From the IMG/VR virus record IMGVR_UViG_3300042321_000183: a DNA stretch of 64,000 nucleotides; one strand, 5' to 3'. The position numbers were made by a program, and so were the translations under genes. Shown here piece after piece: positions 1 through 64,000 of this stretch. The stretch comes from a virus. Taxonomy: Duplodnaviria > Heunggongvirae > Uroviricota > Caudoviricetes. How positions within the stretch are numbered: position 1 is the first letter of the stretch; each line of letters begins with the position of its first letter. The notes below the pieces were generated by a model. That model saw nothing but the letters and a program-made list of their open reading frames with translations, did no database searches and was not told the DNA's origin.

Positions 1-1677
1 ATCTTAGGCACCTATCCAAACATTAAGGATAGGATTCAATGGACTAAGGATACTATCAATAGTCTTAAACCATTGGGTAGAAAGATTATACTAGTGTCTC
101 ACTATCCTGTAGATATAGACATTCAAAACATGGTGGATTGTTATATATACGATGTGCATAATCCTTTGACTCATCACAGTTATTACACCAGGTTTTACAA
201 TGACAGACCAGACTACTTTGCTGAGATCAACATCAATGGATTGAAGAATAGTAACCAGTCATTGACTGTCTTAACTAATATATTTAATGCAGCTAAGGTT
301 GCTAAAGAGCTTGGGTTTAAGAGGTTCTTCTATACTACATATGATGTTGTATTAGATCCTAGAGATATCCCTGCAGTAAATGATGCATTCAGAACAGATA
401 AAAAGTTATATGCTGCTACCCTACCCACTCCACAGGGTAAGGGAATTCAGACCAATGGTATTATGTTTGACACAGACTTCTTCTTGAAAGAGTTTGATGA
501 TGTGCGTACACCAGAAGAATGGAACGAAGTGTGTAAGAGAAGAAGATGTGAGAACTATCTAGAAGACTATTTGTCAAAGGTTATCTTTAGCTTCAACCCA
601 AATGATATACAGTTAGTTACTAATGATAAGGATACCTTGTTAGTTCACAGTGGATTAGGTGTAGCATCAAATAGTGAGTATTATTCTATCATCCCTGTTG
701 TTGGAAAACCAAACAATTATGTGTTCTACTTCTTTACATATAACAGAGACTATAGAAACATCTATGTATCTATTGAAGATTACATGTGGAAAAGAATAAT
801 ACCAGCTAAGAACCATGAACTTGTTTATCAGTTTGAATTCAAAGGAGATCCTATAGATATTAAAATGGATTTTTATGATGGAGATGTTCAATATAAGTTG
901 GAAGAGTTTAAGCTGACCAAAGATAACTTACATAAGTACCAACACACAGGAAAGTTTGAATGGAAGAACGAAAGACCTAAGATTAAATTAGTTCATATAC
1001 AAACCACATTAAATGATGAAAGAGAACAACAAAGTAGAGCATCCCTTGAAAGAGTCAAAGACCATGGCTGGGAATATGTCATACAGTTTAACGAGCCCTA
1101 TAAGTCATTACCACCCAAGCATAACTGTCTCAGACCAGATTGTGTTTCAATGGAACTCTTCAATGAGCAACAAATTCAACAGTATGGCACTGCACTTACC
1201 CCAGCACATTATGGATGCTACGAAGCATTTAAGAATGCCATCTTAACAGAGTTTCATGATTGTGACTTCTTAATGGTGTGTGAAGGAGATTGTATCATTG
1301 AGACAGACATACACTTTTTCGTACGAAAAGTTGAGGAATGTGCACACTTATTGGTACCAAACAACATAAACTATATGTCTTTTGGAGATGCTGATACACT
1401 AGAACATGGCTGGCCACAATCACCTATTGTTAAAGATATCAATAATGAAATGTATGTAACCAATCATATCATTGGTTTACAATCTATTATGTTTCCAAAA
1501 GAGGCAGCTAAGTTTTTAAAGAACAACTTAAGAACACACAAATGGGATGCTGCTGATATGTATTTTAATAGTATCTTTGCAGGGCCTCAAATGGGAATGG
1601 TTAAGAAAAGACTTACTACCCAAGCAGATGGATTTTCTTTAATAGACAATACACATAAATCATTCAGAAAGAAATGA
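1..1677 (+). CDS. Putative glycosyltransferase, 5'-partial (GT25-like C-terminal region). The reading frame is open from window base 1; the listed start at 73 is only the first in-frame TTG
   Basis: Frame 1 has no stop codon from position 1 to 1677, so the gene is truncated by the window edge. The C-terminal part (YGCYEAFKNAILTEFHDCDFLMVCEGDCII) resembles the GCxxSH ... EDD signature region of LPS-type GT25 glycosyltransferases. Its stop overlaps the next gene's start (ATGA at 1674-1677). Confidence 0.45.
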   Translation: MLGTYPNIKDRIQWTKDTINSLKPLGRKIILVSHYPVDIDIQNMVDCYIYDVHNPLTHHSYYTRFYNDRPDYFAEININGLKNSNQSLTVLTNIFNAAKVAKELGFKRFFYTTYDVVLDPRDIPAVNDAFRTDKKLYAATLPTPQGKGIQTNGIMFDTDFFLKEFDDVRTPEEWNEVCKRRRCENYLEDYLSKVIFSFNPNDIQLVTNDKDTLLVHSGLGVASNSEYYSIIPVVGKPNNYVFYFFTYNRDYRNIYVSIEDYMWKRIIPAKNHELVYQFEFKGDPIDIKMDFYDGDVQYKLEEFKLTKDNLHKYQHTGKFEWKNERPKIKLVHIQTTLNDEREQQSRASLERVKDHGWEYVIQFNEPYKSLPPKHNCLRPDCVSMELFNEQQIQQYGTALTPAHYGCYEAFKNAILTEFHDCDFLMVCEGDCIIETDIHFFVRKVEECAHLLVPNNINYMSFGDADTLEHGWPQSPIVKDINNEMYVTNHIIGLQSIMFPKEAAKFLKNNLRTHKWDAADMYFNSIFAGPQMGMVKKRLTTQADGFSLIDNTHKSFRKK

Positions 1678-2348
1678 CAATAGATGTAATCATATTAACA
1701 GATAGCACTAATGTGGCTCTGACACAACGTACAATAGATACATTGCATGATAGTGAGATTGACTTTAGGTTTCGTGTGCAATTAGTAGACTCAGGTACAC
1801 AAGATCCAAATAGGTATGCACGTATTCATAACTATATACATCCTGAGAATTCTTTTAACTACAACAAGTTTTTAAACATAGCATTTACATATTGCCAAGG
1901 TGATTGGGTGGTTATATCTAATGATGATGTAGCTTATGAAAGATGGTGGTTCTCAGAGATGATGAAGGTACATGACTACAGAGAAGACATAGAAGCATTC
2001 TCTCCTAAAGACCCATTGTTATATGCTAGATGGTTCCCTAATCATTTTGTAGGAACTGATAGTAAGTATCATGAATCTTATGCTGTGACAGAAGCATTAC
2101 AAGGTTGGTGTACAGTGATTAAGAAGTCTGCACTAGATAAGATCTTACCATTTGATGAGTTGTTTGATATGTACTATCAAGACAACGACTATGCAGAAAG
2201 ACTAAAGCAGGCTGGTATTAAACATGCTCTTGTAAGACATTCTATTGTCTGTCATATGGAAACATTAAATGTGGGAGGTATGAGTGAAGAGAAAGAAAGG
2301 AAGTTTAGAATTGATGAAATTAAATTTAGAACCAAATGGAACCAATAA
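1674..2348 (+). CDS. Glycosyltransferase family 2 (GT-A fold)
   Basis: The N-terminus VIILTDSTN..TLHDSE resembles the VSVIIPTYN-type GT2 start. A DxD-like ISNDDV motif lies near residue 83 (about nt 1910-1935). The protein is 224 aa. It overlaps the previous gene by ATGA and the next gene by 13 nt. Confidence 0.65.
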   Translation: MTIDVIILTDSTNVALTQRTIDTLHDSEIDFRFRVQLVDSGTQDPNRYARIHNYIHPENSFNYNKFLNIAFTYCQGDWVVISNDDVAYERWWFSEMMKVHDYREDIEAFSPKDPLLYARWFPNHFVGTDSKYHESYAVTEALQGWCTVIKKSALDKILPFDELFDMYYQDNDYAERLKQAGIKHALVRHSIVCHMETLNVGGMSEEKERKFRIDEIKFRTKWNQ

Positions 2349-3358
2349 AATCAGTACATGTAGCAACAGGACTAATCACCATACCACCAAATGGATGGGG
2401 AGCTGTTGAAAGGCTTACATGGGAATATAAGGTTGCCCTTGAGAAACAAGGACATGTTGTAGATGTTAAATATATGAATGACTTAGAGAAATGGCCTAAC
2501 ACAATTGTTCATGCTCATTTAGCTAATCAAGCTTTATATTGTAGAGATAAAGGTATACCTTATGTATACTCTCTACATGATCACCACACAGAATGGTATG
2601 GTAAAGATAGCTGGGTGTTTAAGCAAAACCTAGAGGCTATGAAGCATAGCATTATATCTTTTACGCATGCTGAATATCTTATAGATTACTTTGATGCTAC
2701 AGATAAATTATTCTATCTACCACATGGGGCTAATACAGAATTCTTTACTCCTGACTATGCACCAAGACCACACTCTTTATTAATGTTAGCTAACAATGGA
2801 TTAGCAGGTGATTCTGGATATGATAGAAAAGGATTTAGATTTGGTATAGAAGCAGCTAAGTTATTAAACCTACCTATTACAATAGCTGGGCATCCTGATA
2901 ACAACAAGTTCTTTGAGATACATTCTGAGCTATTGGATTATCCAAAGTTAACTTTAAAGTTAACAAACCCTACAGATGATGAGACTAGAGAGTTATACAG
3001 ATCTAGTACAATCTTTGTACATCCATCTATGCTAGAAGCAGGACATCCTAATCTAACATTGATGGAAGCTACAGCATGTGGAGTTCCTATTGTGGGAACT
3101 TATAGAGGTAGTAAACCTATCCCTGGTATGCATGTGATTAATAAAATTACAACAGAGTCTGTGGTAGATGGTATTGTAAATGTAATACACAACTATGAAG
3201 AACGTAGACAGGCTATATTAGATAGACGTGAAGAATATAGCTGGGACAATGTAGCTAAAATCTTGGCTAAGTATTATTATAACATACTGAAGATTAATGA
3301 AGGATATACATCAGACAGAACAAGACAATTATATATAAACGCATACAACAACTTATGA
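2336..3358 (+). CDS. Glycosyltransferase family 1/4 (GT-B fold)
   Basis: A classic GT4 EX7E region (FVHPSMLEAGHPNLTLMEATACGVPIVGT) sits at about nt 3030-3095. The N-terminal Rossmann-like half (VHVATGLITIPPNGWGAVE) matches the GT4 glycine-rich start. Confidence 0.8.
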   Translation: MEPIKSVHVATGLITIPPNGWGAVERLTWEYKVALEKQGHVVDVKYMNDLEKWPNTIVHAHLANQALYCRDKGIPYVYSLHDHHTEWYGKDSWVFKQNLEAMKHSIISFTHAEYLIDYFDATDKLFYLPHGANTEFFTPDYAPRPHSLLMLANNGLAGDSGYDRKGFRFGIEAAKLLNLPITIAGHPDNNKFFEIHSELLDYPKLTLKLTNPTDDETRELYRSSTIFVHPSMLEAGHPNLTLMEATACGVPIVGTYRGSKPIPGMHVINKITTESVVDGIVNVIHNYEERRQAILDRREEYSWDNVAKILAKYYYNILKINEGYTSDRTRQLYINAYNNL

Positions 3359-3933
3359 GAGTAGAAATGTTATCCATATCAGACTTTTACAATAACCCAG
3401 ATGAGGTGAGAGCGTTTGCTATGAGTCAAGAATTTGGTGAGTCTGGTAACTATCCTGGTAGAAGAACTAAGTCTTTTCTAAATGATAGTATTAAACAAAT
3501 AATACAAGATAATATTAGACCCTTTGCAGGTGATGTAGTTTGGTGGGGAGATGATAATTCAGGTGCTTTCCAATACACAACAGCACAAGATAGATCATGG
3601 ATTCACAGTGATGGCACTACAAATTGGGCAGGTGTGTGCTATCTTACTCCTGATGCTCCTTTGTCTTCAGGCACAGGTATCTTTAGACACAAAGAAACAG
3701 GTCTTAAGAATTGGATATATACTGAACATACAGAAGAAGAAACAAAAACTGCAGCACCACATGTTGAAGGTATGGATTATACAAAGTGGGAGATGGTAGA
3801 TAGAATAGGTAATGTATATAACAGACTTATTTTATATAGAGGTGACTTATTCCATGTATCTTTGGATTACTTTGGCAAAGATCTACAAGATGGTAGACTA
3901 TTTCAAACATTCTTTTTTAATACAGAGAAATGA
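3355..3933 (+). CDS. Hypothetical protein, possible 2OG-Fe(II) oxygenase-like (HxD...H)
   Basis: The motif WIHSDG (H-x-D) is followed about 70 aa later by DLFHVS (distal His), consistent with a cupin/2OG-oxygenase facial triad. There is no convincing RxS. The assignment is tentative. ATGA overlaps at both ends. Confidence 0.4.
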   Translation: MRVEMLSISDFYNNPDEVRAFAMSQEFGESGNYPGRRTKSFLNDSIKQIIQDNIRPFAGDVVWWGDDNSGAFQYTTAQDRSWIHSDGTTNWAGVCYLTPDAPLSSGTGIFRHKETGLKNWIYTEHTEEETKTAAPHVEGMDYTKWEMVDRIGNVYNRLILYRGDLFHVSLDYFGKDLQDGRLFQTFFFNTEK

Positions 3934-5021
3934 TAACATATAACTTACACCATGTTAATGGTTTATACTTTGAACTAACAGGAGACGAAGGAAAAGATAG
4001 AGAGTATGATATACAGTTTGTAGATAGAAAAGGTAAGGTGGATGGTATGTTTACAGATCAACACATAACTATCTATGAAACAAAACTAAAGCCAGGAGCA
4101 TGGGCTAGACTTAATAGAAAGTATCTATCTGACATAGCCATCTTTGTCAAATACCAAGGACGTACAGTTAAGCAAATCAACATATTAGATGAGGTGAAAG
4201 GAAAGAGAGTGTTTATATCTTTTGAAAGTAAATCATTAGGAGATAGCATTGCCTGGATGCCCTATTGTTTAAAGTTTAAAGAAGTGTATGATTGTCATGT
4301 TATTGTATCCACGTTCAGGAATGAACTATTCAAAGATGTATATCCTGAATTAGAGTTTGTAGGAAGAGGACAGTCTGTTCCTAATATAATTGCAATGATG
4401 GAGATTGGCTGGTATTGGGATGAATCAAAAGAACCTGTACATCCTGCCACTATACCATTACAACAGGCAGCTAGTAATATCTTGTGCTTAGAGCATGAAG
4501 AGTTACAGCCTAGGATTGCATTCACTCCTAAAGAAAGACCTGCAGTTAATGAATATATTTGTATCTCCACTAGATCTACAGCTCAGTGTAAGCACTGGTA
4601 TTACTGGCCAGAACTAATACAAACACTAAAGATTAAAGGATATAGAGTGTTTGAACTATCTCAGGAAGCAGATGACTATGGAGCAGAGAAGTTAGAAGAT
4701 ACATCTCTTGAGAATGTAATGAACTATCTGTGGTATGCAGATACATACATAGGATTATCTAGTGGAATCAGTTGGCTCAATTGGGGATTAGGTAAGCAAG
4801 GAGTTATGATATCTAACTTCACAACAGAAGACCATGAGTTTCAAAACAACTGTATACGCATAACTAATAAGGATGTATGTAATGGATGTTGGAACAATCC
4901 TATGTTCAAGTTTAACAAAGGAGACTGGATGTGGTGTCCTGAAAATGAAAATACTCCTAGACATTTTGAATGTCATAAGAGTATTTCAGTAAATGATGTT
5001 ATGTCTAAACTTCCTATTTAA
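3930..5021 (+). CDS. GT9-like glycosyltransferase (heptosyltransferase fold) with an N-terminal extension
   Basis: FISFESKSLGDSIAWMPYCLKFKE matches the GT9 ...GDxxxxxP... N-domain signature (nt ~4232-4262). The C-terminal YIGLSSGISWLNWGLGKQGVMI resembles the GT9 ...DSGpmHlAaAlg...v.lfg segment. Confidence 0.55.
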   Translation: MITYNLHHVNGLYFELTGDEGKDREYDIQFVDRKGKVDGMFTDQHITIYETKLKPGAWARLNRKYLSDIAIFVKYQGRTVKQINILDEVKGKRVFISFESKSLGDSIAWMPYCLKFKEVYDCHVIVSTFRNELFKDVYPELEFVGRGQSVPNIIAMMEIGWYWDESKEPVHPATIPLQQAASNILCLEHEELQPRIAFTPKERPAVNEYICISTRSTAQCKHWYYWPELIQTLKIKGYRVFELSQEADDYGAEKLEDTSLENVMNYLWYADTYIGLSSGISWLNWGLGKQGVMISNFTTEDHEFQNNCIRITNKDVCNGCWNNPMFKFNKGDWMWCPENENTPRHFECHKSISVNDVMSKLPI

Positions 5022-5616
5022 AAGGAATTCCTCCTATCCACAATACCAATGATCTTCTCACTCCCTTTGTAACTGGTGTCACTCTGTGCATCATGTATGA
5101 AGGAAATATAAATACAACTCCTTTTCCTTTAGGTGCTTTATCTGCATTTTCAGGTGGACCACCTTTCCAATATTCTAATTCACCTCCTTCATATTCACTA
5201 GGATCAGATAATTGTACAGTGATGCTTATCTTTCTTCTTGATAACCAACCTGGTCCAAGATCTTGATGCCAATCATAATGTCCACCATCCTCAGCATGAT
5301 ATTCTGTATATTGAATATTATCTAATACACTATGTAAATCAAAGTTCCATAAAGATTTATTTGCTTCGACAATCATTCCCATTAATCTTGCATATACCCA
5401 CTCCCACTTATCTTCTTGGGGAATCCATTTTATCTTTGATGATCTTACCTTCTTATCCTGAATATTATCATCTCCTGTCCCAGCATCCATAAAAGGAAGA
5501 GTGGCAACATCTTGATAAATTTGATTCAATGCATTATCATCAAATCCATGTTTAAACCAATAATAGTTTTGAACATCTATTTCTTTTTGAGGAAAGACTA
5601 ATGTTTTGTTTTTCAT
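5014..5616 (-). CDS. 2OG-Fe(II) oxygenase, prolyl-4-hydroxylase-like (P4Hc / 2OG-FeII_Oxy_3 type)
   Basis: HYDWHQD (HxD, nt ~5262-5295), YMMHRVTPVTKGVRRSLVLW (distal His plus RxS, nt ~5075-5110) and KISITVQLS...GGELEY form the full P4H-type motif set. The gene is on the same strand as the collagen-like fibers and immediately downstream of them. Its 3' end overlaps the + strand GT9 gene by 8 nt (convergent). Confidence 0.75.
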   Translation of the reverse strand: MKNKTLVFPQKEIDVQNYYWFKHGFDDNALNQIYQDVATLPFMDAGTGDDNIQDKKVRSSKIKWIPQEDKWEWVYARLMGMIVEANKSLWNFDLHSVLDNIQYTEYHAEDGGHYDWHQDLGPGWLSRRKISITVQLSDPSEYEGGELEYWKGGPPENADKAPKGKGVVFIFPSYMMHRVTPVTKGVRRSLVLWIGGIPFK

Positions 5617-5673
5617 ATTAAATAATTAAGGGTACAAAGATAGTTAATCCTTGCACCCTTTCCAAAAATTGTT

Positions 5674-6069
5674 TTATTCTCCTATCTGACCTCCTGGTGA
5701 GTTTGGAAGTTTTGTAGGATCTACTTCTTCAGTGACTAGTCGATTAGGAAGTTGGAATGCTTCAAGTTCATCTTTCTCAAGCTTCTTAGCCATGTAATCA
5801 TCCAACCTAGAGTTTATAAAATCTACAGGAAGAATAGCATCTAACCATGTAAATATTTGTTCCTGAGTGAGATTTTGATATTCTGTAAAGCTTGTAGGAT
5901 TTGCAGGAGCTAATTTAAACTCACCAAAGTAATGAACATCATGTTGTATATCATTTACAATTTGCTTAAGACTTCTTCTGTAATAAACTTTCTTTATTAC
6001 ATTTGTTAATCCATCAGCAGACTTAGCTATCTTTAAATCCTGTATCCCCCATCTATATTCTTTTGACAT
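5674..6069 (-). CDS. Hypothetical protein (131 aa) downstream of fiber gene
   Basis: An ORF lies 2 nt after the stop of the fiber gene 6072..8906. No motifs were recognised. Confidence 0.55.
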   Translation of the reverse strand: MSKEYRWGIQDLKIAKSADGLTNVIKKVYYRRSLKQIVNDIQHDVHYFGEFKLAPANPTSFTEYQNLTQEQIFTWLDAILPVDFINSRLDDYMAKKLEKDELEAFQLPNRLVTEEVDPTKLPNSPGGQIGE

Positions 6070-6071
6070 AA

Positions 6072-8906
6072 TTATATATTTTCTAAGTTACCTAAACGTG
6101 TTTCTAATGTTGCAATCTTGGCTTCTAAAGTTAAGACTCTTGCCTCTATAGCATCTACTTTCTGATCTTCTTCTTTCAAACCTTCTGTAAGTAAAGCTGT
6201 CATCTTATCATAAGCAATACCATATACATCTGTATCTTCATGATAATGTACAAACTCTGGCAATGTTTTCTCAACCTCTTGTGCTACAAAACCAATCTCT
6301 CTTCTCTTAGTAATATCTTCAATTCTGTTATAAGATACACCTTGTAAGCCTTTAAGTTTATCAAGAGAGTTTTCTAATGGAGCAAAGTTTTCTTTAAGTC
6401 TAACATCAGAAGTAGGTACAAAGGATACAGCAAACATATTATATGTAGCATAAGACTCTGATGTATAATACATTGTACCATTCGTAGTACAAGCAGCCCA
6501 GTTTACAGTGGTGCTTCCACGAATACCCCAACCATTGTTACCAGCACTATAATAATGTCCCCAGCTATAACTATTAGAATACAATCCATAATCACCACCA
6601 GCTGACATCAATTGATGATATACACCAGCTGTTGTTGTTTGATAACCAGCCCATCCATTATTAGCTGTTGTTGTTACAACAGAACCATATGTTTGTACAC
6701 CTTGACTCAATCCACCAACAACACCTGTAGGTCCTTGTGGTCCTGTTGGTCCTGTTGGTCCTGGAGGCCCACCTGGACCTTGAGGTCCTTGTGGTCCTGT
6801 TGCACCTTGTGGTCCTTGTGCACCTTGAGGACCAGTAGGGCCTGGTCCACCTGTTGCACCTTGTGGTCCAGTTGCTCCTTGTGGTCCAGTTGGGCCAGGT
6901 CCACCTGTTGGACCTTGAGGACCTGTAGCTCCATTGGCTCCAGATGTACCTGATGAACCAGCCTTTCCAGAAGAGCCTGAAGAACCAGAAGAACCAGAAG
7001 ATCCTGAAGTTCCAGAGCTTCCACTACTTCCTGAACTTCCACTTGATCCACTCGTACCACTTGTACCACTAGATGCACTAGTTCCAGATGATCCATTCTT
7101 TCCAGAACTACCATCTGTACCAGAAGAACCACTTGAAGCTGATGTACCAGAACTTCCATTAGTACCTGAAGAACCTGATGTTCCACTTGTTCCTGTTGTT
7201 CCACTTGTTCCACTAGAGCCATCTGTTCCACTTGAACCACTAGTTCCAGAAGAAGCAGAAGTACCACTAGTACCACTTGATCCATCAGTGCCAGACGATC
7301 CACTTGTACCAGATGAGCCATCAGTACCAGAAGTACCAGACGATCCATCAGTACCACTTGATCCACTAGAAGCAGATGTTCCACTAGACCCATCAGTGCC
7401 TGATGTACCTGATGTACCAGAGGAAGCTGACGTACCACTAGATGCTGAAGTTCCACTTGATCCTGACGTTCCTGAAGAACCATCAGTACCAGACGAACCA
7501 TTAGTACCTGTAGTGCCAGATGTTCCACTCGTACCTGAAGTACCAGAAGATCCACTTATACCATTAAATTCAAAATAGAATTGATCATTATCATTAGGAT
7601 CTGTACCACCTGATCCTAATTGTGTTACAGTGAATTCTTCAAATCCTGTTTGATTAGGAAGAAGAGCATCTATTCTTAAAATCTTGAATGTATTCTTATC
7701 ACTAACATATACAAGTTTTATAATAGAGTTGTTCTGTAATGTATCTAGGTATGTACCAAAGTTTACGCTTGGAGAGTATGATTGATTGTCAATAGCAATT
7801 GCTGTTACGCTTGCTCCCCATGTTGCAGAGTTTAATCTAAAATATCCACTACCTGGGTCTGTGCTTGTATCTGTGTTTGTAGAGAATCTCCATATAGCAA
7901 GATTACCATCAATACCATCTGCACCACTAGTACCTGAAGATCCATCACCTCCAGCAGCACCACCTAAGTTTACATCCCATGCTGCATAAGTACCACTACC
8001 AGTAGTAGCAGTTACGTTTACAGACATTGCACCTGATCCAGAATTATAAGATATAATATCACCACCCATGCTATTGCTTAGATCATAAGCAAGAACTACA
8101 ACCTGTCCCACTGTGTAAGATAAACCTGTACCAACAGTAAGATTCTTTGTACCTGTTCCTATTGCTAATGATGTAGTTGATGTTGTTTTATATAAGTCTC
8201 CAGAAAGACCTGCAGTACCTGCACTACCACTTGAACCAGAAGTTCCAGAGGAACCACTAGAAGCTGACGTACCAGATGAGCCACTTGTTGCACTTGTACC
8301 AGAAGAACCATCACTACCACTCGTACCTGATGTACCAGTAGTTCCTGCAGTTCCACTTGAGCCATCTGTTCCTGATGTACCACTAGATCCATCTGTTCCA
8401 GATGTGCCAGAAGATCCACTAGAAGCAGAAGTACCTGAGCTACCAGATGAACCACTTGATCCACTCGATCCACTTGTACCAGTAGATCCAGACGTAGCAG
8501 ATGTTCCAGATGAACCATCAGTTCCTGAAGATCCACTTGTTCCTGAAGATGCTGATGTACCACTAGAGCCATCAGTGCCACTAGTACCTGCACTTCCACT
8601 TGTTCCTGAACTACCATCAGTTCCACTAGAACCTGAGGTTCCTGTTGAACCACTAGATCCAGCAGTTCCAGACGTACCACTTGTTCCATCCTCACCAGGA
8701 GCAGCTGAAGTTACAACAGTCCAACTAGTAAATGTACCAGCTCCTAAATAACTAACTGGTTCAAATATGAATTGTCCTGTTCCTGAATTATATGATACAA
8801 CTTGACCAAACATATAGTTGTTCTCATCATGTATCACTTGGACATATTGTCCAGGAATAAACGTAAGACCTGTCTGAATGGTTATTGTAATGTTACTATA
8901 AGGCAT
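6072..8906 (-). CDS. Collagen-like tail fiber protein with a C-terminal peptidase S74 (endosialidase-type) intramolecular chaperone domain
   Basis: There are long G-X-Y arrays ([14 protein letters not shown]...). A genuine Pro-rich collagen stretch [22 protein letters not shown]... lies at nt ~6722-6935. The C-terminus [13 protein letters not shown]...[15 protein letters not shown] matches the S74 autoproteolytic chaperone (SDxRLKxNI ... iGfIAQE) at nt ~6072-6421. Confidence 0.85.
6950..7560 (-). repeat. Codon-level tandem repeat (9-nt/18-nt periodicity) encoding a G-S/T-S/T collagen-like array
   Basis: Reiterated gtaccagaagaacca / ggtacttctgg-type units are visible by eye. Arrays of the same kind occur at 8195-8705, 9000-9380, 9830-10290, 10530-10840, 51530-51840 and 52080-52500. 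Confidence 0.8.
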
Positions 8907-8930
8907 TTTTATTTCTTTATTTATTTATTA

Positions 8931-10991
8931 TTAAGGTGCAGTGGTTGTTGTAGTTGTAGTTCCTTCTGAAGGAGGTATAGTGATTGAATCTCCACTTGTA
9001 CCAAGACTTGTTGTTGATGTTCCAGATGTACCTACAGTACCACTAGTTCCTGTTGTTCCTGCTGTACCTGTTGTTCCTGCTGTTCCAGAAGACCCATCAG
9101 TTCCACTAGTTCCACTCGTTCCACTCGTACCAGAACTTCCATCAGTGCCACTAGTGCCAGATGATCCATCACTACCAGAGCTAGCTGAAGTTCCAGATGA
9201 TCCTGACGTACCTGCAGTACCTGATGTACCTGTGCTACCACTAGTACCTGCAGTGCCTGAGCTACCATCTGTACCTGATGTACCTGAGCTAGCACTTGTT
9301 CCAGAAGATCCAGAAGTTCCACTTGATGCAGAAGTACCAGATGTGCCAGTTGTTCCACTTGTACCAGATGTACCTGAAACAGCAACACCCACTTGCTTAG
9401 CAGTTAATATTATTGAAGGAGCAGCTGGAGATGCATAAGGAGAAACTTGTGCAGGTTTAGCAACAAGTTGAACTGTTGAATCAGCAGATGCAAAGACAAA
9501 CTGTACATAATCATTAGCTTGTAGATTAAATATATAAGCAATAGTAGGAATGTATTCCACCTCTGTTTGCTGTATTTCTATAAATGAATTTGAATTAGCT
9601 ACATCAAAGCCATTGATTCTAGGCCATATCTGTACCTCAGCAATTGGAGATGTTGTTTTACTAACCTGTGCTGAGAAGATGAATTCATATTGACCAGGAT
9701 GTGAAACTGTTACTCTTGAGCTAGCCACTACAGAAATACCATAAGATAAACTTGTAGTGTCAAACGTCCATATTGTAGGAGTATTCACTCCAAGCAATGG
9801 TTGTGTTTGTGTACTAGAGAACTCTCCATACCAGTTAGCAATAGCTGCACCTGTACTACCATCTTTACCAGACGATCCAGATGTTCCATTAGTTCCACTT
9901 GTACCACTTGTTCCACTCGTTCCACTTGATGCAGACGTTCCACTTGTTCCAGAAGATCCATTAGTACCTGATGAACCATCAGTTCCAGATGAACCATTTG
10001 TTCCAGAGGTACCAGATGTACCATTGCTACCATCAGTACCATTTGTTCCTGATGTTCCATTAGAACCAGCTGTGCCAGAGGTACCAGAAGTACCAGCAGT
10101 TCCAGAACTACCATCAGTACCTGATGAGCCAGAAGTACCTGAAGATGCAGATGTTCCTGAGCTTCCATTAGTTCCACTAGATCCACTAGTAGCACTTGTA
10201 CCTGAACTACCACTTGAGCCAGAAGACCCACTTGTAGCAGAGGTACCAGAAGAGCCTGATGTTCCACTAGAACCATCACCACCTGCTGCACCTACAAGGT
10301 TAACAGACCAGATAGAATATGTTCCAGATCCTACTAATACATCAGGTGCTGCAAATTGTAAAGCTCCTGTTCCAGAAATATATGAAATAACTACGCTATG
10401 TTGATAATTAAATTGATTATTTGCTATGAGCACAGATTGACCCACTGTGTATGCTAAGCCAGTTCCTACTGTTATTGTACCTGCATTACCTAAAGTAAAA
10501 GGTGTAGTTGAGAAGGTAGCATATCTATCACCAGCAAGACCAGAGCTACCTGATGTGCCACTAGATCCACTAGTTCCTCCAGTGCCTGATGAACCAGATG
10601 TAGCTGATGAACCAGATGTTCCAGATGAACCTGATGTACCACTCGATCCAGAAGAACCTGAAGTACCTGATGAGCCTGAACTACCAGAAGTACCTGATGT
10701 TCCAGATTTACCAGACGTACCACTTGATCCAGAGGAACCAGAAGATGCAGACGTACCACTTGTACCAGATTTACCACTGCTACCAGAACTGCCAGATGTG
10801 CCACTAGCTCCAGAAGTACCTGACGTACCATAGCCATTTGTAGCAAATGCAGCATTAATCTTCTGTATTACAGTTTGTAAATTGTCATTAGTATTAATAC
10901 CACTAAATACCAAGTTAGGACCTTCGTAGAAAACGCAGGTGCTATCTAGTATAATTGGGCACTGTTGTGCATTACAAGTAATGTTAGCCAT
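8931..10991 (-). CDS. Collagen-like fiber protein (G-X-Y with Ser/Thr), no S74 domain
   Basis: Three G-X-Y arrays are separated by non-repeat beta-rich modules. The N-terminal Cys-containing module (CNAQQCP...FYEGPNLVFSGINTNDNLQTVIQKINAAF) is shared with ORF 50899..52797. The ~70-aa TVGTGLAYTVGQ...GSGTYSIWSVNL module is shared with the two other fibers. The protein ends in a poly-Thr tail. Confidence 0.8.
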   Translation of the reverse strand: MANITCNAQQCPIILDSTCVFYEGPNLVFSGINTNDNLQTVIQKINAAFATNGYGTSGTSGASGTSGSSGSSGKSGTSGTSASSGSSGSSGTSGKSGTSGTSGSSGSSGTSGSSGSSGTSGSSGTSGSSATSGSSGTGGTSGSSGTSGSSGLAGDRYATFSTTPFTLGNAGTITVGTGLAYTVGQSVLIANNQFNYQHSVVISYISGTGALQFAAPDVLVGSGTYSIWSVNLVGAAGGDGSSGTSGSSGTSATSGSSGSSGSSGTSATSGSSGTNGSSGTSASSGTSGSSGTDGSSGTAGTSGTSGTAGSNGTSGTNGTDGSNGTSGTSGTNGSSGTDGSSGTNGSSGTSGTSASSGTSGTSGTSGTNGTSGSSGKDGSTGAAIANWYGEFSSTQTQPLLGVNTPTIWTFDTTSLSYGISVVASSRVTVSHPGQYEFIFSAQVSKTTSPIAEVQIWPRINGFDVANSNSFIEIQQTEVEYIPTIAYIFNLQANDYVQFVFASADSTVQLVAKPAQVSPYASPAAPSIILTAKQVGVAVSGTSGTSGTTGTSGTSASSGTSGSSGTSASSGTSGTDGSSGTAGTSGSTGTSGTAGTSGSSGTSASSGSDGSSGTSGTDGSSGTSGTSGTSGTDGSSGTAGTTGTAGTTGTSGTVGTSGTSTTSLGTSGDSITIPPSEGTTTTTTTAP

Positions 10992-11055
10992 GTGTGTCTT
11001 AGATTAAAAAGATGACATTATAAATATATTTTATATGTACATCAATGATATGCAA

Positions 11056-11088
11056 ATAGGTGCACTTTTGTAGAAAGAATGCACCTAT
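11056..11088 (-). terminator. Possible intrinsic terminator / hairpin between the 1744-aa gene and the fiber gene
   Basis: A 9-bp inverted repeat ataggtgca ... tgcacctat flanks a 15-nt loop. On the - strand it is followed by UUUGCAUAU, which is only a weak U-tract. Confidence 0.3.
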
Positions 11089-11160
11089 ATTAGCAAAAGT
11101 AGTGAATTTAATTTATTTTCAATGAGTTAGGAAAATTATTCCTACATAATATAGCAATAA

Positions 11161-14100
11161 CTATCTATTTTGTTTCTGTATGGTTATGTCAAACTCTGTA
11201 GCAAACTCAGGGCTAAATATAGCTCCATAAGTTAAGAAAGATTTAGTTACAGGAGCTGCTTTCATTAAGTACTTGATAGGTCTTGCTTTCTTTCTAGCTT
11301 CTTCATCTGTTGTGCTTGGATCAAAGTCCATGCCTGTTGTTTCTATAAAGAAGTGTCTTGTAAACTTAGTTACATCATCTAATAGACCAATTGCTGGGAA
11401 GATGCTACCACTAGCTAGCTTTTGTACCTCAGCAGGATTGTAGAAGAATGAAAGCTCACCTACAAATCTATCAACTACCTTTTGACTATATCTATGGAAG
11501 TTTCTAGAAGCTCTATCTCCTTCATCATCATCTGGGGCCATTACACCAAGAGCAAGCATTGCTCCAAACAAAGATAACAAGATAGTTAATTCCTTAAGCT
11601 GGTTACGTAAGTTGTTTCTAACCATATCTATAAAGTCATCCTTAGACATAGTCATTTCTTCACCAGTTCTTTTTTTGAACTCCTGAGCGTATTCAAAGAA
11701 CATTCTATCAAGCTCTGCAATACCAGCATCATTCATAGCAAGAATGTCCTTAATATAATTACTACGTTCCATTATAGATCTTCCTAATACAGAACCTAGC
11801 AGACGAAGCCTACCAATATCATAACTTTCTCCTTCTATACCTTCTTCTCCAAACTCTACAGAGAAGTCATTTGATACCTTTCTAAATTCAGAGAAACGTG
11901 TATCAGCAAGTTTAGGAATCCATCTTTTAAATACCATCATACTAGCTGTCCAAATAGACATACCCATTCTGTTCATGTTTTCCTTGCTAGTATTACCAGT
12001 TGCTGCTTCAGATAGACGTCTACTTAATAACCCCAGTCTTTGTAACTCTTTCTTGTTGCTTAGATCCAAACCAGGGATGACTAACTTGCCATCTTCCATC
12101 TTTGATGTAACAGCAATAGATTTGTCTTTCTTTAACTCCTCTATCTCCTTCTCTATCAAAGGTTTAGTTTCTCTATATCTAGCTTGACTAGAGTTACGAT
12201 CTTTATATTTGTTTTTTACATATTTAGGAATACTCACAATCTTACCATCTACCACCATTGTGTTTTCTAATAATGTAAAGAAGGTTGCCTTTTCTGCATG
12301 TTGTTCAGGATACTTCATAAAGATCATTAACATGTCTCCTAGATTGTTCTGAGTTAATGTAGTTAAACCTGCTTTCTTAAATAGCTCATAAGAAGGGTCT
12401 TCTGAAAGAGGTAAGAATGTATTAAGTAGTTGAACAAACTTTTCTTTATCACCTACATTTTGTAATAAAAGCTTTGCTTCATTCTTAGCAAACTCTCTAG
12501 CTTTGAAGTATTCTCCTGCTTGTGCAGCCATCTGAATGTTTGTACCAAATGCATTGACAGCACCTGATAAAAACTCAAGACCAAGAGTCTTTATTTGGAA
12601 TCCTCTATTCATAGCATCCATGGTTTTAATCATAGATGTTGCTGACACTTCTTCATTTGGTTTAAACACTTCTCTTCCAGCTATAGAGTTAACTACACCT
12701 TTCATACCATTTACCACCTTGCCAAAGTACAAAGGAGTGTCAGTATCAGATAGTACATACTTTTGTTCATAGAAGACAGCTCTTGTAAACTCATCTAAGG
12801 TCTTCATGTTTTCAGCGTTACCTGTCATCACCTTAGGTTCACCATCATCATCCAATACAATATTACTCACTCTATCCACAGCAAGGTGAGCGTTCTTAAA
12901 TTCTTCAATTGTACTTAAGAACTTAACTTGTTCTTCTACCTCTGTTAGATATTTGTATTTATTAATCTGTTGGATGTACAAAATCATGTTCTTAAATAAG
13001 TCTTCACTCACCTCAGAATAATCATTTACACCATCTGTATTTGTAAAGTCATATGTATAATACTTAGGTATAGAGTTTTCCATCTTACCTGTAATCTCAT
13101 CAAACTTACCATATCCTACATCATCAGGATTAATCTTTAAGCTTTGATAGAAGTTTTCCATTACAGATAACTTACCATCCCAAACAAGACTCTCTGCCAT
13201 TGTTTTTCTAACAAATGGTAAGAAGAAAGAAGATATAGAGTTTTGAATAAACCCTTCATCTTTAGCTTTTTTATTAGTCTTACTAATGAAGTTATACAAT
13301 GCAAATAGATCTGGATCATTCTTAATGTCCTTATACTCAGCTGATTCCCACTTACTTAAAGGATGGTTTTTAATGATGTAGTTGTTCCAACCATTAAAGT
13401 CCTTTCTAGTTATGTCATACTTACGACTCTCTTGAATAATTGCTTTCTCTCTTTTCTCTACAATCTCTGGACTGTTACCAGGGAAGTCATCATTGATACG
13501 CTTAAGATTCTTTTCTAACACAGCATCAGCTTCTTTCTTATATGCTTCTATATCAATGTTATTTTTAAGCCAAGTTATATCTCCTCCTGCTGCAGCTCTG
13601 GCATCAACCTCACTACGAAACTTTTCATCATATTTGTAGATCAGTCTGTTTATCCATTGTCCCTTCTCATCCTTTTGATATACCTTTTTGATAGTTTGTC
13701 TGATATCACCACCTCTTTTAACAAACCTCTCTCTGATCTCCATTAGCTCTTTAATCTCTTCTAAGGAATCAGCATTAGCATTGCTTCTAGCTTGTCTATT
13801 TAATTTAGCAAGTACGTTCAAAGATCTTTGTCCAAGGTCTTCTACACCTCTAAAGTTAGCAGCCAATCCTTTTGTAACAACCTCAGGTTTGGTTAATCCT
13901 GTTGTTAAGTTTCTTTGACCTATATGTTTATCTGCAAACTTAAAAGCAATGTCAATAAGCTCTTGCTTAGACTTGTAGATGTTCTTAGCTTCCTTTTCAA
14001 GGTTAGCTCTTAATTCTCTTAACTCAGTAAGTAACTTTTTATCTTCATCAGTCTTAGCGTCTATTTCCATCTCAGGACTATATATAAGATCACCAATCTC

Positions 14101-16395
14101 AGCATCAACTCTATCAAAGATTTCAGCAGTCTCTATATAATTTCTTAACTCTCCTGCAAACTCAGACAGTTCTTTATTAGTAGAGTCTTCAGAAGAAGCA
14201 TCTCTATCTTTGAATATAGTGTCATATGTATTGATGATTTGCTCTCCCTTAGCTCTAGTTGTTAGAATTACATTGATTAATTCAGCAATGTTTCCTGTTC
14301 CTTGTGCAAGACGAATGGCTCTCTTAAGTTCTCTCATACGAGCATACTTAAATTGACGCTCTTCCTCTTCAGCTTTCTGACCAGAAATACGCTCGTATAG
14401 AGTATTTAACTTTGCCAAATACTTATCAAGTTTTTCATAACCAGTAGACTCTGTCTTTTCAGATACAGGAAGTAATCTTAAGTCTGTAATCTCTTTTGCA
14501 TTTACAGAACCCACTGCTATACCTTTTATAACATTCTCAGATGTACCATCTGGTTTGTTCTGTGTTTCCATCTTCATCATTATAGGAATAGCTCTAGTCA
14601 TACCAAAGCTCTTAACTCCATAATAGTTACGTAAGATGTCTTTGTAAGTTCCTAACTGTATATCATATGCCCCTTGTTTAAAGAACGCTACATCTTCTGA
14701 ACCTTCTGCAAACTGCAAGAACTTCCAGTCTAGTATATGCGTTTTACCATCTGGCTCAATTGCTAAGAAGTCAATTGTACCAGCTTCTTTATCTTTAGGA
14801 TTGTATATAATAACCTCAGCTCTAATGATTGTACCCTCTGGGAAACTATCAATTAATTTTACATAATAGTTTTCAAGAAGTTGATACATCTGTTTAGTCT
14901 CTAAGTTAAATGTGCTTGGAGCATCTACAGGTTTTACTCTTCTTGTACCATCTTCATTATAGTATCTATGATGGATATCCTCAAGATCTTGGTGTCCTTT
15001 AACACCAAACTTTCTTTTTAGTTCATTGAACTCTTTCTCTTGTTTAGTAAACACCTTACCAGGAAACTTCTTTTTATACCAAGCCTTTACTCTGTCAGTA
15101 ACTCTCTTGAGTACTCTTTCAGTTGTACCATCAGGTTTCTGAGCTTGATAAAAGTTACTTGCTTCTTCTGAATCTAATAGAATAGGATCTACCTTTTCTT
15201 GATCTTCATAAACCTTAGTTATAGTATTCTTAGTTTGATCTAAGCTATCTGTAATTTTTTTCTGAGCATCAGACAATTGGAAGAATATACCTCCTTGTTT
15301 GATGTCAGCTATATCACCACTGATATCTCCTGATCCTATCTGAGAAGCTACCTCTGTAAATATATCAATGTTTGCTTTTCTATACATTCCATTAATGAAA
15401 TCAAGAATAGCATTCCATAGGTTTCTTACAAAAGATTGATTAATTTCTTCTCTTAACTCAGGGAACTGATCTGTGTTCTCCATTTGGTTAACAATCAGTT
15501 CAGTTATTAACTTATCTACAGCCTCCTTCTTTATCTTACGAATGTCAGGTTTGCTATTAGGAAGTGTATAAGTGTCTTTGTATGCATCATATGTTTCCTT
15601 GTAGATTTTAAATCTATCTATCTTAGAAATCATTTGAGTAATTAATCCAGGGTTGGTTTGTTCTATCATAGCTGTAGCTATGTGTACCATCTCCTCTGTT
15701 AATGCTTGTCCTTCTTGTTGATTAGCTATGGCTATGACACCTCTAGTAAGGTCAGCTAATGCTGTCTTACCTTTTACATCAATGTCTGTGTTTTTTGCAT
15801 ATTCATATAAGTCTTCTATGCTAACACCCATTTTAGCAAGCACTTCTTTTATCTTAGCCACAGTCTGTGGAGAAGCAATAGAACTTGCCATGTTCTTATC
15901 TTGGAAATAAACATTAGTAGGATCAAAGCTATACTTAATCCCTCCTTCAACAAACTGTACATTAAATGCACCAAGTGATTCAAGTTCTTGTCTTCTTGCT
16001 GTCTTACGTGCTACCACTCCCTCTCCACTAGGAATAGCTTCTGTTCTTACCTGTGTATTATCATATCCACCCTTGTCAATGGCAAATGATCCTTCATTAA
16101 GTACAGACTTAAATTGATTAGGTCCAGGTGTTACTATATCTGATTGAAATTTATCACCATTTACTATTAATGGTTCACCATTTTCATCAACTACTTTAGA
16201 ACCTTGCTTTCTTTCCCAATCACCAAACCAGTTCTTAAATGAACCAGTGTACACCTGTGCCCATAGACGTAAGGCTTGCTCCTTGTCTTTTACAAGATCT
16301 TGCAGAGTTTTATATAGAGTAGAAGGCTGCCCATTAGGAGCTTCTACTCTTTCAATTACACCATCATCATTTCTAAATACTTGACATTCAGCCAT
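11161..16395 (-). CDS. Large virion/ejected (cargo-type) protein, 1744 aa
   Basis: One uninterrupted ORF sits 12 nt downstream of the giant gene. It is coiled-coil rich. A hydrophobic segment LTILLSLFGAMLALGVMAPDDDEG near the C-terminus suggests one TM helix. No catalytic motif was recognised. Confidence 0.6.
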   Translation of the reverse strand: MAECQVFRNDDGVIERVEAPNGQPSTLYKTLQDLVKDKEQALRLWAQVYTGSFKNWFGDWERKQGSKVVDENGEPLIVNGDKFQSDIVTPGPNQFKSVLNEGSFAIDKGGYDNTQVRTEAIPSGEGVVARKTARRQELESLGAFNVQFVEGGIKYSFDPTNVYFQDKNMASSIASPQTVAKIKEVLAKMGVSIEDLYEYAKNTDIDVKGKTALADLTRGVIAIANQQEGQALTEEMVHIATAMIEQTNPGLITQMISKIDRFKIYKETYDAYKDTYTLPNSKPDIRKIKKEAVDKLITELIVNQMENTDQFPELREEINQSFVRNLWNAILDFINGMYRKANIDIFTEVASQIGSGDISGDIADIKQGGIFFQLSDAQKKITDSLDQTKNTITKVYEDQEKVDPILLDSEEASNFYQAQKPDGTTERVLKRVTDRVKAWYKKKFPGKVFTKQEKEFNELKRKFGVKGHQDLEDIHHRYYNEDGTRRVKPVDAPSTFNLETKQMYQLLENYYVKLIDSFPEGTIIRAEVIIYNPKDKEAGTIDFLAIEPDGKTHILDWKFLQFAEGSEDVAFFKQGAYDIQLGTYKDILRNYYGVKSFGMTRAIPIMMKMETQNKPDGTSENVIKGIAVGSVNAKEITDLRLLPVSEKTESTGYEKLDKYLAKLNTLYERISGQKAEEEERQFKYARMRELKRAIRLAQGTGNIAELINVILTTRAKGEQIINTYDTIFKDRDASSEDSTNKELSEFAGELRNYIETAEIFDRVDAEIGDLIYSPEMEIDAKTDEDKKLLTELRELRANLEKEAKNIYKSKQELIDIAFKFADKHIGQRNLTTGLTKPEVVTKGLAANFRGVEDLGQRSLNVLAKLNRQARSNANADSLEEIKELMEIRERFVKRGGDIRQTIKKVYQKDEKGQWINRLIYKYDEKFRSEVDARAAAGGDITWLKNNIDIEAYKKEADAVLEKNLKRINDDFPGNSPEIVEKREKAIIQESRKYDITRKDFNGWNNYIIKNHPLSKWESAEYKDIKNDPDLFALYNFISKTNKKAKDEGFIQNSISSFFLPFVRKTMAESLVWDGKLSVMENFYQSLKINPDDVGYGKFDEITGKMENSIPKYYTYDFTNTDGVNDYSEVSEDLFKNMILYIQQINKYKYLTEVEEQVKFLSTIEEFKNAHLAVDRVSNIVLDDDGEPKVMTGNAENMKTLDEFTRAVFYEQKYVLSDTDTPLYFGKVVNGMKGVVNSIAGREVFKPNEEVSATSMIKTMDAMNRGFQIKTLGLEFLSGAVNAFGTNIQMAAQAGEYFKAREFAKNEAKLLLQNVGDKEKFVQLLNTFLPLSEDPSYELFKKAGLTTLTQNNLGDMLMIFMKYPEQHAEKATFFTLLENTMVVDGKIVSIPKYVKNKYKDRNSSQARYRETKPLIEKEIEELKKDKSIAVTSKMEDGKLVIPGLDLSNKKELQRLGLLSRRLSEAATGNTSKENMNRMGMSIWTASMMVFKRWIPKLADTRFSEFRKVSNDFSVEFGEEGIEGESYDIGRLRLLGSVLGRSIMERSNYIKDILAMNDAGIAELDRMFFEYAQEFKKRTGEEMTMSKDDFIDMVRNNLRNQLKELTILLSLFGAMLALGVMAPDDDEGDRASRNFHRYSQKVVDRFVGELSFFYNPAEVQKLASGSIFPAIGLLDDVTKFTRHFFIETTGMDFDPSTTDEEARKKARPIKYLMKAAPVTKSFLTYGAIFSPEFATEFDITIQKQNR

Positions 16396-16406
16396 TTGGA
16401 TTGATT

Positions 16407-19400
16407 TTATTGTTTTTTACAGCCTTTATCTTTCTTATTTAATACGTCATCTATTTCTGAAGCTTCAACAGGAGGAGTCTTTTGACCACCTATGAATACT
16501 GATTTAATAGTATCATCACTAACCTCATCTACCTCTATGAACCCATTATCAATCTTAGACTTGTTAGCAAAGTCATAGAACTCATTAGCTCTAAAACTAT
16601 CACCCCAAGCATTGATGGCTTTGTAGACAATGAATGTATATCCTGATCTGTTATATGTAATTAAAGGATCAATACCATCATCTATCACTTTCTTAAATAA
16701 CCCTTTCTTAATAAAAGAGAAATCTGATGCTTTGACCATCTCTGCTCTTGTCTTTCCTGCAGGTATTTCTTCCCAACTATATACAATGATATCCTTAGTG
16801 CTCTCTCTAGACAATGTTGATATCTTAATAACTTGAGGTATCTTCTTATCTCTCATTGCAATATTTGCACCAGTGTTTAAGATAGTTAATGCATTATTAT
16901 CATATCTAGTCTTTAACTTACCATCTTTTTGCTTCTCTGTTTTCCATTGTGCTTTCTTGTGAGGAACAATTTCATCATCATTCCAGTTGTTTCTTTCAAA
17001 AACATTCAATGTAGCAAAGTCAGCTAAGTTAGGTAAAGTTTCTAACTTGGACAAAATATCATTGTATTCTTCTACAAAGTCATCATAAGGAATAAGAGAA
17101 GTGAAAGATATAGCAGATGTAGATAAACCAGATTGTAATATAGAAAGCTTTACCAACTTCTTATACAAAGGAAGATCACCTGTAGACTCCATATAGTTTC
17201 TCAACTCTTCAAAGCCATATATAACTTTGTTTTGATCATATACTTTGTTATCCTTACCTGGCATGTAAAGATTATTAGGACGCTCTTCTTCTGTTCCTGC
17301 AAACTTAGGAGCCAAAGAGTTTACAATAACATTGTTATGTAAAACGTGCTCAGGATCATTTTTAATATCATTAAAATAATCTGTAATCTGTTTTGCTGTA
17401 CCATCTTTAGATAATAGGTCTCTCTCCATATTGATCTTAAATGTAGGATTGATTTGCACAGCCCAGTCAAAAAGATCATTAACAGCTTTTCTAGCCACCT
17501 TAACAAACTGTCTATCGTTCAAGTTAACGTAAGGTCTTAGTACGCTTTGAAGCACACCTCTTACCCTTCTTGTATCAGAAGTCAAAGCTGTCTGACCAAT
17601 AGCATTTCTACTATCACGTAATCCTATTCTAACTCTACCTATGAAAGATTTATTTAATAAGTTATCTACAGAAGATATAATAGTTTCTCTAGCTTGAGAT
17701 AACTGCTCTTCTTTCTTAAAGATTAACATTGGGTCATTGAACGCTGTTGTATCAAAGTTAGATCCTTGTACCACTTTAAACAATTGATTAGCCATCATGC
17801 CATACTTCAAGAACTCATTTAATATGAATTGTTGTTCAGCTTTTCCAGCAACATCAAAAGACTTCTTACCTATGTTCTTCTCAAGAGCAGCAACGTTAGG
17901 AATACTATTCAATCCTTGTACCTTACTTGGGTCCACCTTATATTTCTCAGAGTCTTTAATAGCAGCTACAGTTGAGTCATTAAATAACCAAGTGTATCCA
18001 CTGTTTTCTAACTCACGTACATAATCACGAATGATTGGTTGGTTCATAAAGTAGGCAACTTCTTTAATTGGAACTCCAATCTTAACTAAGAACAACCATG
18101 TAGGAGCTACATTAGGACTTGCACCTAATTCCATAATCCAAGGACCCTTAGCAATATCCACATATCCATCAATAAACTGACCAATGATATCAGATATGTC
18201 ATATTTATTGTTAGCATCTTTAATACCAGAAAGACTAGGCACTGTTCTACCACCAACCCTCACTGTATTATATTTGCTAAAGTTAACATTAGCATCTCCT
18301 AACCACTTCTGATCAGACTTGCTTAATTTATACATCATTGATTTATCAACATACATATTAGAACGTTGGTTCTGAGCATGATTAGTTTGAGCTACAGCAG
18401 CAAGACCAATTGCATATTTACCACGTACAAATGCCTGTCTAAGTCTAGACATGAATATTTGATTCAACATATTGTCAGTGGAAGAATAATCAAATGAACC
18501 AAGACCTAACTTGTCTGTAATATCAATTGACATATCTTTTAACACTTTAGCATTGTTTGGTGTAACTAATCTAGTGTAGTTAGCCTCACTTCCAATAATG
18601 TTTTCTAAAGACTGAATGTATTGGTTCTCAATAGACTTCTTGTATAATAGATTGATTATTTGATCTTTAGCTTTGATACCTCTAGTAAATTCCTGTGTTA
18701 ATTCCTCTTCATTAATAAGACCATTTAAGTTTCCAACTATTGCTGTAATTAACTTACTTGCATTAGACTTCTCTTCAATCAAGTCTTCCAACATGATTTG
18801 TTCTTCTGCTATGTATCTGTCAAGCTCTTGTAATTGTTCTTTAGTTAAGAACTCTCCTTTGTCAAACATTTCTTCAAACTTCTTGATAGCATCCTTGCCC
18901 ATTCCAAAGTATGGAATCAACTTAGGCTTACCATCTTTTCCTTTGTAGATGTTCTTGAAATACATAGATAACTTATCTATATCAAAGTCAGATCCAACCT
19001 TCTGAACTAACGCAGCTGGTACAACAACAGAGTCACCAAACTCCTTAGGAAGAAACTTAGCTATCTTAATTACATCCACAGAGTTTTGCTTCTGTGTAGG
19101 TATACGAAACGCTACACCCTTTAATAAAGCTTGACCTTCATCTGTAGTGTTTAAATATTTTAATAAGTCCTCATCAGACATATCACTATCAAACCATCTT
19201 CCTACCATCACCTCAGCTACACGCTCTCCACCTTTCTCATAAAACTTTAATACATCTGACTCAAACAATCCATTCTTTCCTACAGGTCTTACTGATTCAA
19301 ATCCTGTAGAAGGAATCTGTACTTTTAATCCACCATTAATCTTTGGACGTACAATGTTCTTATCCACTATAGAATAAAGAATGTTTCTCACTTGACTGTA

Positions 19401-22400
19401 CATAGGGCTAGCTTCAATTAAAACTTGACCTTTCTCAAAGCCCACAAGTGCAGCCACTATATTGCGATTCACTTCTCTTTTGAATAACTCAGAACGTAAT
19501 GTTTGAGCAATCTTCTCAGGATCTACAATCTCAAATCCTGCTTTGGTTTGTTTAATACCTAATCTATCAAGAAGGTTTTTATAACCAATATCAGTCATTT
19601 CCTCTAGTAAGTCTTGGTTCTCCAATATCTCTTTGAAGAATGGAGATGCATTAGCCATAGCTGTTTCATCTTCTAAGTTTTCCCAAGCTTCTAAACGCTT
19701 GTTAAAATCTTTCTCATCAGACATGAAGTCAAAAGGTACACCAGCTTGTAAGAAGTCTAATGTTACCAATTTGGTAATCTGAGAACCTCTTGTTACAAAA
19801 GCCTCATCCTTAGAAGGCACCTCAGACTGTACACTTATAATACTAAATGGTATATTAATCTTATCTGCATCTGCAATAGGAGCATCATTAAAGTTACCCT
19901 TGCTATCATATAATTTAACTAATACATCAGCCCCCACCTTTCTACCACTGTCAAATACAGCGTAGTCAATCTTATCTTTCTGCATCTTGTTGTATAACTT
20001 GATAGCATTTGAATCTTTATTAATCTCATGTAACACTCTGTAACTCAATGGATAAAGGGCAAACTTATCTAATACAACATCATTGTAAGATTGTTTACTC
20101 ATCTTAGCCCCAGCTACAACTGGTTTCAATGGAGTGTATGCACTCTTTACTTGAGGATTGCCTGCTTCTAATAAATTTGATTCATTAGGAGAAAGGTCCT
20201 GACCCTTGTCTCTTTTCTCAAAAGCAACATCATATCTGTATTGTCTTTCCTCATTAGGGTTCCAATTTGAAGCACGTATTCTAAAGTTGCGATATGCTTG
20301 CATACTAATCATACCACCACCATCTGTTTCAGTGAATGATGAATACTCTTTAGCAAATCCTTCTACATCTGCTACACCTTTGACATCCTCTAATGTGATG
20401 GTTTTGAAATAGTCAGCTGTGAAGTCAGTGTATCCAAGATCATCAATATCTGTATAGTCATCATTATATACATTATTCATTACAGCATTTAAACCTGCTG
20501 AACCATATATGATAGCCTGACGTGGAGATAAAAAACTCTTAATACGCTTCAATTCATCTTTGTAGAAATATGGATCTGAGTATACAAGTTTATGTAACTC
20601 TATGTTATTAATCATATAGTTAACAGATAAGTACTTGATATTCACATCAACATCATTCTCACTTAAAGATCTTTTCTTTTCAAATTCCACTCCATTAAAG
20701 TTAAAACCATTCTCATCTTCAGAAAGAATATTGTAATTAGAATACACAGCTTTTCTTCTCTCAATATCCTTCTTAACAAATGCGTCTATAGCAGTGTTTA
20801 TTCTTGATTCAAAGTGTGTGTAAACATCCTCAAGAGATTTCTCTTTGCTTGGATCATATGATACAATATCTTCATGTAATGATGGTCCTAATATATTCTT
20901 GAAGAAACGCAGGTCTGTAGACTTTCTAGTCTCGTTCTCATCTTGTACAATCTTACGACCTTCTCTAGAAACAGCTAACTCTGACAAGAAGTATCCTTTA
21001 AATACTTTATGTATTGAGCTATTGTCTTTCTTTAAACTATTTAATGTAACTGTATTACCTACATAGTTTGCCCAGTCCAAAGAGGCATCTCCTGGAACAA
21101 GGTTCATATAGTATCCTGCTAGGTTAAGGTTTAACTCTTCCTTCAAACGCTCACTAGGTGTAAGACTAGCTGGGTCTTTTCTTTTGCCAAGACCCTCATC
21201 AATCATACCACCTGCATACGCTGTGCTTAATATCTCATCACCCTTAGGTAATTTGTTTCCTGAATCTTTATCAAATATCTTGTCCATGAATACAGAACCA
21301 ATGTTAGCAAAGTTATCTGTAAGTAAGTATTCATATCTAGAGCCAACTAATTGTTTCTTATTGCTTATCTTAGTTAAGAAATCACGTAAGCTACTAATAG
21401 CATTACCACCTATGAAAGACTGTACTCTATCACCTTCAAGGTTAAAATATGTACTTTCAAAGTCAGGATTTTGAATCTTAGCAAGCATGTCAGCAATCTC
21501 CTTAACTCTACCTGCAGTGTTAATTGTCTTACTAGAAATAAACTTAATCTGCTCAGCTTCTAATAAGTTCTTCTTTATACCAGCAACAGCTTTGTTAAAG
21601 TCAGATTCAAAGCCAAGTCTTCTAATCATTCTAATAGGAACATCCACTCCTAAAGACTTCATAAATAATACACTTCTTTCTAATGATCCTAACTGTTGAT
21701 TCTCAATGTTCTTCTTAATAGCTACGTACATTTTGTTAGGAGCATCATATCTATAGTACTTTCCTAAGTTCTTTTGTATAGAGCTAATGATACTGTTTTC
21801 CATATCAATAGCAATTTGCTTAGATGCTGTGCCTACAGACATATCAGTTGTCACTACAGTTCCATCAGGAGCTGTGTACACTGTAACCACGTCAGGAGCT
21901 TGTCCCTTCATTACATTGTAGAAAGAAGTAACCAGTTGAAGATCTGCATCAGTTTTTATATTAGCATAAGGATTCAACTTCTCAGAAGAAGGTTGTCCTG
22001 TAAGTCTTTGGTATATTACACCATATTCAGGTTTTTGAGACTCTACAAACTCACGTAGTTTTTCCATCATATCATCTACTGTATCTGAGTTGTATAAAGC
22101 ATTCTTAAGGTCTATATACACCTTGCTCATTGGTATTAATCTAACACCATTGATTGAAGAAAGTGTTCTTTTACCTCTTGCATTTCTGTATGGAATGGTA
22201 GCTAACAATAATTTAATAGCAGCGTTAGCCTTCTTAAACTTGTCTATTTTCTCTGACTCTTGATAGTCTCCTCTACCTGTATTGTTCTCATTTGTTGTTT
22301 GAGTACTGTCATTCTCATCAAATTCAATAGAATAAGATAATAATTGTTCTTCAAAGATTTGAGTTATCTCATCCCAGTTTTTATCTATGATTGCAAACAA

Positions 22401-25400
22401 CTGCTCAGCTTTTGCTACCTCAGGAGCTACATCTTCTTTTGTAGCAATACCTTCTTTCATTAGTTTAGCAGCAATGTTCTTAATCTTATCTACAACTGTA
22501 TACTTAAGATTATCTTTAGCTTCTTTATATATTACAGCTCTGTTCTTAGCAGGGATATCAAATAGGCTTTGATTAGTAGCAATAAGATTTGTAAGAGTAG
22601 AATAGGTCATTTGTTGAATAGTATCATGTACTTGTTCTCCTGTAAGACCATTAGCAATTAAACTATACTCACTAGTTGGGTCGCCTATAGCATCTTCAAC
22701 ATCAATAATACCAGGTTTAGCTAATGCTAACTTAGACTGATATGGAGATGCGTTCTTATAATAACCTTCTCCTATTCTCTTAAATAACTCTTCTGTGTTT
22801 CTTGCAGCTTGAGGACCTAAGAAATATTCCTTAATAAAGTTTGCTAAATCAGTAAATAACTTAATGATGTAAGGTCTACCATCAGCAGGCTTAGGTGGAA
22901 CTTTCTTATCTAATACATATTCTCTAAACTCTTCTGCTAGTTGTTCCTTGATTTGACCAGGAGTTGCTTCTGAGTATTTAACTTCTTGTCCTGTAACTCT
23001 ATCTACAAAGCTGCCCTTTCTATTCTTGAATTCATTTACAATAGCCTTGCGTTCCTTAGGGTCAGAGAACATATTCCAGATAGCATGAAACACTTCATGA
23101 TATGTTGTCCCAGCCTCTGCATTAGTGTATACATAGATAGCACCATTCTTATACATACCCCAAGCCTTTCTTCCCCCTGTAGCTTTGATAACATTCTTCA
23201 CTCTATATACAGGAACGTTAGGTAGATTAGCTCTTAACCATTGTTCTAACTTCTTCCAGTTTTCAGATTTGAATGTCTTTATTTCATTCTCTAATATCTC
23301 ACGTAAGTCTCCATCTTCATCTTCTAATAATGCTTCTTTTATAGCACCACTTCTTACACTAGGGCCCTTTGTTGTAATTTGTGCTGGTGCCTTTTCTTCA
23401 ATCTCTATTACTACATCATCTGCATCTGTTTCATCAGGTATTGCAAAAGCTTCTTCATCTTCTTCTACAGCAGTTGCCTTCTGTACAGGTACATTTAAGA
23501 AGTTAGCAATAGGAGCTTTTAAAGCTCTTCCCATATCTTCCTTCTTAACATTTGCAGCAATTAAAGCTTCCTCAGCTTTAGCTAAGTCTTCTCCTTTTAA
23601 TATCTTAATACCATTATCAATATCTCCTTTAGCCAATAAATTACGATTAGCTGTGAAAGCTATTCTAGTTCCCTTTGGAGTAATAAATATATTCTTAGTC
23701 TTACCATCTAATACAAACTTTGAACCAGTCTTAGTTTCTATTGGAGCTTCTTGTGTTTCTCCTACAGTAAATGTTTCTTCTTCTGCAGAAACAGGTGTTG
23801 CAGCTGTAGGCTTAATGCCACCAGGAACAACAGTCTTAGGCACAGTTCTAACTATCTCTGTAATAGTAAAGTTGTCAGCAGCATCGCTAAGTGTAAAGTA
23901 TACACCCTCTCTATTAGTATCTTCAGGAGATTCTAACGCAGTAATATCAGTAAACAAAGGAATCTCATCAGCTGTTCTTCCCTCATCTGATAACAAATAT
24001 GTTTGATAGTTTTGCCATTCTTTTGTTTGTGGAATACCATTCTCACCAATACCTATGATTTCTTCATATGTTAAATTATATTCATCTGTGTTTTGTACCT
24101 TTCTAGCATTAACATTATTGTACATGTTTTGTAGAAGAGTGACAATTGCATCTTTCTGAGTTTCCATTGCTTGTGGTGTAAAAGAAAGACTCTCTCCTTT
24201 ACCAGAGAAGAACAATCTTAATTCACCATCTGCTCTCTCAAACCATATACTATTATAACCAGGGTCTTTGCCTTCTTTAGGTTTGCCCCAGAATGTAACA
24301 CTTCTTAACCAGTCAATTAAATATTCACTTCTAGCTTCTACACCACCATCATCAAACACATTGTTAGATAATTGATTAAGAACCTCATAGATAGTTTCAG
24401 CTTCTTTAGTATTGAACAGTCTGTTCTTTAACTTAACATAAGCATTATCTAATACTAAGAATATTCTACCAAGCACATCTGTAAACTCTGTGCTTCCTTT
24501 ACTAATATCTTTTGCAACAGTAGGCACTTCAATTAACTGCTTTTCAACTAAGTCTTTGTCTTCAATTAATCCAGCAGCCTTTACAGACACAGCAGCACTT
24601 GGATCAGTAACCTTCTTACCATCAGGTAATGTAATACTAACTCTAGTAGGTCTTCCAAAAGAAGGAGTGATTGATTGTAATCTAACAGCAGGATCTTTTA
24701 ATGTTTCATTTCTGAAAGCAATGTATTGATCTTTTAACTCTTTTCTAGTTTGCTCAGGTGTGTTGCTTCTGAACATTGTTTCATTACCAAAGTCAGGACC
24801 CCATTGTAAACTCTCGTCAGGCATTACTTGGAATACAGCATTCTCTAACTTATCTTGGCCTTCTGCAAGAGGTTGCCCATCTTGACCTACCAATACAAAG
24901 TTACCATTGCCTTGATCCTCAACCATTACTAATGCAATAGTTTTTGTTGGATCTATGTCTGTATTGTTGTTCTGTAAATATGAAGTAAGTCCTGGTATAA
25001 TGTTGTCTTCATTTGCAGAAGTAACTAAGACACCAAATATATTATTCTTATTAGGGAATGAGTTGAACTTATTACCAAAGTAATTTGCACGTGCATAGCC
25101 TAATATATTCTTACTAGCAACAGTAGATGTAACTAATATCTTTGGACCTTTCTTAGAAGTAGGTTCGTACTTAACACTATATGGAGTATTGTCTAATTGT
25201 TCCTTACTTAATGTACCAATAACTGCATTAATAAGTTTACCATCACTCTTTAACTTTTTCTCTTGTTCTTTCTGTAACTTATAAGCTTTAGCAACATCTT
25301 GAAATCTAGTTAAAATTGCTTCTCTAGCTTTTAAGTCTTGCTCATATTCCTTTAACTGATCTTGTAAACCTTGTAACTCTTCTCTTAATTCAGCAACACT

Positions 25401-28400
25401 GCGTTCATTAGGAGTTACATCTAACTCATCAATATTGGCAAGATCTCTTTCAAACTCAATTAAGTCTGACATTAATTCAGGGTTATTTCTTCTAACTTCT
25501 GGATTAGCATTCAAATATTCTTGTAAAGCTAATGGAGTGTAAGGTAAGTTTGGATATTTAGCTTCAAACTTCTTAATCAGATCTAATGCCAAATCTACAG
25601 CAGTATCTAAAGCTTTCTCAACATTAGTTAAGAGCTTAGACAAAGCATTAATATTTTTACCAGTATCTAATATTAAATCTTCAACAAGAGACTTTTGTTC
25701 TTTTAATTCATTGATAAAGTCTTCACTTTCTGCAGGAAGCTCACCTATATTCTGAACCATGTCAGCAATGTAAGCTTGTGTAAACTCAAGTTCTTCTTGT
25801 TGAGATTCTAATTCTCTAATCTCATCAATTAACTTATCTCTTAGTTTAGATAATTTACTTGCAGCTCTAAGTGCGTTGGCTGTGGTTTTTTTGAACGCAT
25901 TCTTCTTAGTCATCTCACCAGCCTTAAGCTTGGTTTCAACATTAGTAAGATCGCCTGTTATCTTCTCAAGTTCATTGTATTTTTGTTCTAATAACTTTTG
26001 TGTAGACATTAGCTTTGATGATGTTTCATCAAACATGTCATTTAGTATTTTTAATCTAGCTTCTCTTTTAGCAGAAAATTTTGATTCTTTTAAACTAACA
26101 AATTCATCTAATGCTTGTTTTTGAATTGGTGTAAGTTCACCAACAGCCATAATCATAGGAACATCATATCCTTCTTGAGCTACAAATTGACTACCTGTAA
26201 CCTCAATAGATTTAATCTTTCCTTTAGTGTCTCTGTACACAAAGTTTAATACTCCATCTTTAGGGGAGTATTCTAATCTACCTTTAACTTTCTTACCTTT
26301 ACCAAAGTTAAATTGAAACACAGTGTTACTATGTTCCATATAGTATTTGGCTTTTTTATTATTTAAAGTGTCTGACACTTTGCCTAATTTATAGCCAGCT
26401 AATTCTTCTTTAGAGATGTCTCTTACAACACCATTAGAATCCTTAATCTTAATAGTACCATCTTCATTTTCTCCAAGGATAGTTAATCTTGGAAATCCAT
26501 AAACCTCATTACCATCTTTGTCATACTTAACAGTTCTACCTAAGTAGTATTCTGTATCTACTTCAATATCTTCTTCACCATCCTTAGTCTTAACTTTTAC
26601 AGTTTCTTTCTTTGGAGCATCTTTATCCATAGTTTCTGCAGTGTCATACTTACTAGGATTGTTCTTTATATCATTATATTCAAACAAGAAGTTGTCTCTA
26701 CGCAAAGCAAGCTCTGCAACATCTTCTAATGTCTGCATTAATTCATCTTCATTAATAGACTTTGATGCCTTAATTTTTTCAACAGCTGCTATGTAAGAAT
26801 CACTGTCTCCATTAGTTAAGTCATTAACAACAGTAGTAGTATCAATACCTACAGCATCTAACACTGTCATTAATTGAGGAAGTCTTTCATCATAGTCTGC
26901 CACCTTAGTTGCAGCATATATCATCTGATCCATCACCTTTGGTGAATAGACAGGCTTACCATCAGCATTTACTAACCCACCATAACGTACATCTAATGAT
27001 TGATATAATGATTTAATGTTCTGAGCAGTAACTTCTAAGTTAGCTAATCTTTGTAGATATGCTTCTTTAGTATCTGTATCTAATGCCTTACCTTCTGATT
27101 GTAACTGTGCAAATCCCTCATCAGTCATTGCTAGAGTTTTATACTGAGCAATGTCGCTTTGAACAAGATCAAATCTACCATACTTAATACGAGGAGTTAG
27201 ATAGTTGATTATGTAATCACGCTCTAAGTCTTTGCTCTCTAGAATATCACCTCTTCTTATTGCTGTTTCTCTTTCCTCTTGTATAGTTGTACCTCTATTA
27301 ACAGATCCTTTAACTTCTTTAGAGAAGTCAGACAAGATAGCATTATTAAATTCTGTAATAGCAGCTTGTGTATTCTTTGACTTTTCTTTTGCTTCACCAA
27401 ACTTACCAGGACCTAACATTAATGCTCCAGACAATCCACCAATAAGTATGTTCTCCATACCCTCATTAGTAGTTAATGTTTCACTAATTCCTGCAGCAAC
27501 ACCATCTAACCAATTAGTTGGTTCGTTGTTATATTTCTTATTGTAATAGTTTTCTGTAGATTTGCCAATTGCGTATTGTGCACCTTCCTCAAATGCTTCT
27601 GAAGCAGAGAAGGTATATGGTCTCACCTTATTTAATGTAGATAAGATTTTTCCAAATCTATTAGGAGCTGCTATATATTTACCAGTAGCGTCTGTTGTAA
27701 TTTCACCAATTTCTTTTGTAAGAGAATTAACAATCCCTTTCTCCCCTTTGTATGTAGCTCCTAGTATTTTAGGAAACTGAATATAGTTAGTAGCAGTTAA
27801 TAAACCAACGTTTGCAAAGTAAGAAGAATTACCCACTTCTTCAGAAAGTTGATTAATCTTTAACAGATCTTCTCCCATAGGAGCTTGACCACCATTTGCT
27901 TCTTTATATTCTTCAATCTTTTTATTTCTAAAATCATTAAGCGTATGGTATGCTTCAAAGCCAGCCTCACCCACTGTACCTAAAGCTGCAACAGTAATTC
28001 TACCTCCTTGACCTAATGAGCTATAAGATGATAAAAACTTATCAGAAAGTCCTTTAAGTTTACCATAAGTAGAAGCTGCTTTATCTGCAGCAAGCAATGC
28101 TTCTTCTGAAGCAGCTAAAGCTTGAGCACCCTTACCCACTGAGAACAGTCTAGCTGTAAGAGGGATTGATTTTAGAGCAGCAGCATATGCTCCTCCTGAC
28201 AATGCAGCACCTGCAGCAAAGCCTAAGTTTTTAACAACTCCATCCCAAATAAAGTTAGCACTAAATAACTTACTTGGAGAATACCAATCTTGTTCTCTTT
28301 CTCCTGCTTTATAATAGTTAGGCATTATGTTTTCAGAAGCCTTTACAACTTCCTCATCTAAAAACCTATTCATGTCATTATCATAAATATCTGCAAATCT

Positions 28401-28844
28401 TCCAGAGTTTGCAAAGTTAGCTAGACCATTTACTAGTCCTACAGTAGATTGTAAGAAAGTAGTTCCTGTAAGAACTAAACCTTTACCTACACCATTAACC
28501 ATTTTACTAGCCCAACTTTGACTTTGAGCATAAGCATCTTCATTATTATAATCACCAGGCATGAAGCTCTTATATCTATCACTACTTACCTCTGTTAAAG
28601 TTCTATCAATGCCACCTGCCATCTTCTTACCATCATTTCTACCTGCAGTTAATACAGCATTCTCAAGAGCACTTAATGCAGTAGGAGTAGGTTCTCCATC
28701 CATCATAGGAATACCAGTTCCTTCGTATTGACTTCGCAAGCTTTGATAAGGAACACTTGCAGGTCTTTCAGGAAGTTCAGTAGGTGTATAATCATTCAAT
28801 GATGAATCTAATAATGCCCTGTCTATTAAAGGAGTATCTGCCAT
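16407..28844 (-). CDS. Giant 4145-aa protein. Candidate fused cargo protein / virion RNA polymerase with zincin-like HExxH and DxDxD motifs
   Basis: It is a single 12.4 kb ORF. HEVFH lies at residues ~1916-1920 (nt 23085-23099) in the context TTYHEVFHAIWNMFSDPKERKAIVNEF. DFDID lies at residues ~3286-3290 (nt 18975-18989) in the context VGSDFDIDKLSMYF. The start overlaps the upstream stop as TAATG. Confidence 0.6.
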   Translation of the reverse strand: MADTPLIDRALLDSSLNDYTPTELPERPASVPYQSLRSQYEGTGIPMMDGEPTPTALSALENAVLTAGRNDGKKMAGGIDRTLTEVSSDRYKSFMPGDYNNEDAYAQSQSWASKMVNGVGKGLVLTGTTFLQSTVGLVNGLANFANSGRFADIYDNDMNRFLDEEVVKASENIMPNYYKAGEREQDWYSPSKLFSANFIWDGVVKNLGFAAGAALSGGAYAAALKSIPLTARLFSVGKGAQALAASEEALLAADKAASTYGKLKGLSDKFLSSYSSLGQGGRITVAALGTVGEAGFEAYHTLNDFRNKKIEEYKEANGGQAPMGEDLLKINQLSEEVGNSSYFANVGLLTATNYIQFPKILGATYKGEKGIVNSLTKEIGEITTDATGKYIAAPNRFGKILSTLNKVRPYTFSASEAFEEGAQYAIGKSTENYYNKKYNNEPTNWLDGVAAGISETLTTNEGMENILIGGLSGALMLGPGKFGEAKEKSKNTQAAITEFNNAILSDFSKEVKGSVNRGTTIQEERETAIRRGDILESKDLERDYIINYLTPRIKYGRFDLVQSDIAQYKTLAMTDEGFAQLQSEGKALDTDTKEAYLQRLANLEVTAQNIKSLYQSLDVRYGGLVNADGKPVYSPKVMDQMIYAATKVADYDERLPQLMTVLDAVGIDTTTVVNDLTNGDSDSYIAAVEKIKASKSINEDELMQTLEDVAELALRRDNFLFEYNDIKNNPSKYDTAETMDKDAPKKETVKVKTKDGEEDIEVDTEYYLGRTVKYDKDGNEVYGFPRLTILGENEDGTIKIKDSNGVVRDISKEELAGYKLGKVSDTLNNKKAKYYMEHSNTVFQFNFGKGKKVKGRLEYSPKDGVLNFVYRDTKGKIKSIEVTGSQFVAQEGYDVPMIMAVGELTPIQKQALDEFVSLKESKFSAKREARLKILNDMFDETSSKLMSTQKLLEQKYNELEKITGDLTNVETKLKAGEMTKKNAFKKTTANALRAASKLSKLRDKLIDEIRELESQQEELEFTQAYIADMVQNIGELPAESEDFINELKEQKSLVEDLILDTGKNINALSKLLTNVEKALDTAVDLALDLIKKFEAKYPNLPYTPLALQEYLNANPEVRRNNPELMSDLIEFERDLANIDELDVTPNERSVAELREELQGLQDQLKEYEQDLKAREAILTRFQDVAKAYKLQKEQEKKLKSDGKLINAVIGTLSKEQLDNTPYSVKYEPTSKKGPKILVTSTVASKNILGYARANYFGNKFNSFPNKNNIFGVLVTSANEDNIIPGLTSYLQNNNTDIDPTKTIALVMVEDQGNGNFVLVGQDGQPLAEGQDKLENAVFQVMPDESLQWGPDFGNETMFRSNTPEQTRKELKDQYIAFRNETLKDPAVRLQSITPSFGRPTRVSITLPDGKKVTDPSAAVSVKAAGLIEDKDLVEKQLIEVPTVAKDISKGSTEFTDVLGRIFLVLDNAYVKLKNRLFNTKEAETIYEVLNQLSNNVFDDGGVEARSEYLIDWLRSVTFWGKPKEGKDPGYNSIWFERADGELRLFFSGKGESLSFTPQAMETQKDAIVTLLQNMYNNVNARKVQNTDEYNLTYEEIIGIGENGIPQTKEWQNYQTYLLSDEGRTADEIPLFTDITALESPEDTNREGVYFTLSDAADNFTITEIVRTVPKTVVPGGIKPTAATPVSAEEETFTVGETQEAPIETKTGSKFVLDGKTKNIFITPKGTRIAFTANRNLLAKGDIDNGIKILKGEDLAKAEEALIAANVKKEDMGRALKAPIANFLNVPVQKATAVEEDEEAFAIPDETDADDVVIEIEEKAPAQITTKGPSVRSGAIKEALLEDEDGDLREILENEIKTFKSENWKKLEQWLRANLPNVPVYRVKNVIKATGGRKAWGMYKNGAIYVYTNAEAGTTYHEVFHAIWNMFSDPKERKAIVNEFKNRKGSFVDRVTGQEVKYSEATPGQIKEQLAEEFREYVLDKKVPPKPADGRPYIIKLFTDLANFIKEYFLGPQAARNTEELFKRIGEGYYKNASPYQSKLALAKPGIIDVEDAIGDPTSEYSLIANGLTGEQVHDTIQQMTYSTLTNLIATNQSLFDIPAKNRAVIYKEAKDNLKYTVVDKIKNIAAKLMKEGIATKEDVAPEVAKAEQLFAIIDKNWDEITQIFEEQLLSYSIEFDENDSTQTTNENNTGRGDYQESEKIDKFKKANAAIKLLLATIPYRNARGKRTLSSINGVRLIPMSKVYIDLKNALYNSDTVDDMMEKLREFVESQKPEYGVIYQRLTGQPSSEKLNPYANIKTDADLQLVTSFYNVMKGQAPDVVTVYTAPDGTVVTTDMSVGTASKQIAIDMENSIISSIQKNLGKYYRYDAPNKMYVAIKKNIENQQLGSLERSVLFMKSLGVDVPIRMIRRLGFESDFNKAVAGIKKNLLEAEQIKFISSKTINTAGRVKEIADMLAKIQNPDFESTYFNLEGDRVQSFIGGNAISSLRDFLTKISNKKQLVGSRYEYLLTDNFANIGSVFMDKIFDKDSGNKLPKGDEILSTAYAGGMIDEGLGKRKDPASLTPSERLKEELNLNLAGYYMNLVPGDASLDWANYVGNTVTLNSLKKDNSSIHKVFKGYFLSELAVSREGRKIVQDENETRKSTDLRFFKNILGPSLHEDIVSYDPSKEKSLEDVYTHFESRINTAIDAFVKKDIERRKAVYSNYNILSEDENGFNFNGVEFEKKRSLSENDVDVNIKYLSVNYMINNIELHKLVYSDPYFYKDELKRIKSFLSPRQAIIYGSAGLNAVMNNVYNDDYTDIDDLGYTDFTADYFKTITLEDVKGVADVEGFAKEYSSFTETDGGGMISMQAYRNFRIRASNWNPNEERQYRYDVAFEKRDKGQDLSPNESNLLEAGNPQVKSAYTPLKPVVAGAKMSKQSYNDVVLDKFALYPLSYRVLHEINKDSNAIKLYNKMQKDKIDYAVFDSGRKVGADVLVKLYDSKGNFNDAPIADADKINIPFSIISVQSEVPSKDEAFVTRGSQITKLVTLDFLQAGVPFDFMSDEKDFNKRLEAWENLEDETAMANASPFFKEILENQDLLEEMTDIGYKNLLDRLGIKQTKAGFEIVDPEKIAQTLRSELFKREVNRNIVAALVGFEKGQVLIEASPMYSQVRNILYSIVDKNIVRPKINGGLKVQIPSTGFESVRPVGKNGLFESDVLKFYEKGGERVAEVMVGRWFDSDMSDEDLLKYLNTTDEGQALLKGVAFRIPTQKQNSVDVIKIAKFLPKEFGDSVVVPAALVQKVGSDFDIDKLSMYFKNIYKGKDGKPKLIPYFGMGKDAIKKFEEMFDKGEFLTKEQLQELDRYIAEEQIMLEDLIEEKSNASKLITAIVGNLNGLINEEELTQEFTRGIKAKDQIINLLYKKSIENQYIQSLENIIGSEANYTRLVTPNNAKVLKDMSIDITDKLGLGSFDYSSTDNMLNQIFMSRLRQAFVRGKYAIGLAAVAQTNHAQNQRSNMYVDKSMMYKLSKSDQKWLGDANVNFSKYNTVRVGGRTVPSLSGIKDANNKYDISDIIGQFIDGYVDIAKGPWIMELGASPNVAPTWLFLVKIGVPIKEVAYFMNQPIIRDYVRELENSGYTWLFNDSTVAAIKDSEKYKVDPSKVQGLNSIPNVAALEKNIGKKSFDVAGKAEQQFILNEFLKYGMMANQLFKVVQGSNFDTTAFNDPMLIFKKEEQLSQARETIISSVDNLLNKSFIGRVRIGLRDSRNAIGQTALTSDTRRVRGVLQSVLRPYVNLNDRQFVKVARKAVNDLFDWAVQINPTFKINMERDLLSKDGTAKQITDYFNDIKNDPEHVLHNNVIVNSLAPKFAGTEEERPNNLYMPGKDNKVYDQNKVIYGFEELRNYMESTGDLPLYKKLVKLSILQSGLSTSAISFTSLIPYDDFVEEYNDILSKLETLPNLADFATLNVFERNNWNDDEIVPHKKAQWKTEKQKDGKLKTRYDNNALTILNTGANIAMRDKKIPQVIKISTLSRESTKDIIVYSWEEIPAGKTRAEMVKASDFSFIKKGLFKKVIDDGIDPLITYNRSGYTFIVYKAINAWGDSFRANEFYDFANKSKIDNGFIEVDEVSDDTIKSVFIGGQKTPPVEASEIDDVLNKKDKGCKKQ

Positions 28845-31438
28845 TATAAAGGTTTTTGAGAAGCTTTTTGTATTTTTTGTAAGTCACCAGCTGTTGCTGG
28901 TCTTTCATTTATCAATCTAAATATCTCACTATCATTCATATTTTTTATAGCCATGTTAAGTCCTTCCTTAGTCATACTTCCTACACTTGGATAGTACATC
29001 TCATCAGTAGTCCAACTTCTTCTTATAGGATCATATGCTTTGATACCTAGTGTATAATTGCCTGGACTAAGTTGTATGATATTTGCTTTCACACCATAGG
29101 TTCTTACATTTTCAAAATCAAGATTACCTAAGAAAGCATTGCTAACAGTTGTCCTGGCACTACCATCTTTGGCAGTGGTCATTCCTCCTGTTTTATTTAT
29201 TTGATCTAAATATGGTCTTAGTTGTTGTGATGCTACATCATCAAATTGAGTACCAAAGCCTCCTATTTTTTGTTCTGGAGTTAATCTAAAACTAGTTGCT
29301 TTTCCTCCTGGACCAACAGCTGTAACTTTATAATAAGGTTCTTGGAATTCAGTGCCTTCAGCAACATCTATTGAAAAGTTTGGATTTTCTGATCCTGCAA
29401 TTTCTCTAGCAGTCTCAACATTAAAATCAGGAGAGCCTGCAAGTTTACCACCACTCTTCTCAGCAGCAGCAGCAGCAGCAATTAAAAAGCTTTTTAAACT
29501 TCCTTTTTGAGCAGGAGTTATTGAAGGGATGTTATATCCAGCAGCTTGACTTACAGAAATCCTATTTTTAAAAGTATCTTCCATAGTCTTATCAATCTTT
29601 TGTAAGGTTTCTTTATAAGGCTTATTTACAGTCTTTGCATAATTGTCTAGTTGAGCTAATATAACCTTGTCAGAATCATATCTCTTGGCTGGCATCTTAC
29701 TCCAAATCTTATACAAGTTATACATCTTAGGACTTAACTCTTGTCTAGCTTTAGCATCTGCTGAAGCTACAGGAGTTCCTGCCATACCAACAACAGATCC
29801 TCCACCTGGAGCTGTACCACCACCAGTACCTCTATATTTATATGCTACTGTATTAAAGTCTACAAAGTCTTTAGCTGTATATTGATATACTTCATTACCT
29901 TTTTTATAAGTAACAGTAGGAGCATTTTTAGGAATAAGCTTATCTATTGTACCATGTTCAGCTTCTGCCTTTCTTCTAACATCTAATATTAATTCTTGAT
30001 TAGCTTCAGCTTGTCTTCTTTCTTTTTCTGTAGTATTAAAATAGTTAGCTACAACAGGACTAACCCCTGTAGGTCTTGTTTCCCACGCAGCTCTTTGTTG
30101 TTCAAACCATTCTTTAGTTTTACCTTGAGACTTTAAAAAAGCTTCATCTCTATCTTTAATTTTACCTAACTCTATATCTGTTGTTCTTGTAAGTTCACCA
30201 ACAGTTAATTTAGGAAGAGTATCCTGATCTACAGGAGCTGCAAAAGCACCATATCCTTCTGCTGTTTTCTTTGCTATTTTATTAGCCTCTTCTGCAGCTT
30301 TGACTTCTCTTGACTTCCAATACATATTATCTTTATGTATCTTCCAAGCTTGATTTTTTGTTTCCCTTTGCATTTGCATTTGAGCTGCAGGACTATCTTC
30401 TTTTGTGATCTCAACTTCTGTATGAGAGAAAGGTTTAGCAAAGTTGTTAATAGAGTTAAGAGTAAATAAGTTTGCCTTAGCTCTTTCCAAATCTCCTCTA
30501 TCAACAAGACCTAATATACTATCTCTTTCTTTATTAAGTTTGTTAATTGTAGAATCAAGACCATTTATCTTATCTTGAATCATTTGTTTCTGAACATTTG
30601 AATTTGTAGAACTTAAAGAATTCTCAAGAGCTTGTTTTTGTTTAGTGAAGTATTCAGACTTATCTAAGTATTCACTATTAACATTCTCTTTAAATAAATT
30701 AGGATCAGTAACATTACTATATGTATATACACCATCTATCTCTAACTGTCTCCAATCAGCAGGTGTTAAACCTACAGATAGTGCTTGTTTGATTTGGTCA
30801 GGAGACACACCTGCAAGTTTTGTTCTTGTAGTAGCATCTGCTAAGACCACTTGAGGTTTCCCATCTTCACCAACAACTGTTGTAAAATCTTCTTCTGTAA
30901 TAGTTGAATCTCCAGTGAGATCCTTTATAATATCTAATGCATTTTTTCTCCAGTTTGTGTATGGATCATACCCTCCACTAAATGTTTCTTTTACATCTCC
31001 ATTCATCCACTTGTTAGTTTTTTGTTGAAACAACCAGTCATTTGATGGAGAAGTCTTGCCATCTTTTAGATATTCTTCTCTTTCCTTAACAGCTTTTTTA
31101 TATTGTTGCGTAGATGATACAGCGTTTATGATGTTTTCATCTTTAATAATTTGACCTGTCATACCAGCAACTGAGTTAACTAGTTGTTGATTAGAAAAGT
31201 CTCCTGCTGCCACAGTCTTTAATCTACTACCTAACTCATTGAGTTTAGATTGTAATACCTGTTTGTCTTGGGGTCTGTATAATTCTATACCACCAACTCG
31301 ATCAATTTCATTCTGAATTTTTTGCACACCTTGATCATACTGGGCTTGCTTTTGCATGCCCACTTGCACCATGGCCTCCACAGGGAGCTCTTGGATGTAA
31401 GGGTTGAATTGTAAGGATTTATCAGTAAACGATGCCAT
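28844..31438 (-). CDS. Hypothetical structural/cargo protein, 864 aa
   Basis: It is a long ORF translationally coupled (TAATG) to the giant gene. It is coiled-coil rich with Gly-rich patches (GTGGGTAPGGGSVVGMAGT). Confidence 0.6.
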   Translation of the reverse strand: MASFTDKSLQFNPYIQELPVEAMVQVGMQKQAQYDQGVQKIQNEIDRVGGIELYRPQDKQVLQSKLNELGSRLKTVAAGDFSNQQLVNSVAGMTGQIIKDENIINAVSSTQQYKKAVKEREEYLKDGKTSPSNDWLFQQKTNKWMNGDVKETFSGGYDPYTNWRKNALDIIKDLTGDSTITEEDFTTVVGEDGKPQVVLADATTRTKLAGVSPDQIKQALSVGLTPADWRQLEIDGVYTYSNVTDPNLFKENVNSEYLDKSEYFTKQKQALENSLSSTNSNVQKQMIQDKINGLDSTINKLNKERDSILGLVDRGDLERAKANLFTLNSINNFAKPFSHTEVEITKEDSPAAQMQMQRETKNQAWKIHKDNMYWKSREVKAAEEANKIAKKTAEGYGAFAAPVDQDTLPKLTVGELTRTTDIELGKIKDRDEAFLKSQGKTKEWFEQQRAAWETRPTGVSPVVANYFNTTEKERRQAEANQELILDVRRKAEAEHGTIDKLIPKNAPTVTYKKGNEVYQYTAKDFVDFNTVAYKYRGTGGGTAPGGGSVVGMAGTPVASADAKARQELSPKMYNLYKIWSKMPAKRYDSDKVILAQLDNYAKTVNKPYKETLQKIDKTMEDTFKNRISVSQAAGYNIPSITPAQKGSLKSFLIAAAAAAEKSGGKLAGSPDFNVETAREIAGSENPNFSIDVAEGTEFQEPYYKVTAVGPGGKATSFRLTPEQKIGGFGTQFDDVASQQLRPYLDQINKTGGMTTAKDGSARTTVSNAFLGNLDFENVRTYGVKANIIQLSPGNYTLGIKAYDPIRRSWTTDEMYYPSVGSMTKEGLNMAIKNMNDSEIFRLINERPATAGDLQKIQKASQKPL

Positions 31439-31514
31439 AATACAAAATTAATTTAAAATATTAGAATTACCAAGAGCTATAACAAATTTTAGTAATTCAC
31501 TATAACTTAATTAG

Positions 31515-34391
31515 TTAGAGATTTTTTAGAGCTTTTACAAGTGAACCATGTCTAGCTTCTTTGACTTTATATCCTGTAATGTCTCCTTTCTTATTATAGA
31601 TAGGAAGAAGATCATTTCCTTTTGCATCTGTAGATTTTTGAGACCCTCCTGCTCCAGGAATATTAAACTGAGCAGGAGCATTCATATTAATTGCTCTACC
31701 ACTTGGAGTGAATCTAAAGTTGTACATGTTCTCCATAACAGCCAATTGTCTATTAGCAGCTCTTTGTTGTGCTGTCTTAGCAGCTATAGAACTTAACGCA
31801 CTAAGTGCTTGTTCTTTAGTATTAGATCTAGCCTGAGCTTGTCTAACGTATTGATTATCAAGAATTTGTAAGTTTTTAAGCTGAGCATCATTTAACATTG
31901 CTCTATTCTTATCAAATATCTGCATCTTGTTTGTAGTATTGATTCTGTCTCGATTTCCAAACACTTGGTTTTTAGCTTCTAATGCCTGAGCCATAATCAT
32001 TGCTTGGGCAGCTGGGTTTGAACCTGCTGCTCTAATGGCTGCTCTAGATTGAGCATCAATAGCATTAATCTGATCATTAAAAGAGATATCCATAGGAGTA
32101 TCTAACATTGGCTGGAATGTTTGAGCCTGTACAGGTTCTAACTGATTGGTAGCCAATGCAAAGTATTCAGGATATAATTGATCTGGAGATAATTCTTCAT
32201 TAGCATTACTAGGTCTTAAGAATGGAGCTATGTTAGATAGGATACTAGGACCATACTTCTCAAGCCCTTTACCTAAAGTACTTCCTAATGACTTTAATGC
32301 TTGTCCAAATCCTCCACCTTCAACTCCAGCTACTCCAACTGCTTTAGGAAGATCTCCAGATTGATCTACTAGATTTCCTGACTGATCAAAGTAATTCATA
32401 TTTTGATCATATCCAGACATTACACCACCAGTATTTTGTGAAGTGTTAATTTCTTCTTCTAAATAATTATTTTTAGGATCAAAATATTCATACTCTCCAT
32501 TTTGAGCCTTCTTTAATTTCTTACCATCTTTAGCCATCATACGTTTGTCATATTCTTTTTCAAGCTTACCTTCAGCAAGTTTGTCACTCTTAACTCCTAA
32601 TTGACTAGCTGTATCAAGAATAGCATTTTGTACAATACCTGCTTCCTGAATCTTTTTAGCATTTATCTTTTGATACTCTTCAGCTCCTTGTTTTATAAGT
32701 TCATTTGTTATTAACTGTAAATGACCAGCTGTACTATTATTATCAGCATTGATAATTTTTTCATTAGCCTTCTCACTTATTTTCAATTGTTTTGCATCAT
32801 TCTTAGCTATATCAGCTACATAATGTTTGAACTTTCTACCTTTTGCTTTTGGATCTCCCATAAGGTCTGCTATGTTTTTATCAATCTTCATGTTACCAAA
32901 TACAACCATATTGTTGTCTTTACCACCATCTTTTAGTTTAACAGCTGGTTCACCACCCTCAACTTCTACACCATTCTCACCAAAGTTAATAGGAATGCCA
33001 CCATTGTCATGAGATCTTCCTTTAAACATAACTGTCTCACCACCATCTGGTAGGAAAGGATTATAAGAGATTGTTTCTGCCTTACCACCTTCAATTATTT
33101 CTAAGTCACCCCCCATAGCCATCTGTCCACCATGTTGCATAGTTAAAGGCTTTCGCTCAGGTCTGCCAGTAAACAATGCTTCTGCACTAGGAGGTGTATA
33201 ATACTCATCTTTTAAATGACCACCACTTCTTAGCATATCTGCATCATGAGGAGGCTTTAACAAGTCTTTAACATTATACTCACCAAACTTAGCAATTGTT
33301 TGTGGTTGCCATGTATGACTAACCCACTTATATTCATCACCTACATCCACCTTACCACCTTGCTCCATATATGCACCAAACTGATTTTGTTGAGCTTGTT
33401 GGAACGCAGCTTGTTGAGTGTTCATCTCAGCTTTCTTTTTCTCTGCTTCTAGTTCTCTAGCATTTTTAGCACCACCTAATAGGTTACCACCCACTGTACC
33501 AATAAGTCCACCAATTGCACCACCTAATGGTCCACCTACAATACTACCAATGGCTGTACCTGCAGCACTACCAATCTGTGCTTGACCAGAACTTTGGAAG
33601 TAATCTCCAAATGCTGCTTCAGGAAGATTGCCACCTTTTTTAAATTGTTTCAATGTTTCTCCCATTGGTTCAAATCCAAGGTCAGTGTACATATCACCAG
33701 GATTGTACATGTTCTGAATCTCTGTAGGATTGCCACCAATCATTCTACCATTCTCAGCTAAGAAGTTTGTACCTGATCCATAAGGATTACCTAACTGTCC
33801 AGGCTGTACAATATTATCTTCTGGTCTTACATATTTACGTTTAACTTTCTCTCTTGTAGAGCCAGCTTGTAAAGCTAGTTCTGATAACTCTCTAGCTTGA
33901 TATGCTTTATTTATTGCTTTTCTTTGTGAACCAATTGCTTCGATACCTCCTATGATTCCTGGCAATGCACCAATAGCTGCTGTTGCTACTCCTGCTGCCA
34001 TACCACCTCCACCAGCACCTTCAGGAAGACCACCTTCACCAAATGCAGCATCTGTAGCTGCTTTTGTAACTACTTCTTGTCCAGCAGCATTCTGTGATCC
34101 ACCAACAAGTCCTGTCCAGCTATTATAAGTAGCAGGTTGTACAGCAGGTTGAGCATTTCCCCAACCCATAAGATTTAGCACATTTCCATTAGCACTACCA
34201 CCACCTTGAAACTTAGGAGGATTGCCAAAGTCTGTAAGTTGGTGTAACTGTTTGTTCACCATAGACTTACCCATAGCAGCTTTCTTTAACTCTTTACCAT
34301 GAACTTTCATGAATGCTTCTTCTGTAGGATACTTCTTGTAGAATTCCTTCTCAGACTTTACTTTAGCAATCTTTAATATTTGGTCTTTCAT
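31515..34391 (-). CDS. Hypothetical Gly-zipper-rich protein, 958 aa (possible membrane-active ejection protein)
   Basis: Repeated small-residue hydrophobic stretches resemble glycine-zipper / tape-measure-like membrane segments: GMAAGVATAAIGALPGIIGGIEAIG, IGSAAGTAIGSIVGGPLGGAIGGLIGTVGGNLLGG, GAIGGPLGGAVGSIVG. Confidence 0.55.
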   Translation of the reverse strand: MKDQILKIAKVKSEKEFYKKYPTEEAFMKVHGKELKKAAMGKSMVNKQLHQLTDFGNPPKFQGGGSANGNVLNLMGWGNAQPAVQPATYNSWTGLVGGSQNAAGQEVVTKAATDAAFGEGGLPEGAGGGGMAAGVATAAIGALPGIIGGIEAIGSQRKAINKAYQARELSELALQAGSTREKVKRKYVRPEDNIVQPGQLGNPYGSGTNFLAENGRMIGGNPTEIQNMYNPGDMYTDLGFEPMGETLKQFKKGGNLPEAAFGDYFQSSGQAQIGSAAGTAIGSIVGGPLGGAIGGLIGTVGGNLLGGAKNARELEAEKKKAEMNTQQAAFQQAQQNQFGAYMEQGGKVDVGDEYKWVSHTWQPQTIAKFGEYNVKDLLKPPHDADMLRSGGHLKDEYYTPPSAEALFTGRPERKPLTMQHGGQMAMGGDLEIIEGGKAETISYNPFLPDGGETVMFKGRSHDNGGIPINFGENGVEVEGGEPAVKLKDGGKDNNMVVFGNMKIDKNIADLMGDPKAKGRKFKHYVADIAKNDAKQLKISEKANEKIINADNNSTAGHLQLITNELIKQGAEEYQKINAKKIQEAGIVQNAILDTASQLGVKSDKLAEGKLEKEYDKRMMAKDGKKLKKAQNGEYEYFDPKNNYLEEEINTSQNTGGVMSGYDQNMNYFDQSGNLVDQSGDLPKAVGVAGVEGGGFGQALKSLGSTLGKGLEKYGPSILSNIAPFLRPSNANEELSPDQLYPEYFALATNQLEPVQAQTFQPMLDTPMDISFNDQINAIDAQSRAAIRAAGSNPAAQAMIMAQALEAKNQVFGNRDRINTTNKMQIFDKNRAMLNDAQLKNLQILDNQYVRQAQARSNTKEQALSALSSIAAKTAQQRAANRQLAVMENMYNFRFTPSGRAINMNAPAQFNIPGAGGSQKSTDAKGNDLLPIYNKKGDITGYKVKEARHGSLVKALKNL

Positions 34392-34411
34392 ATTATACTC
34401 TATTGTATGAT

Positions 34412-37400
34412 TTATTTATATTTGTTTAACCAGCCACCTTTGTTATATTTTTCCCAACCTTTACCCAGATTTTTATATGCAGGTTTAAATGATTTAAAAA
34501 CCTTTTGTGGATTAAGAATGTTATATTCACTATTATCTCTAAGACCATATATACCAAGATCTTCTGCTATTTTAGCAGCCTCAGGACTTAGTCTTCTAAA
34601 GTCAGGATTAAGATTCTTAACTGGTTCCATTTGACTAAATGTTTTCCAGTCAACTATTCTAGGATTTTCAACAAACTCACCTCCATGTATGTATGCATCC
34701 CCTCTTCCCATTGCATAGTTTTCAGCATTCTCACTAGCAAGTTTTGGATAAAATCCTTCTACATCTCTAAGAGGATTTGGAGAACCTTCCATATGCATCC
34801 AAGTATTAGGAGTTGCATAGAATCCTCTTGAAGTTGGAGAAGTTGCACTTTGAATAGGCAATCCTTCTCTAGTTATTCTAATAGCACCTGCGTCTGAAAT
34901 AACACTAGGACCACCATGATATACAGTTTTAGGTAATTCACTATATGGAATTGCTTCAAACTCTGGTGTCATGTATGGAGCTAGTTCTCCTGTTGCTGGT
35001 TCCTTATATCCAATGTTATCATAAGGTAAAGTTGTTCCTTTGTAAGGAGCAGGAATTGGACCTCTTACAACTTGTTCTGAAGCAGTTGGTTTAGGAACTT
35101 CTTTATATCTTTTTAACCAATCTTTCTGTAAAACTTTACCTTCAGTTATAGGTATATCTCTTTGAGCTATTTGACTCCATTCTTTTTTACCATATCTCTT
35201 ACCCCAGTCAGAAGCTCCTCTTGGTACCTCAGCAATATACCCTTGTCCATACTGATCTGCTATATCAAATCTAGGAGTATAGTAAGCTTTACTAAATTGT
35301 CTAGTAGTATTAAAGTTACCTATACTAGTAGGAGTTACATTTTGTTTAGCTCTAAACAGACCACTTTGTAATGCATCTTCCATTCCTTCTTTACCAATAC
35401 CTCTATACATCATTCCCTCTGTAGGTTTAAATGCATATGGATTTAACTTATAAACATTCTTTAAGGCTGTTTGTTCTGTAGCATATTTAGCAGCTGCTTT
35501 GGCACCTTTACCAACAAGCTTACTTGCTGCCAATCCACCTTCCATTATCAATGCTGCTTCTATAGCATCTTGCATATTCTTAGCTCCCTTACTAGCAGCC
35601 ATTCTATTTAATGGAGCATTGTCTTCAGCTATTCTTTGTAACTTCTGTTTATCAAACTTAGCTTGTTCCCCTTTCTTAGGTGTATATTGAGATAGAGTAG
35701 CCTTAGGTTTCTTCATCCTTTCTAATTTCTCCTCAGCTTCTTTCTTCAGTTTTTTGGTAATGTTCTCACCATCTTGAGCCATTGGATACTCTGTAACCTT
35801 TTCACCATCAAACTTATAATCTTGATCAGGATACATCATCTGTGTATCACCTGTATCAGATATGCCAAGAACAGGATAGTCTACCCCTTGCATTGTAATA
35901 TTGTTAGATCCTATCTCTGTTATCTTACCTGGATGAGCCCACTGTCCTCTGTCATCTCTTATTGGTTCACTGTAGTTATCTAACCATCCACCATTTTTCT
36001 TTTTATTCAATGTTCTATACATTGCTTCTTGTGGAGATTCAGAAAAGTCAACTGTATTTATTATCTCTAGGTTTCTTTTAAACATAGGATCTGATTCATA
36101 AATACGTCTTTCTTCTTCTATTGCAGCTTTTCTTAATTGTGATGGAGTTAGTTTTTTAGCAGGTTCACCACTTTGTTTTGCAAGTTCTTGGTAATCCTTT
36201 TCTAGTATTTTCATTCTTCTTTGAATCGCCTTCTCCATATTGTAATTAAACCAAGTGTTTGTTATACCACTTGGATCATTTGCACTTGCATCTCTTATTT
36301 CTGTTGCCTTTTGATCACCTACTCTAAATACATTAATTTTTTTACCTTTATAGTCTTGTGCTTCAGGATTTAATGTATATACATAAGGTTCTTTACTTTC
36401 TCCTCTTGTTACCTGTCCATGTTTATATGAATTATAAACCTCAACACTGCCATCAGGGTTTGAACCTAATACAATATTAGTATGATCTGGAATACCTTTT
36501 TTATTATAGTATTGTATAAAATCTCCTGGATTTAAGTTTCCTTTTTGTATTATATCAGTTAACTCATTAAATTCAATAGGTCTTCCTTTTACTTTTTCAA
36601 ATCCAGCAGCTTTATAGTTTTTATCAAATGTTGGATTATATTCTACTACTTTACCTTTTGTTCTTGATTCTCTTACACCTTGTTTTTCATTTCCTACACC
36701 AGAGAAGTCAACACCTAAATCTTTATAGACATTACATACACCACCTATACATGTTAATGATGGATCTATTCCAGACTTTACAGCACTTTCTGATAATTGA
36801 TATGGAGTGTTAGCTTTAATAGCTTCTATTACTTTCCATGCTGCAGCTTGTCCTATGTTTTTTTGAGAAGTTGTAATTGGTTTTATTTCCTCTTTCTCAT
36901 TAGGAATAGTTTTTCCATCTTGACTTATACTCTTAGGTTTGAAGTCTAGTCCTTCTTGGTAGAATTTCATCTCTTGACCATTCTGAGCACTAGCTTTTGT
37001 CTTCTTAGTATACTTACCATTAGCAGGAGCTGAGCCAGCTACACGTGCGTACGTGAAGCCTACAGAACCTGGCATAGATCCCCCCATTTGCATATCATCC
37101 CACCACTTCAATGGAGAAGGAAGTGATTGTCCTTTCTCTACATATTCATGTCTCATCTCACCAAACTTCTCAGCTTCTTGCCATGTTTTAAATGGACCAC
37201 CAAGATGTTCACCTGTCTTCTTATATTCAGCAATAGGATCTTTTAATTTCTTACCACCTTTAAATGAAGGAATTAAATAAGCTGGTTCTCCTTTTTCTCC
37301 ACCTATAGACATAGCTAATTCAGTGCTAGGAGTGTTATATGGTATTACATATCCTTCTGGCAATTTAGAACTATTAGGTTGTAAGAATCCACCATTCTGA

Positions 37401-37579
37401 AATCGCCCACCCCATGCAGGAGAATAGTCCCTACCCTTAATGTTATATCCAAGTCCTACAAAGTCAGGACCTACAGATACTTGGACATCATTAGGATTAG
37501 CTTTCTTGCCATAGTTATCCTTGGTCTTTTTCTTTAAGACTAAGCCTCCTTGTTCATATTTGTCTAACCAGTTAGCCAT
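34412..37579 (-). CDS. Hypothetical 1055-aa virion protein with a possible NlpC/P60- or CHAP-like cysteine peptidase segment
   Basis: SGIDPSLTCIGGVCNVYKDLGV (nt ~36740-36790) is followed ~90 aa later by DHTNIVLGSNPDGSVEVYNSYKH, a Cys ... His ... His arrangement reminiscent of cell-wall amidase/peptidase domains. The N-terminus MANWLDKYEQGG and the C-terminus GGWLNKYK share a WL(D/N)KY motif. Confidence 0.5.
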   Translation of the reverse strand: MANWLDKYEQGGLVLKKKTKDNYGKKANPNDVQVSVGPDFVGLGYNIKGRDYSPAWGGRFQNGGFLQPNSSKLPEGYVIPYNTPSTELAMSIGGEKGEPAYLIPSFKGGKKLKDPIAEYKKTGEHLGGPFKTWQEAEKFGEMRHEYVEKGQSLPSPLKWWDDMQMGGSMPGSVGFTYARVAGSAPANGKYTKKTKASAQNGQEMKFYQEGLDFKPKSISQDGKTIPNEKEEIKPITTSQKNIGQAAAWKVIEAIKANTPYQLSESAVKSGIDPSLTCIGGVCNVYKDLGVDFSGVGNEKQGVRESRTKGKVVEYNPTFDKNYKAAGFEKVKGRPIEFNELTDIIQKGNLNPGDFIQYYNKKGIPDHTNIVLGSNPDGSVEVYNSYKHGQVTRGESKEPYVYTLNPEAQDYKGKKINVFRVGDQKATEIRDASANDPSGITNTWFNYNMEKAIQRRMKILEKDYQELAKQSGEPAKKLTPSQLRKAAIEEERRIYESDPMFKRNLEIINTVDFSESPQEAMYRTLNKKKNGGWLDNYSEPIRDDRGQWAHPGKITEIGSNNITMQGVDYPVLGISDTGDTQMMYPDQDYKFDGEKVTEYPMAQDGENITKKLKKEAEEKLERMKKPKATLSQYTPKKGEQAKFDKQKLQRIAEDNAPLNRMAASKGAKNMQDAIEAALIMEGGLAASKLVGKGAKAAAKYATEQTALKNVYKLNPYAFKPTEGMMYRGIGKEGMEDALQSGLFRAKQNVTPTSIGNFNTTRQFSKAYYTPRFDIADQYGQGYIAEVPRGASDWGKRYGKKEWSQIAQRDIPITEGKVLQKDWLKRYKEVPKPTASEQVVRGPIPAPYKGTTLPYDNIGYKEPATGELAPYMTPEFEAIPYSELPKTVYHGGPSVISDAGAIRITREGLPIQSATSPTSRGFYATPNTWMHMEGSPNPLRDVEGFYPKLASENAENYAMGRGDAYIHGGEFVENPRIVDWKTFSQMEPVKNLNPDFRRLSPEAAKIAEDLGIYGLRDNSEYNILNPQKVFKSFKPAYKNLGKGWEKYNKGGWLNKYK

Positions 37580-38445
37580 TACTTATAAGAGATTTGAGCA
37601 GGTGCAATAATGAATTGAGAAACTATATGTGCTTCAGAGCTATTGTCAAGGATGTGTCTTACCTTTAAGTCTTTGGCTCTCAATGGTTCTTTCTTAAATG
37701 AACGTTTTCCATAATCCATATTCACTTGATTTACAACCTTATCTACTGATAAAGACTCACAACTTGTTCTAAACAAAGGTAATGATTTATTCTTAACTAA
37801 TCCCCAGAATGTATTATATTGATAGAAGTTATCTGACTTAGTATAAGTGATAGTCTTGCTAAAGTCATTATATATTGGGTAAGCTAAGTATTGTTTTAGG
37901 TTGTTGATTGGCTTTGGTACAAGTTCTAATATACCTGTAGACTGTTGTCCATTATATAGAACAGCTTTGTTAAACCATTGATTATCAACCTCTATCTTAG
38001 CAGTTTCATTAACCACTCCATCTACAGATGGTATATAGTTATACACCTTACTATAATCTTTAACATTCTGAAGTATCTCATCATAGGTTTGATAAGCAAA
38101 TGGATATTCAATTATGTATGGTTCTACATTACCATAGTATTTGTTATAATGTATTGTATCATCTAAATGCTTCCATATAGATCCTGTGTTACATACAGTG
38201 TAGTCTAAAGCAGCAAGCTGTTCTTTTGTAGCTGTACCAATTGTAACATTAATGCTAGTAGAACACTTACCTTTAGATCTTATAATTATTGTAGTAACAG
38301 AGTCAGCAACACTAACAGTATATCCATCAATAAGGTCTTGTTTAGTAATGTCAATGCCCAAGACTGTCCCTAAGTTATCAGAGATATCAAAGGGTCCTGT
38401 TCTGCCACCTGAGCAAGTTAATCTTATTATTACTGTTTTAGCCAT
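37579..38445 (-). CDS. Hypothetical 288-aa protein with a shared N-terminal anchor module (family A)
   Basis: The N-terminal ~70 aa (TGPFDI...GY.V...D..T.I...S.G.C) is homologous to the N-termini of ORFs 38456..38890 and 48017..48646. Confidence 0.6.
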   Translation of the reverse strand: MAKTVIIRLTCSGGRTGPFDISDNLGTVLGIDITKQDLIDGYTVSVADSVTTIIIRSKGKCSTSINVTIGTATKEQLAALDYTVCNTGSIWKHLDDTIHYNKYYGNVEPYIIEYPFAYQTYDEILQNVKDYSKVYNYIPSVDGVVNETAKIEVDNQWFNKAVLYNGQQSTGILELVPKPINNLKQYLAYPIYNDFSKTITYTKSDNFYQYNTFWGLVKNKSLPLFRTSCESLSVDKVVNQVNMDYGKRSFKKEPLRAKDLKVRHILDNSSEAHIVSQFIIAPAQISYK

Positions 38446-38455
38446 TTATATTATT

Positions 38456-38890
38456 TTAAACGCAAGGACAACTTGAAGCAGATAAAGTATTGTTAATTGT
38501 TAAACTTGGATAGGCAATAGTCATGGCTGATAGTAATCCTTGAGCAACATATTGATAACAGTTTGCTGTAGGTGTATTAGTATCTTGTACATTTCCTGTT
38601 GTTATTAATCCTATCTTATAATACTCATCTCCTGTATCACATCTTGTATATACAAATATGTAAGGATCATCAAGAGGCATGTCTACATAATTAACACACG
38701 CTCCTGTAGATTTAACTCTACAGATTGTTGTAAAATCAGGAACAGCACTTGATAAATATCCTGCAAGCAAAGACGCTTTAGGAACTGCTAATGCAAATGC
38801 TACAGCATAAGTGTCTGCATCTGAAAAAAGATCAAAAGGACCAGTGTTTGCTCCTGCAAAATTTAAACTTATTGTTGCTGAAAATGGCAT
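38456..38890 (-). CDS. Hypothetical 144-aa protein with a shared N-terminal anchor module (family A)
   Basis: MPFSATISLNFAGANTGPFDLFSDADTYAVAFALAVPKASLLAGYLSSAVPDFTTICRVKSTGACVNYVDMPL aligns with MTVLVTLTLAGTDVGPFNLYSNVDGYTTAIASGVSRAALVAGYNLLNVPDNASVIRVQSTGTCTNYLDILL of ORF 48017..48646. Confidence 0.6.
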   Translation of the reverse strand: MPFSATISLNFAGANTGPFDLFSDADTYAVAFALAVPKASLLAGYLSSAVPDFTTICRVKSTGACVNYVDMPLDDPYIFVYTRCDTGDEYYKIGLITTGNVQDTNTPTANCYQYVAQGLLSAMTIAYPSLTINNTLSASSCPCV

Positions 38891-38911
38891 ATTATTTTAT
38901 TTTATATTATT

Positions 38912-41900
38912 TTAACATTCATACCCAATGAAAGTTACATATACATTATCAGAAGATGCAATACATTGACCTGATACTGATGGAAGACTTCCCATTCCAA
39001 CAGAAGTTGAACCAACTCCTGCATTGTTACCATTGAGTATTGTAACATATACAGTGATATCACCATATGTACTAGTGGACACAACTACTTCTATTATAGT
39101 ATCTACATTTACATTACCACTAAGAGTAACTGAGGAATCTATATAAATCTCTCCTAATATATCAGAAGCACTTGCACCAAGGTTAGTTACAGTTCTTGCA
39201 ACAGGTGCTGCAGTTGTAGTGGTAGTAGTAGTAGAAGAAGTACTAGTTGTAGTTGTACATACAATACATGTTCCTACATCGAATGTAGCAATTCCAGATG
39301 TATTAGGATCATTGATTGTTGCAGCTCTATAGCTATTACCAGTGCGAACCCATACTGGTACACCAGCTGGTGATAGTACAAACTCATCACATTGAATTGC
39401 AGTTGCAGAACAGAATGGTGGATCAGTCAATATTACATTTGTCATTGTTAAAGCAGTACCACAAGCATCATCAGGACCTGCTGAACTATATCTATAAAGA
39501 GATGGTTGTGGTGTAGTGGTAGTGCTAGTTGTAGGAGTAGGAGTTGTTGTACTTGTTGTAGTAACAGATACACGTATAAATTCTCCTGCTGTTAATCTAC
39601 AATCAGGTTCTGTTGTAAAAGATCCTGGAATTAATATACAGTCAAAAGGCACAGCAGTTGTGGTAGTAGTAGTGGTACTAGTAGAAGTAGATGTAGATGT
39701 TGTTGTAGTGGTAGTGGTTTGTTGTGAAGCTGTTCCTCCTAAAAGACAAGGATATCCTACCACTACAGCTGTACCAGTTAGGTTACAGTATATAATTCTT
39801 GTTGTTGTTGTAGTTGTGGTTGGAGAAGGTATTGGTACAACTGCCACTGCTGTGACATCACAACCTTCATTTAATCCAGAATAGAAGAAGCTGTTTTCTC
39901 CTATATAGAAGTTAGGAAGATATGTATGAAAACTCACCCAACTCTTTGTATTGAAGTTAAATGAAACAGTCCATGATTTGTTACAGAAGTATTCAAGATC
40001 TGTCACCTCGATATATTTCTTAACTACAAGATCACCAGCTACTGGTTGGTCAACATAAAACTGTTTAACCACCTCATCATAAAATACCTCTTTACCTGGT
40101 TGTGGAACATAGTCTAACTTAGTAATTATTACTCTTTCAAATACACTATCATACACACCATGAATACCAATATTCTTGAAATGATTATCTGTGTTAACTG
40201 TTGGGAAGTATCTTAGTATTTCAAATGCTAAATGATTTGTAAAGAATCTATTAAGACCAGAACCAAATCCTGAAATATCAGTTGCTTGTGTTCCTTGAAT
40301 TAAAAATACTTGACATCTCTTAGCATCAATAGTTATCTGCCCTTGAGGTATCTTAAGCAACATCTTATTTTGACAACCAACATATCCAAGATCTGTTTCA
40401 GCGTAATCTATAGGAGGTGGTTCAACACTGCTGAATAATGAAGGATTACCTAAATAAGCTGCTTGAGGATTACTTGTATTCAATGTTAACATGTTACCAT
40501 ATAACAATGTCTTGTTCTCAAATCTAGCTAGTGTAGCTCTGTTCTGAATACCATCTAAAGATATAAGATTACCATAGTTTTGAGGGAAATCAAAGAAGCT
40601 CACTGGACGATATATCAACCAGCTATTTATTCTATTGTCAGAATAACTTTCTTGTCTATCAGAGTATATTGCTCTGAATGGAAAGTTTTTATAACATAAT
40701 TGCTGTATCCAATCTGCAGGCAAGTGAGAGAAGAAGTTCTCTACATTCTGCTTAGAGAAGGTTGTATTGTAATAATATGTATTATCAAGAGCAATAGGAA
40801 CTCTACTTTCTTGGAACCAAGTATCAGGGATACCTGAACTTACATGTGGATAGAAGTCACCTTCTAAGTTATTGAATGCCTGACGTAAGTCTACATTAAT
40901 AGAACTCTCTACATAATAGTAAGGAATACCATAAGCAAACAAGTACATCTTACCATCATACACATAATTCAAAGAACCAGCTATTACTGTTCCTGGAGCA
41001 GGTGTAGTTGTAGAAGTTGTTGTACCACTGTCAGCAATATCATCATTAGGACAATCAAGATAATGTGCTTTGGTAGAGATTATATTCTTCATTACAGTAG
41101 AGCCTACAGTAAAATCAGACAAGATAGATCTTGCTGAATACCAATATTGTGGGTAAGCTACATTACCTATCTCATCATAATATATATCAGAATCATCAGG
41201 AGCATTCACTCTATTATCAATAAAGAATGGAAGTTTTGTTTTAAATCCAAACTTACCAATATATGTATCACCACCAAATATTACTTCAGGATCATTAGCA
41301 GATATTGCACTGAATATTCTTTGGAATCCTGTGTCAATAGTTTGATATGAATATATCTGTCCCCATTGAGCATTATTAATAGCCTTTATAGAACCATAGT
41401 AAGATACTACTTTGATATCTCTCTGAGCTTCAGGACTAGCACAGTTTTCTGCTTCTGAAATTGTAAATCTTGAAGTGTCACTAATTTGACTTACACCTGC
41501 TACAACAAGAGAAGGGGTGTCATTAGGATATGGCAAAGGTGATACAGGTATTCCATTTCTAACATCAATAGTTTTAACATAAACTGAAGACTCTCTGTTC
41601 CAGTTATTAAGATCATAATTATCACCTACGTTCTGTACACCTGGAAATACGTATTGAGCTAGATCAAGTTGTCTTTGTTTAATTCCTTGATTATTAGAAA
41701 TATCTGCACTATAATCATAACTAGATATAGAGTTAAATGAATATGCAAAGTTTTGTCTACTAATACCATTGATATAAATCTGTAAGTAAGTTTGATATGC
41801 TGTAAAGAATGCTGTAGGACTAAATCCCCCAAGATCAGCTATTCTCTTACTAGAGGTTAAAGCATCAACTTGTGTTTGTTCAGTGATAAGCTTATACATA

Positions 41901-44473
41901 GCATGTTTCTGCACTTCAACAAAATGAGCTCTTCCTCCACCAAATAATACACTCTCTAACTTAAGAACATTACCTAGTGTAGGTTGTCCAAAAGAAGTCT
42001 CTGGAGAATTAAATACTTGTCTGTAAGCAGACTCAGGATTATTAAATCCATCTAATTTATTAGGATAACAATTTAAGTTTTCACTTGTGTTGCTAGCTAC
42101 TATTTTATAATTACTTAGTCCTGATGTTCTTACAGGGAAAGTGGTAGAGTTAAATGTTTTAACGTTGTTACCACCTACAACACTACCTACTGTTATACTT
42201 TGTAATGCTCCTGTAACTGGATCTGTATAATTAAATGTAACAGAACTAACAGCTGAATTATTTGTAATTGTATAAGTAGTAGTTGTAGTATTTGTAAATG
42301 TTGCAGAACCACTATTTACAACAGGAAGTGTGATAGAACATATTTCAGTGGTACTGCTAGTAAAAGCTTGTGTATCTACTTCTCCTGTAAAACAGTTTGT
42401 GTATTGTAAGATACCAGGAGTTGTCACTGATACAGAGAACGTATCACATTGAGAGTTGTAAGCATTGTTTCTCTCAAGTAAGAATGGATCTTCACTTAAG
42501 TCATTGTATGGATAGTTAGGATAGTAGTAGTATGTAGCATTAGGATCAGCAGGATCTTCTCTAGTGTATTTACCTACATTTCTAAGAATACCTTTAGCAA
42601 TAATAGATTTGTTTGTACTTCTATTACCTCTTACTATTTTAAATCCAGCAATAGATGCCTTCTCTTCATTTGTTAAACTAGAGCTTTGAATAGCAAATGC
42701 CACTTGTTGTACATCTATCTTCACACCTATTGGATAGATAGCATTGGCAACTTGCATTACAGGTTCTATCTGACCTCCATTATATACAATGCTTGGACTC
42801 TCAAAGTAAGGACTTACAAGAACATCAGGAAATTTATGGTGTCTAATTGGTTTACCAGCTAAGTCTCCCCATACATCTACGTTACATGGATACTCCTCAG
42901 TAGACTCCCAATATGCAAAGTCTCCAGATTGATAAGGGTATGCCTCTCCTATCTTCCTAGTATTGTCTGTAGGAACAGGATACGTTGTAGATACACTGGC
43001 TGTATTATATATTTTCCAATTAGGACTATATTTATAAAGTGTAACAGGTTCAACATTAGTAGCAGTACCTATGAAGTCAGGAGTTGCATTAGGACCAGTT
43101 TCATAAATAGGAGTTAAATCATTAGAAATTGGTGATCTACCAGGAATATGAAAACCATCTGTTTGCTTACCATTGGTTAATAAGAATACAATTTCAAATG
43201 CATAAACCTCATCTCTTAAATATCCTCTTAAGTTGGAAGTATAAAAACCATCAGCATAGGTGTTACCAGCTGGCAGTTTATATGTCTCCCATTGAAGTTG
43301 TACTTGATTAGCAACGCTTTGATAGTTGATTCTATCAATAGAAGTTAAGTTGTCCCAAACAATAACATCTTGTACGTTTGTTACATCTTGAGCAATCTCA
43401 TAATAAGGAAACTTTTCAAGAACATCTGCAAGACTCAAAGGAATCTGAGTTGTGTTCTGTCCTGTATAAGTTATACTTGTAGACTTTTCTTCAATGTTAT
43501 ATGTTCCCACTAATTCTACAGTGGTACCATTATTAATGGTCTTTATAACAGCTAAGTTAAAGTATTGGAAGTATCCTGTAACATCTAAGTTAGTAATATT
43601 TAATACAATAGATTCACCTACAGAATATTGAAAATCAGGAGTTGTTATTTCTGTATTAGCAATAGATGTAGGATTAGTTATAGAGAAGTAGGATGTATAA
43701 GCATCTCCTGAAGCATTACCATATTGAATAGCAAATTGATAAGTACCAGCTCTCAAATCTCCTCCTACAACAATTTCAGCAACTTCTATATTAGGAATTT
43801 GAAAGTTAGGTTGTACATCTAACTTATTACAATCAAGAACTCCTTGTCCATCTACTACTAGAATAGTTGGATCACAAGTATTACCTCCTTCATATGAAAA
43901 AACATATGGAACTTGCTCAATGTTAATATATCTTCTTGGATTTAATCCATCAGTCCAATAAACCTCAGTGGTACAGTTTGTAATCTTATGTACAGCCTTG
44001 TGTATTGGATAGTTTATATCAAAGTTTAAACATTCTGAGTTAGCACAAACTGTTAAGTCTGTATCAGGAATAGGAGTACAAAGTGTGCGATATACACAAT
44101 CATTGTTATCCATATATCCTATCTCACTTCCTCCTGTTTGAGGATTCGCTAAGAAGAATATGTGTTTGTTTTTCTCTTGTATGAAATGAGTTCCAATAAG
44201 CTGAAAGCCTTCAGGAAACTCTAAGCAAGCTTCATTACTTGGCTCATTCTGATAGCTTACAGAATTAGCGTCAAAGTTTTCTAATGCTGCGTTTAGAGCA
44301 TAAGAAAGCTTACCCTTCTGTATTTGATTTACAGAAGAGTCCATGTCTAATCCAACTCTGCCAAGATTAAATTCTTGTCTTACGTTAGATGTTCCTTGAT
44401 TATCTATTCCATCCTCTGCCATATCTTGAGCTTCTATTTGGTAATTCATATTGTCCAAAGCGTTGTAAGTCAT
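38912..44473 (-). CDS. Large tail / host-recognition protein, 1853 aa, with poly-Thr/Ser linkers
   Basis: It is a long ORF in the tail region. The C-terminal third contains low-complexity linkers (TTTTTTTRIIYCN, TTTTTTTSTSTSTSTTTTTTT, TTTSTSSTTTTTTT) separating Cys-containing modules. The N-terminal 74 nt overlap the upstream gene. Confidence 0.6.
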   Translation of the reverse strand: MTYNALDNMNYQIEAQDMAEDGIDNQGTSNVRQEFNLGRVGLDMDSSVNQIQKGKLSYALNAALENFDANSVSYQNEPSNEACLEFPEGFQLIGTHFIQEKNKHIFFLANPQTGGSEIGYMDNNDCVYRTLCTPIPDTDLTVCANSECLNFDINYPIHKAVHKITNCTTEVYWTDGLNPRRYINIEQVPYVFSYEGGNTCDPTILVVDGQGVLDCNKLDVQPNFQIPNIEVAEIVVGGDLRAGTYQFAIQYGNASGDAYTSYFSITNPTSIANTEITTPDFQYSVGESIVLNITNLDVTGYFQYFNLAVIKTINNGTTVELVGTYNIEEKSTSITYTGQNTTQIPLSLADVLEKFPYYEIAQDVTNVQDVIVWDNLTSIDRINYQSVANQVQLQWETYKLPAGNTYADGFYTSNLRGYLRDEVYAFEIVFLLTNGKQTDGFHIPGRSPISNDLTPIYETGPNATPDFIGTATNVEPVTLYKYSPNWKIYNTASVSTTYPVPTDNTRKIGEAYPYQSGDFAYWESTEEYPCNVDVWGDLAGKPIRHHKFPDVLVSPYFESPSIVYNGGQIEPVMQVANAIYPIGVKIDVQQVAFAIQSSSLTNEEKASIAGFKIVRGNRSTNKSIIAKGILRNVGKYTREDPADPNATYYYYPNYPYNDLSEDPFLLERNNAYNSQCDTFSVSVTTPGILQYTNCFTGEVDTQAFTSSTTEICSITLPVVNSGSATFTNTTTTTYTITNNSAVSSVTFNYTDPVTGALQSITVGSVVGGNNVKTFNSTTFPVRTSGLSNYKIVASNTSENLNCYPNKLDGFNNPESAYRQVFNSPETSFGQPTLGNVLKLESVLFGGGRAHFVEVQKHAMYKLITEQTQVDALTSSKRIADLGGFSPTAFFTAYQTYLQIYINGISRQNFAYSFNSISSYDYSADISNNQGIKQRQLDLAQYVFPGVQNVGDNYDLNNWNRESSVYVKTIDVRNGIPVSPLPYPNDTPSLVVAGVSQISDTSRFTISEAENCASPEAQRDIKVVSYYGSIKAINNAQWGQIYSYQTIDTGFQRIFSAISANDPEVIFGGDTYIGKFGFKTKLPFFIDNRVNAPDDSDIYYDEIGNVAYPQYWYSARSILSDFTVGSTVMKNIISTKAHYLDCPNDDIADSGTTTSTTTPAPGTVIAGSLNYVYDGKMYLFAYGIPYYYVESSINVDLRQAFNNLEGDFYPHVSSGIPDTWFQESRVPIALDNTYYYNTTFSKQNVENFFSHLPADWIQQLCYKNFPFRAIYSDRQESYSDNRINSWLIYRPVSFFDFPQNYGNLISLDGIQNRATLARFENKTLLYGNMLTLNTSNPQAAYLGNPSLFSSVEPPPIDYAETDLGYVGCQNKMLLKIPQGQITIDAKRCQVFLIQGTQATDISGFGSGLNRFFTNHLAFEILRYFPTVNTDNHFKNIGIHGVYDSVFERVIITKLDYVPQPGKEVFYDEVVKQFYVDQPVAGDLVVKKYIEVTDLEYFCNKSWTVSFNFNTKSWVSFHTYLPNFYIGENSFFYSGLNEGCDVTAVAVVPIPSPTTTTTTTRIIYCNLTGTAVVVGYPCLLGGTASQQTTTTTTTSTSTSTSTTTTTTTAVPFDCILIPGSFTTEPDCRLTAGEFIRVSVTTTSTTTPTPTTSTTTTPQPSLYRYSSAGPDDACGTALTMTNVILTDPPFCSATAIQCDEFVLSPAGVPVWVRTGNSYRAATINDPNTSGIATFDVGTCIVCTTTTSTSSTTTTTTTAAPVARTVTNLGASASDILGEIYIDSSVTLSGNVNVDTIIEVVVSTSTYGDITVYVTILNGNNAGVGSTSVGMGSLPSVSGQCIASSDNVYVTFIGYEC

Positions 44474-45371
44474 TTCTTACTCTTCTTTGTTTAGTCCATG
44501 CGTCTTGCTTCTTAATTTCAGTGTAAGCCATAATGAATGCTTCATCATGTAGCTGTTTGTAATATGCTAGCTTCTGTTGTATTTGATTAAAAGTTTCATC
44601 ATTGATTTGATTAGCCAATGTCTCAAACACCTTGTATTTAATAAACGCTTCTACAAACTCTCTAATACGATAGTTATCAGGAATTAACTGATTACCAATA
44701 GCATCATAGTCTGTAGCATAGAATATCATATGAACTATACCACAACCAAAGTTAGTGACAAACTTATTATCTCTAATGTCAAAGCTATCATATCCTGCTG
44801 ATCCTGGAGTGAACTCATGTATAGGAGGAGCAGGTGTATAGAATTCCCAAGCATCTGTATAACTTACATCACACTTACTTTGACAAGATATATTACCTGG
44901 TTTTAATAAGTATTCTCTTTTTATTGATCTAGCAATCTGTTGATTGGTTTTATATACTGCTTGGATGATATCAGGCATACACGTAGGACATCCTGTTGTA
45001 CAGTTAGGTTCTACACAAGGAACTCCACCACTAATAATAGGAGAGACTTGTATTGTTGTTTGAGAAGCAGCTTGAGAATAGAACGAGTTAGCTGTTTGAT
45101 ATGGGTAGTTAGATGGTATCTCTGTACACATCCAAGCCTCTCTAACAGCAAAGAAGTTATCAGGAAGTCTAGCCTCATAACCAGAAATATCTAGCGTCTG
45201 TTCAGCAATGACATAACTTGACCTACCTAACTTCTGTAGACATTTGTCTAAGTAAGTAGGGAAAAGCAAATCATCCACTGCTCCTGTGTCAAAGTAGGAT
45301 TTTAACTCTTCCTTAACAACTGAATAAATTGGTTCAGGTGAGACAAAATTGTATCTGTAATAGTATGCCAT
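44400..45371 (-). CDS. Hypothetical 323-aa protein with a Cys cluster
   Basis: The Cys cluster VPCVEPNCTTGCPTCMPD could bind metal or form disulfides. The gene lies within the tightly packed operon. Confidence 0.55.
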   Translation of the reverse strand: MAYYYRYNFVSPEPIYSVVKEELKSYFDTGAVDDLLFPTYLDKCLQKLGRSSYVIAEQTLDISGYEARLPDNFFAVREAWMCTEIPSNYPYQTANSFYSQAASQTTIQVSPIISGGVPCVEPNCTTGCPTCMPDIIQAVYKTNQQIARSIKREYLLKPGNISCQSKCDVSYTDAWEFYTPAPPIHEFTPGSAGYDSFDIRDNKFVTNFGCGIVHMIFYATDYDAIGNQLIPDNYRIREFVEAFIKYKVFETLANQINDETFNQIQQKLAYYKQLHDEAFIMAYTEIKKQDAWTKQRRVRNDLQRFGQYELPNRSSRYGRGWNR

Positions 45372-45377
45372 GTTCTT

Positions 45378-45854
45378 TTATTTTTTCCATTCACAATAAA
45401 TGTGTTGGTATTTATCATCTGTTTTTATGTAATGTGACAGCAATCTAGAAGTGGTACGAGAAGGTTTGAAATACCAAAGATTTATATTACGAATCCTAGT
45501 GGACTCTTTAAACCACATCCAACCAAAAAAGAATCCCTCTGTATGAAAGTTGAAGTTGTAGATGATTTTTCCCTTTTGTTTTGTCTTCTGCCAGTCTACT
45601 GGTAGGTTAACCACTTCTTTTCCATCAACTGTCTTTGTTTTCTTTCTCTTCTTTTTATTGATAGAGAACTCACCAAAGCCAAAAGGAAGTCTTGCTTTCT
45701 CTCCTGTTTCTAGAATGTAGTTTTTAAAATTGTCATTATATAAATATATAATGTTTCGCCACTCATCAAATGTAATTTTTATGGTGGGATGTTTCTTACA
45801 AAAGTTACTGTAGTTTTCTTTACTAGAGCTTCTCCAGTCTATCTTAGTACGCAT
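45378..45854 (-). CDS. Hypothetical 158-aa basic protein
   Basis: The ORF is separated from neighbours by 6 nt and a 1-nt overlap. It is Lys/Trp rich. Confidence 0.5.
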   Translation of the reverse strand: MRTKIDWRSSSKENYSNFCKKHPTIKITFDEWRNIIYLYNDNFKNYILETGEKARLPFGFGEFSINKKKRKKTKTVDGKEVVNLPVDWQKTKQKGKIIYNFNFHTEGFFFGWMWFKESTRIRNINLWYFKPSRTTSRLLSHYIKTDDKYQHIYCEWKK

Positions 45855-46591
45855 TAGCTTGTTGGTTTTGCATTGGGAGCTTGTCCATCAATGCCATCAA
45901 ATGTTTGGTCTGTTTTAATGCTAAAGTATGTCGATAATAGTTTTTGAGAAGTAAGTTGTAACACTTGTGTTATTAAGTAGCCTGGGCATCCAAACTCTTT
46001 GTCTAATGGATTTATACAATACTCTTCATTTGTTACAGAAGGAATGTTTCCACAAGCACAATCATCAGGATATAAAATACTGTTTGGAATATCTTCTTCA
46101 AAGAATGCAGATATTCTAACTGATTTTAAGTTAGGATTGTTAACATATAGATACCCACCATTAGCTATCCAATAGTATTGTTCAGCTTTTATGATAGGAA
46201 GTTTTAATAGATTTAAGTATCTATTGATTGTAATCTCTTTGAATCTTTTTCCTTTACCTCCCATAGCGTTTATAGAATAAACACCTTGGATTAAGTATTG
46301 ATAGTTTCCCTCACTGATGCGAGGAAGTTTGTATTTGCTTCTTGCAACTTGACAAGGGTCCACATATTCACAGCAATCAGAAATAGGCACCTCTAGCATT
46401 TCCAAACAAGGAAGTGTTTGAAATACAGTATCAGTAGCCCAAAGCTTTCTGAGATTAGTCTCACGTTTGATTAGTAAAAATGTGTTGTTCTTGATTTCAG
46501 ACGCAACCACTCTATCAGTAATTAGATTATCTGTAGTGAGCAATTTATGTACTGAACGTACATCTGAAACCATTTGTCTTAATGTTGCCAT
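45854..46591 (-). CDS. Hypothetical 245-aa protein
   Basis: The ORF is chained to its neighbours by 1-nt overlaps. Confidence 0.5.
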   Translation of the reverse strand: MATLRQMVSDVRSVHKLLTTDNLITDRVVASEIKNNTFLLIKRETNLRKLWATDTVFQTLPCLEMLEVPISDCCEYVDPCQVARSKYKLPRISEGNYQYLIQGVYSINAMGGKGKRFKEITINRYLNLLKLPIIKAEQYYWIANGGYLYVNNPNLKSVRISAFFEEDIPNSILYPDDCACGNIPSVTNEEYCINPLDKEFGCPGYLITQVLQLTSQKLLSTYFSIKTDQTFDGIDGQAPNAKPTS

Positions 46592-47841
46592 TATAAATAC
46601 TGTTTGAATATATTTGTCATCCCATCACAGTCATCTATTAAAAATCCTGTTACTTCTGCCTTGGACATTGTGTGACCCATCTTGTCGTCCCAAAGACTTT
46701 TAGCATTTGAAAATGCTGGAATTTGATAAAACTTTATACCATTGAAATCATGACTCACCTCATGGTGTTTGTCTCCTGTAAAAATGTAAAACTTGCTATG
46801 ACTAGACCAATGTTCTCTAAACTCTATTGGGAATAAAGCTGCAAGCTTAGCTGGTTTGATAGCATCTCCATGGTTAAACATCAATGCTGAATCACCATAG
46901 CTTACATACTTTCTATACTTAGGAGATAAATCAAATGCTAATCTCTCTGTATTTCTGAAGTAGGTTTGTAACCAGTTAACTAAATGCCAACCTACAAACT
47001 CATCATGATTACCTGCCACATAGATTACATTTACATTCTGAGCATATTGTAATAACATTGTAATCATTAACACCTCATGTCCACAGATGTATTCAAAAGA
47101 TGTATGATATGTATGCGTGTTCTGTTGAGGAGTTCCTTTTGTAGTGGCATTTGTATACTCACTGTTAAACTCATCAGATCCTATTATGTAAGTTATGTTC
47201 TGCAAGTTGTTGGATAACTGAGCTTGATTAGCTATCAGTTCCACCTTGTACATAATGTTAGCTAGTCTATCTGCTACATTATTATTACCATCTATGTCCC
47301 ATTTGTTTAAGTGAGAGTCTTGTTTGTTGATAACTAACATACCATTTGGTTTGTTAAAGTCAACCTTAGGACTCATAACTTCTTGAGACACAGGCTTATA
47401 TGAAGCTAAAAAGTCTACAAACACATCTTGAAAAACTTGTTCTGTAGACTTCTTCCCTAACCATGCTTTGACTTGCCAATGAGGATTGTTTCCATTTCCC
47501 CAGAAGTTTTGAACATATTTGGTTATCTCCCACTTCTCTGTATCTATCTTACATTTCTCAATGAGTTCGTCTAAACTCTTAACCTCTTCGCTAAAGTTGG
47601 CTACAACCTCTCCTGTACCCTTAGCTAGATCTTCTGTAAACTTAATAACCCTGTTTTCTAGATCAGCAATATAGTTCCCTATCTCAGCATCTTCTTCACT
47701 CTTCTCTTGATTTCTTAATTCTTTTAATAGCTCATCCACCTCAAACTCTGTAATTCCAAGCTTATCAGCATAGAACTTTTTACTTTTTTTCCAGTGTAGA
47801 ATCTCTTCTAGCTGTTGCAGCAAGGATTGATTTTCAGGCAT
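46591..47841 (-). CDS. Calcineurin-like metallophosphoesterase
   Basis: VIYVAGNHDEF (the GNH[DE] motif, nt ~46999-47025) and FTGDKHHEVSHD (the GHxH-type motif) are core metallophosphatase signatures. It is the first gene after a strong terminator and an AT-rich gap. Confidence 0.65.
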   Translation of the reverse strand: MPENQSLLQQLEEILHWKKSKKFYADKLGITEFEVDELLKELRNQEKSEEDAEIGNYIADLENRVIKFTEDLAKGTGEVVANFSEEVKSLDELIEKCKIDTEKWEITKYVQNFWGNGNNPHWQVKAWLGKKSTEQVFQDVFVDFLASYKPVSQEVMSPKVDFNKPNGMLVINKQDSHLNKWDIDGNNNVADRLANIMYKVELIANQAQLSNNLQNITYIIGSDEFNSEYTNATTKGTPQQNTHTYHTSFEYICGHEVLMITMLLQYAQNVNVIYVAGNHDEFVGWHLVNWLQTYFRNTERLAFDLSPKYRKYVSYGDSALMFNHGDAIKPAKLAALFPIEFREHWSSHSKFYIFTGDKHHEVSHDFNGIKFYQIPAFSNAKSLWDDKMGHTMSKAEVTGFLIDDCDGMTNIFKQYL

Positions 47842-47940
47842 ATGTAGTTTAGTTTAGTTAAAATTACTGTAAAGGTAGGAATTATTTTTGACATTTTCAA
47901 AATTTTGTTAACTAATTTAATTATATAGAATAACTTTTTT
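47842..47940 (-). promoter_or_regulatory. AT-rich gap likely to carry a promoter for the phosphoesterase-led sub-operon
   Basis: It lies between the terminator and the ATG at 47841. The - strand carries TTTG ... TAccTTTa spaced about 20 nt apart, loosely resembling the Bacteroidota -33 TTTG / -7 TAnnTTTG consensus. The match is weak. Confidence 0.25.
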
Positions 47941-47954
47941 AGTTAGAGTTTAAA

Positions 47955-47985
47955 CAAAAAACCCCCAGGGTAGAAACCCTAGGGG
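47955..47985 (-). terminator. Rho-independent terminator after ORF 48017..48646
   Basis: On the - strand the sequence is CCCCUAGGG-uuucua-CCCUGGGGG, a 9-bp stem with one G-U pair, followed by UUUUUUG. It is GC-rich in an AT-rich background and sits 30 nt past the stop codon. Confidence 0.65.
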
Positions 47986-48016
47986 AGACCATCTGTAAAC
48001 CAACAAACAGGGGTTT

Positions 48017-48646
48017 TTAATCAGGTGTGTTGCAAGTTGCAACTAAACTAAATGTACCAGAGCTAGTGAAACAGTTCACTGTATCTGTTCTTAAGCGATA
48101 GCTACCTGCAGATAAGATGTTAGAAGGTAATGTTGATGCCCAAGTTCCTGGACTCATGCTTGTCTGAGTATAAGTGAACGTATATAAAACTGTGGTATTT
48201 GCAGCATCCATAATGTAACATGCATATGTTCTTGTACCAGTTCCAGAGTAGTAATATCCACCAGGAGTGATAAGAGCTGTATTTCCTGCAGTCACTGTGA
48301 ATGGAGCAGATTCACCTCCAGAACATGTAGCGAGTGCATTTCTATCACCAGTTATACATTCAACAAATGCTGTGGTTGTAGAGGTTGTTGTAGAAGTAGA
48401 AGTGCTACTAGTTGTAGTGGTTGTTGCACCACTTAAAAGTATATCAAGATAATTTGTACAAGTGCCTGTAGATTGTACTCTGATAACAGAAGCATTATCA
48501 GGCACATTTAAAAGATTGTATCCTGCTACTAATGCAGCTCTAGATACACCACTTGCTATTGCTGTGGTATATCCATCTACATTTGAATAAAGGTTAAAGG
48601 GACCTACGTCTGTCCCTGCTAATGTTAATGTTACTAAGACTGTCAT
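48017..48646 (-). CDS. Small receptor-binding/fiber-like protein (209 aa), family A N-terminal module plus poly-Thr linker
   Basis: The N-terminus is shared with 38456..38890 and 37579..38445. The linker is TTTTTSSTSTSTTTSTTT. It is followed by a strong terminator. Confidence 0.6.
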   Translation of the reverse strand: MTVLVTLTLAGTDVGPFNLYSNVDGYTTAIASGVSRAALVAGYNLLNVPDNASVIRVQSTGTCTNYLDILLSGATTTTTSSTSTSTTTSTTTAFVECITGDRNALATCSGGESAPFTVTAGNTALITPGGYYYSGTGTRTYACYIMDAANTTVLYTFTYTQTSMSPGTWASTLPSNILSAGSYRLRTDTVNCFTSSGTFSLVATCNTPD

Positions 48647-48668
48647 ATTATTGATTTGTTTGGTTTAA

Positions 48669-50183
48669 TTAAGATAATTTTGTCCAAGTAGATCCACCAT
48701 TTGTAGATCTCCAAAGTCCAGTTGTTTCTGCAGCAATTGCTACAGTTGCATTATAAGAAATTGATACACTAGTCCAAAGTTTAGAACTTGCTACTGAAGA
48801 AAGTGTACCAAATGAAACTGATTTATATAAAGTGCTTGCTCCTGAAGTACCTGGAACAGCTATTATATTTGTACCACTTCCATCTATAGTTACACCAAGC
48901 CATTGAGTAGAAACTCCACCAAAATTTGCATACGTGTCACCATAATCTATACTTCTTTTCAACTGAACATTTCCAGGACTATATCCGTAAAATCCACCTT
49001 GATTAGCAACAACCACTTTTGATCCATCAGCAGAGGTACTCACTCCATAATATGTTTGATTACCATCTTGAGCTTTGGGTGTAAAATTACCTAAAGCAGT
49101 TGTTGTTCTTCCTACAGTTCCATCAAATGCTGCCATACTAAGATTAATGGTAGCAGCATATTGACGATTACCTGAACTATCTACTGTAACAGCATAGGGT
49201 GCTTGAGGATAAAGACCACCAAAAGAAAAATCTACTCTTACAAAAGATACTCCATAATCTGAAGATCTCCAAATTTGACCCAACCCTGATTCTGCTTCAC
49301 CTAAATTTATTGCTCCAACAATTACATATTGTCCTGTTCTATTTGTAGTAATTGAAGAATATGCTCCTGTTGCAGTACCTGTAGTATTCCAATTAACACC
49401 ATAATCTGTAGATCTTGAAATAACACCTGGTTGTCCTTGAGCTTGTGAAAGACAATACATATACTCACCTGTTCCACTTACAGCAACTCTATAGAGTGTA
49501 TTTGTCCCAGCAACAGTAACTGTTGTATAAGTAAGTCCATAGTCATTAGAAATATATAATTTATTATTTGTAACGCATATTGTAGCTACATATTTTCCAT
49601 CATTTGAGCTAGTAACATCATCTCTACTTACAATAGTCTGAATAAAATTAAGGTTGTTAGTTGGATTAAATATAGTTGTTGTTGTTGTTGTTGTTGTTGA
49701 TCCACAAGGTCCAGTTTTACAATTACCAATAGGTGTTAACGTTCCTGTACCTGATACGATGTTAGCTTGTAATAAGCCACCAATAACAGCTGCACAAATA
49801 TATCTAGTACCAGCTGTTGCATAAACATAGTTTTCATTTACTCCAAAACAATTAAATGTTGCTACTTCACCACCAGCAGATGTAATATTTACTTCAACAC
49901 AATTACAAGGATCTGAAATAAATGTTGTGGTTGTACTTGTTGTACTTGTACTTGATGTAGTAGTTGTAGTTGGAGGTGAAACTAAATTAGACTTAACAAC
50001 AAGTTCATTAACAGACTTACCTGTAGGAATTATATTTACAAAAAATTCTGCTTCACCTGAAGTTACTTGTTTAGTGTTAGGAACAGGAATTATATTCTTT
50101 AATGTAAATACTCCATTGTTCACAGCATCCTGTAAATTATTTAATGAAACACATTGATTATTTGCTATTGATGCCCAACTCAT
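48669..50183 (-). CDS. BNR/Asp-box repeat (beta-propeller, sialidase-like fold) protein with a family B N-terminal module
   Basis: There are at least five Asp-box-like repeats: ISNDYGLTYTTV, RSTDYGVNWNTT, RSSDYGVSFVRV, RSIDYGDTYANF, RSTNGGSTWTKL (consensus S-x-D-x-G-x-T-W). The N-terminal ~75 aa (MSWASIANNQCVSLNNLQDAVNNGVFTLKN...) is about 70% identical to the N-terminus of ORF 50216..50896. The linker is poly-Thr. Confidence 0.65.
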   Translation of the reverse strand: MSWASIANNQCVSLNNLQDAVNNGVFTLKNIIPVPNTKQVTSGEAEFFVNIIPTGKSVNELVVKSNLVSPPTTTTTSSTSTTSTTTTFISDPCNCVEVNITSAGGEVATFNCFGVNENYVYATAGTRYICAAVIGGLLQANIVSGTGTLTPIGNCKTGPCGSTTTTTTTTIFNPTNNLNFIQTIVSRDDVTSSNDGKYVATICVTNNKLYISNDYGLTYTTVTVAGTNTLYRVAVSGTGEYMYCLSQAQGQPGVISRSTDYGVNWNTTGTATGAYSSITTNRTGQYVIVGAINLGEAESGLGQIWRSSDYGVSFVRVDFSFGGLYPQAPYAVTVDSSGNRQYAATINLSMAAFDGTVGRTTTALGNFTPKAQDGNQTYYGVSTSADGSKVVVANQGGFYGYSPGNVQLKRSIDYGDTYANFGGVSTQWLGVTIDGSGTNIIAVPGTSGASTLYKSVSFGTLSSVASSKLWTSVSISYNATVAIAAETTGLWRSTNGGSTWTKLS

Positions 50184-50215
50184 TACTTATTTAATATTAA
50201 TTTGGTTTTAAAATA

Positions 50216-50896
50216 TTATATTGGGCAACCTAATGTAAATGACCACGCAGTTCCTGGAAGAGGAGCATAAACAAAAACATTTGCTGTAGTTGGTGAGGAA
50301 GCATTTTTAGAAAATACAGAAGTTCCATTACCAGGACTTACTACTAGTGGATAACCATCTCCTGGCCATTGAGTAGTGTTTGGATAAGTTAATCCTGTTA
50401 TAGGATCTACTTTACCACTTAAAGAAGAATTAAAGTTACTTCTAAGACTTCCTCCAATGTTATAATTAGAATTACCTCTATATCCTGTATCAATTACAAA
50501 ATTACCATTCCATTGAACTATAAATCTATCAGGAACATTTTGTGCATCAAATGTCAGAGTAGTATTTCCTGTACCACTACCAACTGTAATTGTGAATGGT
50601 GTTGGATATGTAACTCCTCCTGAATAAGAAGTTGGATTTCCACAAGGAGTTGGAACTTGAGTAGTTGATGTAGTTGTTGTACTACCAGAAGATATTACAT
50701 CACTTTTAATTACAAGTTCATTAGCAGACCTATTTGTTATATTTTGAATGTTTACATAAAATTCTGCTTCATTTCTAGTGACTTGTTTGTTACTAACAGG
50801 GATAGCATTTTTTAATGTAAACACATTATTGTTTACACCATCTTGTAAATTATTGCAAGAAATACACTGATTGTTTGTTAAGGATGCCCAACTCAT
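50216..50896 (-). CDS. Hypothetical 226-aa protein, paralogous N-terminal module (family B) with a different C-terminal domain
   Basis: MSWASLTNNQCISCNNLQDGVNNNVFTLKNAIPVSNKQVTRNEAEFYVNI... aligns with the N-terminus of 48669..50183 and is followed by a TTTTSTT linker. Confidence 0.6.
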   Translation of the reverse strand: MSWASLTNNQCISCNNLQDGVNNNVFTLKNAIPVSNKQVTRNEAEFYVNIQNITNRSANELVIKSDVISSGSTTTTSTTQVPTPCGNPTSYSGGVTYPTPFTITVGSGTGNTTLTFDAQNVPDRFIVQWNGNFVIDTGYRGNSNYNIGGSLRSNFNSSLSGKVDPITGLTYPNTTQWPGDGYPLVVSPGNGTSVFSKNASSPTTANVFVYAPLPGTAWSFTLGCPI

Positions 50897-50898
50897 TA

Positions 50899-52797
50899 TT
50901 ATTTTAATTTAGCTTCAAGTTCTGCAATACGTTTTTCTAATGCTGCTATCTTTAATGTATGAACAGCTATGTAGTTTACACTTAACTTTTCATCTATCTC
51001 ATTAACAACATCAGGAATAATTTCTTGTACTTGTTGAGCTGAATAACCATAGTTAATTGTATTAGTTACAATATCAGTACGCTTAAATTTAATTACATCT
51101 ATTCCAAGCACATTTATTTCTGGGTTCCATTCTAATACATCCTTATACCTAATATCAGAAGTTTCAAAAAATGCTGGAGCTGTAACACCAGATGAATCAA
51201 TTGTAACCACATCAGCATTCATTGCTCTAATTATCACACCTCCACCATTATAGTTACCAATAAATGCTGTATAACCTGATGTAGGAAGTAATTGTAATGT
51301 AGCAGTATTACTACCACCTAATGCTCTAACTGTAACGTATGGTTCTATGCCTGCAAAATCTGCAACATAGTTTCCTGCTGGTTGACCATTACCTAGATAT
51401 ACATTAAGTCTTGATCCTGGATTAGGACCACCTATTGATGTATAATTATCATCATCATATATAGAACATCCTACAGCAGAAGTAGCACTACTATATTTAA
51501 GAACTTGATTAGTAGCACCAGAAATACTATTAGATACACCAGAAGATCCACTAGTACCACTAACCCCAGAAGATCCAGAGCTACCTGATGATCCAGAAGA
51601 GCCAGATGAACCTGAAGATCCACTAGACCCTGATGATCCATTTGTACCAGTTGTTCCATTGGTACCACTAGTACCACTAGAACCAGAAGTTCCATTTGTT
51701 CCACTTGTACCTGTTGTTCCAGAAGTGCCAGTTGTTCCATTAGTACCAGAAGTACCAGCTGTACCAGACGTACCACTAGTACCAGCTGTACCATTTGTTC
51801 CAGAAGAACCAGAAGTACCACTAGAACCATTACCACCTGCAGCTCCTGCTAAGTTAACTGTCCAAGAACTATAAGTTCCTGAACCTACAGTAGCACTTGG
51901 TGTACCTAAAACTAAAACACCTGTTCCAGAGTTATAAGATGTAACTGGAGAAGTTTGATAGTTTGATCCATTAAATGAAATTAATACAGATTGTGCTATG
52001 GTATAAGAAAGTCCTGTACCAACAGTAATTGTACCTCCACTTCCTAGTGTAAATGAGCTAACTGATGTTGTAGCATATTTATCACCTGATAGTCCTGCTG
52101 TACCACTGGTTGCATTTTGACCACTTGTGCCACTGCTTCCATTAGCTCCGTCAGCTCCTGCTGTTCCTGCTGTTCCTGCTGTTCCACTAGAGCCATCAGT
52201 ACCACTTGTACCACTATTACCACTTGATCCTGAATTTCCACTTGTACCACTACTACCACTGATTCCAGAACTACCATCAACACCACTAGAACCATTTTTA
52301 CCAGCAGTTCCTGAACTTCCAGAAGATCCAGAAGAACCAGACAAAGCTGATGTACCAGAAGAACCTGCTGTACCATTTACACCAGCAGCACCTTGAGCAC
52401 CAGTTACACCACTAGAGCCAGAAGAACCAGAGGTTCCAGAAGAACCACTTGTACTAGGAGTTCCACTAGTTCCTGATGTTCCATTTTTTCCACCACCTCC
52501 ACCACCTGTTACTACATAGTCAATTTTTTCTAATGCAGTGGTTAAAGTGTCACAAGTGTTAACACCTGAGTTAGGAAGATTAGGTCCAACATAGACAGTA
52601 TTATTACTATTATAAGGAGCATCTGCACAGCCTGTAGCACCACACCAGCAGCCCCAGCCACCAGTGCCAGCAGTGCCAGCAGTACCAACACATCCACAAT
52701 CACCCACTACACCACCACAACAACCACAGTTTTGACCAGGTTGATAATATGCAGTGTAACAAGGATTAGGATTAGGATAGCAAGAAGAACAAGACAT
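50899..52797 (-). CDS. Collagen-like fiber protein with a Cys-rich N-terminus and a C-terminal S74-type chaperone domain
   Basis: It has two G-X-Y arrays plus the shared [12 protein letters not shown]...GSGTYSSWTVNL module. The C-terminus TSDIRYKDVLEWNPEINVLGIDVIKFKRTD...YGYSAQQVQEIIPDVV (nt ~50899-51175) matches the S74 chaperone signature. The N-terminus MSCSSCYPNPNPCY...CCGG..C is Cys-rich. Confidence 0.8.
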   Translation of the reverse strand: MSCSSCYPNPNPCYTAYYQPGQNCGCCGGVVGDCGCVGTAGTAGTGGWGCWCGATGCADAPYNSNNTVYVGPNLPNSGVNTCDTLTTALEKIDYVVTGGGGGGKNGTSGTSGTPSTSGSSGTSGSSGSSGVTGAQGAAGVNGTAGSSGTSALSGSSGSSGSSGTAGKNGSSGVDGSSGISGSSGTSGNSGSSGNSGTSGTDGSSGTAGTAGTAGADGANGSSGTSGQNATSGTAGLSGDKYATTSVSSFTLGSGGTITVGTGLSYTIAQSVLISFNGSNYQTSPVTSYNSGTGVLVLGTPSATVGSGTYSSWTVNLAGAAGGNGSSGTSGSSGTNGTAGTSGTSGTAGTSGTNGTTGTSGTTGTSGTNGTSGSSGTSGTNGTTGTNGSSGSSGSSGSSGSSGSSGSSGSSGVSGTSGSSGVSNSISGATNQVLKYSSATSAVGCSIYDDDNYTSIGGPNPGSRLNVYLGNGQPAGNYVADFAGIEPYVTVRALGGSNTATLQLLPTSGYTAFIGNYNGGGVIIRAMNADVVTIDSSGVTAPAFFETSDIRYKDVLEWNPEINVLGIDVIKFKRTDIVTNTINYGYSAQQVQEIIPDVVNEIDEKLSVNYIAVHTLKIAALEKRIAELEAKLK

Positions 52798-52818
52798 TTT
52801 ATAGTTAGTTTAAATAGA

Positions 52819-53976
52819 TTAAGGAATATACATAATATAATATGCAGCTATTACAGGTTGTATGTTAGGATGAGCTCCTCCACTACCTGTATCGCTGTTT
52901 GAAACAGCCACACTAAGTGCTACAGGACCAGCTCCACTTGCACTACTTATACCAGAGTTATGTACTTGAGAACTAGCAATTGAAAATTTATAACTTGCAT
53001 TACCACCATCTCCTTTTTCATTTGCCATAACTTGTAATGCATTTGGAGCAGGACTATTACCAGGACCTGATCCTCCCATTATTATGTGAGTGTGGTTTGG
53101 CACTGATCCAGATGCCACTACAGTAGCATTATGACTATGTACAGGAATTTGTGATGTAATCAAAGTTACAGTGTTTGCTCCTGCTGTGTTATACAAAGCA
53201 TAGTTTGGATTACCAGCATTAGCAGGATTTACTGCAGCATCTAATGGAGCACCTGGTACATTTTGAATGGCTCCTACAGCAGCACGTCCTCTTCTATCAG
53301 GGGTGCCATTTAGACCATTACATAAATATACTTTGAAGAAACCATTTGCTGGGATGCCAATACCTGATCCATCAAAGTTTGTTAATGGTCCATAATATTC
53401 ATAGGCTACAAATGGAACCATTTTTAAATACTGTTGGGTAGAACCACCACCTGATGTACCTGCAATATATGCAGCAATCAAAGCATCAAGATCTGCTAAC
53501 TTAACATAGTTTGTATTTACATTAAGAGTAAGAGCAGTAAGATCAGTTGAAACTGCACAAAGTTTATTTATAGTAGCCTGAACAATATCATGAGTGTCAG
53601 AAGAAGCTGTAACTCCTGTAAGACAGCCAATTGTATAATCAGCATTTAATATAGTTAGTGTATTATTAATACTAACAACACGAGTGTTAATATCACAAAT
53701 AGCTCTTACAATTCCTGAAATTATTGTAGGAAGTGTAAAAGTACTACCTGCAGGTAAAAATGTCTGCATGTAGTTACATAAAAAAGTAGGGTTTATACTA
53801 ATGTTTATACCAGATCCATTCAAGAAAGAAATGACTTTTTCTATCAAAGCAATCTCTACTTGGTATAAAGAATCACCAGCATCAATGCCCACTGAGGCAT
53901 ACGTAACTCCTGTATATCTGACACACTTATCAGATACTATATCAACACAACCATTGTAGCAACTTTCGCAAGACAT
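52819..53976 (-). CDS. Phage tail collar domain protein (T4 gp12-type HxH metal site)
   Basis: The C-terminal region has IPVHSHNATV and PNHTHII (nt ~53100-53150) and ends NIQPVIAAYYIMYIP. This is characteristic of the Phage_tail_collar domain that ends short tail fibers and receptor-binding tips. The N-terminus MSCESCYNGC resembles that of ORF 50899..52797. Confidence 0.65.
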   Translation of the reverse strand: MSCESCYNGCVDIVSDKCVRYTGVTYASVGIDAGDSLYQVEIALIEKVISFLNGSGINISINPTFLCNYMQTFLPAGSTFTLPTIISGIVRAICDINTRVVSINNTLTILNADYTIGCLTGVTASSDTHDIVQATINKLCAVSTDLTALTLNVNTNYVKLADLDALIAAYIAGTSGGGSTQQYLKMVPFVAYEYYGPLTNFDGSGIGIPANGFFKVYLCNGLNGTPDRRGRAAVGAIQNVPGAPLDAAVNPANAGNPNYALYNTAGANTVTLITSQIPVHSHNATVVASGSVPNHTHIIMGGSGPGNSPAPNALQVMANEKGDGGNASYKFSIASSQVHNSGISSASGAGPVALSVAVSNSDTGSGGAHPNIQPVIAAYYIMYIP

Positions 53977-53984
53977 ATTATAAT

Positions 53985-54260
53985 TTATTTATTAATTAGA
54001 ATTTTAACCCTGCTTATAACTTGAGAGGTAGTGGGAAGACCACACACCATAGCATAATCTGGATTACAAGATCTATATTCTAATATACGTTTGTAATTTA
54101 GTAAATCTCCTATTACATCCCCAGGGATGTAAGTATTGGTAGAAAAGGAGATATTGTTATATTCAATATTTGCCCAATATGTCAACCTTGCATCAATTTG
54201 TGTAAGAGTTGCTGGGATACTACCATTTATTACACAATCTGTCAATCTTGGTGTAAGCAT
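53985..54260 (-). CDS. Hypothetical 91-aa protein
   Basis: The ORF lies 8 nt downstream of the tail collar gene. Confidence 0.45.
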   Translation of the reverse strand: MLTPRLTDCVINGSIPATLTQIDARLTYWANIEYNNISFSTNTYIPGDVIGDLLNYKRILEYRSCNPDYAMVCGLPTTSQVISRVKILINK

Positions 54261-54372
54261 CTTTTAATCTTTTTAGAGCATTTTTTGCTTTGTTGTGACA
54301 AGCTGAACATAGGCCATTAATCAACTGACAGCCACATCCAACTTTCATGCCACATCCTCTACAGTTTGCCAT
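54220..54372 (-). CDS. Candidate unannotated 50-aa Cys-rich (zinc-ribbon-like) small protein
   Basis: Hand translation of the - strand from the ATG at 54372 gives MANCRGCGMKVGCGCQLINGLCSACHNKAKNALKRLKDAYTKIDRLCNKW, with a TAG stop at 54220-54222. It has CxxC, CxC and CxxC spacing. It starts 1 nt after the stop of ORF 54374..54931 and overlaps the start of the 91-aa ORF in another frame. It is shorter than the ORF-track threshold. Confidence 0.4.
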   Translation of the reverse strand: MANCRGCGMKVGCGCQLINGLCSACHNKAKNALKRLKDAYTKIDRLCNKW

Positions 54373-54373
54373 A

Positions 54374-54931
54374 TTAGTAGAAATTAATTATATAGTTGTT
54401 TCCTGTACAACCACATTGGTTAGCAATAAAATAGTCAAGTTGTCTATTAGCTTGATTGTACAATCTGTTAGCTGTATCAATTGCACAGTTATTAGCTGCT
54501 GCTATAGATCCTTGAATCATATAATATACACTATTTAATACCACCTTAGCTTGGGTTCTGATAGCTGAATCACATTCCATCATATCAAGTTTCATAAAAG
54601 CACTATCAAACTTTTCCTGAATAGCATTTGTACGCATTATGTTTTTTTCTACATAATTAGTATTTGCTGGAGCCACTGAATATTTTAAAAAATATACACC
54701 ATCAGGTAATGGAGAAATAGCAGGAAAAGCAGTTAAACCCAATATAATTGAGTTATAAGTATTTATTTGTTGAACATTGAAAGGAATAGCTACAGGAACA
54801 GTATAACCAGGCACAGTTATTTGCATAGTTGGAGAACTAACACTTGGTGGATTTGTATTATACACAGACGTATCAGCTATTGCTAATGTGCTAGTATCAT
54901 AAGTGTTAATTACTAAAAAATCTAATGTCAT
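54374..54931 (-). CDS. Hypothetical 185-aa structural protein
   Basis: It is the first ORF after the terminator at 54941-54984. Confidence 0.5.
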   Translation of the reverse strand: MTLDFLVINTYDTSTLAIADTSVYNTNPPSVSSPTMQITVPGYTVPVAIPFNVQQINTYNSIILGLTAFPAISPLPDGVYFLKYSVAPANTNYVEKNIMRTNAIQEKFDSAFMKLDMMECDSAIRTQAKVVLNSVYYMIQGSIAAANNCAIDTANRLYNQANRQLDYFIANQCGCTGNNYIINFY

Positions 54932-54940
54932 GATTTATAT

Positions 54941-54984
54941 AATAAAAATGCCAGAGGATTTGAGATATCCTCTCACCCTCTGGC
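54941..54984 (-). terminator. Rho-independent terminator after ORF 55013..56173
   Basis: The - strand carries GCCAGAGG ... CCUCUGGC, an 8-bp GC-rich stem with an alternative inner AGAGGA/UCCUCU pairing. It is followed immediately by AUUUUUAUU. Confidence 0.5.
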
Positions 54985-55012
54985 ATAGGTTAATATGATC
55001 TTACCTTAGTTC

Positions 55013-56173
55013 TTAAGGGATCAAAGTAGTTGTTGTTGAAGTACTAGGCCATACAGTAGTTGTAGTACTAGTTGTAGTGATACAAGATGTATCTCCAGCA
55101 ACAGTTCCTAAAGCAGCTTCTAATATAGCTTCGATAGCAGTTGTTTGATTGCTAGGAACAGCAATAATCACTGTGCTATCTTCATAGATATAGTCACCCC
55201 ATTGGTACTCAGATTTATTATACTCATTGAATTTGATATAGTACAAATCATAGATTTGACCATCAGTTACCCAAGACTCAAAGTTCTCGTTGTAACCACC
55301 CATTCTGTATAAATGCTTTAAGTAACCAGCTTGGTAGCTATAGAAGTTCTTCTCTAATTGTTGAACTTCAGCAGAAGTACCAACAGGATAGTTAGAACGT
55401 TGTCTAATCACTGGAGTAGCAACTCTGTTACAAGGATCATCAACAATGAAATCAGCAGTTGTAGCTGGACCAGAGAAGATGAAAGTTCTGAAGTAGAATC
55501 TGTCATACTCCCAAGGGAATGCAGCAACGTCACAAGGCTGGCCATATTTAGTCAATGGTTTACCAGTGATACGTAAGAACGCATTTGCATTGTTACCAAG
55601 TCTTTGGAATTGGTAAAATTGATTTAAAGTGATGTTATCAGGATTGTTACCTGGAGCATCTAACTCTAAATGATAGATAAGATCATCAATCAATGCAGGC
55701 ACATCTACATCTGTACAAGGATCGTCACCACATCCAAGACATGGAGCATTAACTGTTACAGAACGAGTGAAACCATTGAAGTACAATGTTTCTAAGTAGC
55801 TAGAGAAACCACGTAAAGTTAATGTTACAATCTCACCAGGTTTAACTGTGAAACCAGTTACATCAGTAACTTGATTTACAGCAGTTGCACAACCATTAGA
55901 CTTGTACCATTCAGTTACGTTTGACTTACAAGCAGCACCAGTTACACATCCAGCAATTTTGTCTGAACGCTTAGAGCCTTGTAAATACGTGTTTGTTCTA
56001 CCTTGAGCAACATAGAAATAAGGGGCATCAGCGATGTTACTAGATGTAGCAACACTATAGTCATTTAGGAAAATACCTACTTGACCAGCTGTTAAATTCT
56101 GTGTAGATCCAGAGCTAGGTAATGTGTTTCCTACTGGTACTACAAAGAGGGTGGTTAATGAAAAATCAGCCAT
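55013..56173 (-). CDS. Hypothetical 386-aa structural protein (likely abundant, given the terminator after it) with a C-terminal poly-Thr tail
   Basis: The ORF ends ...TTTSTTTTVWPSTSTTTTLIP. A terminator follows. No fold was recognised. Confidence 0.5.
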   Translation of the reverse strand: MADFSLTTLFVVPVGNTLPSSGSTQNLTAGQVGIFLNDYSVATSSNIADAPYFYVAQGRTNTYLQGSKRSDKIAGCVTGAACKSNVTEWYKSNGCATAVNQVTDVTGFTVKPGEIVTLTLRGFSSYLETLYFNGFTRSVTVNAPCLGCGDDPCTDVDVPALIDDLIYHLELDAPGNNPDNITLNQFYQFQRLGNNANAFLRITGKPLTKYGQPCDVAAFPWEYDRFYFRTFIFSGPATTADFIVDDPCNRVATPVIRQRSNYPVGTSAEVQQLEKNFYSYQAGYLKHLYRMGGYNENFESWVTDGQIYDLYYIKFNEYNKSEYQWGDYIYEDSTVIIAVPSNQTTAIEAILEAALGTVAGDTSCITTTSTTTTVWPSTSTTTTLIP

Positions 56174-56199
56174 TTTGCTTTATATTTAATTGTGAAAAA

Positions 56200-56931
56200 T
56201 TATTCGTTTGTTTGTATTCTATAGATTGAGCTTTGAACAGCACTTTGGTTTTCTGTATACATTGCCAAGTTTTGTACTGTAAGATCCAACAACTCATCTT
56301 CTAAGTAAGTCTCAAGTTCACAGTTTTGATCAAAAGAAGGCAAGCCATCTAACATGATATATCCTGTCTTGTTAATGTACACTGGATATCTCATATATGA
56401 TATGTAAATATCTTTTGGTGTAAATGTACCATCTGTAAATATAGATATCTCGTCAGAGGATAGAAAGTTAAATGTTTCTTGATATTCGAAAGAAGGCTTG
56501 TAGTTGTCATTAGTTAGTATAAACTGAATGTCACCATGTTTAGCCAAATCTCTATTTATCCATATCTTTCTATTTGTACATCTTCCTTTGTCTGCTAATA
56601 TATAACTATCAAGATAGAACATATATTTTGGAGTCAAAACATTAAGACTTGCAAAATACTGATTCAACTGTGCATTCTTTAATGCTAAAGGCAAAGGTTG
56701 ATTGTTATAGGTGATAACTAAACTTTGAAGGTCTTCATAGCGTTTTTTAAATGCATCCAACCCATAACCAGAGTTTGTACTAGTACCATCAACCTTTTGC
56801 TTTATTAGCTTTATCTGAGCTTCGTTAAGTGCTAGAATCTTATCTTCTAGGTTAATTTGTTGATGCTCATTTGTTGATAGTTTATTTAGTTTCTGGTCAA
56901 TCTTATATAATAAACTATCTACTGGGATCAT
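56200..56931 (-). CDS. Hypothetical 243-aa structural protein
   Basis: It overlaps the upstream gene by 4 nt. Confidence 0.5.
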   Translation of the reverse strand: MIPVDSLLYKIDQKLNKLSTNEHQQINLEDKILALNEAQIKLIKQKVDGTSTNSGYGLDAFKKRYEDLQSLVITYNNQPLPLALKNAQLNQYFASLNVLTPKYMFYLDSYILADKGRCTNRKIWINRDLAKHGDIQFILTNDNYKPSFEYQETFNFLSSDEISIFTDGTFTPKDIYISYMRYPVYINKTGYIMLDGLPSFDQNCELETYLEDELLDLTVQNLAMYTENQSAVQSSIYRIQTNE

Positions 56932-57896
56932 AATGAGGCTATTTTTTTTCCTTTTAATTTGCCTTCCAAAGTCAATAACTGATCTTGGTTGTCTTCATCT
57001 GCAAGGAATTTAACTAAATCATCTTCATCAACTGCTATTTCAAATTCACCTTCAAAAACTCTACCATTAGGTCTCACTCTATAAATTGAATGAGCAACAG
57101 CTTGTTTTACTAGGTCTTTGATATGGAGCAAGTTTTCTTTCATATCTGCAAATCTGTTGAACACTTCTATAGGGTTCAAACCTTGATATTTGCCATTCTT
57201 GAATTCTGTTTGTTTTAGGAGGTTATCCACCTGATTGTAAACTGCTTCTTCTTTAGAATCATCAGATACTGGAAGACCAAGTAGACGAGCCACTTTCTTC
57301 TTCTTCTCAGGAGTCATAGAATCAAACTTAACAATAGCTTTATTAATAAGTTGTTTCTTTTTAAACATCACCTTGTTTTCAATCTCATCATCTGCAACAT
57401 AATATTGAATGTCTGCAGGGAATTCACCACGCTCCCAAGCTTGATAGCTAGAAGCAATTGTTGGATGAACTCTCAACCATGAGAATGCTAGCTCTTGCAA
57501 TGGCATTGACAAATCATAATAATTGTCGCCATCCATAAGCTTAACAGGTTGTACGTGTAAGGAATCATCAACAGAAGTTGATAAGCCATAGTTCCAGAAC
57601 TGAGAACGAGGACCTAAGTCAACACCACCTAATGCTGCTTCTAGCTTGTCTCTTAATTCTGTTACTCTTTCAATCTCCATCTCTCTTTCAAGAGGATCAG
57701 AGATTCTTCTGATGTAAGCAGCCTTTGGATCTAAGCCTGTTCTGTACTGACCATCCAATTCTTTATAAGGATATTTAAAAACTCCTGTACCAGGAATTCT
57801 TGTGTAGCCTCTTGATGCAAGTCCACCTTGCATTGTTTGTAACTGAGAATTGTTGTAGTCTTTTTTAATAGTAGATATTTTTCCTATCTTGCCCAT
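56928..57896 (-). CDS. Hypothetical 322-aa structural protein (first gene after the structured region following the capsid candidate)
   Basis: The ORF was called from the six-frame track. No motifs were recognised. Confidence 0.5.
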   Translation of the reverse strand: MGKIGKISTIKKDYNNSQLQTMQGGLASRGYTRIPGTGVFKYPYKELDGQYRTGLDPKAAYIRRISDPLEREMEIERVTELRDKLEAALGGVDLGPRSQFWNYGLSTSVDDSLHVQPVKLMDGDNYYDLSMPLQELAFSWLRVHPTIASSYQAWERGEFPADIQYYVADDEIENKVMFKKKQLINKAIVKFDSMTPEKKKKVARLLGLPVSDDSKEEAVYNQVDNLLKQTEFKNGKYQGLNPIEVFNRFADMKENLLHIKDLVKQAVAHSIYRVRPNGRVFEGEFEIAVDEDDLVKFLADEDNQDQLLTLEGKLKGKKIASL

Positions 57897-58086
57897 ATGT
57901 AGTTGTTTTTATTTGGTTTATTTGCAGATGGTTCCCATCGAAGGGAACACTGTACAGAATTTACTTGTACATGTCCATCTGTGTTAGAAGACTCCCCCAC
58001 TGGGATGTGGGGGGAACGTCTTCTGATTTTTTTATGCGAAACACCAGAGGTGTCAGTCTAAGAATACTATCCTTAGAGGGGCATTA
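57897..58086 (-). promoter_or_regulatory. Highly structured 190-nt intergenic region downstream of the candidate capsid gene
   Basis: It contains several GC-rich hairpins in an AT-rich genome: gttccc-atcgaa-gggaac (57921-57938), cccccac-tgggat-gtggggg flanked by gaagac/gtcttc (57992-58030), acacc-aga-ggtgt (58044-58056), ctaag-aatactatc-cttag (58060-58078). Confidence 0.35.
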
Positions 58087-59640
58087 TTAGAATTGAGGAA
58101 TTTCTTCAATCAATACTGTTCTAGATAAATCTTCAATGAATACATCACAACGATCCTTCATCCAAATCTCATATCCAGGGAACTTGTTCGCAGAACTCAT
58201 ACCTTGAGACTTAGCAAAGCCTAAGTGGTGACGAGTACCATCGATATAACCCCAAGTCATAGAAGGTGCACCCTTCATACGTACTTCACGAATATTATTG
58301 ATCATAGAACCATCAGACATTGGAGATACATCAAACACCATAAATACTGGAGTTGACTTCTTGTTCTGTCCAAATTCTAAATTTGTTTGAGGAAGGTCTA
58401 ACTCTTTCAAGTGGATTAATTCAACACGACCAGTCTCACGAGTTACCATTGCATCGAATGCAAAGTTGTAAGTGATGTGTTGTCCTTCTCCTTGCATGTA
58501 TCTGTTACCAGAATCAGCCATGAAAGTTAAGCCAGAATTCAAAGCATCTGTCTTTAAAGCTTGTTGGAATACGTCAAAGCCAGCTTCATTAGTGTACATT
58601 TTAACACGTCTGTCTTTAACATCCACACGTCTGTAGAATAAGTCACCAAATACAGAACGAATTAAGTTCGCAGTGAACTCACCTCTGTTGTACTGTACTA
58701 AGTTACCATTGTTACGCATTCTGTGATATACACCAGCAGAAGTACGCTTTAATTCTTGCTTAGAACCATTAGTCTTCACAGTTCCAGGACGAGCCCAGAT
58801 CATACGCTTAACTTTTAATTCTAACATAGACTTACGCATCCAGAACTCAATAAATGGTTCCCACTTAACATCATTACGAGTTAAAGGTAATTGGTTACGT
58901 CTTTGAGGAGCGTATACTAAGATATCCAATGGATTACCTTTTGTATCTCTCATCATCTTATCATCAGCCCACTCAGTGATTTTGTGCTCATAACCATATG
59001 CAGAACCTAAAGATTCAAACATTGTGATTTGCTCACCTAAACGAGGAAGACCTAATAAGTCTTGATCGAATTCACCAATTGCAGCATCAACTAATTCTAG
59101 TTCGATACCCACTTGTAAGAATGTAGCACTTACGAAATCTACTGTAGGATTGTCACTCACCAAAGTGAAAGTGTATAAGAAACCTACGTTCCAAGGAACA
59201 GGATCTTTTACTACGTAGAAACGAGGACCATACTGACGAGTACCTACAGAAATAATTGCATTCTTAGAGAACTCATTAGTATCAATAATCAATTGGAATT
59301 CTTGACCATCAATACCAGGTTTGTTTAATTCTAATGTGCTTGTAGGAACATCAATGATTTTTGGGAATTTGTAAGGAACTTGTACTTGCCATTTCCAAGC
59401 ATCACTGTTGTTATCAATATAGTAAGGAGTAGACTTGTTGATCATGTCTAAGAAGTCATTACTATAAAGAGAACTCTGAGTGTACAAACTGATAATCTTC
59501 TTATCATAGTCTGCAGGCTCTGTAGAGTGAAAGCTCTCTAAATGGTTTGCATCAGTTAACTTACCTACTGCACGCTTATCCATAGAAGCGACACGAGCAT
59601 AAGTAAATCCAGTTAAACCTGGAATTGTTTGAATTGCCAT
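58087..59640 (-). CDS. Candidate major capsid protein (517 aa)
   Basis: Its size and position (portal-like, then small protein, then acidic scaffold-like, then this ORF) follow the canonical head-module order. It is followed by a structured intergenic region. There is no direct motif evidence. Confidence 0.4.
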   Translation of the reverse strand: MAIQTIPGLTGFTYARVASMDKRAVGKLTDANHLESFHSTEPADYDKKIISLYTQSSLYSNDFLDMINKSTPYYIDNNSDAWKWQVQVPYKFPKIIDVPTSTLELNKPGIDGQEFQLIIDTNEFSKNAIISVGTRQYGPRFYVVKDPVPWNVGFLYTFTLVSDNPTVDFVSATFLQVGIELELVDAAIGEFDQDLLGLPRLGEQITMFESLGSAYGYEHKITEWADDKMMRDTKGNPLDILVYAPQRRNQLPLTRNDVKWEPFIEFWMRKSMLELKVKRMIWARPGTVKTNGSKQELKRTSAGVYHRMRNNGNLVQYNRGEFTANLIRSVFGDLFYRRVDVKDRRVKMYTNEAGFDVFQQALKTDALNSGLTFMADSGNRYMQGEGQHITYNFAFDAMVTRETGRVELIHLKELDLPQTNLEFGQNKKSTPVFMVFDVSPMSDGSMINNIREVRMKGAPSMTWGYIDGTRHHLGFAKSQGMSSANKFPGYEIWMKDRCDVFIEDLSRTVLIEEIPQF

Positions 59641-59675
59641 TGTTATACTTTTTTAATTTTTGTTATATAAATTTG

Positions 59676-60959
59676 TTATTGAAACCAAGAAGAAGTAGGT
59701 CTAGCTGACTGTTTAGATTTCACTGAACTCTTCTGGGCTTGTCTGGCAACCTCACCAAATAATTCATTAGACTTTTTGGTGATACCTGTCTTTTGAATAG
59801 TAGATAGTGTAGGATCTTTCTCAATGATTTTCATCAATAGAGCAAGTTTGACCTTCTTCTCATGATTCTCAGGACGTTTCAGCTCCAGTATAGTACGATC
59901 AAAGTCTGTGAGAGTTTCTCCAGATGCTGTCTTGTACTTGTCTGTTACTAGGAAATCTTGTAGTTCACCAGCTAATTTAGGGTTAATTGGTATGCCATCA
60001 AATTCTTTAGCTTTAATCTTCTCTTGTAAAACATTGTTTACATTCTGTAAGTATTGTTGCTTGATGGCTTGTTGCTGTTGTAATTGAGCTTGTTTATCTT
60101 GCTCTAATTGTTGAAGCTTTGACGCTTCCTTTTTTATCAAGACTTTGTGGTGTTTAGCAGCAACAGTTTCTAAGTCACCATAATTTTTAAGTCTTTCAAT
60201 CTCTGTTGTAACATCTTCAGGCTCAAATCCTTGATCTGTCAATGCTTGTTTAATAACAGCAACTTGATTACTCTCATCGCTTAAATCCATATCAGAGAAA
60301 GATTGGATTTGATTATATGCACTAAAGTAGTCTTTTGGACTAACTCCTTTTACAAATATGGCATCAAATGCTTCTTGATAATCTTCTCCAAACTGACCAA
60401 TGAAGTTGTTTACTATTTCAATAGCTCCCTTTTTCTTCTCTGCTTGGAACTTTTCCAAGAAAGCTTCAGGGCTATCAATAACTGTTTCTTCTTCATCTTC
60501 GTCTTGTGAAAAGACACCTAGTTTTAAAAGATCTTTTGATAAAGCTTCGAATTGGTTAGGAACTGCTTCTTCACCATCTTCACCATCTTCATTACTATCT
60601 TCTTGATTATCAGCACCTTTTGCAACTGGTTTTTTATCTGTTGCAGGAGCGTCATCATCTTCTTCAGCATCTTCATCATCTTCATCTCCATATAAGAAAC
60701 TTTGAATGTCCTTTACAGGAGCTTCTTCTTTCTTATCATCTTCTGGAGCAGGAGCTGATGTAGCTGGTTGTTTAGAAGTAGTTTTCTTTGTGGATGCAGG
60801 TGTAGGTTCATCTTTAATATCCTGAATGTCATCAGGGTTAGATGTAGCACTATCAGGAGATAACAAGTCATTTAATAACTCTTGACTTCCCATTCCCATA
60901 TCCATAGTATCTTGAATACTAAAATTACCCATTTGGGGCATATCTAGATTTTCAGCCAT
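59676..60959 (-). CDS. Candidate scaffolding protein (427 aa, highly acidic, coiled-coil)
   Basis: It has long D/E runs (EDDEDAEEDDDAPATDKK, EDSNEDGEDGEE), is predicted helical and sits immediately upstream of the capsid candidate. Confidence 0.4.
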   Translation of the reverse strand: MAENLDMPQMGNFSIQDTMDMGMGSQELLNDLLSPDSATSNPDDIQDIKDEPTPASTKKTTSKQPATSAPAPEDDKKEEAPVKDIQSFLYGDEDDEDAEEDDDAPATDKKPVAKGADNQEDSNEDGEDGEEAVPNQFEALSKDLLKLGVFSQDEDEEETVIDSPEAFLEKFQAEKKKGAIEIVNNFIGQFGEDYQEAFDAIFVKGVSPKDYFSAYNQIQSFSDMDLSDESNQVAVIKQALTDQGFEPEDVTTEIERLKNYGDLETVAAKHHKVLIKKEASKLQQLEQDKQAQLQQQQAIKQQYLQNVNNVLQEKIKAKEFDGIPINPKLAGELQDFLVTDKYKTASGETLTDFDRTILELKRPENHEKKVKLALLMKIIEKDPTLSTIQKTGITKKSNELFGEVARQAQKSSVKSKQSARPTSSWFQ

Positions 60960-61078
60960 ATGTAGTTGAGTTTTAATTGGTTTTGTATGTAAAAGTAAAG
61001 TAACTTAAGTTAATAGCAAAGAGAGGAGCCTTTATATTGACCATTATTCAATATAATATAGCATTAATATTTTTTACT

Positions 61079-61609
61079 CTAATCTAATTTGTTAAGAAAG
61101 TTGTCATTTATAAACCTATAACTTCTGATTGGGGCAAGGTCTGTAAGTGTAACTTGTTGAACCTCAACTCCCCATTTCCTAGCTTCCACTCTAACTTTCT
61201 TTGTCAAAGTGTTGTCAAGTTCCTGATCTGTACATTCCTCCATGGTCATTGACATAATAACGTTTTTTATTATACTTTGAGACATGTCTGACAATGCATC
61301 TTGTGCATCAAATACCTCAAGTAGGAATATCTTTACATCAGCTATCTTGTATTTTACAACTCCCTTGACAACAATGTTTTGTTTGTCCAAGGTGTATAAA
61401 GATTGAGCATCAAGACTAAGGGTAGTTGTTACTACATGGTGATCTATCACCTCATCAAACAAAGGAATCTTAAAATGTAGTCCAGGTTCAAGAACACTGT
61501 AGAATTTTCCACACCTTAGTAATACAGCTCCTTCATAGTCTCTGACAATAATAACTGGAGTTAGTTGTAACCACCAGTTAGTTATTATCTCAATCAGTTT
61601 ATCAAACAT
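61079..61609 (-). CDS. Hypothetical 176-aa protein between the portal-like and scaffold-like genes
   Basis: It overlaps the upstream gene by 1 nt. Confidence 0.5.
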   Translation of the reverse strand: MFDKLIEIITNWWLQLTPVIIVRDYEGAVLLRCGKFYSVLEPGLHFKIPLFDEVIDHHVVTTTLSLDAQSLYTLDKQNIVVKGVVKYKIADVKIFLLEVFDAQDALSDMSQSIIKNVIMSMTMEECTDQELDNTLTKKVRVEARKWGVEVQQVTLTDLAPIRSYRFINDNFLNKLD

Positions 61610-64000
61610 TATTTAGGTTTTTTAGCAGCTCTACCCTTGGCATTTTCCTTAGCAATAGCTAAATCATTTGCTTGGTTTTCTCTAGCCACTTGTAATTTTT
61701 CTCTTTCAACTTCAAGTTTTTGTGAAGCCATCCTATTCTTAGATTGAATATCAGCCATCTTGCTTTGATAATCTTTTATAGCTTTTGATTCCTCTGTAGC
61801 TAACTTATTGATTTCCAATACATCAGGAACACCAGAAGCATCTTCATCACTCAATGGTCCCATGTTCTTAGCCTCTGCTGCAATAAGAGCAATTTCTTTT
61901 TTATTGATTCTATCAAGCTCAGCTTGATAATTATCATTAGCAATCTTCTCAGCTTGTTGTTGTTGAAGTAATTGCAGTTGAGCTTCAGCTTGTTGCTGTT
62001 GTTGGTCTAATTGTTGTTGTTGTTGTTGTAACTTAGTAACTTCCAATTCTTCTTGTCTGCTCTTAAGAGTTTTGAACACCTTCTTCATCTGACGAATAGA
62101 GTTAGTGCTATAAAGCTCAATGATGTCATGTAATGAACCACCATTTTGTAGAACAGCTTGAGACAAACCTCTAATTTCATTAAACATTTGCTTATCTTCA
62201 GGTCTGTTAGTCAAGAATATTTTTAAATCTCTAAAACGTAAGTCTGAACCATTTACAGAAACAAATGCAGATTCTCCTTCAGAATTTACATAAGAAATAG
62301 TAGATTGTGGTTTAGAACTTTCTACATATAAAGCAGCATCAATAATAGATTGATATAATTGACCCATGATATATTCATGAGCTACAAATAAAGGTTCTGT
62401 CTGAGCATAAGATTGTGTAATGGCTGCATTGGTTGCTGTAGCTGATTCACTAGCTTGTATAGCACCAAGTCTTTGTCTTGACATACCTATTAATTCCCAA
62501 CACTCATTCTTAAGTTGTTGTGCTAGAGTGTATCTTGCTTGGATCTCCTGCGTACGTGTAAGGTCTAAGCTAGTGTATTGATTAAATGAGCTTGGGCTCT
62601 TTAAGTTTTCTGGACTATCATCCACAAATACTACACCTCTGTTACGAGCTTCCATTTCCCAAATGTCAAGAGCATCTTGAGCATCTCCATCTTTAGGAAT
62701 AGGAATATGTCTAATAGACATTAACTGAACCTTACCTACTTCCTTCTCAAGTAATTTATATAACTGGTTCATACACACATTATATAAAACTTGGAAAGGC
62801 TTCATCATATCTACAAGACTCTTAGCCTCTGTGTTCTTCACTTCAAACGTTTGACCTATGATAGGACAATAAGGTAATAAGTTATAAGGTTTGACATGAT
62901 AGATATCTGGACCAATTTTAACACCTTGATACCATTGGTTAATCCAACCCCACTCTAAAGACTGTTGTGTAGGAAGCATTCCAGATTTATAGTTTTCATC
63001 TACAAGTTGAGACTGTTCATTACCCATCTCATCTAAGTAAATAACTTTACCTATCTTCTTTTTAGAAATCCAATAAGATCTTACTACAACATACTTATAA
63101 CCAAAAGAGCTTACATTAGATGTAAGTCCTAAGAAGTCCTGAAGACCATCATCATTCTGTTTCATCTCAGACTCAATAATCATTCTAGTCTGTAAGACTA
63201 ATGGGTCAAATGTATCGTATTGAATAGATTCATTACCAGGAATAGCATTAGGATTGCCCAAGTTAGATTCACGTACATTGATCAATCCATAGTCTTGTAA
63301 TGAACTACGTAAGTGATCAATCTCATCTTTAGTTAAGTCTGGGATAGATTCAATAATCTCAGACAATTCCATAACTTGTACAATACCAGCAGCATATGCA
63401 CCTTGTGCACGACCTGTAGGATCAGATATCCATTTTCTATCAGGAGTAGTTAAGAACCAAGTGTTCTTAGGATTAGCCACCTCAACGTTAAATCCAAGCT
63501 TAGAGTTATCTTCATATATGTGAAAGAACTCTCTAGCAGAAATTAAAAGATCTCTAAAAGAGTCTTCTCCTTTCTCCTTTAAATTAAACTCAGCCTTCTG
63601 AGCTGTAAGAATATGGTTTGCCCACTTTTCTGCTGTAGATGTATAAGAGTCTAATTCATCTTTAACTTGATCTAAAGTCATTTGATTTAATTCTTCCTCT
63701 TCAATCTCTTCTCCATTCATAGCAGCCTTTTCTAATATCTTTCTCTTGGCTGTATTAACTACATAATCATTTAACATTTGAGTTTTAAACTCAAGCTCTT
63801 CAGCTTTACTATCATCATCAAATGCTTTGACACGAAATGCGTCAGGTCTCTTAGAGATTTCTCCTACTAACTCGTTAATAGGAGTGGTCATTATAGAATA
63901 ATGTTTTACATAGGCAGGAAGAGCTAAATCTGCTGTGAGCACATCTGTAAAACTTCTTACTTCTGGTTCTTGATAAAAATCTTCTCTTCTTAGAATACCT
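61609..64000 (-). CDS. Candidate portal protein, 5'-partial (the ORF stays open to the window end; the listed start at 63942 is an in-frame GTG)
   Basis: The frame is open upstream through 64000 (...GILRREDFYQEPEVRSFTDV-LTADLALP...). It is a protein of more than 790 aa with a Gln-rich C-terminal coiled coil (QQQQQQLDQQQQQAEAQLQLLQQQQ) at the head of the head module. Portal identity is inferred from position and size only. Confidence 0.4.
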   Translation of the reverse strand, partial: GILRREDFYQEPEVRSFTDVLTADLALPAYVKHYSIMTTPINELVGEISKRPDAFRVKAFDDDSKAEELEFKTQMLNDYVVNTAKRKILEKAAMNGEEIEEEELNQMTLDQVKDELDSYTSTAEKWANHILTAQKAEFNLKEKGEDSFRDLLISAREFFHIYEDNSKLGFNVEVANPKNTWFLTTPDRKWISDPTGRAQGAYAAGIVQVMELSEIIESIPDLTKDEIDHLRSSLQDYGLINVRESNLGNPNAIPGNESIQYDTFDPLVLQTRMIIESEMKQNDDGLQDFLGLTSNVSSFGYKYVVVRSYWISKKKIGKVIYLDEMGNEQSQLVDENYKSGMLPTQQSLEWGWINQWYQGVKIGPDIYHVKPYNLLPYCPIIGQTFEVKNTEAKSLVDMMKPFQVLYNVCMNQLYKLLEKEVGKVQLMSIRHIPIPKDGDAQDALDIWEMEARNRGVVFVDDSPENLKSPSSFNQYTSLDLTRTQEIQARYTLAQQLKNECWELIGMSRQRLGAIQASESATATNAAITQSYAQTEPLFVAHEYIMGQLYQSIIDAALYVESSKPQSTISYVNSEGESAFVSVNGSDLRFRDLKIFLTNRPEDKQMFNEIRGLSQAVLQNGGSLHDIIELYSTNSIRQMKKVFKTLKSRQEELEVTKLQQQQQQLDQQQQQAEAQLQLLQQQQAEKIANDNYQAELDRINKKEIALIAAEAKNMGPLSDEDASGVPDVLEINKLATEESKAIKDYQSKMADIQSKNRMASQKLEVEREKLQVARENQANDLAIAKENAKGRAAKKPK

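Follow-up and report, generated by a model that had tools for sequence, protein, structure and literature searches.

A TibC-like glycosyltransferase cassette beside collagen-like fibre genes of a freshwater crAss-like phage: a candidate system for tail fibre glycosylation

A freshwater crAss-like phage, whose capsid is of the crAss type, probably encodes a system that glycosylates its own tail fibres in the cytoplasm of its host, as judged from homology and gene neighbourhood. The fibres are probably coated with sugars, because a TibC-like enzyme adjoins Gly-Ser/Thr triplet proteins both in other phages and in unrelated bacteria. The stretch of DNA analysed (hereafter called the window) is 64,000 nucleotides long, and its relevant features are as follows.

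1..1677, plus strand: C-terminal 558 codons of an 887-aa three-domain glycosyltransferase that starts 986 nt to the left of the window (L001 5085-7748)
1674..2348, plus strand: GT2-type glycosyltransferase, 224 aa (PF00535, 24.5 bits, cutoff 23.3), starting in an ATGA overlap
2336..3358, plus strand: GT4 (GT-B) glycosyltransferase, 340 aa (PF00534, 39.1 bits; PF13692, 38.8 bits)
3355..3933, plus strand: DUF6445 protein, 192 aa, predicted 2OG-Fe(II) oxygenase (PF20043, 52.5 bits)
3930..5021, plus strand: TibC/AAH-family protein O-glycosyltransferase, 363 aa (TIGR04414; TibC, 4rap)
5014..5616, minus strand: prolyl-hydroxylase-type 2OG-Fe(II) oxygenase, 200 aa (PF13640, 57.6 bits)
5628..5660, minus strand: hairpin with a 14-bp stem, between the DUF7936 and PF13640 genes (L001 11731-11699)
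5674..6069, minus strand: DUF7936 protein of the fibre module, 131 aa (PF25590, 45.4 bits)
6072..8906, minus strand: collagen-like tail fibre, 944 aa, putative substrate (Pfam Collagen, Peptidase_S74)
8931..10991, minus strand: collagen-like tail fibre, 686 aa, putative substrate (Pfam Collagen)
50899..52797, minus strand: third (G-T/S-S)n fibre, 632 aa, 83 triplets, approximately 40 kb from the cassette

All the open reading frames of the first-pass annotation were found at their coordinates, and the translational coupling it had noted is evident from ATGA overlaps at 1674, 3355 and 3930 and from a 13-nt overlap at 2336. The cassette had been taken to comprise five genes, but the left edge of the window interrupts it, and seven genes are present on the plus strand of the full 108-kb contig (L001). 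They code for a GT9 enzyme (308 aa), a 2OG-FeII_Oxy_5 protein (Oxy5, 231 aa) and the 887-aa glycosyltransferase, followed by the four complete genes of the window. The cassette forms an island oriented opposite to the flanking lysis and fibre modules, and its last gene, coding for the TibC-like enzyme, converges with the PF13640 gene, their 3' ends overlapping by 8 nt.

The 3930..5021 protein, initially called GT9-like, is indeed predicted to be a glycosyltransferase, and more exactly belongs to the TibC/AAH protein O-heptosyltransferase family. It passes the NCBIfam equivalog TIGR04414 (autotransporter O-heptosyltransferase; 231.6 bits for a cutoff of 200), and its residues 57-361 match TibC (PDB 4rap; E = 1.2e-40), an enzyme that glycosylates proteins rather than lipopolysaccharide (LPS). 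The catalytic Asp (D105, TibC D110), T217, K221 and W282 (TibC T226, K230 and W305) and all four Cys residues of the iron finger (C317, C320, C336 and C348) are conserved, the roles of the TibC residues being taken from PMC4358343. As a point against fibre glycosylation, the known substrates of TibC/AAH enzymes harbour beta-helical 19-residue repeats, whereas the putative acceptor here is composed of G-X-Y triplets. In the phage enzyme, Val also stands in place of the adenine-contacting Arg-286 of TibC, and the beta-hairpin thumb on which the TibC dodecamer depends is missing; the enzyme may therefore use another donor and adopt another quaternary structure than TibC. Among relatives, the TibC-like domain is found fused with GT4, GT2, the N-terminal domain of the 887-aa glycosyltransferase, FkbM or DUF6165, which indicates that the enzymes of the cassette work in a single pathway.

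The two fibres next to the cassette match the Pfam Collagen model with 173.8 bits (6072..8906) and 149.2 bits (8931..10991). Their description as Gly-X-Y proteins built mainly of G-S/T-S/T triplets holds, with 144 and 104 triplets, respectively, nearly all of them G-[TS]-[S]. In the 944-aa fibre, whose triplets were counted in runs of at least 5, X is Thr or Ser in 107 of 144 cases and Y is Ser in 84 of 144, and the protein ends with a Peptidase_S74 intramolecular chaperone domain. The reported Gly-Pro-X stretch of this fibre lies inside a 40-triplet run (aa 614-733), with 16 Pro residues at X and 3 at Y. The 104 triplets of the 686-aa fibre are of the G-T/S-S type and devoid of Pro, and its C-terminal tail is poly-Thr. 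The 944-aa fibre is the only one of the three to harbour Pro within triplets. The distant 632-aa fibre could be modified in trans.

Relatives of the TibC-like gene were found in at least 574 viral contigs. Collagen-like ORFs are present in 51 of 80 viral TibC-like loci, and in 26 of the 30 loci with full 10-kb flanks, at a median distance of approximately 2 kb; as a rough baseline, they are found in 4 of 59 loci centred on the large terminase gene. Ser and Thr occupy 78% (median) of the X and Y positions of these ORFs, some of which have 850-950 triplets. At the four full-flank loci that lack such an ORF, its place is taken by genes for (T-P-T)n mucin-like proteins or for Ser/Thr-rich proteins with beta-helix repeats. 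The cultured Microcystis phage Mel-JY01 encodes an FkbM-TibC fusion, and 1.7 kb upstream of this fusion gene lies the end of a (GTS)n ORF that is at least 1016 aa long. As a point against fibre glycosylation, (GTS)n fibres also occur in some phages whose examined flank contains no TibC-like gene, as in locus L152. The viral loci are diverged (45-78% identity, contigs of 5-322 kb and many distinct gene fusions), and synteny among related phages is not independent evidence.

The same pairing occurs in bacterial genomes. In 10 of 10 loci with bacterial-like G+C contents (0.45-0.66), no more than 250 bp separate the TibC-like gene from a (G-T/S-S/A)n ORF. These loci belong to Methylobacter, Methylococcales, Polaromonas, betaproteobacterial, Arenicellales and gammaproteobacterial genomes or MAGs, two being Methylobacter chromosomes, and in Methylobacter luteus the pair is surrounded by housekeeping genes. 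Most of the triplet proteins whose sequences were read harbour a signal peptide or a lipobox. Across 17 genome loci, 17 collagen-like segments are found within 2 kb of the TibC-like gene (83 kb of sequence), versus 6 in the remaining 218 kb.

The window ORF 73..1677 is the C-terminal portion of the 887-aa protein (P0255, 100% identical), whose N-terminus, a Glycos_transf_1 domain (PF00534, 37.9 bits, residues 168-278), is encoded to the left of the window; the part in the window consists of a middle domain with no assigned fold and a C-terminal domain with a weak GT25 hint. Its initial assignment as GT25-like could not be verified: the window sequence has no Pfam match, PF01755 is touched by 2 of 12 diverse homologues (E = 0.012), and a profile search of PDB sequences gave no match. 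An AlphaFold2 model was poor (pLDDT 55.8). Homologues of some part of this protein are present in 76 of 80 TibC-like loci, often fused to the TibC-like gene. The GT2 protein also matches the phrog_22332 glycosyltransferase (1.6e-10) and is fused with GT4 and TibC-like domains in L048, L049, L064 and L070, and GT4 is found in 56 of 80 related loci, many of which code for GT4-TibC-like fusions of approximately 700 aa. Sugar-modifying genes of the relatives include those for FkbM and CmcI methyltransferases, DegT, PglD-like proteins and a NoeE-like sulfotransferase.

We propose that the G-[TS]-[S]-rich fibre chains, encoded on the strand of the structural genes, would be synthesised in the cytoplasm of the host, and that the TibC/AAH-family GT-B enzyme would initiate modification by transferring sugar from a nucleotide sugar to Ser (or Thr) hydroxyls of the triplets, before the chains trimerise. 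The upstream GT9, the 887-aa multidomain glycosyltransferase, GT2 and GT4 would then lengthen the first sugar into an oligosaccharide, which in relatives may additionally be methylated, sulfated, or aminated and acetylated. The three 2OG oxygenases would represent a clade-specific add-on, hydroxylating either the glycan or, in the 944-aa fibre, the Gly-Pro-X segment. The end product would be a fibre with a glycan sheath, whose sugars could replace the missing Pro or hydroxyproline by keeping a Pro-poor triple helix stable and hydrated, and which could confer protease resistance or adhesion. The analysis shows the family and the conserved catalytic residues of the TibC-like enzyme, the solubility of the cassette proteins and the recurrent pairing of the enzyme with triplet-repeat genes; from these we infer which molecule accepts the sugar, which sugar is donated, in what order the steps run and what they bring about.

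The first-pass annotation had proposed that the fibres are both glycosylated and hydroxylated. Glycosylation of Ser/Thr triplets gains support from TIGR04414 membership and from the recurrent pairing with triplet proteins, whereas hydroxylation of Pro fares less well. The P4H-type oxygenase and the second HxD..H protein that it described are both recognisable. The former matches PF13640 (2OG-FeII_Oxy_3; cutoff 27 bits) and phrog_61 (8e-33), with invariant H117, D119, H177 and R187; the latter is a DUF6445 protein that shares the fold of the former, with H84, D86, H167 and R181 invariant in 36 homologues. The oxygenases are accessory to the cassette: PF13640 homologues are present in 24 of 80 related loci, and Oxy5 and DUF6445 in 10 of 80 each.

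Hydroxylation of the Gly-Pro-X prolines by PF13640, Oxy5 and DUF6445 in a collagen-like manner, which is compatible with fibre glycosylation, is possible though doubtful. The PF13640 family profile matches PiuC/Sbal_3634 (1e-10), Chlamydomonas P4H (5.5e-5) and other P4H (3e-4 to 5e-3), and the gene sits between cassette and fibres whichever strand it occupies; in relatives L005 and L014 it shares the strand of the cassette. All 10 loci with the three oxygenases have 7-39 G-P-X triplets, and in 31 of 32 oxygenase-free loci Pro occurs fewer than 5 times in up to 954 triplets. However, the former 10 loci form a single clade, and the correlation thus amounts to approximately one evolutionary event, while loci with PF13640 alone (L052-L059, L036) have only 1-4 Pro. 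The canonical target of collagen prolyl 4-hydroxylation is the Y position, and the prevalence of Pro at X in the 944-aa fibre leaves 4 X-Pro-Gly sites inside triplets. The nearest solved structures are PiuC/YbiX-type PKHD hydroxylases, whose substrate is undefined, and phrog_61-type oxygenases are common among aquatic phages in general. In Foldseek, the PDB entries listed as matching the AlphaFold2 model of DUF6445 (pLDDT 76) are 2OG oxygenases, namely PKHD hydroxylases, HygX/EvdO1, OGFOD1 and PHD2 (E from 3e-4, TM 0.4-0.56), and the model resembles the sugar-acting HygX and EvdO1 equally well.

It is unlikely that the cassette instead acts on a glycan of the host envelope, remodelling the core or O-chain of LPS, the capsule or some other surface glycoconjugate and thereby blocking superinfection or preventing re-adsorption of the progeny to lysed cells. 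Such clusters of aquatic phages are by default read as O-chain modification systems (PMC7029224). GT9, GT4 and GT2 are classical LPS or polysaccharide families, the sugar-modifying genes of the relatives are typical of polysaccharide clusters, and the cassette is an inverted island between the lysis and fibre modules. The upstream GT9 scores alike for LPS heptosyltransferases I-III and for TibC (approximately 45 bits each, all below cutoff), which counts against fibre glycosylation. So does the fact that tail-fibre regions are known hot spots of accessory genes, which makes adjacency to fibre genes alone weak evidence. On the other hand, the conserved anchor gene codes for an equivalog-level member of a protein-glycosylating family, and the TibC-like/(GTS)n pairing is also found in bacterial chromosomes, away from any phage fibre hot spot. 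The cassette proteins are all predicted to be soluble: none of them harbours a membrane segment (top KD19 of 1.19, versus 2.39 for the neighbouring holin-like control), and no Wzx, Wzy, phosphoglycosyltransferase or oligosaccharyltransferase was identified among the cassette families scanned, which fits with direct cytoplasmic protein glycosylation. Membrane topology of the glycosyltransferases was part of one of the refutations named in the first-pass annotation, and this check thus came out negative.

One homologue was binned in a Crocinitomicaceae MAG, which, with the crAss-type capsid, points to Bacteroidota as the likely host phylum. To our knowledge, heptose is usually absent from the LPS of this phylum, a point against fibre glycosylation, and no heptose-pathway genes were seen in the regions examined.

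That the TibC-like enzyme targets a different protein, be it the capsid, one of the giant internal proteins or a host surface protein with similar repeats, appears improbable. In its favour, the TibC/AAH family is protein-specific, glycosyltransferases of mycobacteriophages are reported to act on major capsid proteins (Freeman 2023, via PMC11256854), additional Ser/Thr-rich proteins are encoded in the window, and bacteria pair TibC-like enzymes with (GTS)n proteins that they export, making a host protein of this type a conceivable target. Nevertheless, hundreds of G-T/S-S triplets are available on the fibres, which recur as neighbours across many architectures, and where no collagen-like ORF is found another hyper-repetitive Ser/Thr-rich structural protein adjoins the enzyme. 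Hypermodification of the phage DNA by hydroxylation then glycosylation, which would evade restriction, follows the logic of TET/JBP and base-J type pathways, and phage glycosyltransferases are often presumed to act on DNA (PMC10202952), but it is most improbable, as the anchor enzyme comes from a family that O-glycosylates proteins, most loci keep the glycosyltransferase core without oxygenases, and the PF13640 protein and profile and the DUF6445 model match only protein or small-molecule hydroxylases, with no AlkB, TET or JBP entry among the matches listed. Oxygenases of the TET/JBP type had been named in the first-pass annotation as a refutation of fibre modification, and this check also came out negative.

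The first-pass annotation held that no such module had been described for a tailed phage, which must be qualified, since phage-encoded glycosyltransferases are reported to glycosylate virions of mycobacteriophages, at the capsid (Freeman 2023, as related in PMC11256854); we found no report in the literature of a TibC-type enzyme modifying a fibre or collagen.

The hairpin at 5628..5660 sets the fibre genes apart from the PF13640 oxygenase gene. It may represent a terminator or a processing site, and its tail lacks a clean T-run. In L005, L012, L088 and L089, too, a counterpart of the adjacent DUF7936 gene lies next to fibre genes or between them.

The DNA derives from an uncultured tailed phage of the crAss type with a G+C content of ~35%. 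Most of the window, 11161..63942 (-), represents the structural module of a crAss-like phage. The proteins of this module and those discussed below are as follows.

Features of the window
73..1677, C-terminal part of an 887-residue glycosyltransferase
3355..3933 (+), DUF6445 protein
3930..5021 (+), TibC-like enzyme, 363 residues
5014..5616 (-), PF13640 oxygenase
6072..8906 (-), collagen-like fibre, 944 residues
8931..10991 (-), collagen-like fibre, 686 residues
16407..28844 (-), giant virion-type ORF, 4145 residues
within 11161..63942 (-), giant virion-type ORFs of 1853 and 1744 residues
45854..46591 (-), tail ring protein 2
50899..52797 (-), third fibre, 632 residues
58087..59640 (-), Crassvirus major capsid protein (Crass_capsid, PF23898, 96.8 bits)
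61609..63942 (-), portal protein

At its N-terminus, the 1744-residue protein is similar to a 'DarB-like' protein and to proteins from gut crAss-like phages. A search for tRNA genes that might point to the host found none. One homologue of a cassette protein is included in a Crocinitomicaceae metagenome-assembled genome (MAG) bin which, together with its fit with the crAss-like capsid, is a weak hint of a Bacteroidota host.

All the ORFs listed in the first-pass annotation are present, and the start-to-stop overlaps that couple the cassette genes of the plus strand translationally were confirmed. The five genes described are real, but they are part of a larger set truncated by the window edge, as the window opens with the last 558 codons of the 887-residue glycosyltransferase. 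We read the missing part from a matching 108,443-bp ENA metagenome contig (2 mismatches in 15 kb), which harbours seven genes in the order GT9 (308 residues), 2OG-FeII_Oxy_5 (hereafter Oxy5), 887-residue glycosyltransferase, GT2, GT4, DUF6445 and TibC-like. A hairpin with a 14-bp stem and a tail that is not a clean T-run (5628..5660) separates the DUF7936 gene, on the fibre side, from the PF13640 oxygenase gene; its role may be that of a terminator, an attenuator or a processing site. Given this hairpin and the location of the PF13640 gene on the cassette strand in relatives, we consider that gene as belonging to the accessory cassette, not to the fibre operon.

The last gene of the cassette was initially described as GT9-like. 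Its product scores below the Pfam GT9 cutoff and belongs specifically to the TibC/AAH family, as it matches the NCBIfam equivalog TIGR04414 ('autotransporter strand-loop-strand O-heptosyltransferase') with 231.6 bits for a cutoff of 200, over model positions 30-370 of 374, and phmmer aligned it with the sequence of the TibC crystal structure (4rap) at E = 1.2e-40. TibC and AAH are cytoplasmic enzymes that transfer heptose onto many Ser residues of repetitive adhesins encoded next door, and the catalytic base (Asp-110), the donor ligands (Thr-226, Lys-230 and Trp-305) and a four-cysteine iron finger of TibC have been defined (PMC4358343). The catalytic Asp, the β-phosphate-binding Thr and Lys and the sugar-contacting Trp correspond to D105, T217, K221 and W282, and the iron-finger residues Cys-339, 342, 358 and 370 to C317, C320, C336 and C348. 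All are invariant in our alignment of TibC-like homologues, including one at 37% identity, and the iron finger is also found in the Microcystis phage Mel-JY01. In contrast, Arg-286 of TibC, which contacts N1 of the adenine and is linked to ADP-sugar specificity, is a Val in the window protein according to a pairwise HMMER alignment. It is not an Arg in the homologues either, as read from the alignment and from the Methylobacter sequence, which makes the donor nucleotide sugar uncertain. The β-hairpin thumb that builds the dodecamer ring of TibC (Phe-265/Val-266) falls in an alignment gap, with ~10 residues lacking counterparts. Because the key residues are kept but the adenine-contacting Arg and the thumb are lost, we treat the protein as a family member whose donor sugar and oligomeric state are uncertain.

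An AIDA-type autotransporter partner with 19-residue strand-loop-strand repeats was not found at the TibC-like loci. The enzyme gene is instead flanked by genes for collagen-like fibres in phages and for (GTS)n proteins with signal peptides in bacteria, and these G-X-Y repeat neighbours suggest a distinct subfamily whose acceptor differs.

TibC-like enzymes are rare in deposited phage genomes (four records, ~34% identity), but metagenomes yielded 931 such proteins, and at least 574 IMG/VR contigs encode one. We mapped 80 viral loci (45-78% identity, on contigs of 5 to 322 kb). Their conserved core comprises the TibC-like gene, a GT4, the N-terminal GT4-like domain of the 887-residue protein, a short GT9 and DUF6165. 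GT4-TibC, GT2-GT4-TibC, FkbM-GT-TibC and TibC-DUF6165 fusions, as well as fusions of the 887-residue glycosyltransferase with TibC, show that the fused enzymes act as one pathway. The cassettes of relatives also encode FkbM and CmcI methyltransferases, additional GT2s, and DegT- and PglD-like enzymes.

Collagen-like ORFs were counted as stop-to-stop segments, so that giant Met-free (GTS)n ORFs, such as that of the viral locus L035, were included. Such ORFs are present in 51 of the 80 viral loci and in 26 of the 30 with complete flanks, at a median distance of ~2 kb from the enzyme gene and with Ser or Thr at 78% of the X and Y positions (median); the largest contain 850-950 triplets. In the other four loci with complete flanks, (Thr-Pro-Thr)n mucin-like proteins or Ser/Thr-rich proteins with β-helix repeats adjoin the enzyme. 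For comparison, only 4 of 59 loci around an unrelated terminase gene harbour a collagen-like ORF, a rough baseline, as this set started from the Mel-JY01 terminase and covers a narrow phylogenetic range, and as the TibC-like gene of Mel-JY01 itself is less than 10 kb from that terminase gene. A relative of Mel-JY01 (L152, 2-3644 (+)) has large (GTS)n fibres, but the 6 kb that separate them from the terminase gene contain no TibC-like gene; the enzyme is thus not always encoded beside such fibres. At loci devoid of collagen-like ORFs, proteins with long (T-P-T-x)n mucin-like linkers adjoin TibC-like fusion genes, and L073 also codes for a 1158-residue protein composed of 'STIGGGxxNxA' repeats similar to the head regions of trimeric autotransporter adhesins. 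The intervals concerned are L061 849-4058 (-), L073 4810-6600 (-) and L073 16998-20471 (-).

A genome scan with one genome per species revealed 17 TibC-like loci (33-39% identity), 10 of which have a bacterial-like G+C content (0.45-0.66). Their sources are Methylobacter luteus and a complete Methylobacter chromosome, plus MAGs of Methylococcales, Polaromonas, betaproteobacterial, Arenicellales and gammaproteobacterial origin. Without exception, a (G-T/S-S/A)n ORF lies no more than 250 bp from the TibC-like gene at these ten loci, and most of the bacterial repeat proteins that we read harbour a signal peptide or a lipobox. The enzyme-repeat pair of Methylobacter luteus is surrounded by housekeeping genes. 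Summed over the 17 genome loci, the 83 kb lying up to 2 kb from the enzyme gene contain 17 collagen-like segments, and the rest (218 kb) contains 6. Such two-gene units, from methanotrophs, Polaromonas, Arenicellales and other bacteria, are those of loci L091 (8914-11116), L092, L094, L095, L098-L101, L103 and L104. In the Methylobacter repeat protein, a conserved domain containing Cys (…LLVIPCVDV…HYNVVM…) occurs twice.

A similar pairing occurs in the cultured Microcystis phage Mel-JY01, in which a (GTS)n ORF of ≥1016 residues ends 1.7 kb upstream of the gene for a 1226-residue FkbM-TibC fusion. We favour the fibres as the acceptor mainly because the bacterial and Mel-JY01 pairings are independent of synteny within the lineage of the window. 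The Mel-JY01 ORF (locus L007, PP395634.1 2-3052 (+)) runs off the start of the record, and GenBank reports antisense CDSs there (1-651 and 739-2298 (-)) plus a short plus-strand fragment. The antisense CDSs look like mis-annotations caused by the open antisense frames of the repeat.

The three fibres of the window contain 144 (944-residue fibre), 104 (686-residue fibre) and 83 (third fibre) Gly-X-Y triplets, in which X and Y are almost all Ser or Thr. In the first two, Thr or Ser predominates at X and Ser at Y; these two match the Pfam Collagen HMM (PF01391) with 173.8 and 149.2 bits, respectively, and many PHROG tail-fibre families as well. The Gly-Pro-X stretch noted initially is genuine: in the triplets of these two fibres, Pro residues are confined to a run of 40 triplets (residues 614-733 of the 944-residue fibre), with 16 at X and 3 at Y. 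There are four X-Pro-Gly sites, i.e. with Pro at Y, inside the triplets of that fibre, no Pro in the triplets of the 686-residue fibre and one in those of the third. A Peptidase_S74 intramolecular trimerisation chaperone forms the C-terminal end of the 944-residue fibre. The third, (G-T/S-S)n fibre, encoded 40 kb away from the cassette, has an unusual Cys-rich N-terminus (CSSCYPNPNPCY...CGCCGG...CGC). A nucleotide search of GenBank phage records with the 11-kb region yielded a single match, 203 nt of the Gly-Pro-X segment, in a 735-kb megaphage. The segment (window 6724..6926) has 76.7% nucleotide similarity to this megaphage, LR756501, which also harbours a TibC-like gene, 187 kb from the match.

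The main rival explanation is that the cassette modifies the lipopolysaccharide (LPS) of the host. Gtr enzymes are membrane proteins that use undecaprenyl-linked sugars as substrates. Like GtrABC-type systems and the 'LPS-related' glycosyltransferase clusters of pelagimyophages, the cassette adjoins tail-fibre genes in a hypervariable region, and LPS modification is the default interpretation in the literature for such clusters (PMC7029224). However, the cassette proteins are all soluble, with a maximal KD score of 1.19 for hydrophobic 19-mers, unlike the adjacent holin-like protein, which does contain a membrane-like segment, and the anchor enzyme belongs to a protein-specific family. In addition, searches of the window cassette and of the genes that recur in the cassettes of relatives found no Pfam family of flippases, polymerases, initiating phosphoglycosyltransferases or oligosaccharyltransferases. 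Devoid of membrane or Und-P-type proteins, this gene set fits the stepwise glycosylation of a cytoplasmic acceptor. Modification of the LPS core would be compatible with soluble enzymes, yet we consider a host-LPS function unlikely overall.

The GT25-like label of the first-pass annotation was not confirmed, as PF01755 does not match the window sequence and gives a marginal match (E = 0.012) with 2 of 12 homologues. A profile of the C-terminal domain of the 887-residue glycosyltransferase had no match in the PDB, and PDB sequence searches with the 534-residue ORF and with the DUF6445 protein returned nothing meaningful. The AlphaFold2 model of the 887-residue protein (pLDDT 55.8, below 50 in the C-terminal domain, from a shallow alignment at ≥79% identity) was left out of the fold search.

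The protein encoded at 5014..5616 is indeed of the prolyl-hydroxylase type (PF13640, 57.6 bits for a cutoff of 27), and its HxD motif, distal His and basic residue (H117, D119, H177 and R187) are invariant in our alignment of PF13640 homologues. The second putative oxygenase corresponds to DUF6445 and has a similar set of motifs. Compared with the PDB, the PF13640 family profile matched the PKHD hydroxylases PiuC/Sbal_3634 best (1e-10), followed by a Chlamydomonas prolyl 4-hydroxylase (5.5e-5) and further prolyl 4-hydroxylases (3e-4 to 5e-3); a literature search for the function of PiuC found nothing. The Foldseek matches listed for the DUF6445 model (pLDDT 76) are protein or small-molecule 2OG oxygenases only, and the protein is as similar to the sugar-acting oxygenases HygX and EvdO1 as to prolyl hydroxylases. 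With no TET/JBP enzymes among these matches or among the sequence and profile matches of PF13640, the alternative that the cassette hypermodifies DNA has no support.

PF13640, Oxy5 and DUF6445 homologues are found in 24, 10 and 10 of the 80 viral loci, respectively; the oxygenases are accessory components. All three are present in 10 loci, each with 7-39 Gly-Pro-X triplets in its fibres, whereas in 31 of the 32 oxygenase-free loci there are fewer than 5 Pro residues in up to 954 triplets. The 10 three-oxygenase loci form a single clade, and therefore the Fisher test of oxygenases against Pro triplets (p = 6e-5) is invalid as a test of independence. Collagen prolyl 4-hydroxylases target Pro at the Y position. 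While the co-occurrence agrees with the proposal that the oxygenases hydroxylate fibre prolines, its restriction to one clade, the presence of only 1-4 Pro in PF13640-only loci and the location of Pro mostly at X speak against it, and judging from these sequences we find this activity doubtful.

Returning to glycosylation of the fibres by the cassette, we infer the following sequence of events. Fibre chains would be synthesised in the cytoplasm, and the TibC-like enzyme would add the first sugar to Ser or Thr residues of the triplets before trimerisation. The glycan would then be lengthened by the other soluble transferases and, in relatives, also methylated and sulfated. The oxygenases may hydroxylate the Gly-Pro-X segment or the glycan, and trimerisation would be driven by the C-terminal S74 chaperone. 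The likely benefit, by analogy with BclA and with worm cuticle collagen, whose Thr residues are galactosylated, would lie in stabilising and hydrating a triple helix that lacks Pro, and in protease resistance or adhesion. What the sequences establish is the family membership, the conserved residues, the solubility of the proteins and the pairing of the genes, from which we deduce the acceptor, the donor, the order of events and the benefit.

Parts of this scheme have known counterparts. The TibC-TibA and AAH-AIDA-I systems (BAHT; 4rap/4rb4; PMC4358343) share with it a soluble, cytoplasmic enzyme of the same family at the equivalog level and an adjacent gene for a repetitive Ser-rich protein, with hyperglycosylation before assembly or export known for TibC and proposed here. 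Besides the missing Arg-286 and thumb, our loci differ in that the candidate substrate is a collagen-like G-X-Y protein (phage fibre or bacterial lipoprotein) rather than a β-helical autotransporter with 19-residue repeats. Moreover, the phage enzyme forms part of a cassette of several glycosyltransferases, with which it is often fused and which are accompanied by methyl- and sulfotransferases and oxygenases, a context that suggests an oligosaccharide rather than single heptoses. PMC8968730 describes BclA, of the Bacillus anthracis/cereus exosporium, as having O-glycosylated collagen-like GXT repeats, whose sugars are thought to aid hydration and stability of the Hyp-free triple helix. Both are prokaryotic collagen-like filaments with Thr-rich triplets, with O-glycans known in BclA and predicted here, but BclA triplets are Pro-rich (GPT), whereas most triplets here are devoid of Pro. 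To our knowledge, the BclA enzymes and spore-surface context are unrelated to the present system. In mimivirus, Lys is hydroxylated and the hydroxylysine is then glucosylated; in contrast, Lys is nearly absent from the window fibres, and the glycosyltransferase belongs to a Ser/Thr O-linking family. Mimivirus, for which a hydroxylase/glycosyltransferase acting in collagen modification has been reported (Luther 2011, cited in PMC8968730), and Chlorella virus with its prolyl 4-hydroxylase are similar in combining collagen-like proteins with 2OG-oxygenase and glycosyltransferase enzymes for them, but they are eukaryote-infecting giant viruses. Finally, the mycobacteriophages Che8 and Rita glycosylate their virions, on major capsid proteins, as summarised in PMC11256854 (from Freeman 2023). 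As proposed here, these tailed phages use their own glycosyltransferases to modify their own virion proteins in the host cytoplasm; however, the targets are capsid proteins, TibC-family enzymes, oxygenases and sulfation genes are absent, and the hosts are Actinobacteria.

The initial claim that no such module had been described for a tailed phage thus stands in part: our literature searches did not turn up TibC-type enzymes described either from phages or in a pairing with collagen-like proteins, but mycobacteriophage capsid glycosylation was already known. With protein hyperglycosylation by TibC/AAH and glycosylated collagen-like proteins also on record, we class the present system as a variant of these, not as a new category.

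Taken together, these data bring just short of probable the reading that the loci represent a widespread and previously unrecognised class of post-translational modification system, in which a distinct subfamily of TibC-type O-glycosyltransferases would specialise in collagen-like (Gly-Ser/Thr-Ser/Thr)n repeats. Its minimal form, in bacteria, may be a two-gene unit of exported repeat protein and enzyme, which we hold with the same slight reserve. It is equally tenable, though still tentative, that the cassettes of many aquatic phages, enlarged by further glycosyltransferases, methyl- and sulfotransferases and prolyl-hydroxylase-like oxygenases, turn Pro-free fibres of up to >3000 residues into glycan-stabilised collagen/mucin-hybrid filaments. 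Many 'LPS-type' clusters beside phage fibre genes might likewise modify virions rather than hosts, a possibility that we rate a little below an even balance. If true, phage virion glycosylation, currently documented for mycobacteriophage capsids, would also include the receptor-binding fibres of phages that are abundant in the environment, the TibC/AAH family would gain collagen-like triplets as an acceptor class, and the routine host O-antigen interpretation of glycosyltransferase clusters beside tail-fibre genes would need revisiting. Sugars in place of hydroxyproline could explain how Pro-free Gly-Ser/Thr triplets make stable fibres, which would be relevant to how host range is determined, to fibre stability and to engineered collagen-like materials. 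Direct tests are feasible, as the enzyme-repeat pairing is found in two cultured systems, Microcystis phage Mel-JY01 and Methylobacter luteus IMV-B-3098.

A few additional genes recur in the viral cassettes. DUF6165 (122 residues) is encoded alongside the TibC-like gene in 47 of the 80 viral loci (e.g. 3034-3402 (-) on L001, the contig holding the window, and L042 11050-11418) and is fused to the C-terminus of the TibC-like gene product in L069 (4748-9502); it is probably a functional partner of the enzyme. Genes for an APS kinase, a small HxGH nucleotidyltransferase, a NoeE-like carbohydrate sulfotransferase and SAM methyltransferases are found in L005/L006 (2734-4831), L008, L013-L021, L048-L051, L063, L073 and L076. 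The nucleotidyltransferase is possibly a mini ATP-sulfurylase, and the set suggests phage-encoded PAPS synthesis and sulfated, methylated glycans in these related cassettes. Lastly, in one viral clade (L060 4241-6976 (+) and relatives), a 912-residue ORF directly downstream of the TibC-like fusion gene harbours several Hint/intein-type domains (AXH, Intein_splicing, Hint and PT-HINT).

Follow-up and report, generated by a model that had tools for sequence, protein, structure and literature searches.

The window analyzed here, a 64,000-nt stretch of viral DNA, carries on its minus strand an open reading frame of 4145 codons that starts with ATG and contains no stop of any kind, which confirms the uninterrupted ORF of the first-pass annotation, and the large flanking reading frames named there, of 864, 958, 1055, and 1744 aa, were all found in the ORF list. 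The genes of the muzzle, ring 1, ring 2, crass capsid, and portal proteins are located upstream of the giant gene in the same orientation. In the operon, Pfam matches above the cut-offs were obtained to Crass_capsid (PF23898, E 1.3e-27), CrAss_Ring_1 and CrAss_Ring_2 (PF24228, E 1.4e-8; PF25702, E 6.4e-17), and crAss_MUZ (PF25731, E 7.6e-30), which bears out the earlier proposal of a crAss-like gene layout. Judged by its sequence, the window belongs to an environmental crAss-like phage (crassvirus); crassviruses have a short tail built as a barrel of ring and muzzle proteins. The genetic code of the window is the standard one. A megablast search of the phage collection with the window found no close relative, and its capsid protein matched just one phage there, at 26% identity. 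The features assigned to the giant gene and its downstream neighbor are collected in Table 1.

Table 1. Positions of the observed and predicted features of the giant gene and its downstream neighbor in the window
Feature	Position (nt)	Strand	Basis
Whole gene: putative 4145-aa virion cargo polyprotein (gp47/gp67-like module, HExxH domain, two-barrel RNA polymerase)	16407..28844	-	
N-terminal module, aa 1-1650, homolog of phi14:2 gp67 and crAss001 gp47	23895..28844	-	BLASTP, hydropathy, conservation profile
Linker, aa ~1651-1850, variable, gappy, acidic, Pro/Ala-rich; module boundary	23295..23894	-	Conservation profile
HExx[H/E] domain, aa ~1851-2100, zincin-like (MPTase-like), homologous to the N4-type vRNAP C1 domain	22545..23294	-	
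HEVFH motif, aa 1916-1920	23085..23099	-	
Segment aa 2190-2281, weakly similar to gp66 217-319	22002..22277	-	hhalign E 0.0017, Prob 15%
Predicted RNA polymerase core, aa 2606-3607: two double-psi beta-barrels, connector, bridge helix, trigger loop	18024..21029	-	BLASTP, AF2, Foldseek
DFDID, predicted catalytic metal-binding motif, aa 3286-3290	18975..18989	-	Aligned on gp66 1361-1365
Bridge-helix equivalent, aa 3461-3491	18372..18464	-	Aligned to gp66 1529-1559 (gp66 boundaries from literature)
Trigger-loop equivalent, aa 3549-3587	18084..18200	-	Aligned to gp66 1598-1636 (literature boundaries); conservation 0.75
C-terminal region, aa 3608-4145, family-conserved; position matches gp66 1657-2180	16410..18023	-	Alignment, conservation
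Cys4142 codon, sole cysteine of the 4145-aa protein, four residues from the C-terminus	16419..16421	-	
Downstream 1744-aa cargo protein, gp65/gp49 position, proposed partner of Cys4142	11161..16395	-	

Neither Pfam nor PHROGs gave a match to the whole 4145-aa protein, and Pfam also had no match to the phi14:2 proteins gp65, gp66, and gp67. Searches of PDB sequences with phmmer, using the whole protein or aa 2549-3648, found no match, while a family profile later matched phi14:2 gp66 (6vr4_A, E 1.4e-43, chain residues 169-1673). The data showed that the core region is similar to gp66 740-1656 in BLASTP (E 6e-31), the two proteins being about 23% identical, and that aa 2841-3292 are similar to crAss001 gp50. 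The first-pass annotation had proposed comparing a structural model with gp66 and QDE-1, and this comparison, run on an AF2 model of aa 2600-3650 (pLDDT 81.8, pTM 0.80), placed 6vr4_A first in Foldseek (E 3.3e-27, TMq 0.67), followed by QDE-1 (E 1.2e-5) and ZmRDR2 (E 2.8e-3); the AR9/phiKZ and P23-45 polymerases appeared as weak matches with E > 0.1. The DFDID motif, found at the residues given for it earlier, aligns residue for residue on gp66 1361-DFDID-1365, inside GSDFDIDK, and the gp66 core also supplies the counterparts of the bridge helix and trigger loop, while the corresponding motif of crAss001 gp50 is DFDVD. Two DxDxD patterns in the protein against 1.4 expected by chance are not significant alone, and the significance of DFDID comes from the homology rather than from the motif count. 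The gp66 protein is an experimentally proven virion RNA polymerase (PDB 6VR4), all three aspartates of which are essential for activity; Mg-dependent, DNA-templated RNA synthesis has been demonstrated for gp66 only. The agreement among the gp66 alignment, the profile match, and the AF2/Foldseek results sustains the earlier reading of DFDID as the catalytic aspartate triad of a two-barrel polymerase. Hence, these comparisons strongly support the prediction that aa ~2130-4145 form a single-chain two-barrel DNA-dependent RNA polymerase of the gp66/gp50 type, and, by analogy with gp66, that DFDID is its Mg-binding site. The A3 profile reaches 6vr4_A from residue 169 onward, and the gp66 region aligned with aa 2190-2281 overlaps the cleft-blocking domain (196-233), so this segment could possibly be an autoinhibitory element, an assignment of low confidence.

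The N-terminal part of the protein resembles different cargo proteins. In BLASTP, aa 84-495 matched phi14:2 gp67 47-416 (E 2e-10), and aa 109-730 matched crAss001 gp47 92-818 (E 1.5e-36). This Cys-free, coiled module has moderately hydrophobic stretches rich in Gly and Ala at aa ~118-148 and 206-258, and its helical part at aa ~900-1200 is charged. It is followed by a linker in which the conservation profile, calculated from 27 aligned giant proteins, reaches its minimum (0.24-0.26) and the gap fraction its maximum. Four stand-alone relatives (P0089, P0095, P0166, and P0168) begin right at the linker position, and the linker is a candidate processing site on sequence evidence. The suggestion that the gene is a natural fusion of cargo proteins is thus supported by the similarity of its N-terminal part to gp67/gp47 and of its C-terminal part to gp66/gp50, and it is consistent with the literature, in which the fusion of three cargo proteins is described for some phages.

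The three best comparable phages differ in how these modules are divided among genes. The gene order of phi14:2 is the same as in the window (a gp67-like gene, the RNA polymerase, and a large downstream protein), but gp67 and gp66 are separate proteins there, while the gp67-like and gp66-like parts are one polypeptide in the window. Moreover, the HExxH motif of phi14:2 (HEIMH 245) is located in the downstream protein gp65 and is missing from gp66, while in the window it belongs to a ~250-aa domain directly upstream of the polymerase. In crAss001, gp47 matches both the N-terminal module and the HExxH domain (aa 1863-2010 against gp47 2097-2231, E 1.9e-10), and its HEAFH motif at 2157 is near its C-terminus; therefore, the module order is identical, with the N-terminal module followed by the HExxH domain and the polymerase. 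However, the crAss001 chain is split after the HExxH domain and gp47 is encoded on the opposite strand, whereas the chain in the window is fused. The same fusion as in the window was found in CrAssphage cr4_1 (Suoliviridae), in which gp26 (4491 aa, annotated as a hypothetical protein) contains HEAFH 2002 and DFDID 3433 and matches the window protein in BLASTP with E values of 1e-12 and 1e-23. A profile search of the family gave 1918 matches, among which the full-length giants form 116 cluster representatives with a median length of 4369 aa. DFD[IV]D is found in nearly all family giants; its presence in all 116 reflects its use as the selection criterion. The fused architecture is the norm and the commonest form in the family. 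The first-pass annotation set 4145 aa against the ~2200 aa of the characterized crAss-like polymerases, but this size is not unusual, because giant fusions are the rule in the family, and such forms have already been described in the literature.

The length of the reading frame could also arise if a sequencing error, or the reading of a recoded stop as sense, had merged two or three genes. Two relatives, L003 and L004, carry this region as several frame-shifted pieces, and in cr4_1 gp26 38 in-frame TAG codons are read as sense; in contrast, the window ORF, in the standard code, is free of stops. The identical protein recurs in 48 blocks of public assemblies and in at least 14 independent contigs among those examined, which are up to 111,698 bp long, and the four loci displayed all have the same 1744-aa gene downstream and an 837-864-aa gene upstream. 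Because the protein recurs with the same neighbors, and because a homolog of 99.4% identity has equal length and the fusion is common to the 116 representatives, an assembly or annotation artifact was rejected, its probability being negligible. A different explanation is that the protein is a structural, tape-measure-like component of the tail with a decayed polymerase-like domain. The gene does sit within the structural operon, and P23-45 provides a precedent for a two-barrel RNA polymerase fused to a tape measure. However, nowhere in the protein is conservation higher than in the blocks of the catalytic motif, bridge helix, and trigger loop (0.65-0.77), the tail of crassviruses is short, and the homologs gp66 and gp50 are cargo proteins. 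On these grounds the tape-measure reading was also rejected as highly improbable.

The HEVFH motif, together with the NEF that follows it at aa 1937-1939, was located exactly where it had been reported. The protein contains only 14 histidines (0.34%), and because just 0.004 HExxH motifs would be expected from this number, the motif is beyond chance. The HExx[H/E] domain is conserved over 139 aligned sequences, in which H1916, E1917, and E1967 are invariant. Conservation is also high at E1938 of NEF (95%), E1971 (96%), and E1972 (94%), while the second histidine is replaced by glutamate in 69% of the relatives. Profile–profile alignment with hhalign showed homology to the C1 domains of 13 Schitoviridae virion RNA polymerases, which include the C1 domain of N4 gp50 (aa ~2124-2375), with Prob 96.1% and E 3.7e-9 and the same result in the reciprocal run, while reversed and shuffled controls gave P ≥ 0.077. 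The N4-type alignment was built from 12 phage records, and a homolog search with the N4 C1 sequence gave one match. The aligned landmarks are HExxH, the (N/E)EF helix after the motif, and the subsequent amphipathic helix. The alignment puts the N4 NEF on AEEF 1970-1973; E1938, E1967, E1971, and E1972 are all candidates for a third metal ligand on a downstream helix. The N4 C1 domain has been placed in the zincin-like MPTase superfamily by HHpred (PMC5512222). In N4 as in the window, the domain is fused beside an RNA polymerase, virion-packaged in N4 and predicted to be so here, within a giant ejected protein that is Cys-free, save for Cys4142 here. The N4 polymerase, however, is of the T7-like single-subunit type and unrelated to the two-barrel enzyme, the domain follows the polymerase in N4 but precedes it in the window, and the motif is HExxH in 13/13 N4-type sequences as compared with the prevalence of HExxE in the crAss-type family.

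In the AF2 model of this domain, based on 27 sequences, HEVFH lies within a predicted helix (model residues 79-93), while a three-stranded beta-sheet before the HExxH helix and an overall zincin fold were not found. Pfam, including MPTase-PolyVal, gave no match, and neither did the PDB when searched with a profile of the HExxH alignment. Hence, from the earlier gluzincin proposal, a folded and strongly conserved domain homologous to the HExxH domain of the N4 polymerase stood, while the zincin fold and a Pfam assignment did not. Comparison of the HExxH profile with the single sequences of gp65, the gp66 N-terminus, and gp67 by hhalign was not significant; against the zincin region of gp65 the alignments were suggestive only (P 0.04 with this profile and P 0.0012 with the N4 profile), with the three landmarks aligned consistently. 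A diiron or hemerythrin-like reading of the HExxE/ExxH pattern was dropped because the domain has two histidines only.

The distribution of cysteines in the cargo region is also unusual in pattern. The five genes in 11161..37579 (8766 aa) encode four cysteines in total, and cysteine is likewise scarce in the portal and capsid genes at the far end, while the muzzle, ring, and tail genes in 37579-56173 contain 0.7-3.3% Cys; N4 gp50, gp51, and gp52 have none. The downstream 1744-aa protein also has a single cysteine, Cys4 (codon 16384-16386). This protein matches gp65 weakly (E 0.003), and its residues 25-78 resemble gp66 17-70 (E 8e-5); its orthologs in loci L023-L026 and L004 likewise have a single cysteine, at residue 3-4. 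Of the 116 family giants, 113 have a cysteine among their last 12 residues; the other three comprise two truncated proteins and one with its cysteine 13 residues from the end. This tail/head pairing, in which a cysteine near the C-terminus of one protein faces another at residue 3-5 of the protein that follows, was seen in phi14:2, crAss001, and cr4_1, and essentially every complete relative has it. In cr4_1, gp26, which has six more internal cysteines, carries a C-terminal Cys at 4488 of 4491 and is followed by gp27, starting MICPN. The break in crAss001 is flanked by gp47 Cys2339 and gp50 Cys5, while the fused junction in the window is without counterparts of these residues. On sequence statistics, this pattern suggests, with less certainty than the polymerase assignment, that a disulfide could link Cys4142 with Cys4 in the 1744-aa protein. 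For the wider proposal, that crAss-like cargo proteins are chained tail-to-head by single disulfides and that the HExx[H/E] module was recruited independently by N4-type and crAss-type virion RNA polymerases, the chances appear evenly balanced.

Both parts of this proposal have competing explanations. The terminal cysteines could instead bind another virion component, such as the portal, the capsid interior, or the tail barrel, or a metal, or carry a modification; the many structural disulfides in crAss001 virions mean that other cysteine partners exist. On the other hand, there is one C-terminal cysteine per N-terminal cysteine of the next protein in every genome examined (phi14:2 gp67/gp66/gp65, crAss001 gp47/gp50/gp49, cr4_1 gp26/gp27, the window, and five further loci), modules fused by a peptide bond lack both junction cysteines, and in crAss001 the pairing persists despite the location of gp47 on the other strand relative to gp50 and gp49. 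These alternatives seem rather improbable. A stronger competitor, to which we give somewhat less than an even chance, is that HExx[H/E] is an inactive packaging, docking, or autoinhibitory module common to unrelated virion RNA polymerases, and that the protein acts uncleaved. It would explain the frequent loss of the second histidine, and the homologous N4 region is needed for encapsidation, yet the N4 polymerase is packaged unprocessed, and therefore processing as a protease may not be the function of the HExxH domain; in addition, the N4 polymerase is inhibited in vitro by the CTD in which this domain lies. However, the invariance of H1916, E1917, and E1967 and the strong conservation of E1971 and E1972 are as expected of a metal or catalytic site, a Zn ligand can be glutamate instead of histidine, the existence of split and fused forms divided at the linker agrees with processing, and the AF2 model was built on only 27 sequences.

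Considered together, the gene very probably encodes a virion-packaged, host-injected cargo polyprotein of three fused modules from an environmental crAss-like phage; homology at 23-26% identity is the basis for predicting its packaging, ejection, and transcription. The virion presence of phi14:2 gp65-67 is known from the literature, and gp47, gp49, and gp50 were found in crAss001 virions by mass spectrometry. By analogy with these characterized relatives, the 4145-aa protein would be made late and packed into the cargo zone of the capsid, its chain would be threaded from the N- to the C-terminus through the tail and muzzle, partly unfolded and ahead of the DNA, and it would then refold in the cytoplasm and transcribe the early genes. 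It is less certain that the role of the N-terminal module is to lead or anchor the chain on ejection, that the HExxH domain cuts the linker, removes an autoinhibitory segment, or serves packaging or regulation, and that the Cys4142–Cys4 disulfide lets the cargo leave the virion as one thread that parts in the reducing cytoplasm.

With this gene, the known giant virion RNA polymerases of crassviruses gain an uninterrupted example that is environmental and uses the standard code. The homology of the HExxH domains beside the unrelated N4 and crAss polymerases points to a shared role in packaging, ejection, or activation. If the chaining is true, split and fused gene arrangements would produce the same continuous thread of ~6000 residues, which would be packed, extruded through the tail in a fixed order, and separated by the reducing cytoplasm with no protease required, and the absence of any other cysteine would prevent wrong cross-links. 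The single end cysteines may thus offer a testable answer to how such huge cargo is ordered and pulled through a channel of <50 Å, and then separated.

The 4145-aa protein encoded on the minus strand at 16407–28844 fuses an N-terminal module, a HExxH domain and a two-barrel RNA polymerase, and it lies inside a cysteine-depleted crassvirus cargo block. The open reading frame runs without interruption, as claimed in the first-pass annotation, and is genuine. The same sequence is recorded in 48 blocks of public assemblies, and the identical protein was read on 14 or more contigs, the longest of 111,698 bp; at the four loci displayed the same 1744-aa gene lies downstream and an 837–864-aa gene upstream. 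The motifs lie where they had been placed: HEVFH at residues 1916–1920 (nt 23085–23099), NEF at 1937–1939 and DFDID at 3286–3290 (nt 18975–18989). The chance expectation of HExxH in this protein, which has 14 His in all, is 0.004 motifs, while DxDxD by itself is not significant (2 observed vs 1.4 expected).

The crAss-like layout was corroborated by Pfam, which identified the operon as crassviral (Table), and a P22-like portal is also encoded in the window. After the muzzle, the genes follow in the order 288, 1055, 958, 864, 4145 and 1744 aa, and then collagen-like fibres. A megablast of the window found no close relative in the phage collection, and the capsid protein matched one phage there, at 26% identity; the relatives are metagenomic. 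The 958-aa protein (31515–34391, minus strand) gave a weak glycine-zipper match (E 0.0011), and the N-terminus of the 864-aa protein (28844–31438, minus strand) resembles a PHROG "virion structural protein" (E 7e-7). By analogy with crAss001 gp45 and gp46, these two proteins may be channel-forming cargo; BLASTP found no match between the two pairs at E ≤ 1e-3. The collagen-like tail-fibre genes at 6072–10991 and 50899–52797 (both minus strand) have PHROG tail-fibre or collagen-like matches (best E 3e-55), and the G+C content of the pair at 6–11 kb is 0.41–0.42, vs ~0.35 elsewhere in the window. The block at 1674–5616, with two glycosyltransferases (GT2, GT1) and DUF6445 on the opposite strand and a 2OG-Fe(II) oxygenase on the minus strand, consists of auxiliary or modification genes adjoining the structural operon. 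Among the tail-barrel ring genes, a 416-aa protein (46591–47841, minus strand) resembles PHROG 704 "DNA repair exonuclease" (E 5e-45) and has no match in Pfam.

Features of the window and terminal cysteines of related cargo proteins
Feature	Position	E value
Crass_capsid (Pfam)	58087–59640	1.3e-27
CrAss_Ring_1 (Pfam)	44400–45371	1.4e-8
CrAss_Ring_2 (Pfam)	45854–46591	6.4e-17
crAss_MUZ, muzzle (Pfam)	38912–44473	7.6e-30
4145-aa protein, sole Cys, Cys4142 (…DKGCKKQ)	codon 16419–16421	
1744-aa protein, sole Cys, Cys4 (MAEC…)	codon 16384–16386	
phi14:2 gp67, C-terminal Cys (sole)	last residue	
phi14:2 gp66, C-terminal Cys	2179 of 2180	
phi14:2 gp66, N-terminal Cys	3	
phi14:2 gp65, N-terminal Cys (sole)	3	
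crAss001 gp47, C-terminal Cys (sole)	2339 of 2341	
crAss001 gp50, C-terminal Cys	2404 of 2412	
crAss001 gp50, N-terminal Cys (Cys1334 besides)	5	
crAss001 gp49, N-terminal Cys (sole)	5	
cr4_1 gp26, C-terminal Cys	4488 of 4491	
cr4_1 gp27, N-terminal Cys (MICPN; sole in 1632 aa)		

The reading of DFDID as the metal-binding triad of a two-barrel polymerase was upheld by alignment with gp66, the characterised virion RNA polymerase of phage phi14:2 (PDB 6VR4). BLASTP aligned aa 2606–3607 with gp66 740–1656 (E 6e-31), and because GSDFDIDK is aligned on GSDFDIDK, the motif corresponds to gp66 1361–1365, where each of the aspartates is needed for RNA synthesis. The counterparts of the gp66 bridge helix (1529–1559) and trigger loop (1598–1636), aa 3461–3491 and 3549–3587, are among the best-conserved blocks of the family. 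With aa 1769–4145 as the tblastn query, 138 phage records were matched, mostly crAss-like by name and including phi14:2 g066, "catalytic RNA polymerase subunit". A profile of 53 sequences matched 6vr4_A over chain residues 169–1673 (E 1.4e-43). The comparison with gp66 and QDE-1 structures that had been proposed also came out in favor of the polymerase: the AF2 model of aa 2600–3650 (pLDDT 81.8, pTM 0.80) had 6vr4_A as its best fold match (E 3.3e-27, TMq 0.67), followed by QDE-1 and plant RDR2, and the AR9/phiKZ and P23-45 two-barrel polymerases were weak matches (E > 0.1). An hhalign match of low probability (E 0.0017) hints that residues ~2190–2281 could, hypothetically, be the counterpart of the gp66 region that overlaps the cleft-blocking domain of gp66.

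The suggestion of a natural fusion was supported as well. Residues 84–495 resemble phi14:2 gp67 (BLASTP, E 2e-10), 109–730 resemble crAss001 gp47 (E 1.5e-36), 1863–2010 resemble gp47 2097–2231, which holds HEAFH 2157 (E 1.9e-10), and 2841–3292 resemble the DFDVD-bearing crAss001 gp50 (E 1e-12). Hence, the protein equals gp47 plus gp50, or gp67 plus an extra domain plus gp66, with its N-terminal part similar to gp67/gp47 and its C-terminal part to gp66/gp50. These are separate genes in phi14:2 and in crAss001, where HEAFH belongs to gp47, while in the window they form one chain. A conservation scan of 27 aligned giant relatives showed a single clear variable linker, gappy and acidic, at aa ~1650–1850, which separates the N-terminal module from a 2296-aa C-terminal part similar in size to gp66. 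The crAss001 proteins gp47, gp49 and gp50 were detected by mass spectrometry in virions, and they were modelled as cargo exiting through the tail partly unfolded.

The zincin reading of HEVFH held only in part. No variation was seen among 139 sequences at H1916, E1917, E1967, G1896 and G1912, and conservation reaches 94–96% at E1971 and E1972 and 95% at E1938, which argues for a functional site. Against a canonical zincin count the residue at position 1920 (Glu in 69%, His in 31%; n = 139), the lack of a Pfam or PHROGs match, and an AF2 model, built on 27 sequences and with a core pLDDT of ~90, that is mainly helical. On the other hand, profile–profile comparison with 13 C1 domains of N4-type (Schitoviridae) virion RNA polymerases gave Prob 96.1% and E 3.7e-9 over 145 columns, pairing HExxH with HExx[H/E], ALNEFMAW with LAEEFRDY, and the next amphipathic helix. 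The reciprocal comparison gave the identical result, HExxH-only and HExxE-only subsets each gave 95–97%, and reversed or column-shuffled controls gave P ≥ 0.077. All 13 N4-type homologues retain HExxH, while the crAss-type domains mostly have HExxE. The N4 region 2130–2448 was previously unified with zincin-like MPTases (HHpred P 4e-4) and is required for encapsidation, even though the N4 polymerase is packaged unprocessed (Iyer et al. 2017, PMC5512222); a 2026 N4 structure paper described damping of the polymerase by a CTD containing C1. Given this assignment and the homology to C1, we filed the HExxH domain as zincin-like, a putative peptidase. Against the crAss-type and the N4-type profile, the phi14:2 gp65 zincin (HEIMH 245) fell into the same register, as a weak match (P 0.04 and 0.0012). 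As far as we could check, the homology to the N4 domain is new.

The size of the protein, which had been considered unusual, proved typical, and it is an ordinary member of a known, very large family. One review counts RNAP genes as long as ~6000 aa among the crAss hallmarks. A search of 1.84 billion representatives with a HExxH-region profile gave 1918 matches, 262 of them at E ≤ 1e-30; the best 150 of the 1918 are mostly 3500–5167 aa long, with the HExxH domain near residue 1500–2300. The 116 full-length giants chosen from these matches (Met start, DFD[IV]D present, HExxH domain past residue 1400) have a median length of 4369 aa, with the catalytic motif a median of 1460 residues downstream of the HExxH-domain start, and cr4_1 gp26 (4491 aa, 38 in-frame TAG) is organized in the same way. 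Four relatives of 2417–2572 aa begin ~100–190 residues upstream of the HExxH domain, at the linker position, which identifies them as natural split forms. In two relatives, L003 (ENA ERZ25039459) and L004 (JGI 3300020048), the collinear 864-like/4145-like/1744-like region is in many pieces with shifting reading frames, which may reflect sequencing error or the RNAP-gene disruption reported for zeta-group crAss-like phages. NADAR (PF08719) was seen on the polymerase protein of some relatives (P0032, P0040, P0046, P0055 and L004 13154–15448), and ART-PolyVal (PF18760) on a 1901-aa protein downstream of the polymerase on the contig of P0053. Such effector domains are typical of "polyvalent" injected proteins.

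The five consecutive large genes at 11161–37579 (minus strand; 1744, 4145, 864, 958 and 1055 aa) encode 4 Cys in 8766 aa, while the muzzle, ring and tail genes (37579–56173) have 0.7–3.3% Cys; still farther along, the portal and capsid genes are Cys-poor too. N4 gp50, gp51 and gp52 have zero Cys. The scarcity likely marks out the proteins that are ejected as cargo. Of the 220 Cys in the 116 giants, 114 fall within the last 12 residues (~0.6 expected), covering 113 proteins, in 51 of which Cys is the very last residue; two of the other three proteins are truncated, and in the third a Cys sits 13 residues before the C-terminus. The pattern was repeated in a separate, independent sequence set.

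In the window and in phi14:2, crAss001 and cr4_1, C-terminal cysteines are matched by N-terminal ones in the following cargo protein (Table). In five further loci (L023–L026 and L004) the polymerase protein ends in a C-terminal Cys, and the part that was read of the next protein (1424–2144 aa as called; in L004 split by frame shifts, with a first piece of 309 aa) contains exactly one Cys, as its third or fourth residue (MATCPN, MTCNV, MTGCNV). C-terminal and N-terminal Cys balance in every case, both are lost together upon fusion of modules, and in crAss001 the pairing holds across opposite strands; hence, the simplest reading is that consecutive cargo proteins would be joined by a disulfide or other thiol-mediated link. 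Structural disulfides are present in crAss001 virions. The literature searched, of which coverage was partial so that an earlier description is possible, contained no mention of this pairing, which is new as far as we could check. Residues 25–78 of the 1744-aa protein (16162–16323, minus strand; …WFGDW…ENGEPL…) resemble gp66 17–70 (…KFGDW…EDGEPL…; E 8e-5); each directly follows the N-terminal Cys, and the two segments might represent one module, common to both proteins, for docking or for forming the junction.

Judging from its relatives, the 4145-aa protein would be synthesized late, stored in the capsid cargo zone, extruded N-to-C before the DNA, and then refolded to transcribe early genes. 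The N-terminal module could serve as a leader or anchor, and the HExxH domain could cleave at the linker or have a non-proteolytic role. A Cys4142–Cys4 bond would make the 4145-aa and 1744-aa proteins a single 5889-residue thread, which might be separated by reduction in the cytoplasm.

Follow-up and report, generated by a model that had tools for sequence, protein, structure and literature searches.

The region at positions 37579-52797, together with its neighbours, is the tail-appendage or host-attachment locus (the adsorption apparatus) of a crAss-like phage; it encodes a split muzzle protein (the gatekeeper of the tail tip) and four N-terminal modules that are probably handles bearing interchangeable distal parts. 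Four short modules would serve as conserved handles (A and B, each of ~70 aa; the Cys-rich C, of ~50 aa; and E, of ~90 aa), each followed by an exchangeable distal part such as a BNR propeller, a small Cys-containing domain or a collagen fibre with a chaperone domain, connected through a poly-Thr/Ser linker, collagen-like repeats or a coiled coil.

The window, that is the whole stretch of 64,000 nt that was analysed, is the structural module of an uncultured environmental crAss-like phage (a podovirus). This assignment is based on Pfam matches to Crass_capsid, P22_portal, CrAss_Ring_1, CrAss_Ring_2 and crAss_MUZ and on profile matches to crAss001 proteins (Ring2 to gp40, Ring1 to gp43, the IHF-like protein to gp42 and a ring-4-like protein to gp34), with the synteny Ring2, IHF-like, Ring1 and muzzle matching crAss001 gp40-gp44. 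The eight open reading frames of the original prediction were confirmed at their coordinates, all on the minus strand. The comparison set comprised 83 related metagenomic loci, with architectures counted over 82 of them and A3 and muzzle genes over 44. The features of the locus are as follows.

6072-8906, minus strand: third collagen-like fibre gene, 944 aa; collagen match (E 5.7e-52) and Peptidase_S74 intramolecular-chaperone domain (E 3.8e-16)
8931-10991, minus strand: C1 gene, 686 aa; C-module aa 5-49 (nt 10845-10979), then collagen-like repeats; 40 kb from the main cluster
37579-38445, minus strand: A3 gene, 288 aa; A-module aa 1-70 (nt 38236-38445), no poly-Thr/Ser linker, MuzC aa 89-288 (nt 37582-38181)
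38456-38890, minus strand: A2 gene, 144 aa; A-module aa 1-74, then a 70-aa distal domain, without linker
38912-39865, minus strand: MuzN tail, aa 1537-1853 and TAA stop; four small domains and four poly-Thr/Ser linkers
39866-44473, minus strand: MuzN core, aa 1-1536 of the 1853-aa muzzle protein, the portion aligning with contiguous muzzle proteins
47962-47985, minus strand: terminator-like hairpin directly after the A1 stop; 10-bp stem with 7 G-C pairs, then a T-run (consensus match only)
48017-48646, minus strand: A1 gene, 209 aa; A-module aa 1-72 (nt 48431-48646), poly-Thr/Ser linker aa 74-93 (nt 48368-48427), distal domain aa 94-209
48669-50183, minus strand: B2 gene, 504 aa; B-module aa 1-70, linker aa 71-88, small domain aa 89-160, linker aa 161-171, Asp-box (BNR) propeller-like region aa 172-504
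50216-50896, minus strand: B1 gene, 226 aa; B-module aa 1-68, linker aa 69-80 (nt 50657-50692), distal domain aa 81-226
50899-52797, minus strand: C2 gene, 632 aa; Cys-rich N-terminal extension, C-module about aa 50-97 (nt 52507-52650), globular insert between two collagen-like segments, S74-chaperone-like C-terminus aa 547-598
52819-53976, minus strand: D gene, 385 aa; C-module aa 3-50 (nt 53827-53970), then a conserved fibre-like body
53985-54260, minus strand: E gene, 91 aa; fourth N-module family, module-only here (HMM E 1.7e-43)

At least four sets of genes had originally been proposed to share an N-terminal module; the modules are significant by HMM comparison and shuffling (z-scores of 12-36 for A, B and the C1-C2 pair), but the genes listed form three families, A, B and C. 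Family A is supported by BLASTP (A1-A2, 46% identity over 68 aa, E 2e-17; A2-A3, E 5e-7; A1-A3, E 3e-5), by shuffling (z-scores of 28, 14 and 13.5, none of 2000 shuffles reaching the observed score) and by an HMM trained on non-window relatives only, which matched all three genes (E 1e-33, 2e-26 and 2e-25) and nothing else in the six-frame translated window. The ~70% identity claimed for family B was reproduced (69% over 70 aa, E 1e-24, z-score 36; non-window HMM E 1.5e-27 and 5e-23), as was the link between C1 and C2 (module z-score 12.4). A non-window HMM for family C gave E-values of 1.4e-18 for C2, 4.5e-18 for D and 3.6e-16 for C1, and the family consists of a Cys-rich module of roughly 50 aa common to these three proteins. 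The shared start MSC(E/S)SCY of C2 and D, put forward as a separate set, covers 7 aa (E 4.9; C2-D z-score 1.6) and belongs to the start of the C module. The E gene, which lies just outside the range 37579-52797, had been overlooked; its residues 1-69 match the N-termini of proteins of 410 and 640 aa in two related loci (L003 and L002), in which the E modules are 100% identical and the C-terminal parts differ. No Pfam or NCBIfam match was found for the A, B, C and E modules, nor any match to A and B in 50,697 deposited phage genomes, and the four are new sequence families.

The A-module was modelled as a small beta-sandwich of ~70 aa (pLDDT 91) whose neighbours in a structure search are FN3-like, and has a generic Ig/FN3-like fold; no sequence match to the Pfam Ig and FN3 families was detected. 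Folds of this kind are commoner in displayed accessory adhesion domains than in anchors, an observation that runs against a handle role. One cysteine is kept in 96% of 111 distinct A-modules, and no second cysteine of the module is conserved as its partner. In the related loci the A-module stands at the N-terminus without exception and is conserved, the C-terminal parts behind it being variable; stand-alone proteins of 72-75 aa are very common, and genomes carry one to five free A genes, except that in some (such as L066 and L067) A3 is the only A gene. Identity between the A3-type and free-type modules is just ~30%. A1 keeps its place immediately upstream of p416 (length in relatives, 71-427 aa), and its distal domain belongs to a cluster of ten distinct sequences (14 occurrences) found on A proteins only. 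A2 is missing in 24 of 44 related loci and is an optional extra cassette placed between the muzzle gene halves; its distal domain is also seen on the muzzle tail of another phage.

In family B, none of the 83 related loci has a counterpart to the distal domain of B1, a protein with a weak match to PHROG 13374; the distal domain of B2 also occurs on 17 A-module proteins. A BNR propeller, one of the distal domains originally proposed, is supported in B2: the BNR_6 match (21.9 bits) lies under the Pfam cut-off, and homologues with the same N-module match Sortilin-Vps10 and BNR families down to 3e-15. The B-module was found in 320 representative clusters, and among the best 150 of these it starts at residue 1-4 in 147, in proteins of 57-855 aa.

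Collagen fibres were likewise confirmed with Pfam (PF01391; E 2.7e-44 for C1 and 1e-28 for C2), their repeats here being Gly-Ser/Thr-rich and devoid of proline. C1 and C2 share an internal domain (64% identity over 129 aa), and the C-terminus of C2, whose Peptidase_S74 match (E 0.009, 16.8 bits) is under the cut-off of 22, aligns with that of the third collagen-like protein (E 3e-7), which none of the four non-window module HMMs matched. The D gene has full-length homologues in nearly all related loci; it opens the cluster as its first fibre gene and is conserved. The tail-collar assignment made for it found no support in Pfam, NCBIfam or PDB, the sole match being PHROG 8469 'tail fiber' (E 1.6e-13). 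The C-module also forms the N-terminus of proteins annotated as tail-fibre or virion structural in Lbo-JY46 and in Cellulophaga phi17:2 and phi4:1. Poly-Thr/Ser linkers, announced as a general feature, follow the module in A1, B1 and B2 only; A2 and A3 lack them, and C1 and C2 carry collagen-like repeats instead. In a linker scan such tracts were found in appendage proteins only.

The proposed polarity of an N-terminal anchor and a distal C-terminal domain fails for A3, which is not a receptor-binding fusion: its residues 89-288 are the ~200-residue C-terminus of the muzzle protein (MuzC). MuzC matches positions 1588-1781 of the 1783 of PHROG 15100, the final ~195 aa of the muzzle proteins that Lbo-JY46 and FpV phages encode as a single CDS (tblastn) and Lbo-JY46 residues 1459-1641 of 1654 (hhalign, probability 98.9%), with no match to Pfam crAss_MUZ or crAss_MUZ_C. 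The MuzN core matches crAss_MUZ (PF25731, the muzzle N-terminal region; E 7.6e-30) and PHROGs 37948 and 15100, and aligns with Lbo-JY46 residues 30-1457. The muzzle is one polypeptide in outgroup phages and a split gene in all 44 relatives, the split lying at a tight junction and being conserved across the clade. A3 (287-301 aa, 2601 database homologues) is present in 44 of 44 related loci, always with the A-module, which AlphaFold2 predicted confidently in A3; MuzC did not fold by itself in that model. MuzN ends at a TAA, with a second in-frame TAA shortly downstream, and measures 1497-2197 aa in relatives, between which its tail varies: the tail domains are missing in L005, where the core is 97% identical, and occur elsewhere on A- and C-module proteins. 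The N-fragment ends in a variable string of linker-joined domains and the C-fragment begins with an A-module; the gap between them is a second insertion site for extra A genes such as A2, and the two fragments would reassemble non-covalently.

Related genomes showed conserved N-modules with exchanged downstream domains, as had been predicted. A-modules are carried on 28 unrelated C-terminal clusters and C-modules on 16 among the 83 loci, with N-modules up to 98.5% and 100% identical, respectively, preceding unrelated tails. The same distal domains, the BNR propeller for instance, occur on different handle types and on the muzzle tail, and are exchanged both between phages and between handle types. 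Within each family of the window, the C-terminal parts are unrelated to one another by BLASTP, in agreement with the original prediction. The cassette order is fixed in relatives (D, C-type, B-type or other, A-type, then p416), with 63 distinct architectures among 82 loci, and the hairpin after A1 is likely to mark the end of the fibre transcription unit. In L005, p416, the rings, the muzzle core and A3 are 96-100% identical, and the fibre cassette is unrelated or just 34-41% identical, pointing to a recent cassette replacement. Genes that encode a module and nothing more are common (72 aa for A, 81-127 aa for C, 88-107 aa for E), which fits handles with a structural role of their own. The repeated modules had been thought to provide recombination substrates within the genome, but their DNA identity of 54-73%, with longest exact matches of 7-14 nt, makes them poor ones; exchange takes place between phages.

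By analogy with crAss001, the N-modules would dock on the virion, fixing proteins at conserved tail sites, with C-type trimeric fibres in a disulfide-rich hub and A-type proteins at or near the muzzle, while the distal domains would touch the host surface and set adsorption specificity. Sequence and profile comparison detected no homology of the modules to the crAss001 hub, fibre N-termini or other docking elements. Between phages with 96-100% identical tail core proteins, the B- and C2-type modules share just 34-41% identity. This would not be expected if their binding partner were a conserved core protein, although it could be explained if these proteins dock on one another and are exchanged together. 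Furthermore, the anchor of A3 is its C-terminal part, so the A-module is no anchor there. Its position on the N-terminus of an integral muzzle fragment would also suit a displayed Ig-like accessory adhesion domain of the Hoc/BAM kind, weakly binding host or environmental glycans and attached to the virion only where fused, with free A-proteins held by their C-terminal parts. We consider this unlikely: nothing would hold the very common module-only proteins, the A-module is consistently the conserved N-terminal part ahead of variable ones, and the C-terminal domains of A-proteins are also carried by B handles, C handles and the muzzle tail, as befits cargo and not an anchor.

Still less probable is that the N-modules are oligomerisation, assembly or chaperone-recognition tags, A-A pairing for example allowing free A-proteins to hang on the A3 module at the muzzle. 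The unpartnered conserved cysteine is compatible with an intermolecular disulfide, and the presence of an A-module on A3 in all 44 loci and the one to five free A genes per genome agree with such pairing, but genomes with A3 and no free A gene exist, the two module types have diverged widely and self-association has no direct evidence. That the resemblance arose by chance or from low-complexity sequence, or that these are ordinary duplicates within the genome without any exchange of domains, is scarcely credible, even if the MSCxSCY match by itself is not significant and the C1-C2 BLAST match falls in the collagen and internal domain: it is refuted by HMMs built without the window (all eight genes matched at E 1e-16 to 1e-33, with no further match in the window), by the shuffle z-scores and by the cross-genome mosaics. 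Shuffling of distal parts is supported by near-identical N-modules carrying unrelated tails and by distal domains common to several module types.

Receptor-binding proteins of modular build, in which the N-terminal anchor is conserved and the C-terminal domains can be exchanged, are known from the fibres and spikes of T7, SP6 and K1F and from the anchor-branch systems of Klebsiella phages. As in these, N-termini are conserved and C-termini unrelated among close relatives here, exchange occurring at or near the module boundary; unlike them, the modules form new sequence families, several handle types draw on one distal-domain pool and handle-only genes are common. Ig-like and FN3-like accessory domains occur on phage structural proteins, as in T4 Hoc and as reportedly described by Fraser et al. 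(2006). The A-module resembles them in being a small beta-sandwich appended to a structural protein in A3, but is mostly a conserved N-terminal part or stand-alone and not a terminal add-on. Proteins of Virus NIOZ-UU157 (UniProt A0A7S9XH99, A0A7S9STY0, A0A7S9SU37, A0A7S9XFL2 and A0A7S9SU94; 77, 77, 287, 417 and 939 aa) match the A-module (Foldseek E 1e-6 to 1e-4, TM 0.83-0.88, 27-45% identity) and, like the family here, range from module-only through A3-like to extended forms; these uncharacterised proteins are family members and not an explanation. Among collagen fibres with a Peptidase_S74 chaperone of the endosialidase type, the 944-aa protein passes both Pfam cut-offs and C1 and C2 that for Collagen, in contrast to the sub-threshold S74 match of C2. 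General shuffling of phage protein fragments is described in PMC10684548.

In crAss001, the fibre gp22 docks in the THA2-THB tail hub through its residues 1-26, the head fibres gp21 and gp29 use residues 1-38 and 1-58 to dock in pockets of the capsid, disulfides stabilise the hubs and the muzzle gp44 is hexameric (Bayfield et al., 2023; PMC10172136). The A, B, C and E modules, p185 and p416 have no sequence or profile similarity to gp21-gp29, gp38 or gp39, the fibre genes are not beside the portal but have the putative hub genes on one side and Ring2 on the other, and the single 1371-aa muzzle chain of crAss001 corresponds to two genes with linker-joined extra domains. On the other hand, the muzzle N-terminal region is shared at the level of Pfam, the gene order is partly the same and the same virion plan is recognizable from the genes, and short N-terminal docking segments and Cys-rich hub components make crAss001 the working analogy for this locus.

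The long open reading frames of the window, from ~5 kb to 64 kb, are all carried by the minus strand; those with assigned tail and capsid functions and those bearing the N-terminal modules ('handles') are as follows.

Structural and module-bearing genes of the window
61609-63942, minus strand, P22-like portal (Pfam)
58087-59640, minus strand, crassvirus major capsid protein (Pfam)
53985-54260, minus strand, E, 91-aa representative of module family E
52819-53976, minus strand, D, C-module fibre gene
50899-52797, minus strand, C2, family C
50216-50896, minus strand, B1, family B
48669-50183, minus strand, B2, family B
48017-48646, minus strand, A1, family A
45854-46591, minus strand, crAss tail ring protein 2, Ring2 (Pfam)
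44400-45371, minus strand, crAss tail ring protein 1, Ring1 (Pfam)
38912-44473, minus strand, crassvirus muzzle protein, MuzN, 1853 aa (Pfam PF25731 crAss_MUZ)
38456-38890, minus strand, A2, family A
37579-38445, minus strand, A3, family A
8931-10991, minus strand, C1, family C

MuzN matches model positions 9-286 of PF25731 with 104.2 bits (cut-off 27, E = 7.6e-30), and the muzzle protein of a related metagenomic locus (L002) reaches 134 bits. The tail genes follow one another as Ring2, IHF-like protein, Ring1 and muzzle, the last directly after Ring1, an order identical to that of gp40-gp44 in crAss001. Using profiles built from relatives, HMM-sequence searches and hhalign against the crAss001 proteins linked Ring2 to gp40, Ring1 to gp43, a 158-aa protein to the IHF-like gp42 and a 243-aa, ring-4-like protein to the ring protein gp34; these were the sole links, none being made for A, B, C, E, the C-terminal muzzle fragment MuzC (A3 aa 89-288), p185 or p416. 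A megablast search of deposited phages with the region gave no match, and the nearest annotated relatives at the protein level are Leptolyngbya phage Lbo-JY46, the Cellulophaga phages phi17:2 and phi4:1 and the Flavobacterium psychrophilum FpV phages. Taken together, the protein families, the crAss001 profile links and these relatives assign the locus, on sequence grounds, to an uncultured crAss-like phage, in whose structural module it forms the tail part. Synteny alone prompts the idea that p185 and E could be the hub proteins THA and THB.

Throughout the window, the 25 nt upstream of gene starts are AT-rich and without a Shine-Dalgarno-like GGAG, and stop-codon usage (TAA 28, TGA 4, TAG 3) gives no sign of reassignment, a pattern consistent with a Bacteroidota-type host. 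Of the terminator-like hairpins in the region, the strongest (47962-47985, minus strand; a 10-bp stem with seven G-C pairs, followed by a T-run) lies directly past the A1 stop and ahead of p416, which suggests that the fibre genes may form their own transcription unit. The p416 gene (46591-47841, minus strand), directly upstream of Ring2 and conserved in all relatives and in Lbo-JY46, encodes motifs recognizable by eye (DxH, GNHDE and a GDKHH-like motif) that are reminiscent of metallophosphoesterases; the protein matched no Pfam or NCBIfam model. Adjoining the ring-4-like gene, a 386-aa protein (55013-56173, minus strand) ends in two poly-Thr/Ser stretches (55022-55081), as does its L002 homologue; the protein might sit at the surface of the capsid or tail and expose a short display tail. 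Two giant minus-strand ORFs (11161-16395, 1744 aa, with no Pfam match, and 16407-28844, 4145 aa) lie downstream of the genes associated with the muzzle. Judging by position, and as known for crAss-like phages, their products are presumably cargo packaged in the virion or resemble RNA polymerases.

The eight ORFs of the original prediction are all present, and the N-terminal similarity described for them is significant for families A and B by BLASTP, by shuffling and with HMMs. Family A gave E values of 2e-17, 5e-7 and 3e-5 (shuffle z-scores 28, 14 and 13.5), and B1 and B2 share 69% identity across 70 aa (E = 1e-24, z = 36). Module HMMs built from related loci alone, with every window sequence excluded from training, and searched against all six-frame window ORFs matched exactly the three A genes (E = 1e-33, 2e-26 and 2e-25) and exactly the two B genes (E = 1.5e-27 and 5e-23), while the C HMM found C2, D and C1 (E = 1.4e-18, 4.5e-18 and 3.6e-16, respectively); the motif Y.GPNL...G.NT.D.L.T...KI is therefore real. 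A word-indexed search with the C-module alignment returned only five short matches. The shared start MSC(E/S)SCY, proposed as a separate fourth set, is not significant alone (E = 4.9; z = 1.6) and is the beginning of the ~50-aa Cys-rich C-module, with consensus CSCCYNGC..VRYTGPNLPCLGIQTGDNLTVVLQKID; the families listed are thus real but number three rather than four, family E being an additional one. Likewise, the poly-Thr/Ser linkers attributed to the modules follow A1, B1 and B2 only, and C1 and C2 run into collagen-like repeats. Between p185 and E lies a 50-aa Cys-rich ORF (54220-54372, minus strand; MANCRGCGMKVGCGCQ...) that overlaps the start of 53985-54260 and is conserved in ten related loci.

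Neither module A nor module B occurred in any of the 50,697 deposited phage genomes that were searched, yet both have hundreds to thousands of metagenomic relatives; judged by these searches, they are uncharacterised new families. In Lbo-JY46 and the Cellulophaga phages, proteins annotated as tail fibres or virion structural proteins begin with the C-module. A profile search with the A-module returned 214 proteins, mostly stand-alone (72-125 aa, either the bare module or the module extended by a poly-Thr tail). An exhaustive search with the B-module returned 320 representative clusters; among the best 150, the module starts at residue 1-4 in 147 and total lengths range from 57 to 855 aa, the long members mostly bearing BNR or Sortilin-type propellers.

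The central idea of conserved handles with exchangeable distal domains fits the comparative data. Related genomes do exchange C-terminal parts behind conserved N-modules, as is apparent after clustering of the downstream parts with low-complexity sequence masked.

C-terminal diversity behind each module (distinct proteins; unrelated C-terminal clusters; top N-module identity on unrelated tails)
Module A: 117; 28; 98.5%
Module C: 121; 16; 100%
Module E: 40; 3; 100%
Module B: 20; 3; 69%

When the proteins were cut at their linkers, the B2-type Asp-box propeller was found on 24 B proteins and 17 A proteins, a 98-aa domain was common to A proteins and muzzle tails, a 250-aa domain was common to C proteins and muzzle tails, and the distal domain of A2 also formed the C-terminal end of the muzzle of another phage. 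Several handle types and the muzzle thus share, unusually explicitly, one pool of distal domains. Identity between the window and one related locus (L005) is 96-100% for p416, the rings, the muzzle core (MuzN aa 1-1536) and A3 but only 34-41% for the C- and B-modules; L005 has neither the distal domains of the window's B proteins nor that of A2, and lacks most of the domains of the window's muzzle tail. The clusters and this comparison reveal two modes of exchange, namely replacement of whole-gene cassettes and swapping behind an unchanged module. The exchange partners are, from the sequences compared, other phages and not paralogues within the genome: the repeated N-terminal sequences had been regarded as recombination substrates, which is unlikely since paralogous modules share only 54-73% DNA identity, with exact matches of 7-14 nt. 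The intergenic stretches 38446-38455 and 38891-38911 carry the same AT-rich string, TAAAATAATATAAA, before the start codons of A2 and A3, which would fit an insertion of A2 by junction duplication.

Context look-up and a Ring2 scan gathered 83 related loci (Ring2 71-96% identical), which are arranged on a fixed scaffold.

Gene order of the related loci
Start: p243, p386, p185 and the 50-aa Cys-rich ORF
Next: E (88-107 aa; 410 or 640 aa in L002-L004), then D
Next: C-module protein (81 to 1541 aa), then a B-module or unclassified protein
Next: one to four A-module proteins (71-427 aa)
Next: p416, Ring2, IHF-like protein, Ring1
End: MuzN (1497-2197 aa), zero to two extra A genes, A3 (287-301 aa), large protein

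The interval from D to p416 displays 63 different architectures in 82 loci, among which the window alone has a tandem pair of B genes. In two loci (L002, 2334-4256; L003, 3311-4543) the E module precedes large C-terminal parts behind poly-Thr linkers; these E-proteins, of 640 aa (with Pfam Ice_binding and Fib_succ_major matches) and 410 aa, respectively, are 100% identical to each other in their first 85 residues.

As for the distal domains themselves, the proposed BNR propeller finds its support at the family level: B2 remains below the cut-off for Pfam BNR_6 (21.9 bits; cut-off 27), and among 50 proteins with its N-module 15 match Sortilin-Vps10 (best E = 3e-15) and 14 match BNR_6 (best E = 1.5e-11). 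The collagen fibres are confirmed by Pfam. The tail collar placed in D (52819-53976) is not supported, as none was detected in Pfam at E <= 5, in NCBIfam or among PDB sequences, the only match being PHROG 8469 'tail fiber protein'. The C-terminus of C2 matches Pfam PF13884 Peptidase_S74 with 16.8 bits (cut-off 22, E = 0.009) and aligns (E = 3e-7) to that of its paralogue 6072-8906, which scores 59.5 bits. These fold classes, an Asp-box propeller and collagen with an S74 domain, hint at C-terminal parts that may bind or degrade the host surface. Adjoining the collagen-like fibre genes 6072-8906 and 8931-10991 is a 2OG-Fe(II) oxygenase gene (5014-5616, minus strand; PF13640, E = 2.5e-15), for which a prolyl-hydroxylase role is not obvious because the Gly-X-Y repeats of both fibres are Ser/Thr-rich and without proline.

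The main correction concerns A3, which had been taken for another fusion to an N-terminal anchor; its anchor is the C-terminal part, a fragment of the muzzle. Residues 89-288 correspond to the last 195 positions of PHROG 15100, the first 430 of which correspond to the 1853-aa MuzN, and also match the last ~195 residues of the Lbo-JY46 and FpV muzzle proteins (Lbo-JY46 residues 1459-1641 of 1654 with 98.9% probability by profile comparison). Both muzzle parts lie within one annotated CDS in Lbo-JY46 and FpV4; in the window the muzzle is not a single polypeptide, its last ~200 residues being encoded by the separate gene 37579-38445. The alignment to Lbo-JY46 passes from MuzN residue 1536 (Lbo 1457) to A3 residues ~86-89 (Lbo 1459-1462), and between these points lie, in order, 317 residues of small domains joined by linkers, a TAA stop soon followed by another TAA in frame, the A2 gene, a further stop and the start of A3 with its A-module. 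Readthrough, recoding or a frameshift across the split was rejected given the two in-frame TAA codons, the position of A3 in another frame, the two-gene layout shared by relatives and the use of all three stop codons as gene ends in the window. The layout is found in 44 of the 44 related loci that reach that far, and A3 has 2601 database homologues; among the best 120 of these, 103 have a length of exactly 288 aa and the others of 260-301 aa. Such a conserved fission of a crassvirus muzzle appears to be undescribed in the literature searched.

The muzzle C-terminus of crAss001, gp44, matches PF25729 crAss_MUZ_C (E = 7e-28); A3 matched no Pfam model at E <= 1, PF25729 included, and no sequence link was made between MuzC and gp44. 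Searches of PDB sequences with A3, the muzzle, D and B2 produced no usable match. In crAss001 the later propeller blades are located in the C-terminal third of the muzzle, and by analogy we infer that MuzC may supply propeller blades. In an AlphaFold2 model of full-length A3 the A-module is folded confidently (block means of pLDDT 71-93), and residues 86-288 fall below 50 with a shallow alignment; the unfolded MuzC is compatible with a fragment that would need a partner, the shallow alignment making this weak evidence. Within the muzzle, aa 701-830 (41984-42373) are far more variable than the flanks (52-84% versus 73-97% identity), and further poly-Thr stretches occur at aa 727-735 and 1149-1158 (the latter at 41000-41029); both features could mark further sites of insertion within the crass or IG2 region.

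The handles most probably fix their proteins in the tail. This reading is favoured by their conservation as the part that is always N-terminal, by their frequent occurrence without any cargo, by the presence of their cargo domains on the muzzle tail, a part certainly carried by the virion, and by the tail-fibre and structural proteins that the C-module heads in Lbo-JY46 and the Cellulophaga phages. A precedent exists in crAss001, the fibres of which dock by short N-terminal segments into disulfide-stabilised hubs and capsid pockets (PMC10172136); the N-modules have no homology to these known docking segments. Counting against simple docking, A3 is held by its C-terminal part, and B- and C2-type modules are strongly diverged between phages with near-identical tail cores. 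The predicted fold of the A-module (pLDDT 91, pTM 0.79), a β-sandwich of six strands (seven in the A3 model) with a single short helix, is moreover typical of displayed adhesion domains, and a displayed Ig-like adhesion domain is one of the two main rivals; A1 and A2 matched no Pfam family at E <= 5, Ig and FN3 families included, nor did the module match NCBIfam. Foldseek found nothing significant in the PDB, and the sole real matches in BFVD were five uncharacterised proteins of Virus NIOZ-UU157 (77, 77, 287, 417 and 939 aa).

The other main rival holds that the N-modules are oligomerisation tags, for example through A-A pairing on A3. Of 111 distinct A-modules, 96% share one conserved cysteine, which has no conserved partner within the module. 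In a scheme that we consider rather unlikely, the gatekeeper at the tail tip would have become a naturally split, two-gene protein among environmental crAss-like phages of one large and abundant clade, each half bearing display modules at the break point, and the ~70-aa A-module would act as a universal plug, possibly locked through its conserved cysteine, by which free A-proteins assemble on the muzzle-borne A3. The tail tip would then become a combinatorial receptor-binding display, sharing one pool of distal domains with the hub fibres.

Foreign domains are tolerated at the positions marked by the natural break in the muzzle, by the poly-Thr linkers and by the handle-only variants, which is useful for display or host-range engineering in crAss-like phages; the same features help to predict the specificity-setting genes of uncultured members. 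A conserved N-terminal anchor with swapped receptor-binding domains is a known route to altered host range, and the general mechanism is not new; what is new here are the handle families A and B, the pool of distal domains common to the handles and the muzzle, and the conserved fission of the muzzle itself.
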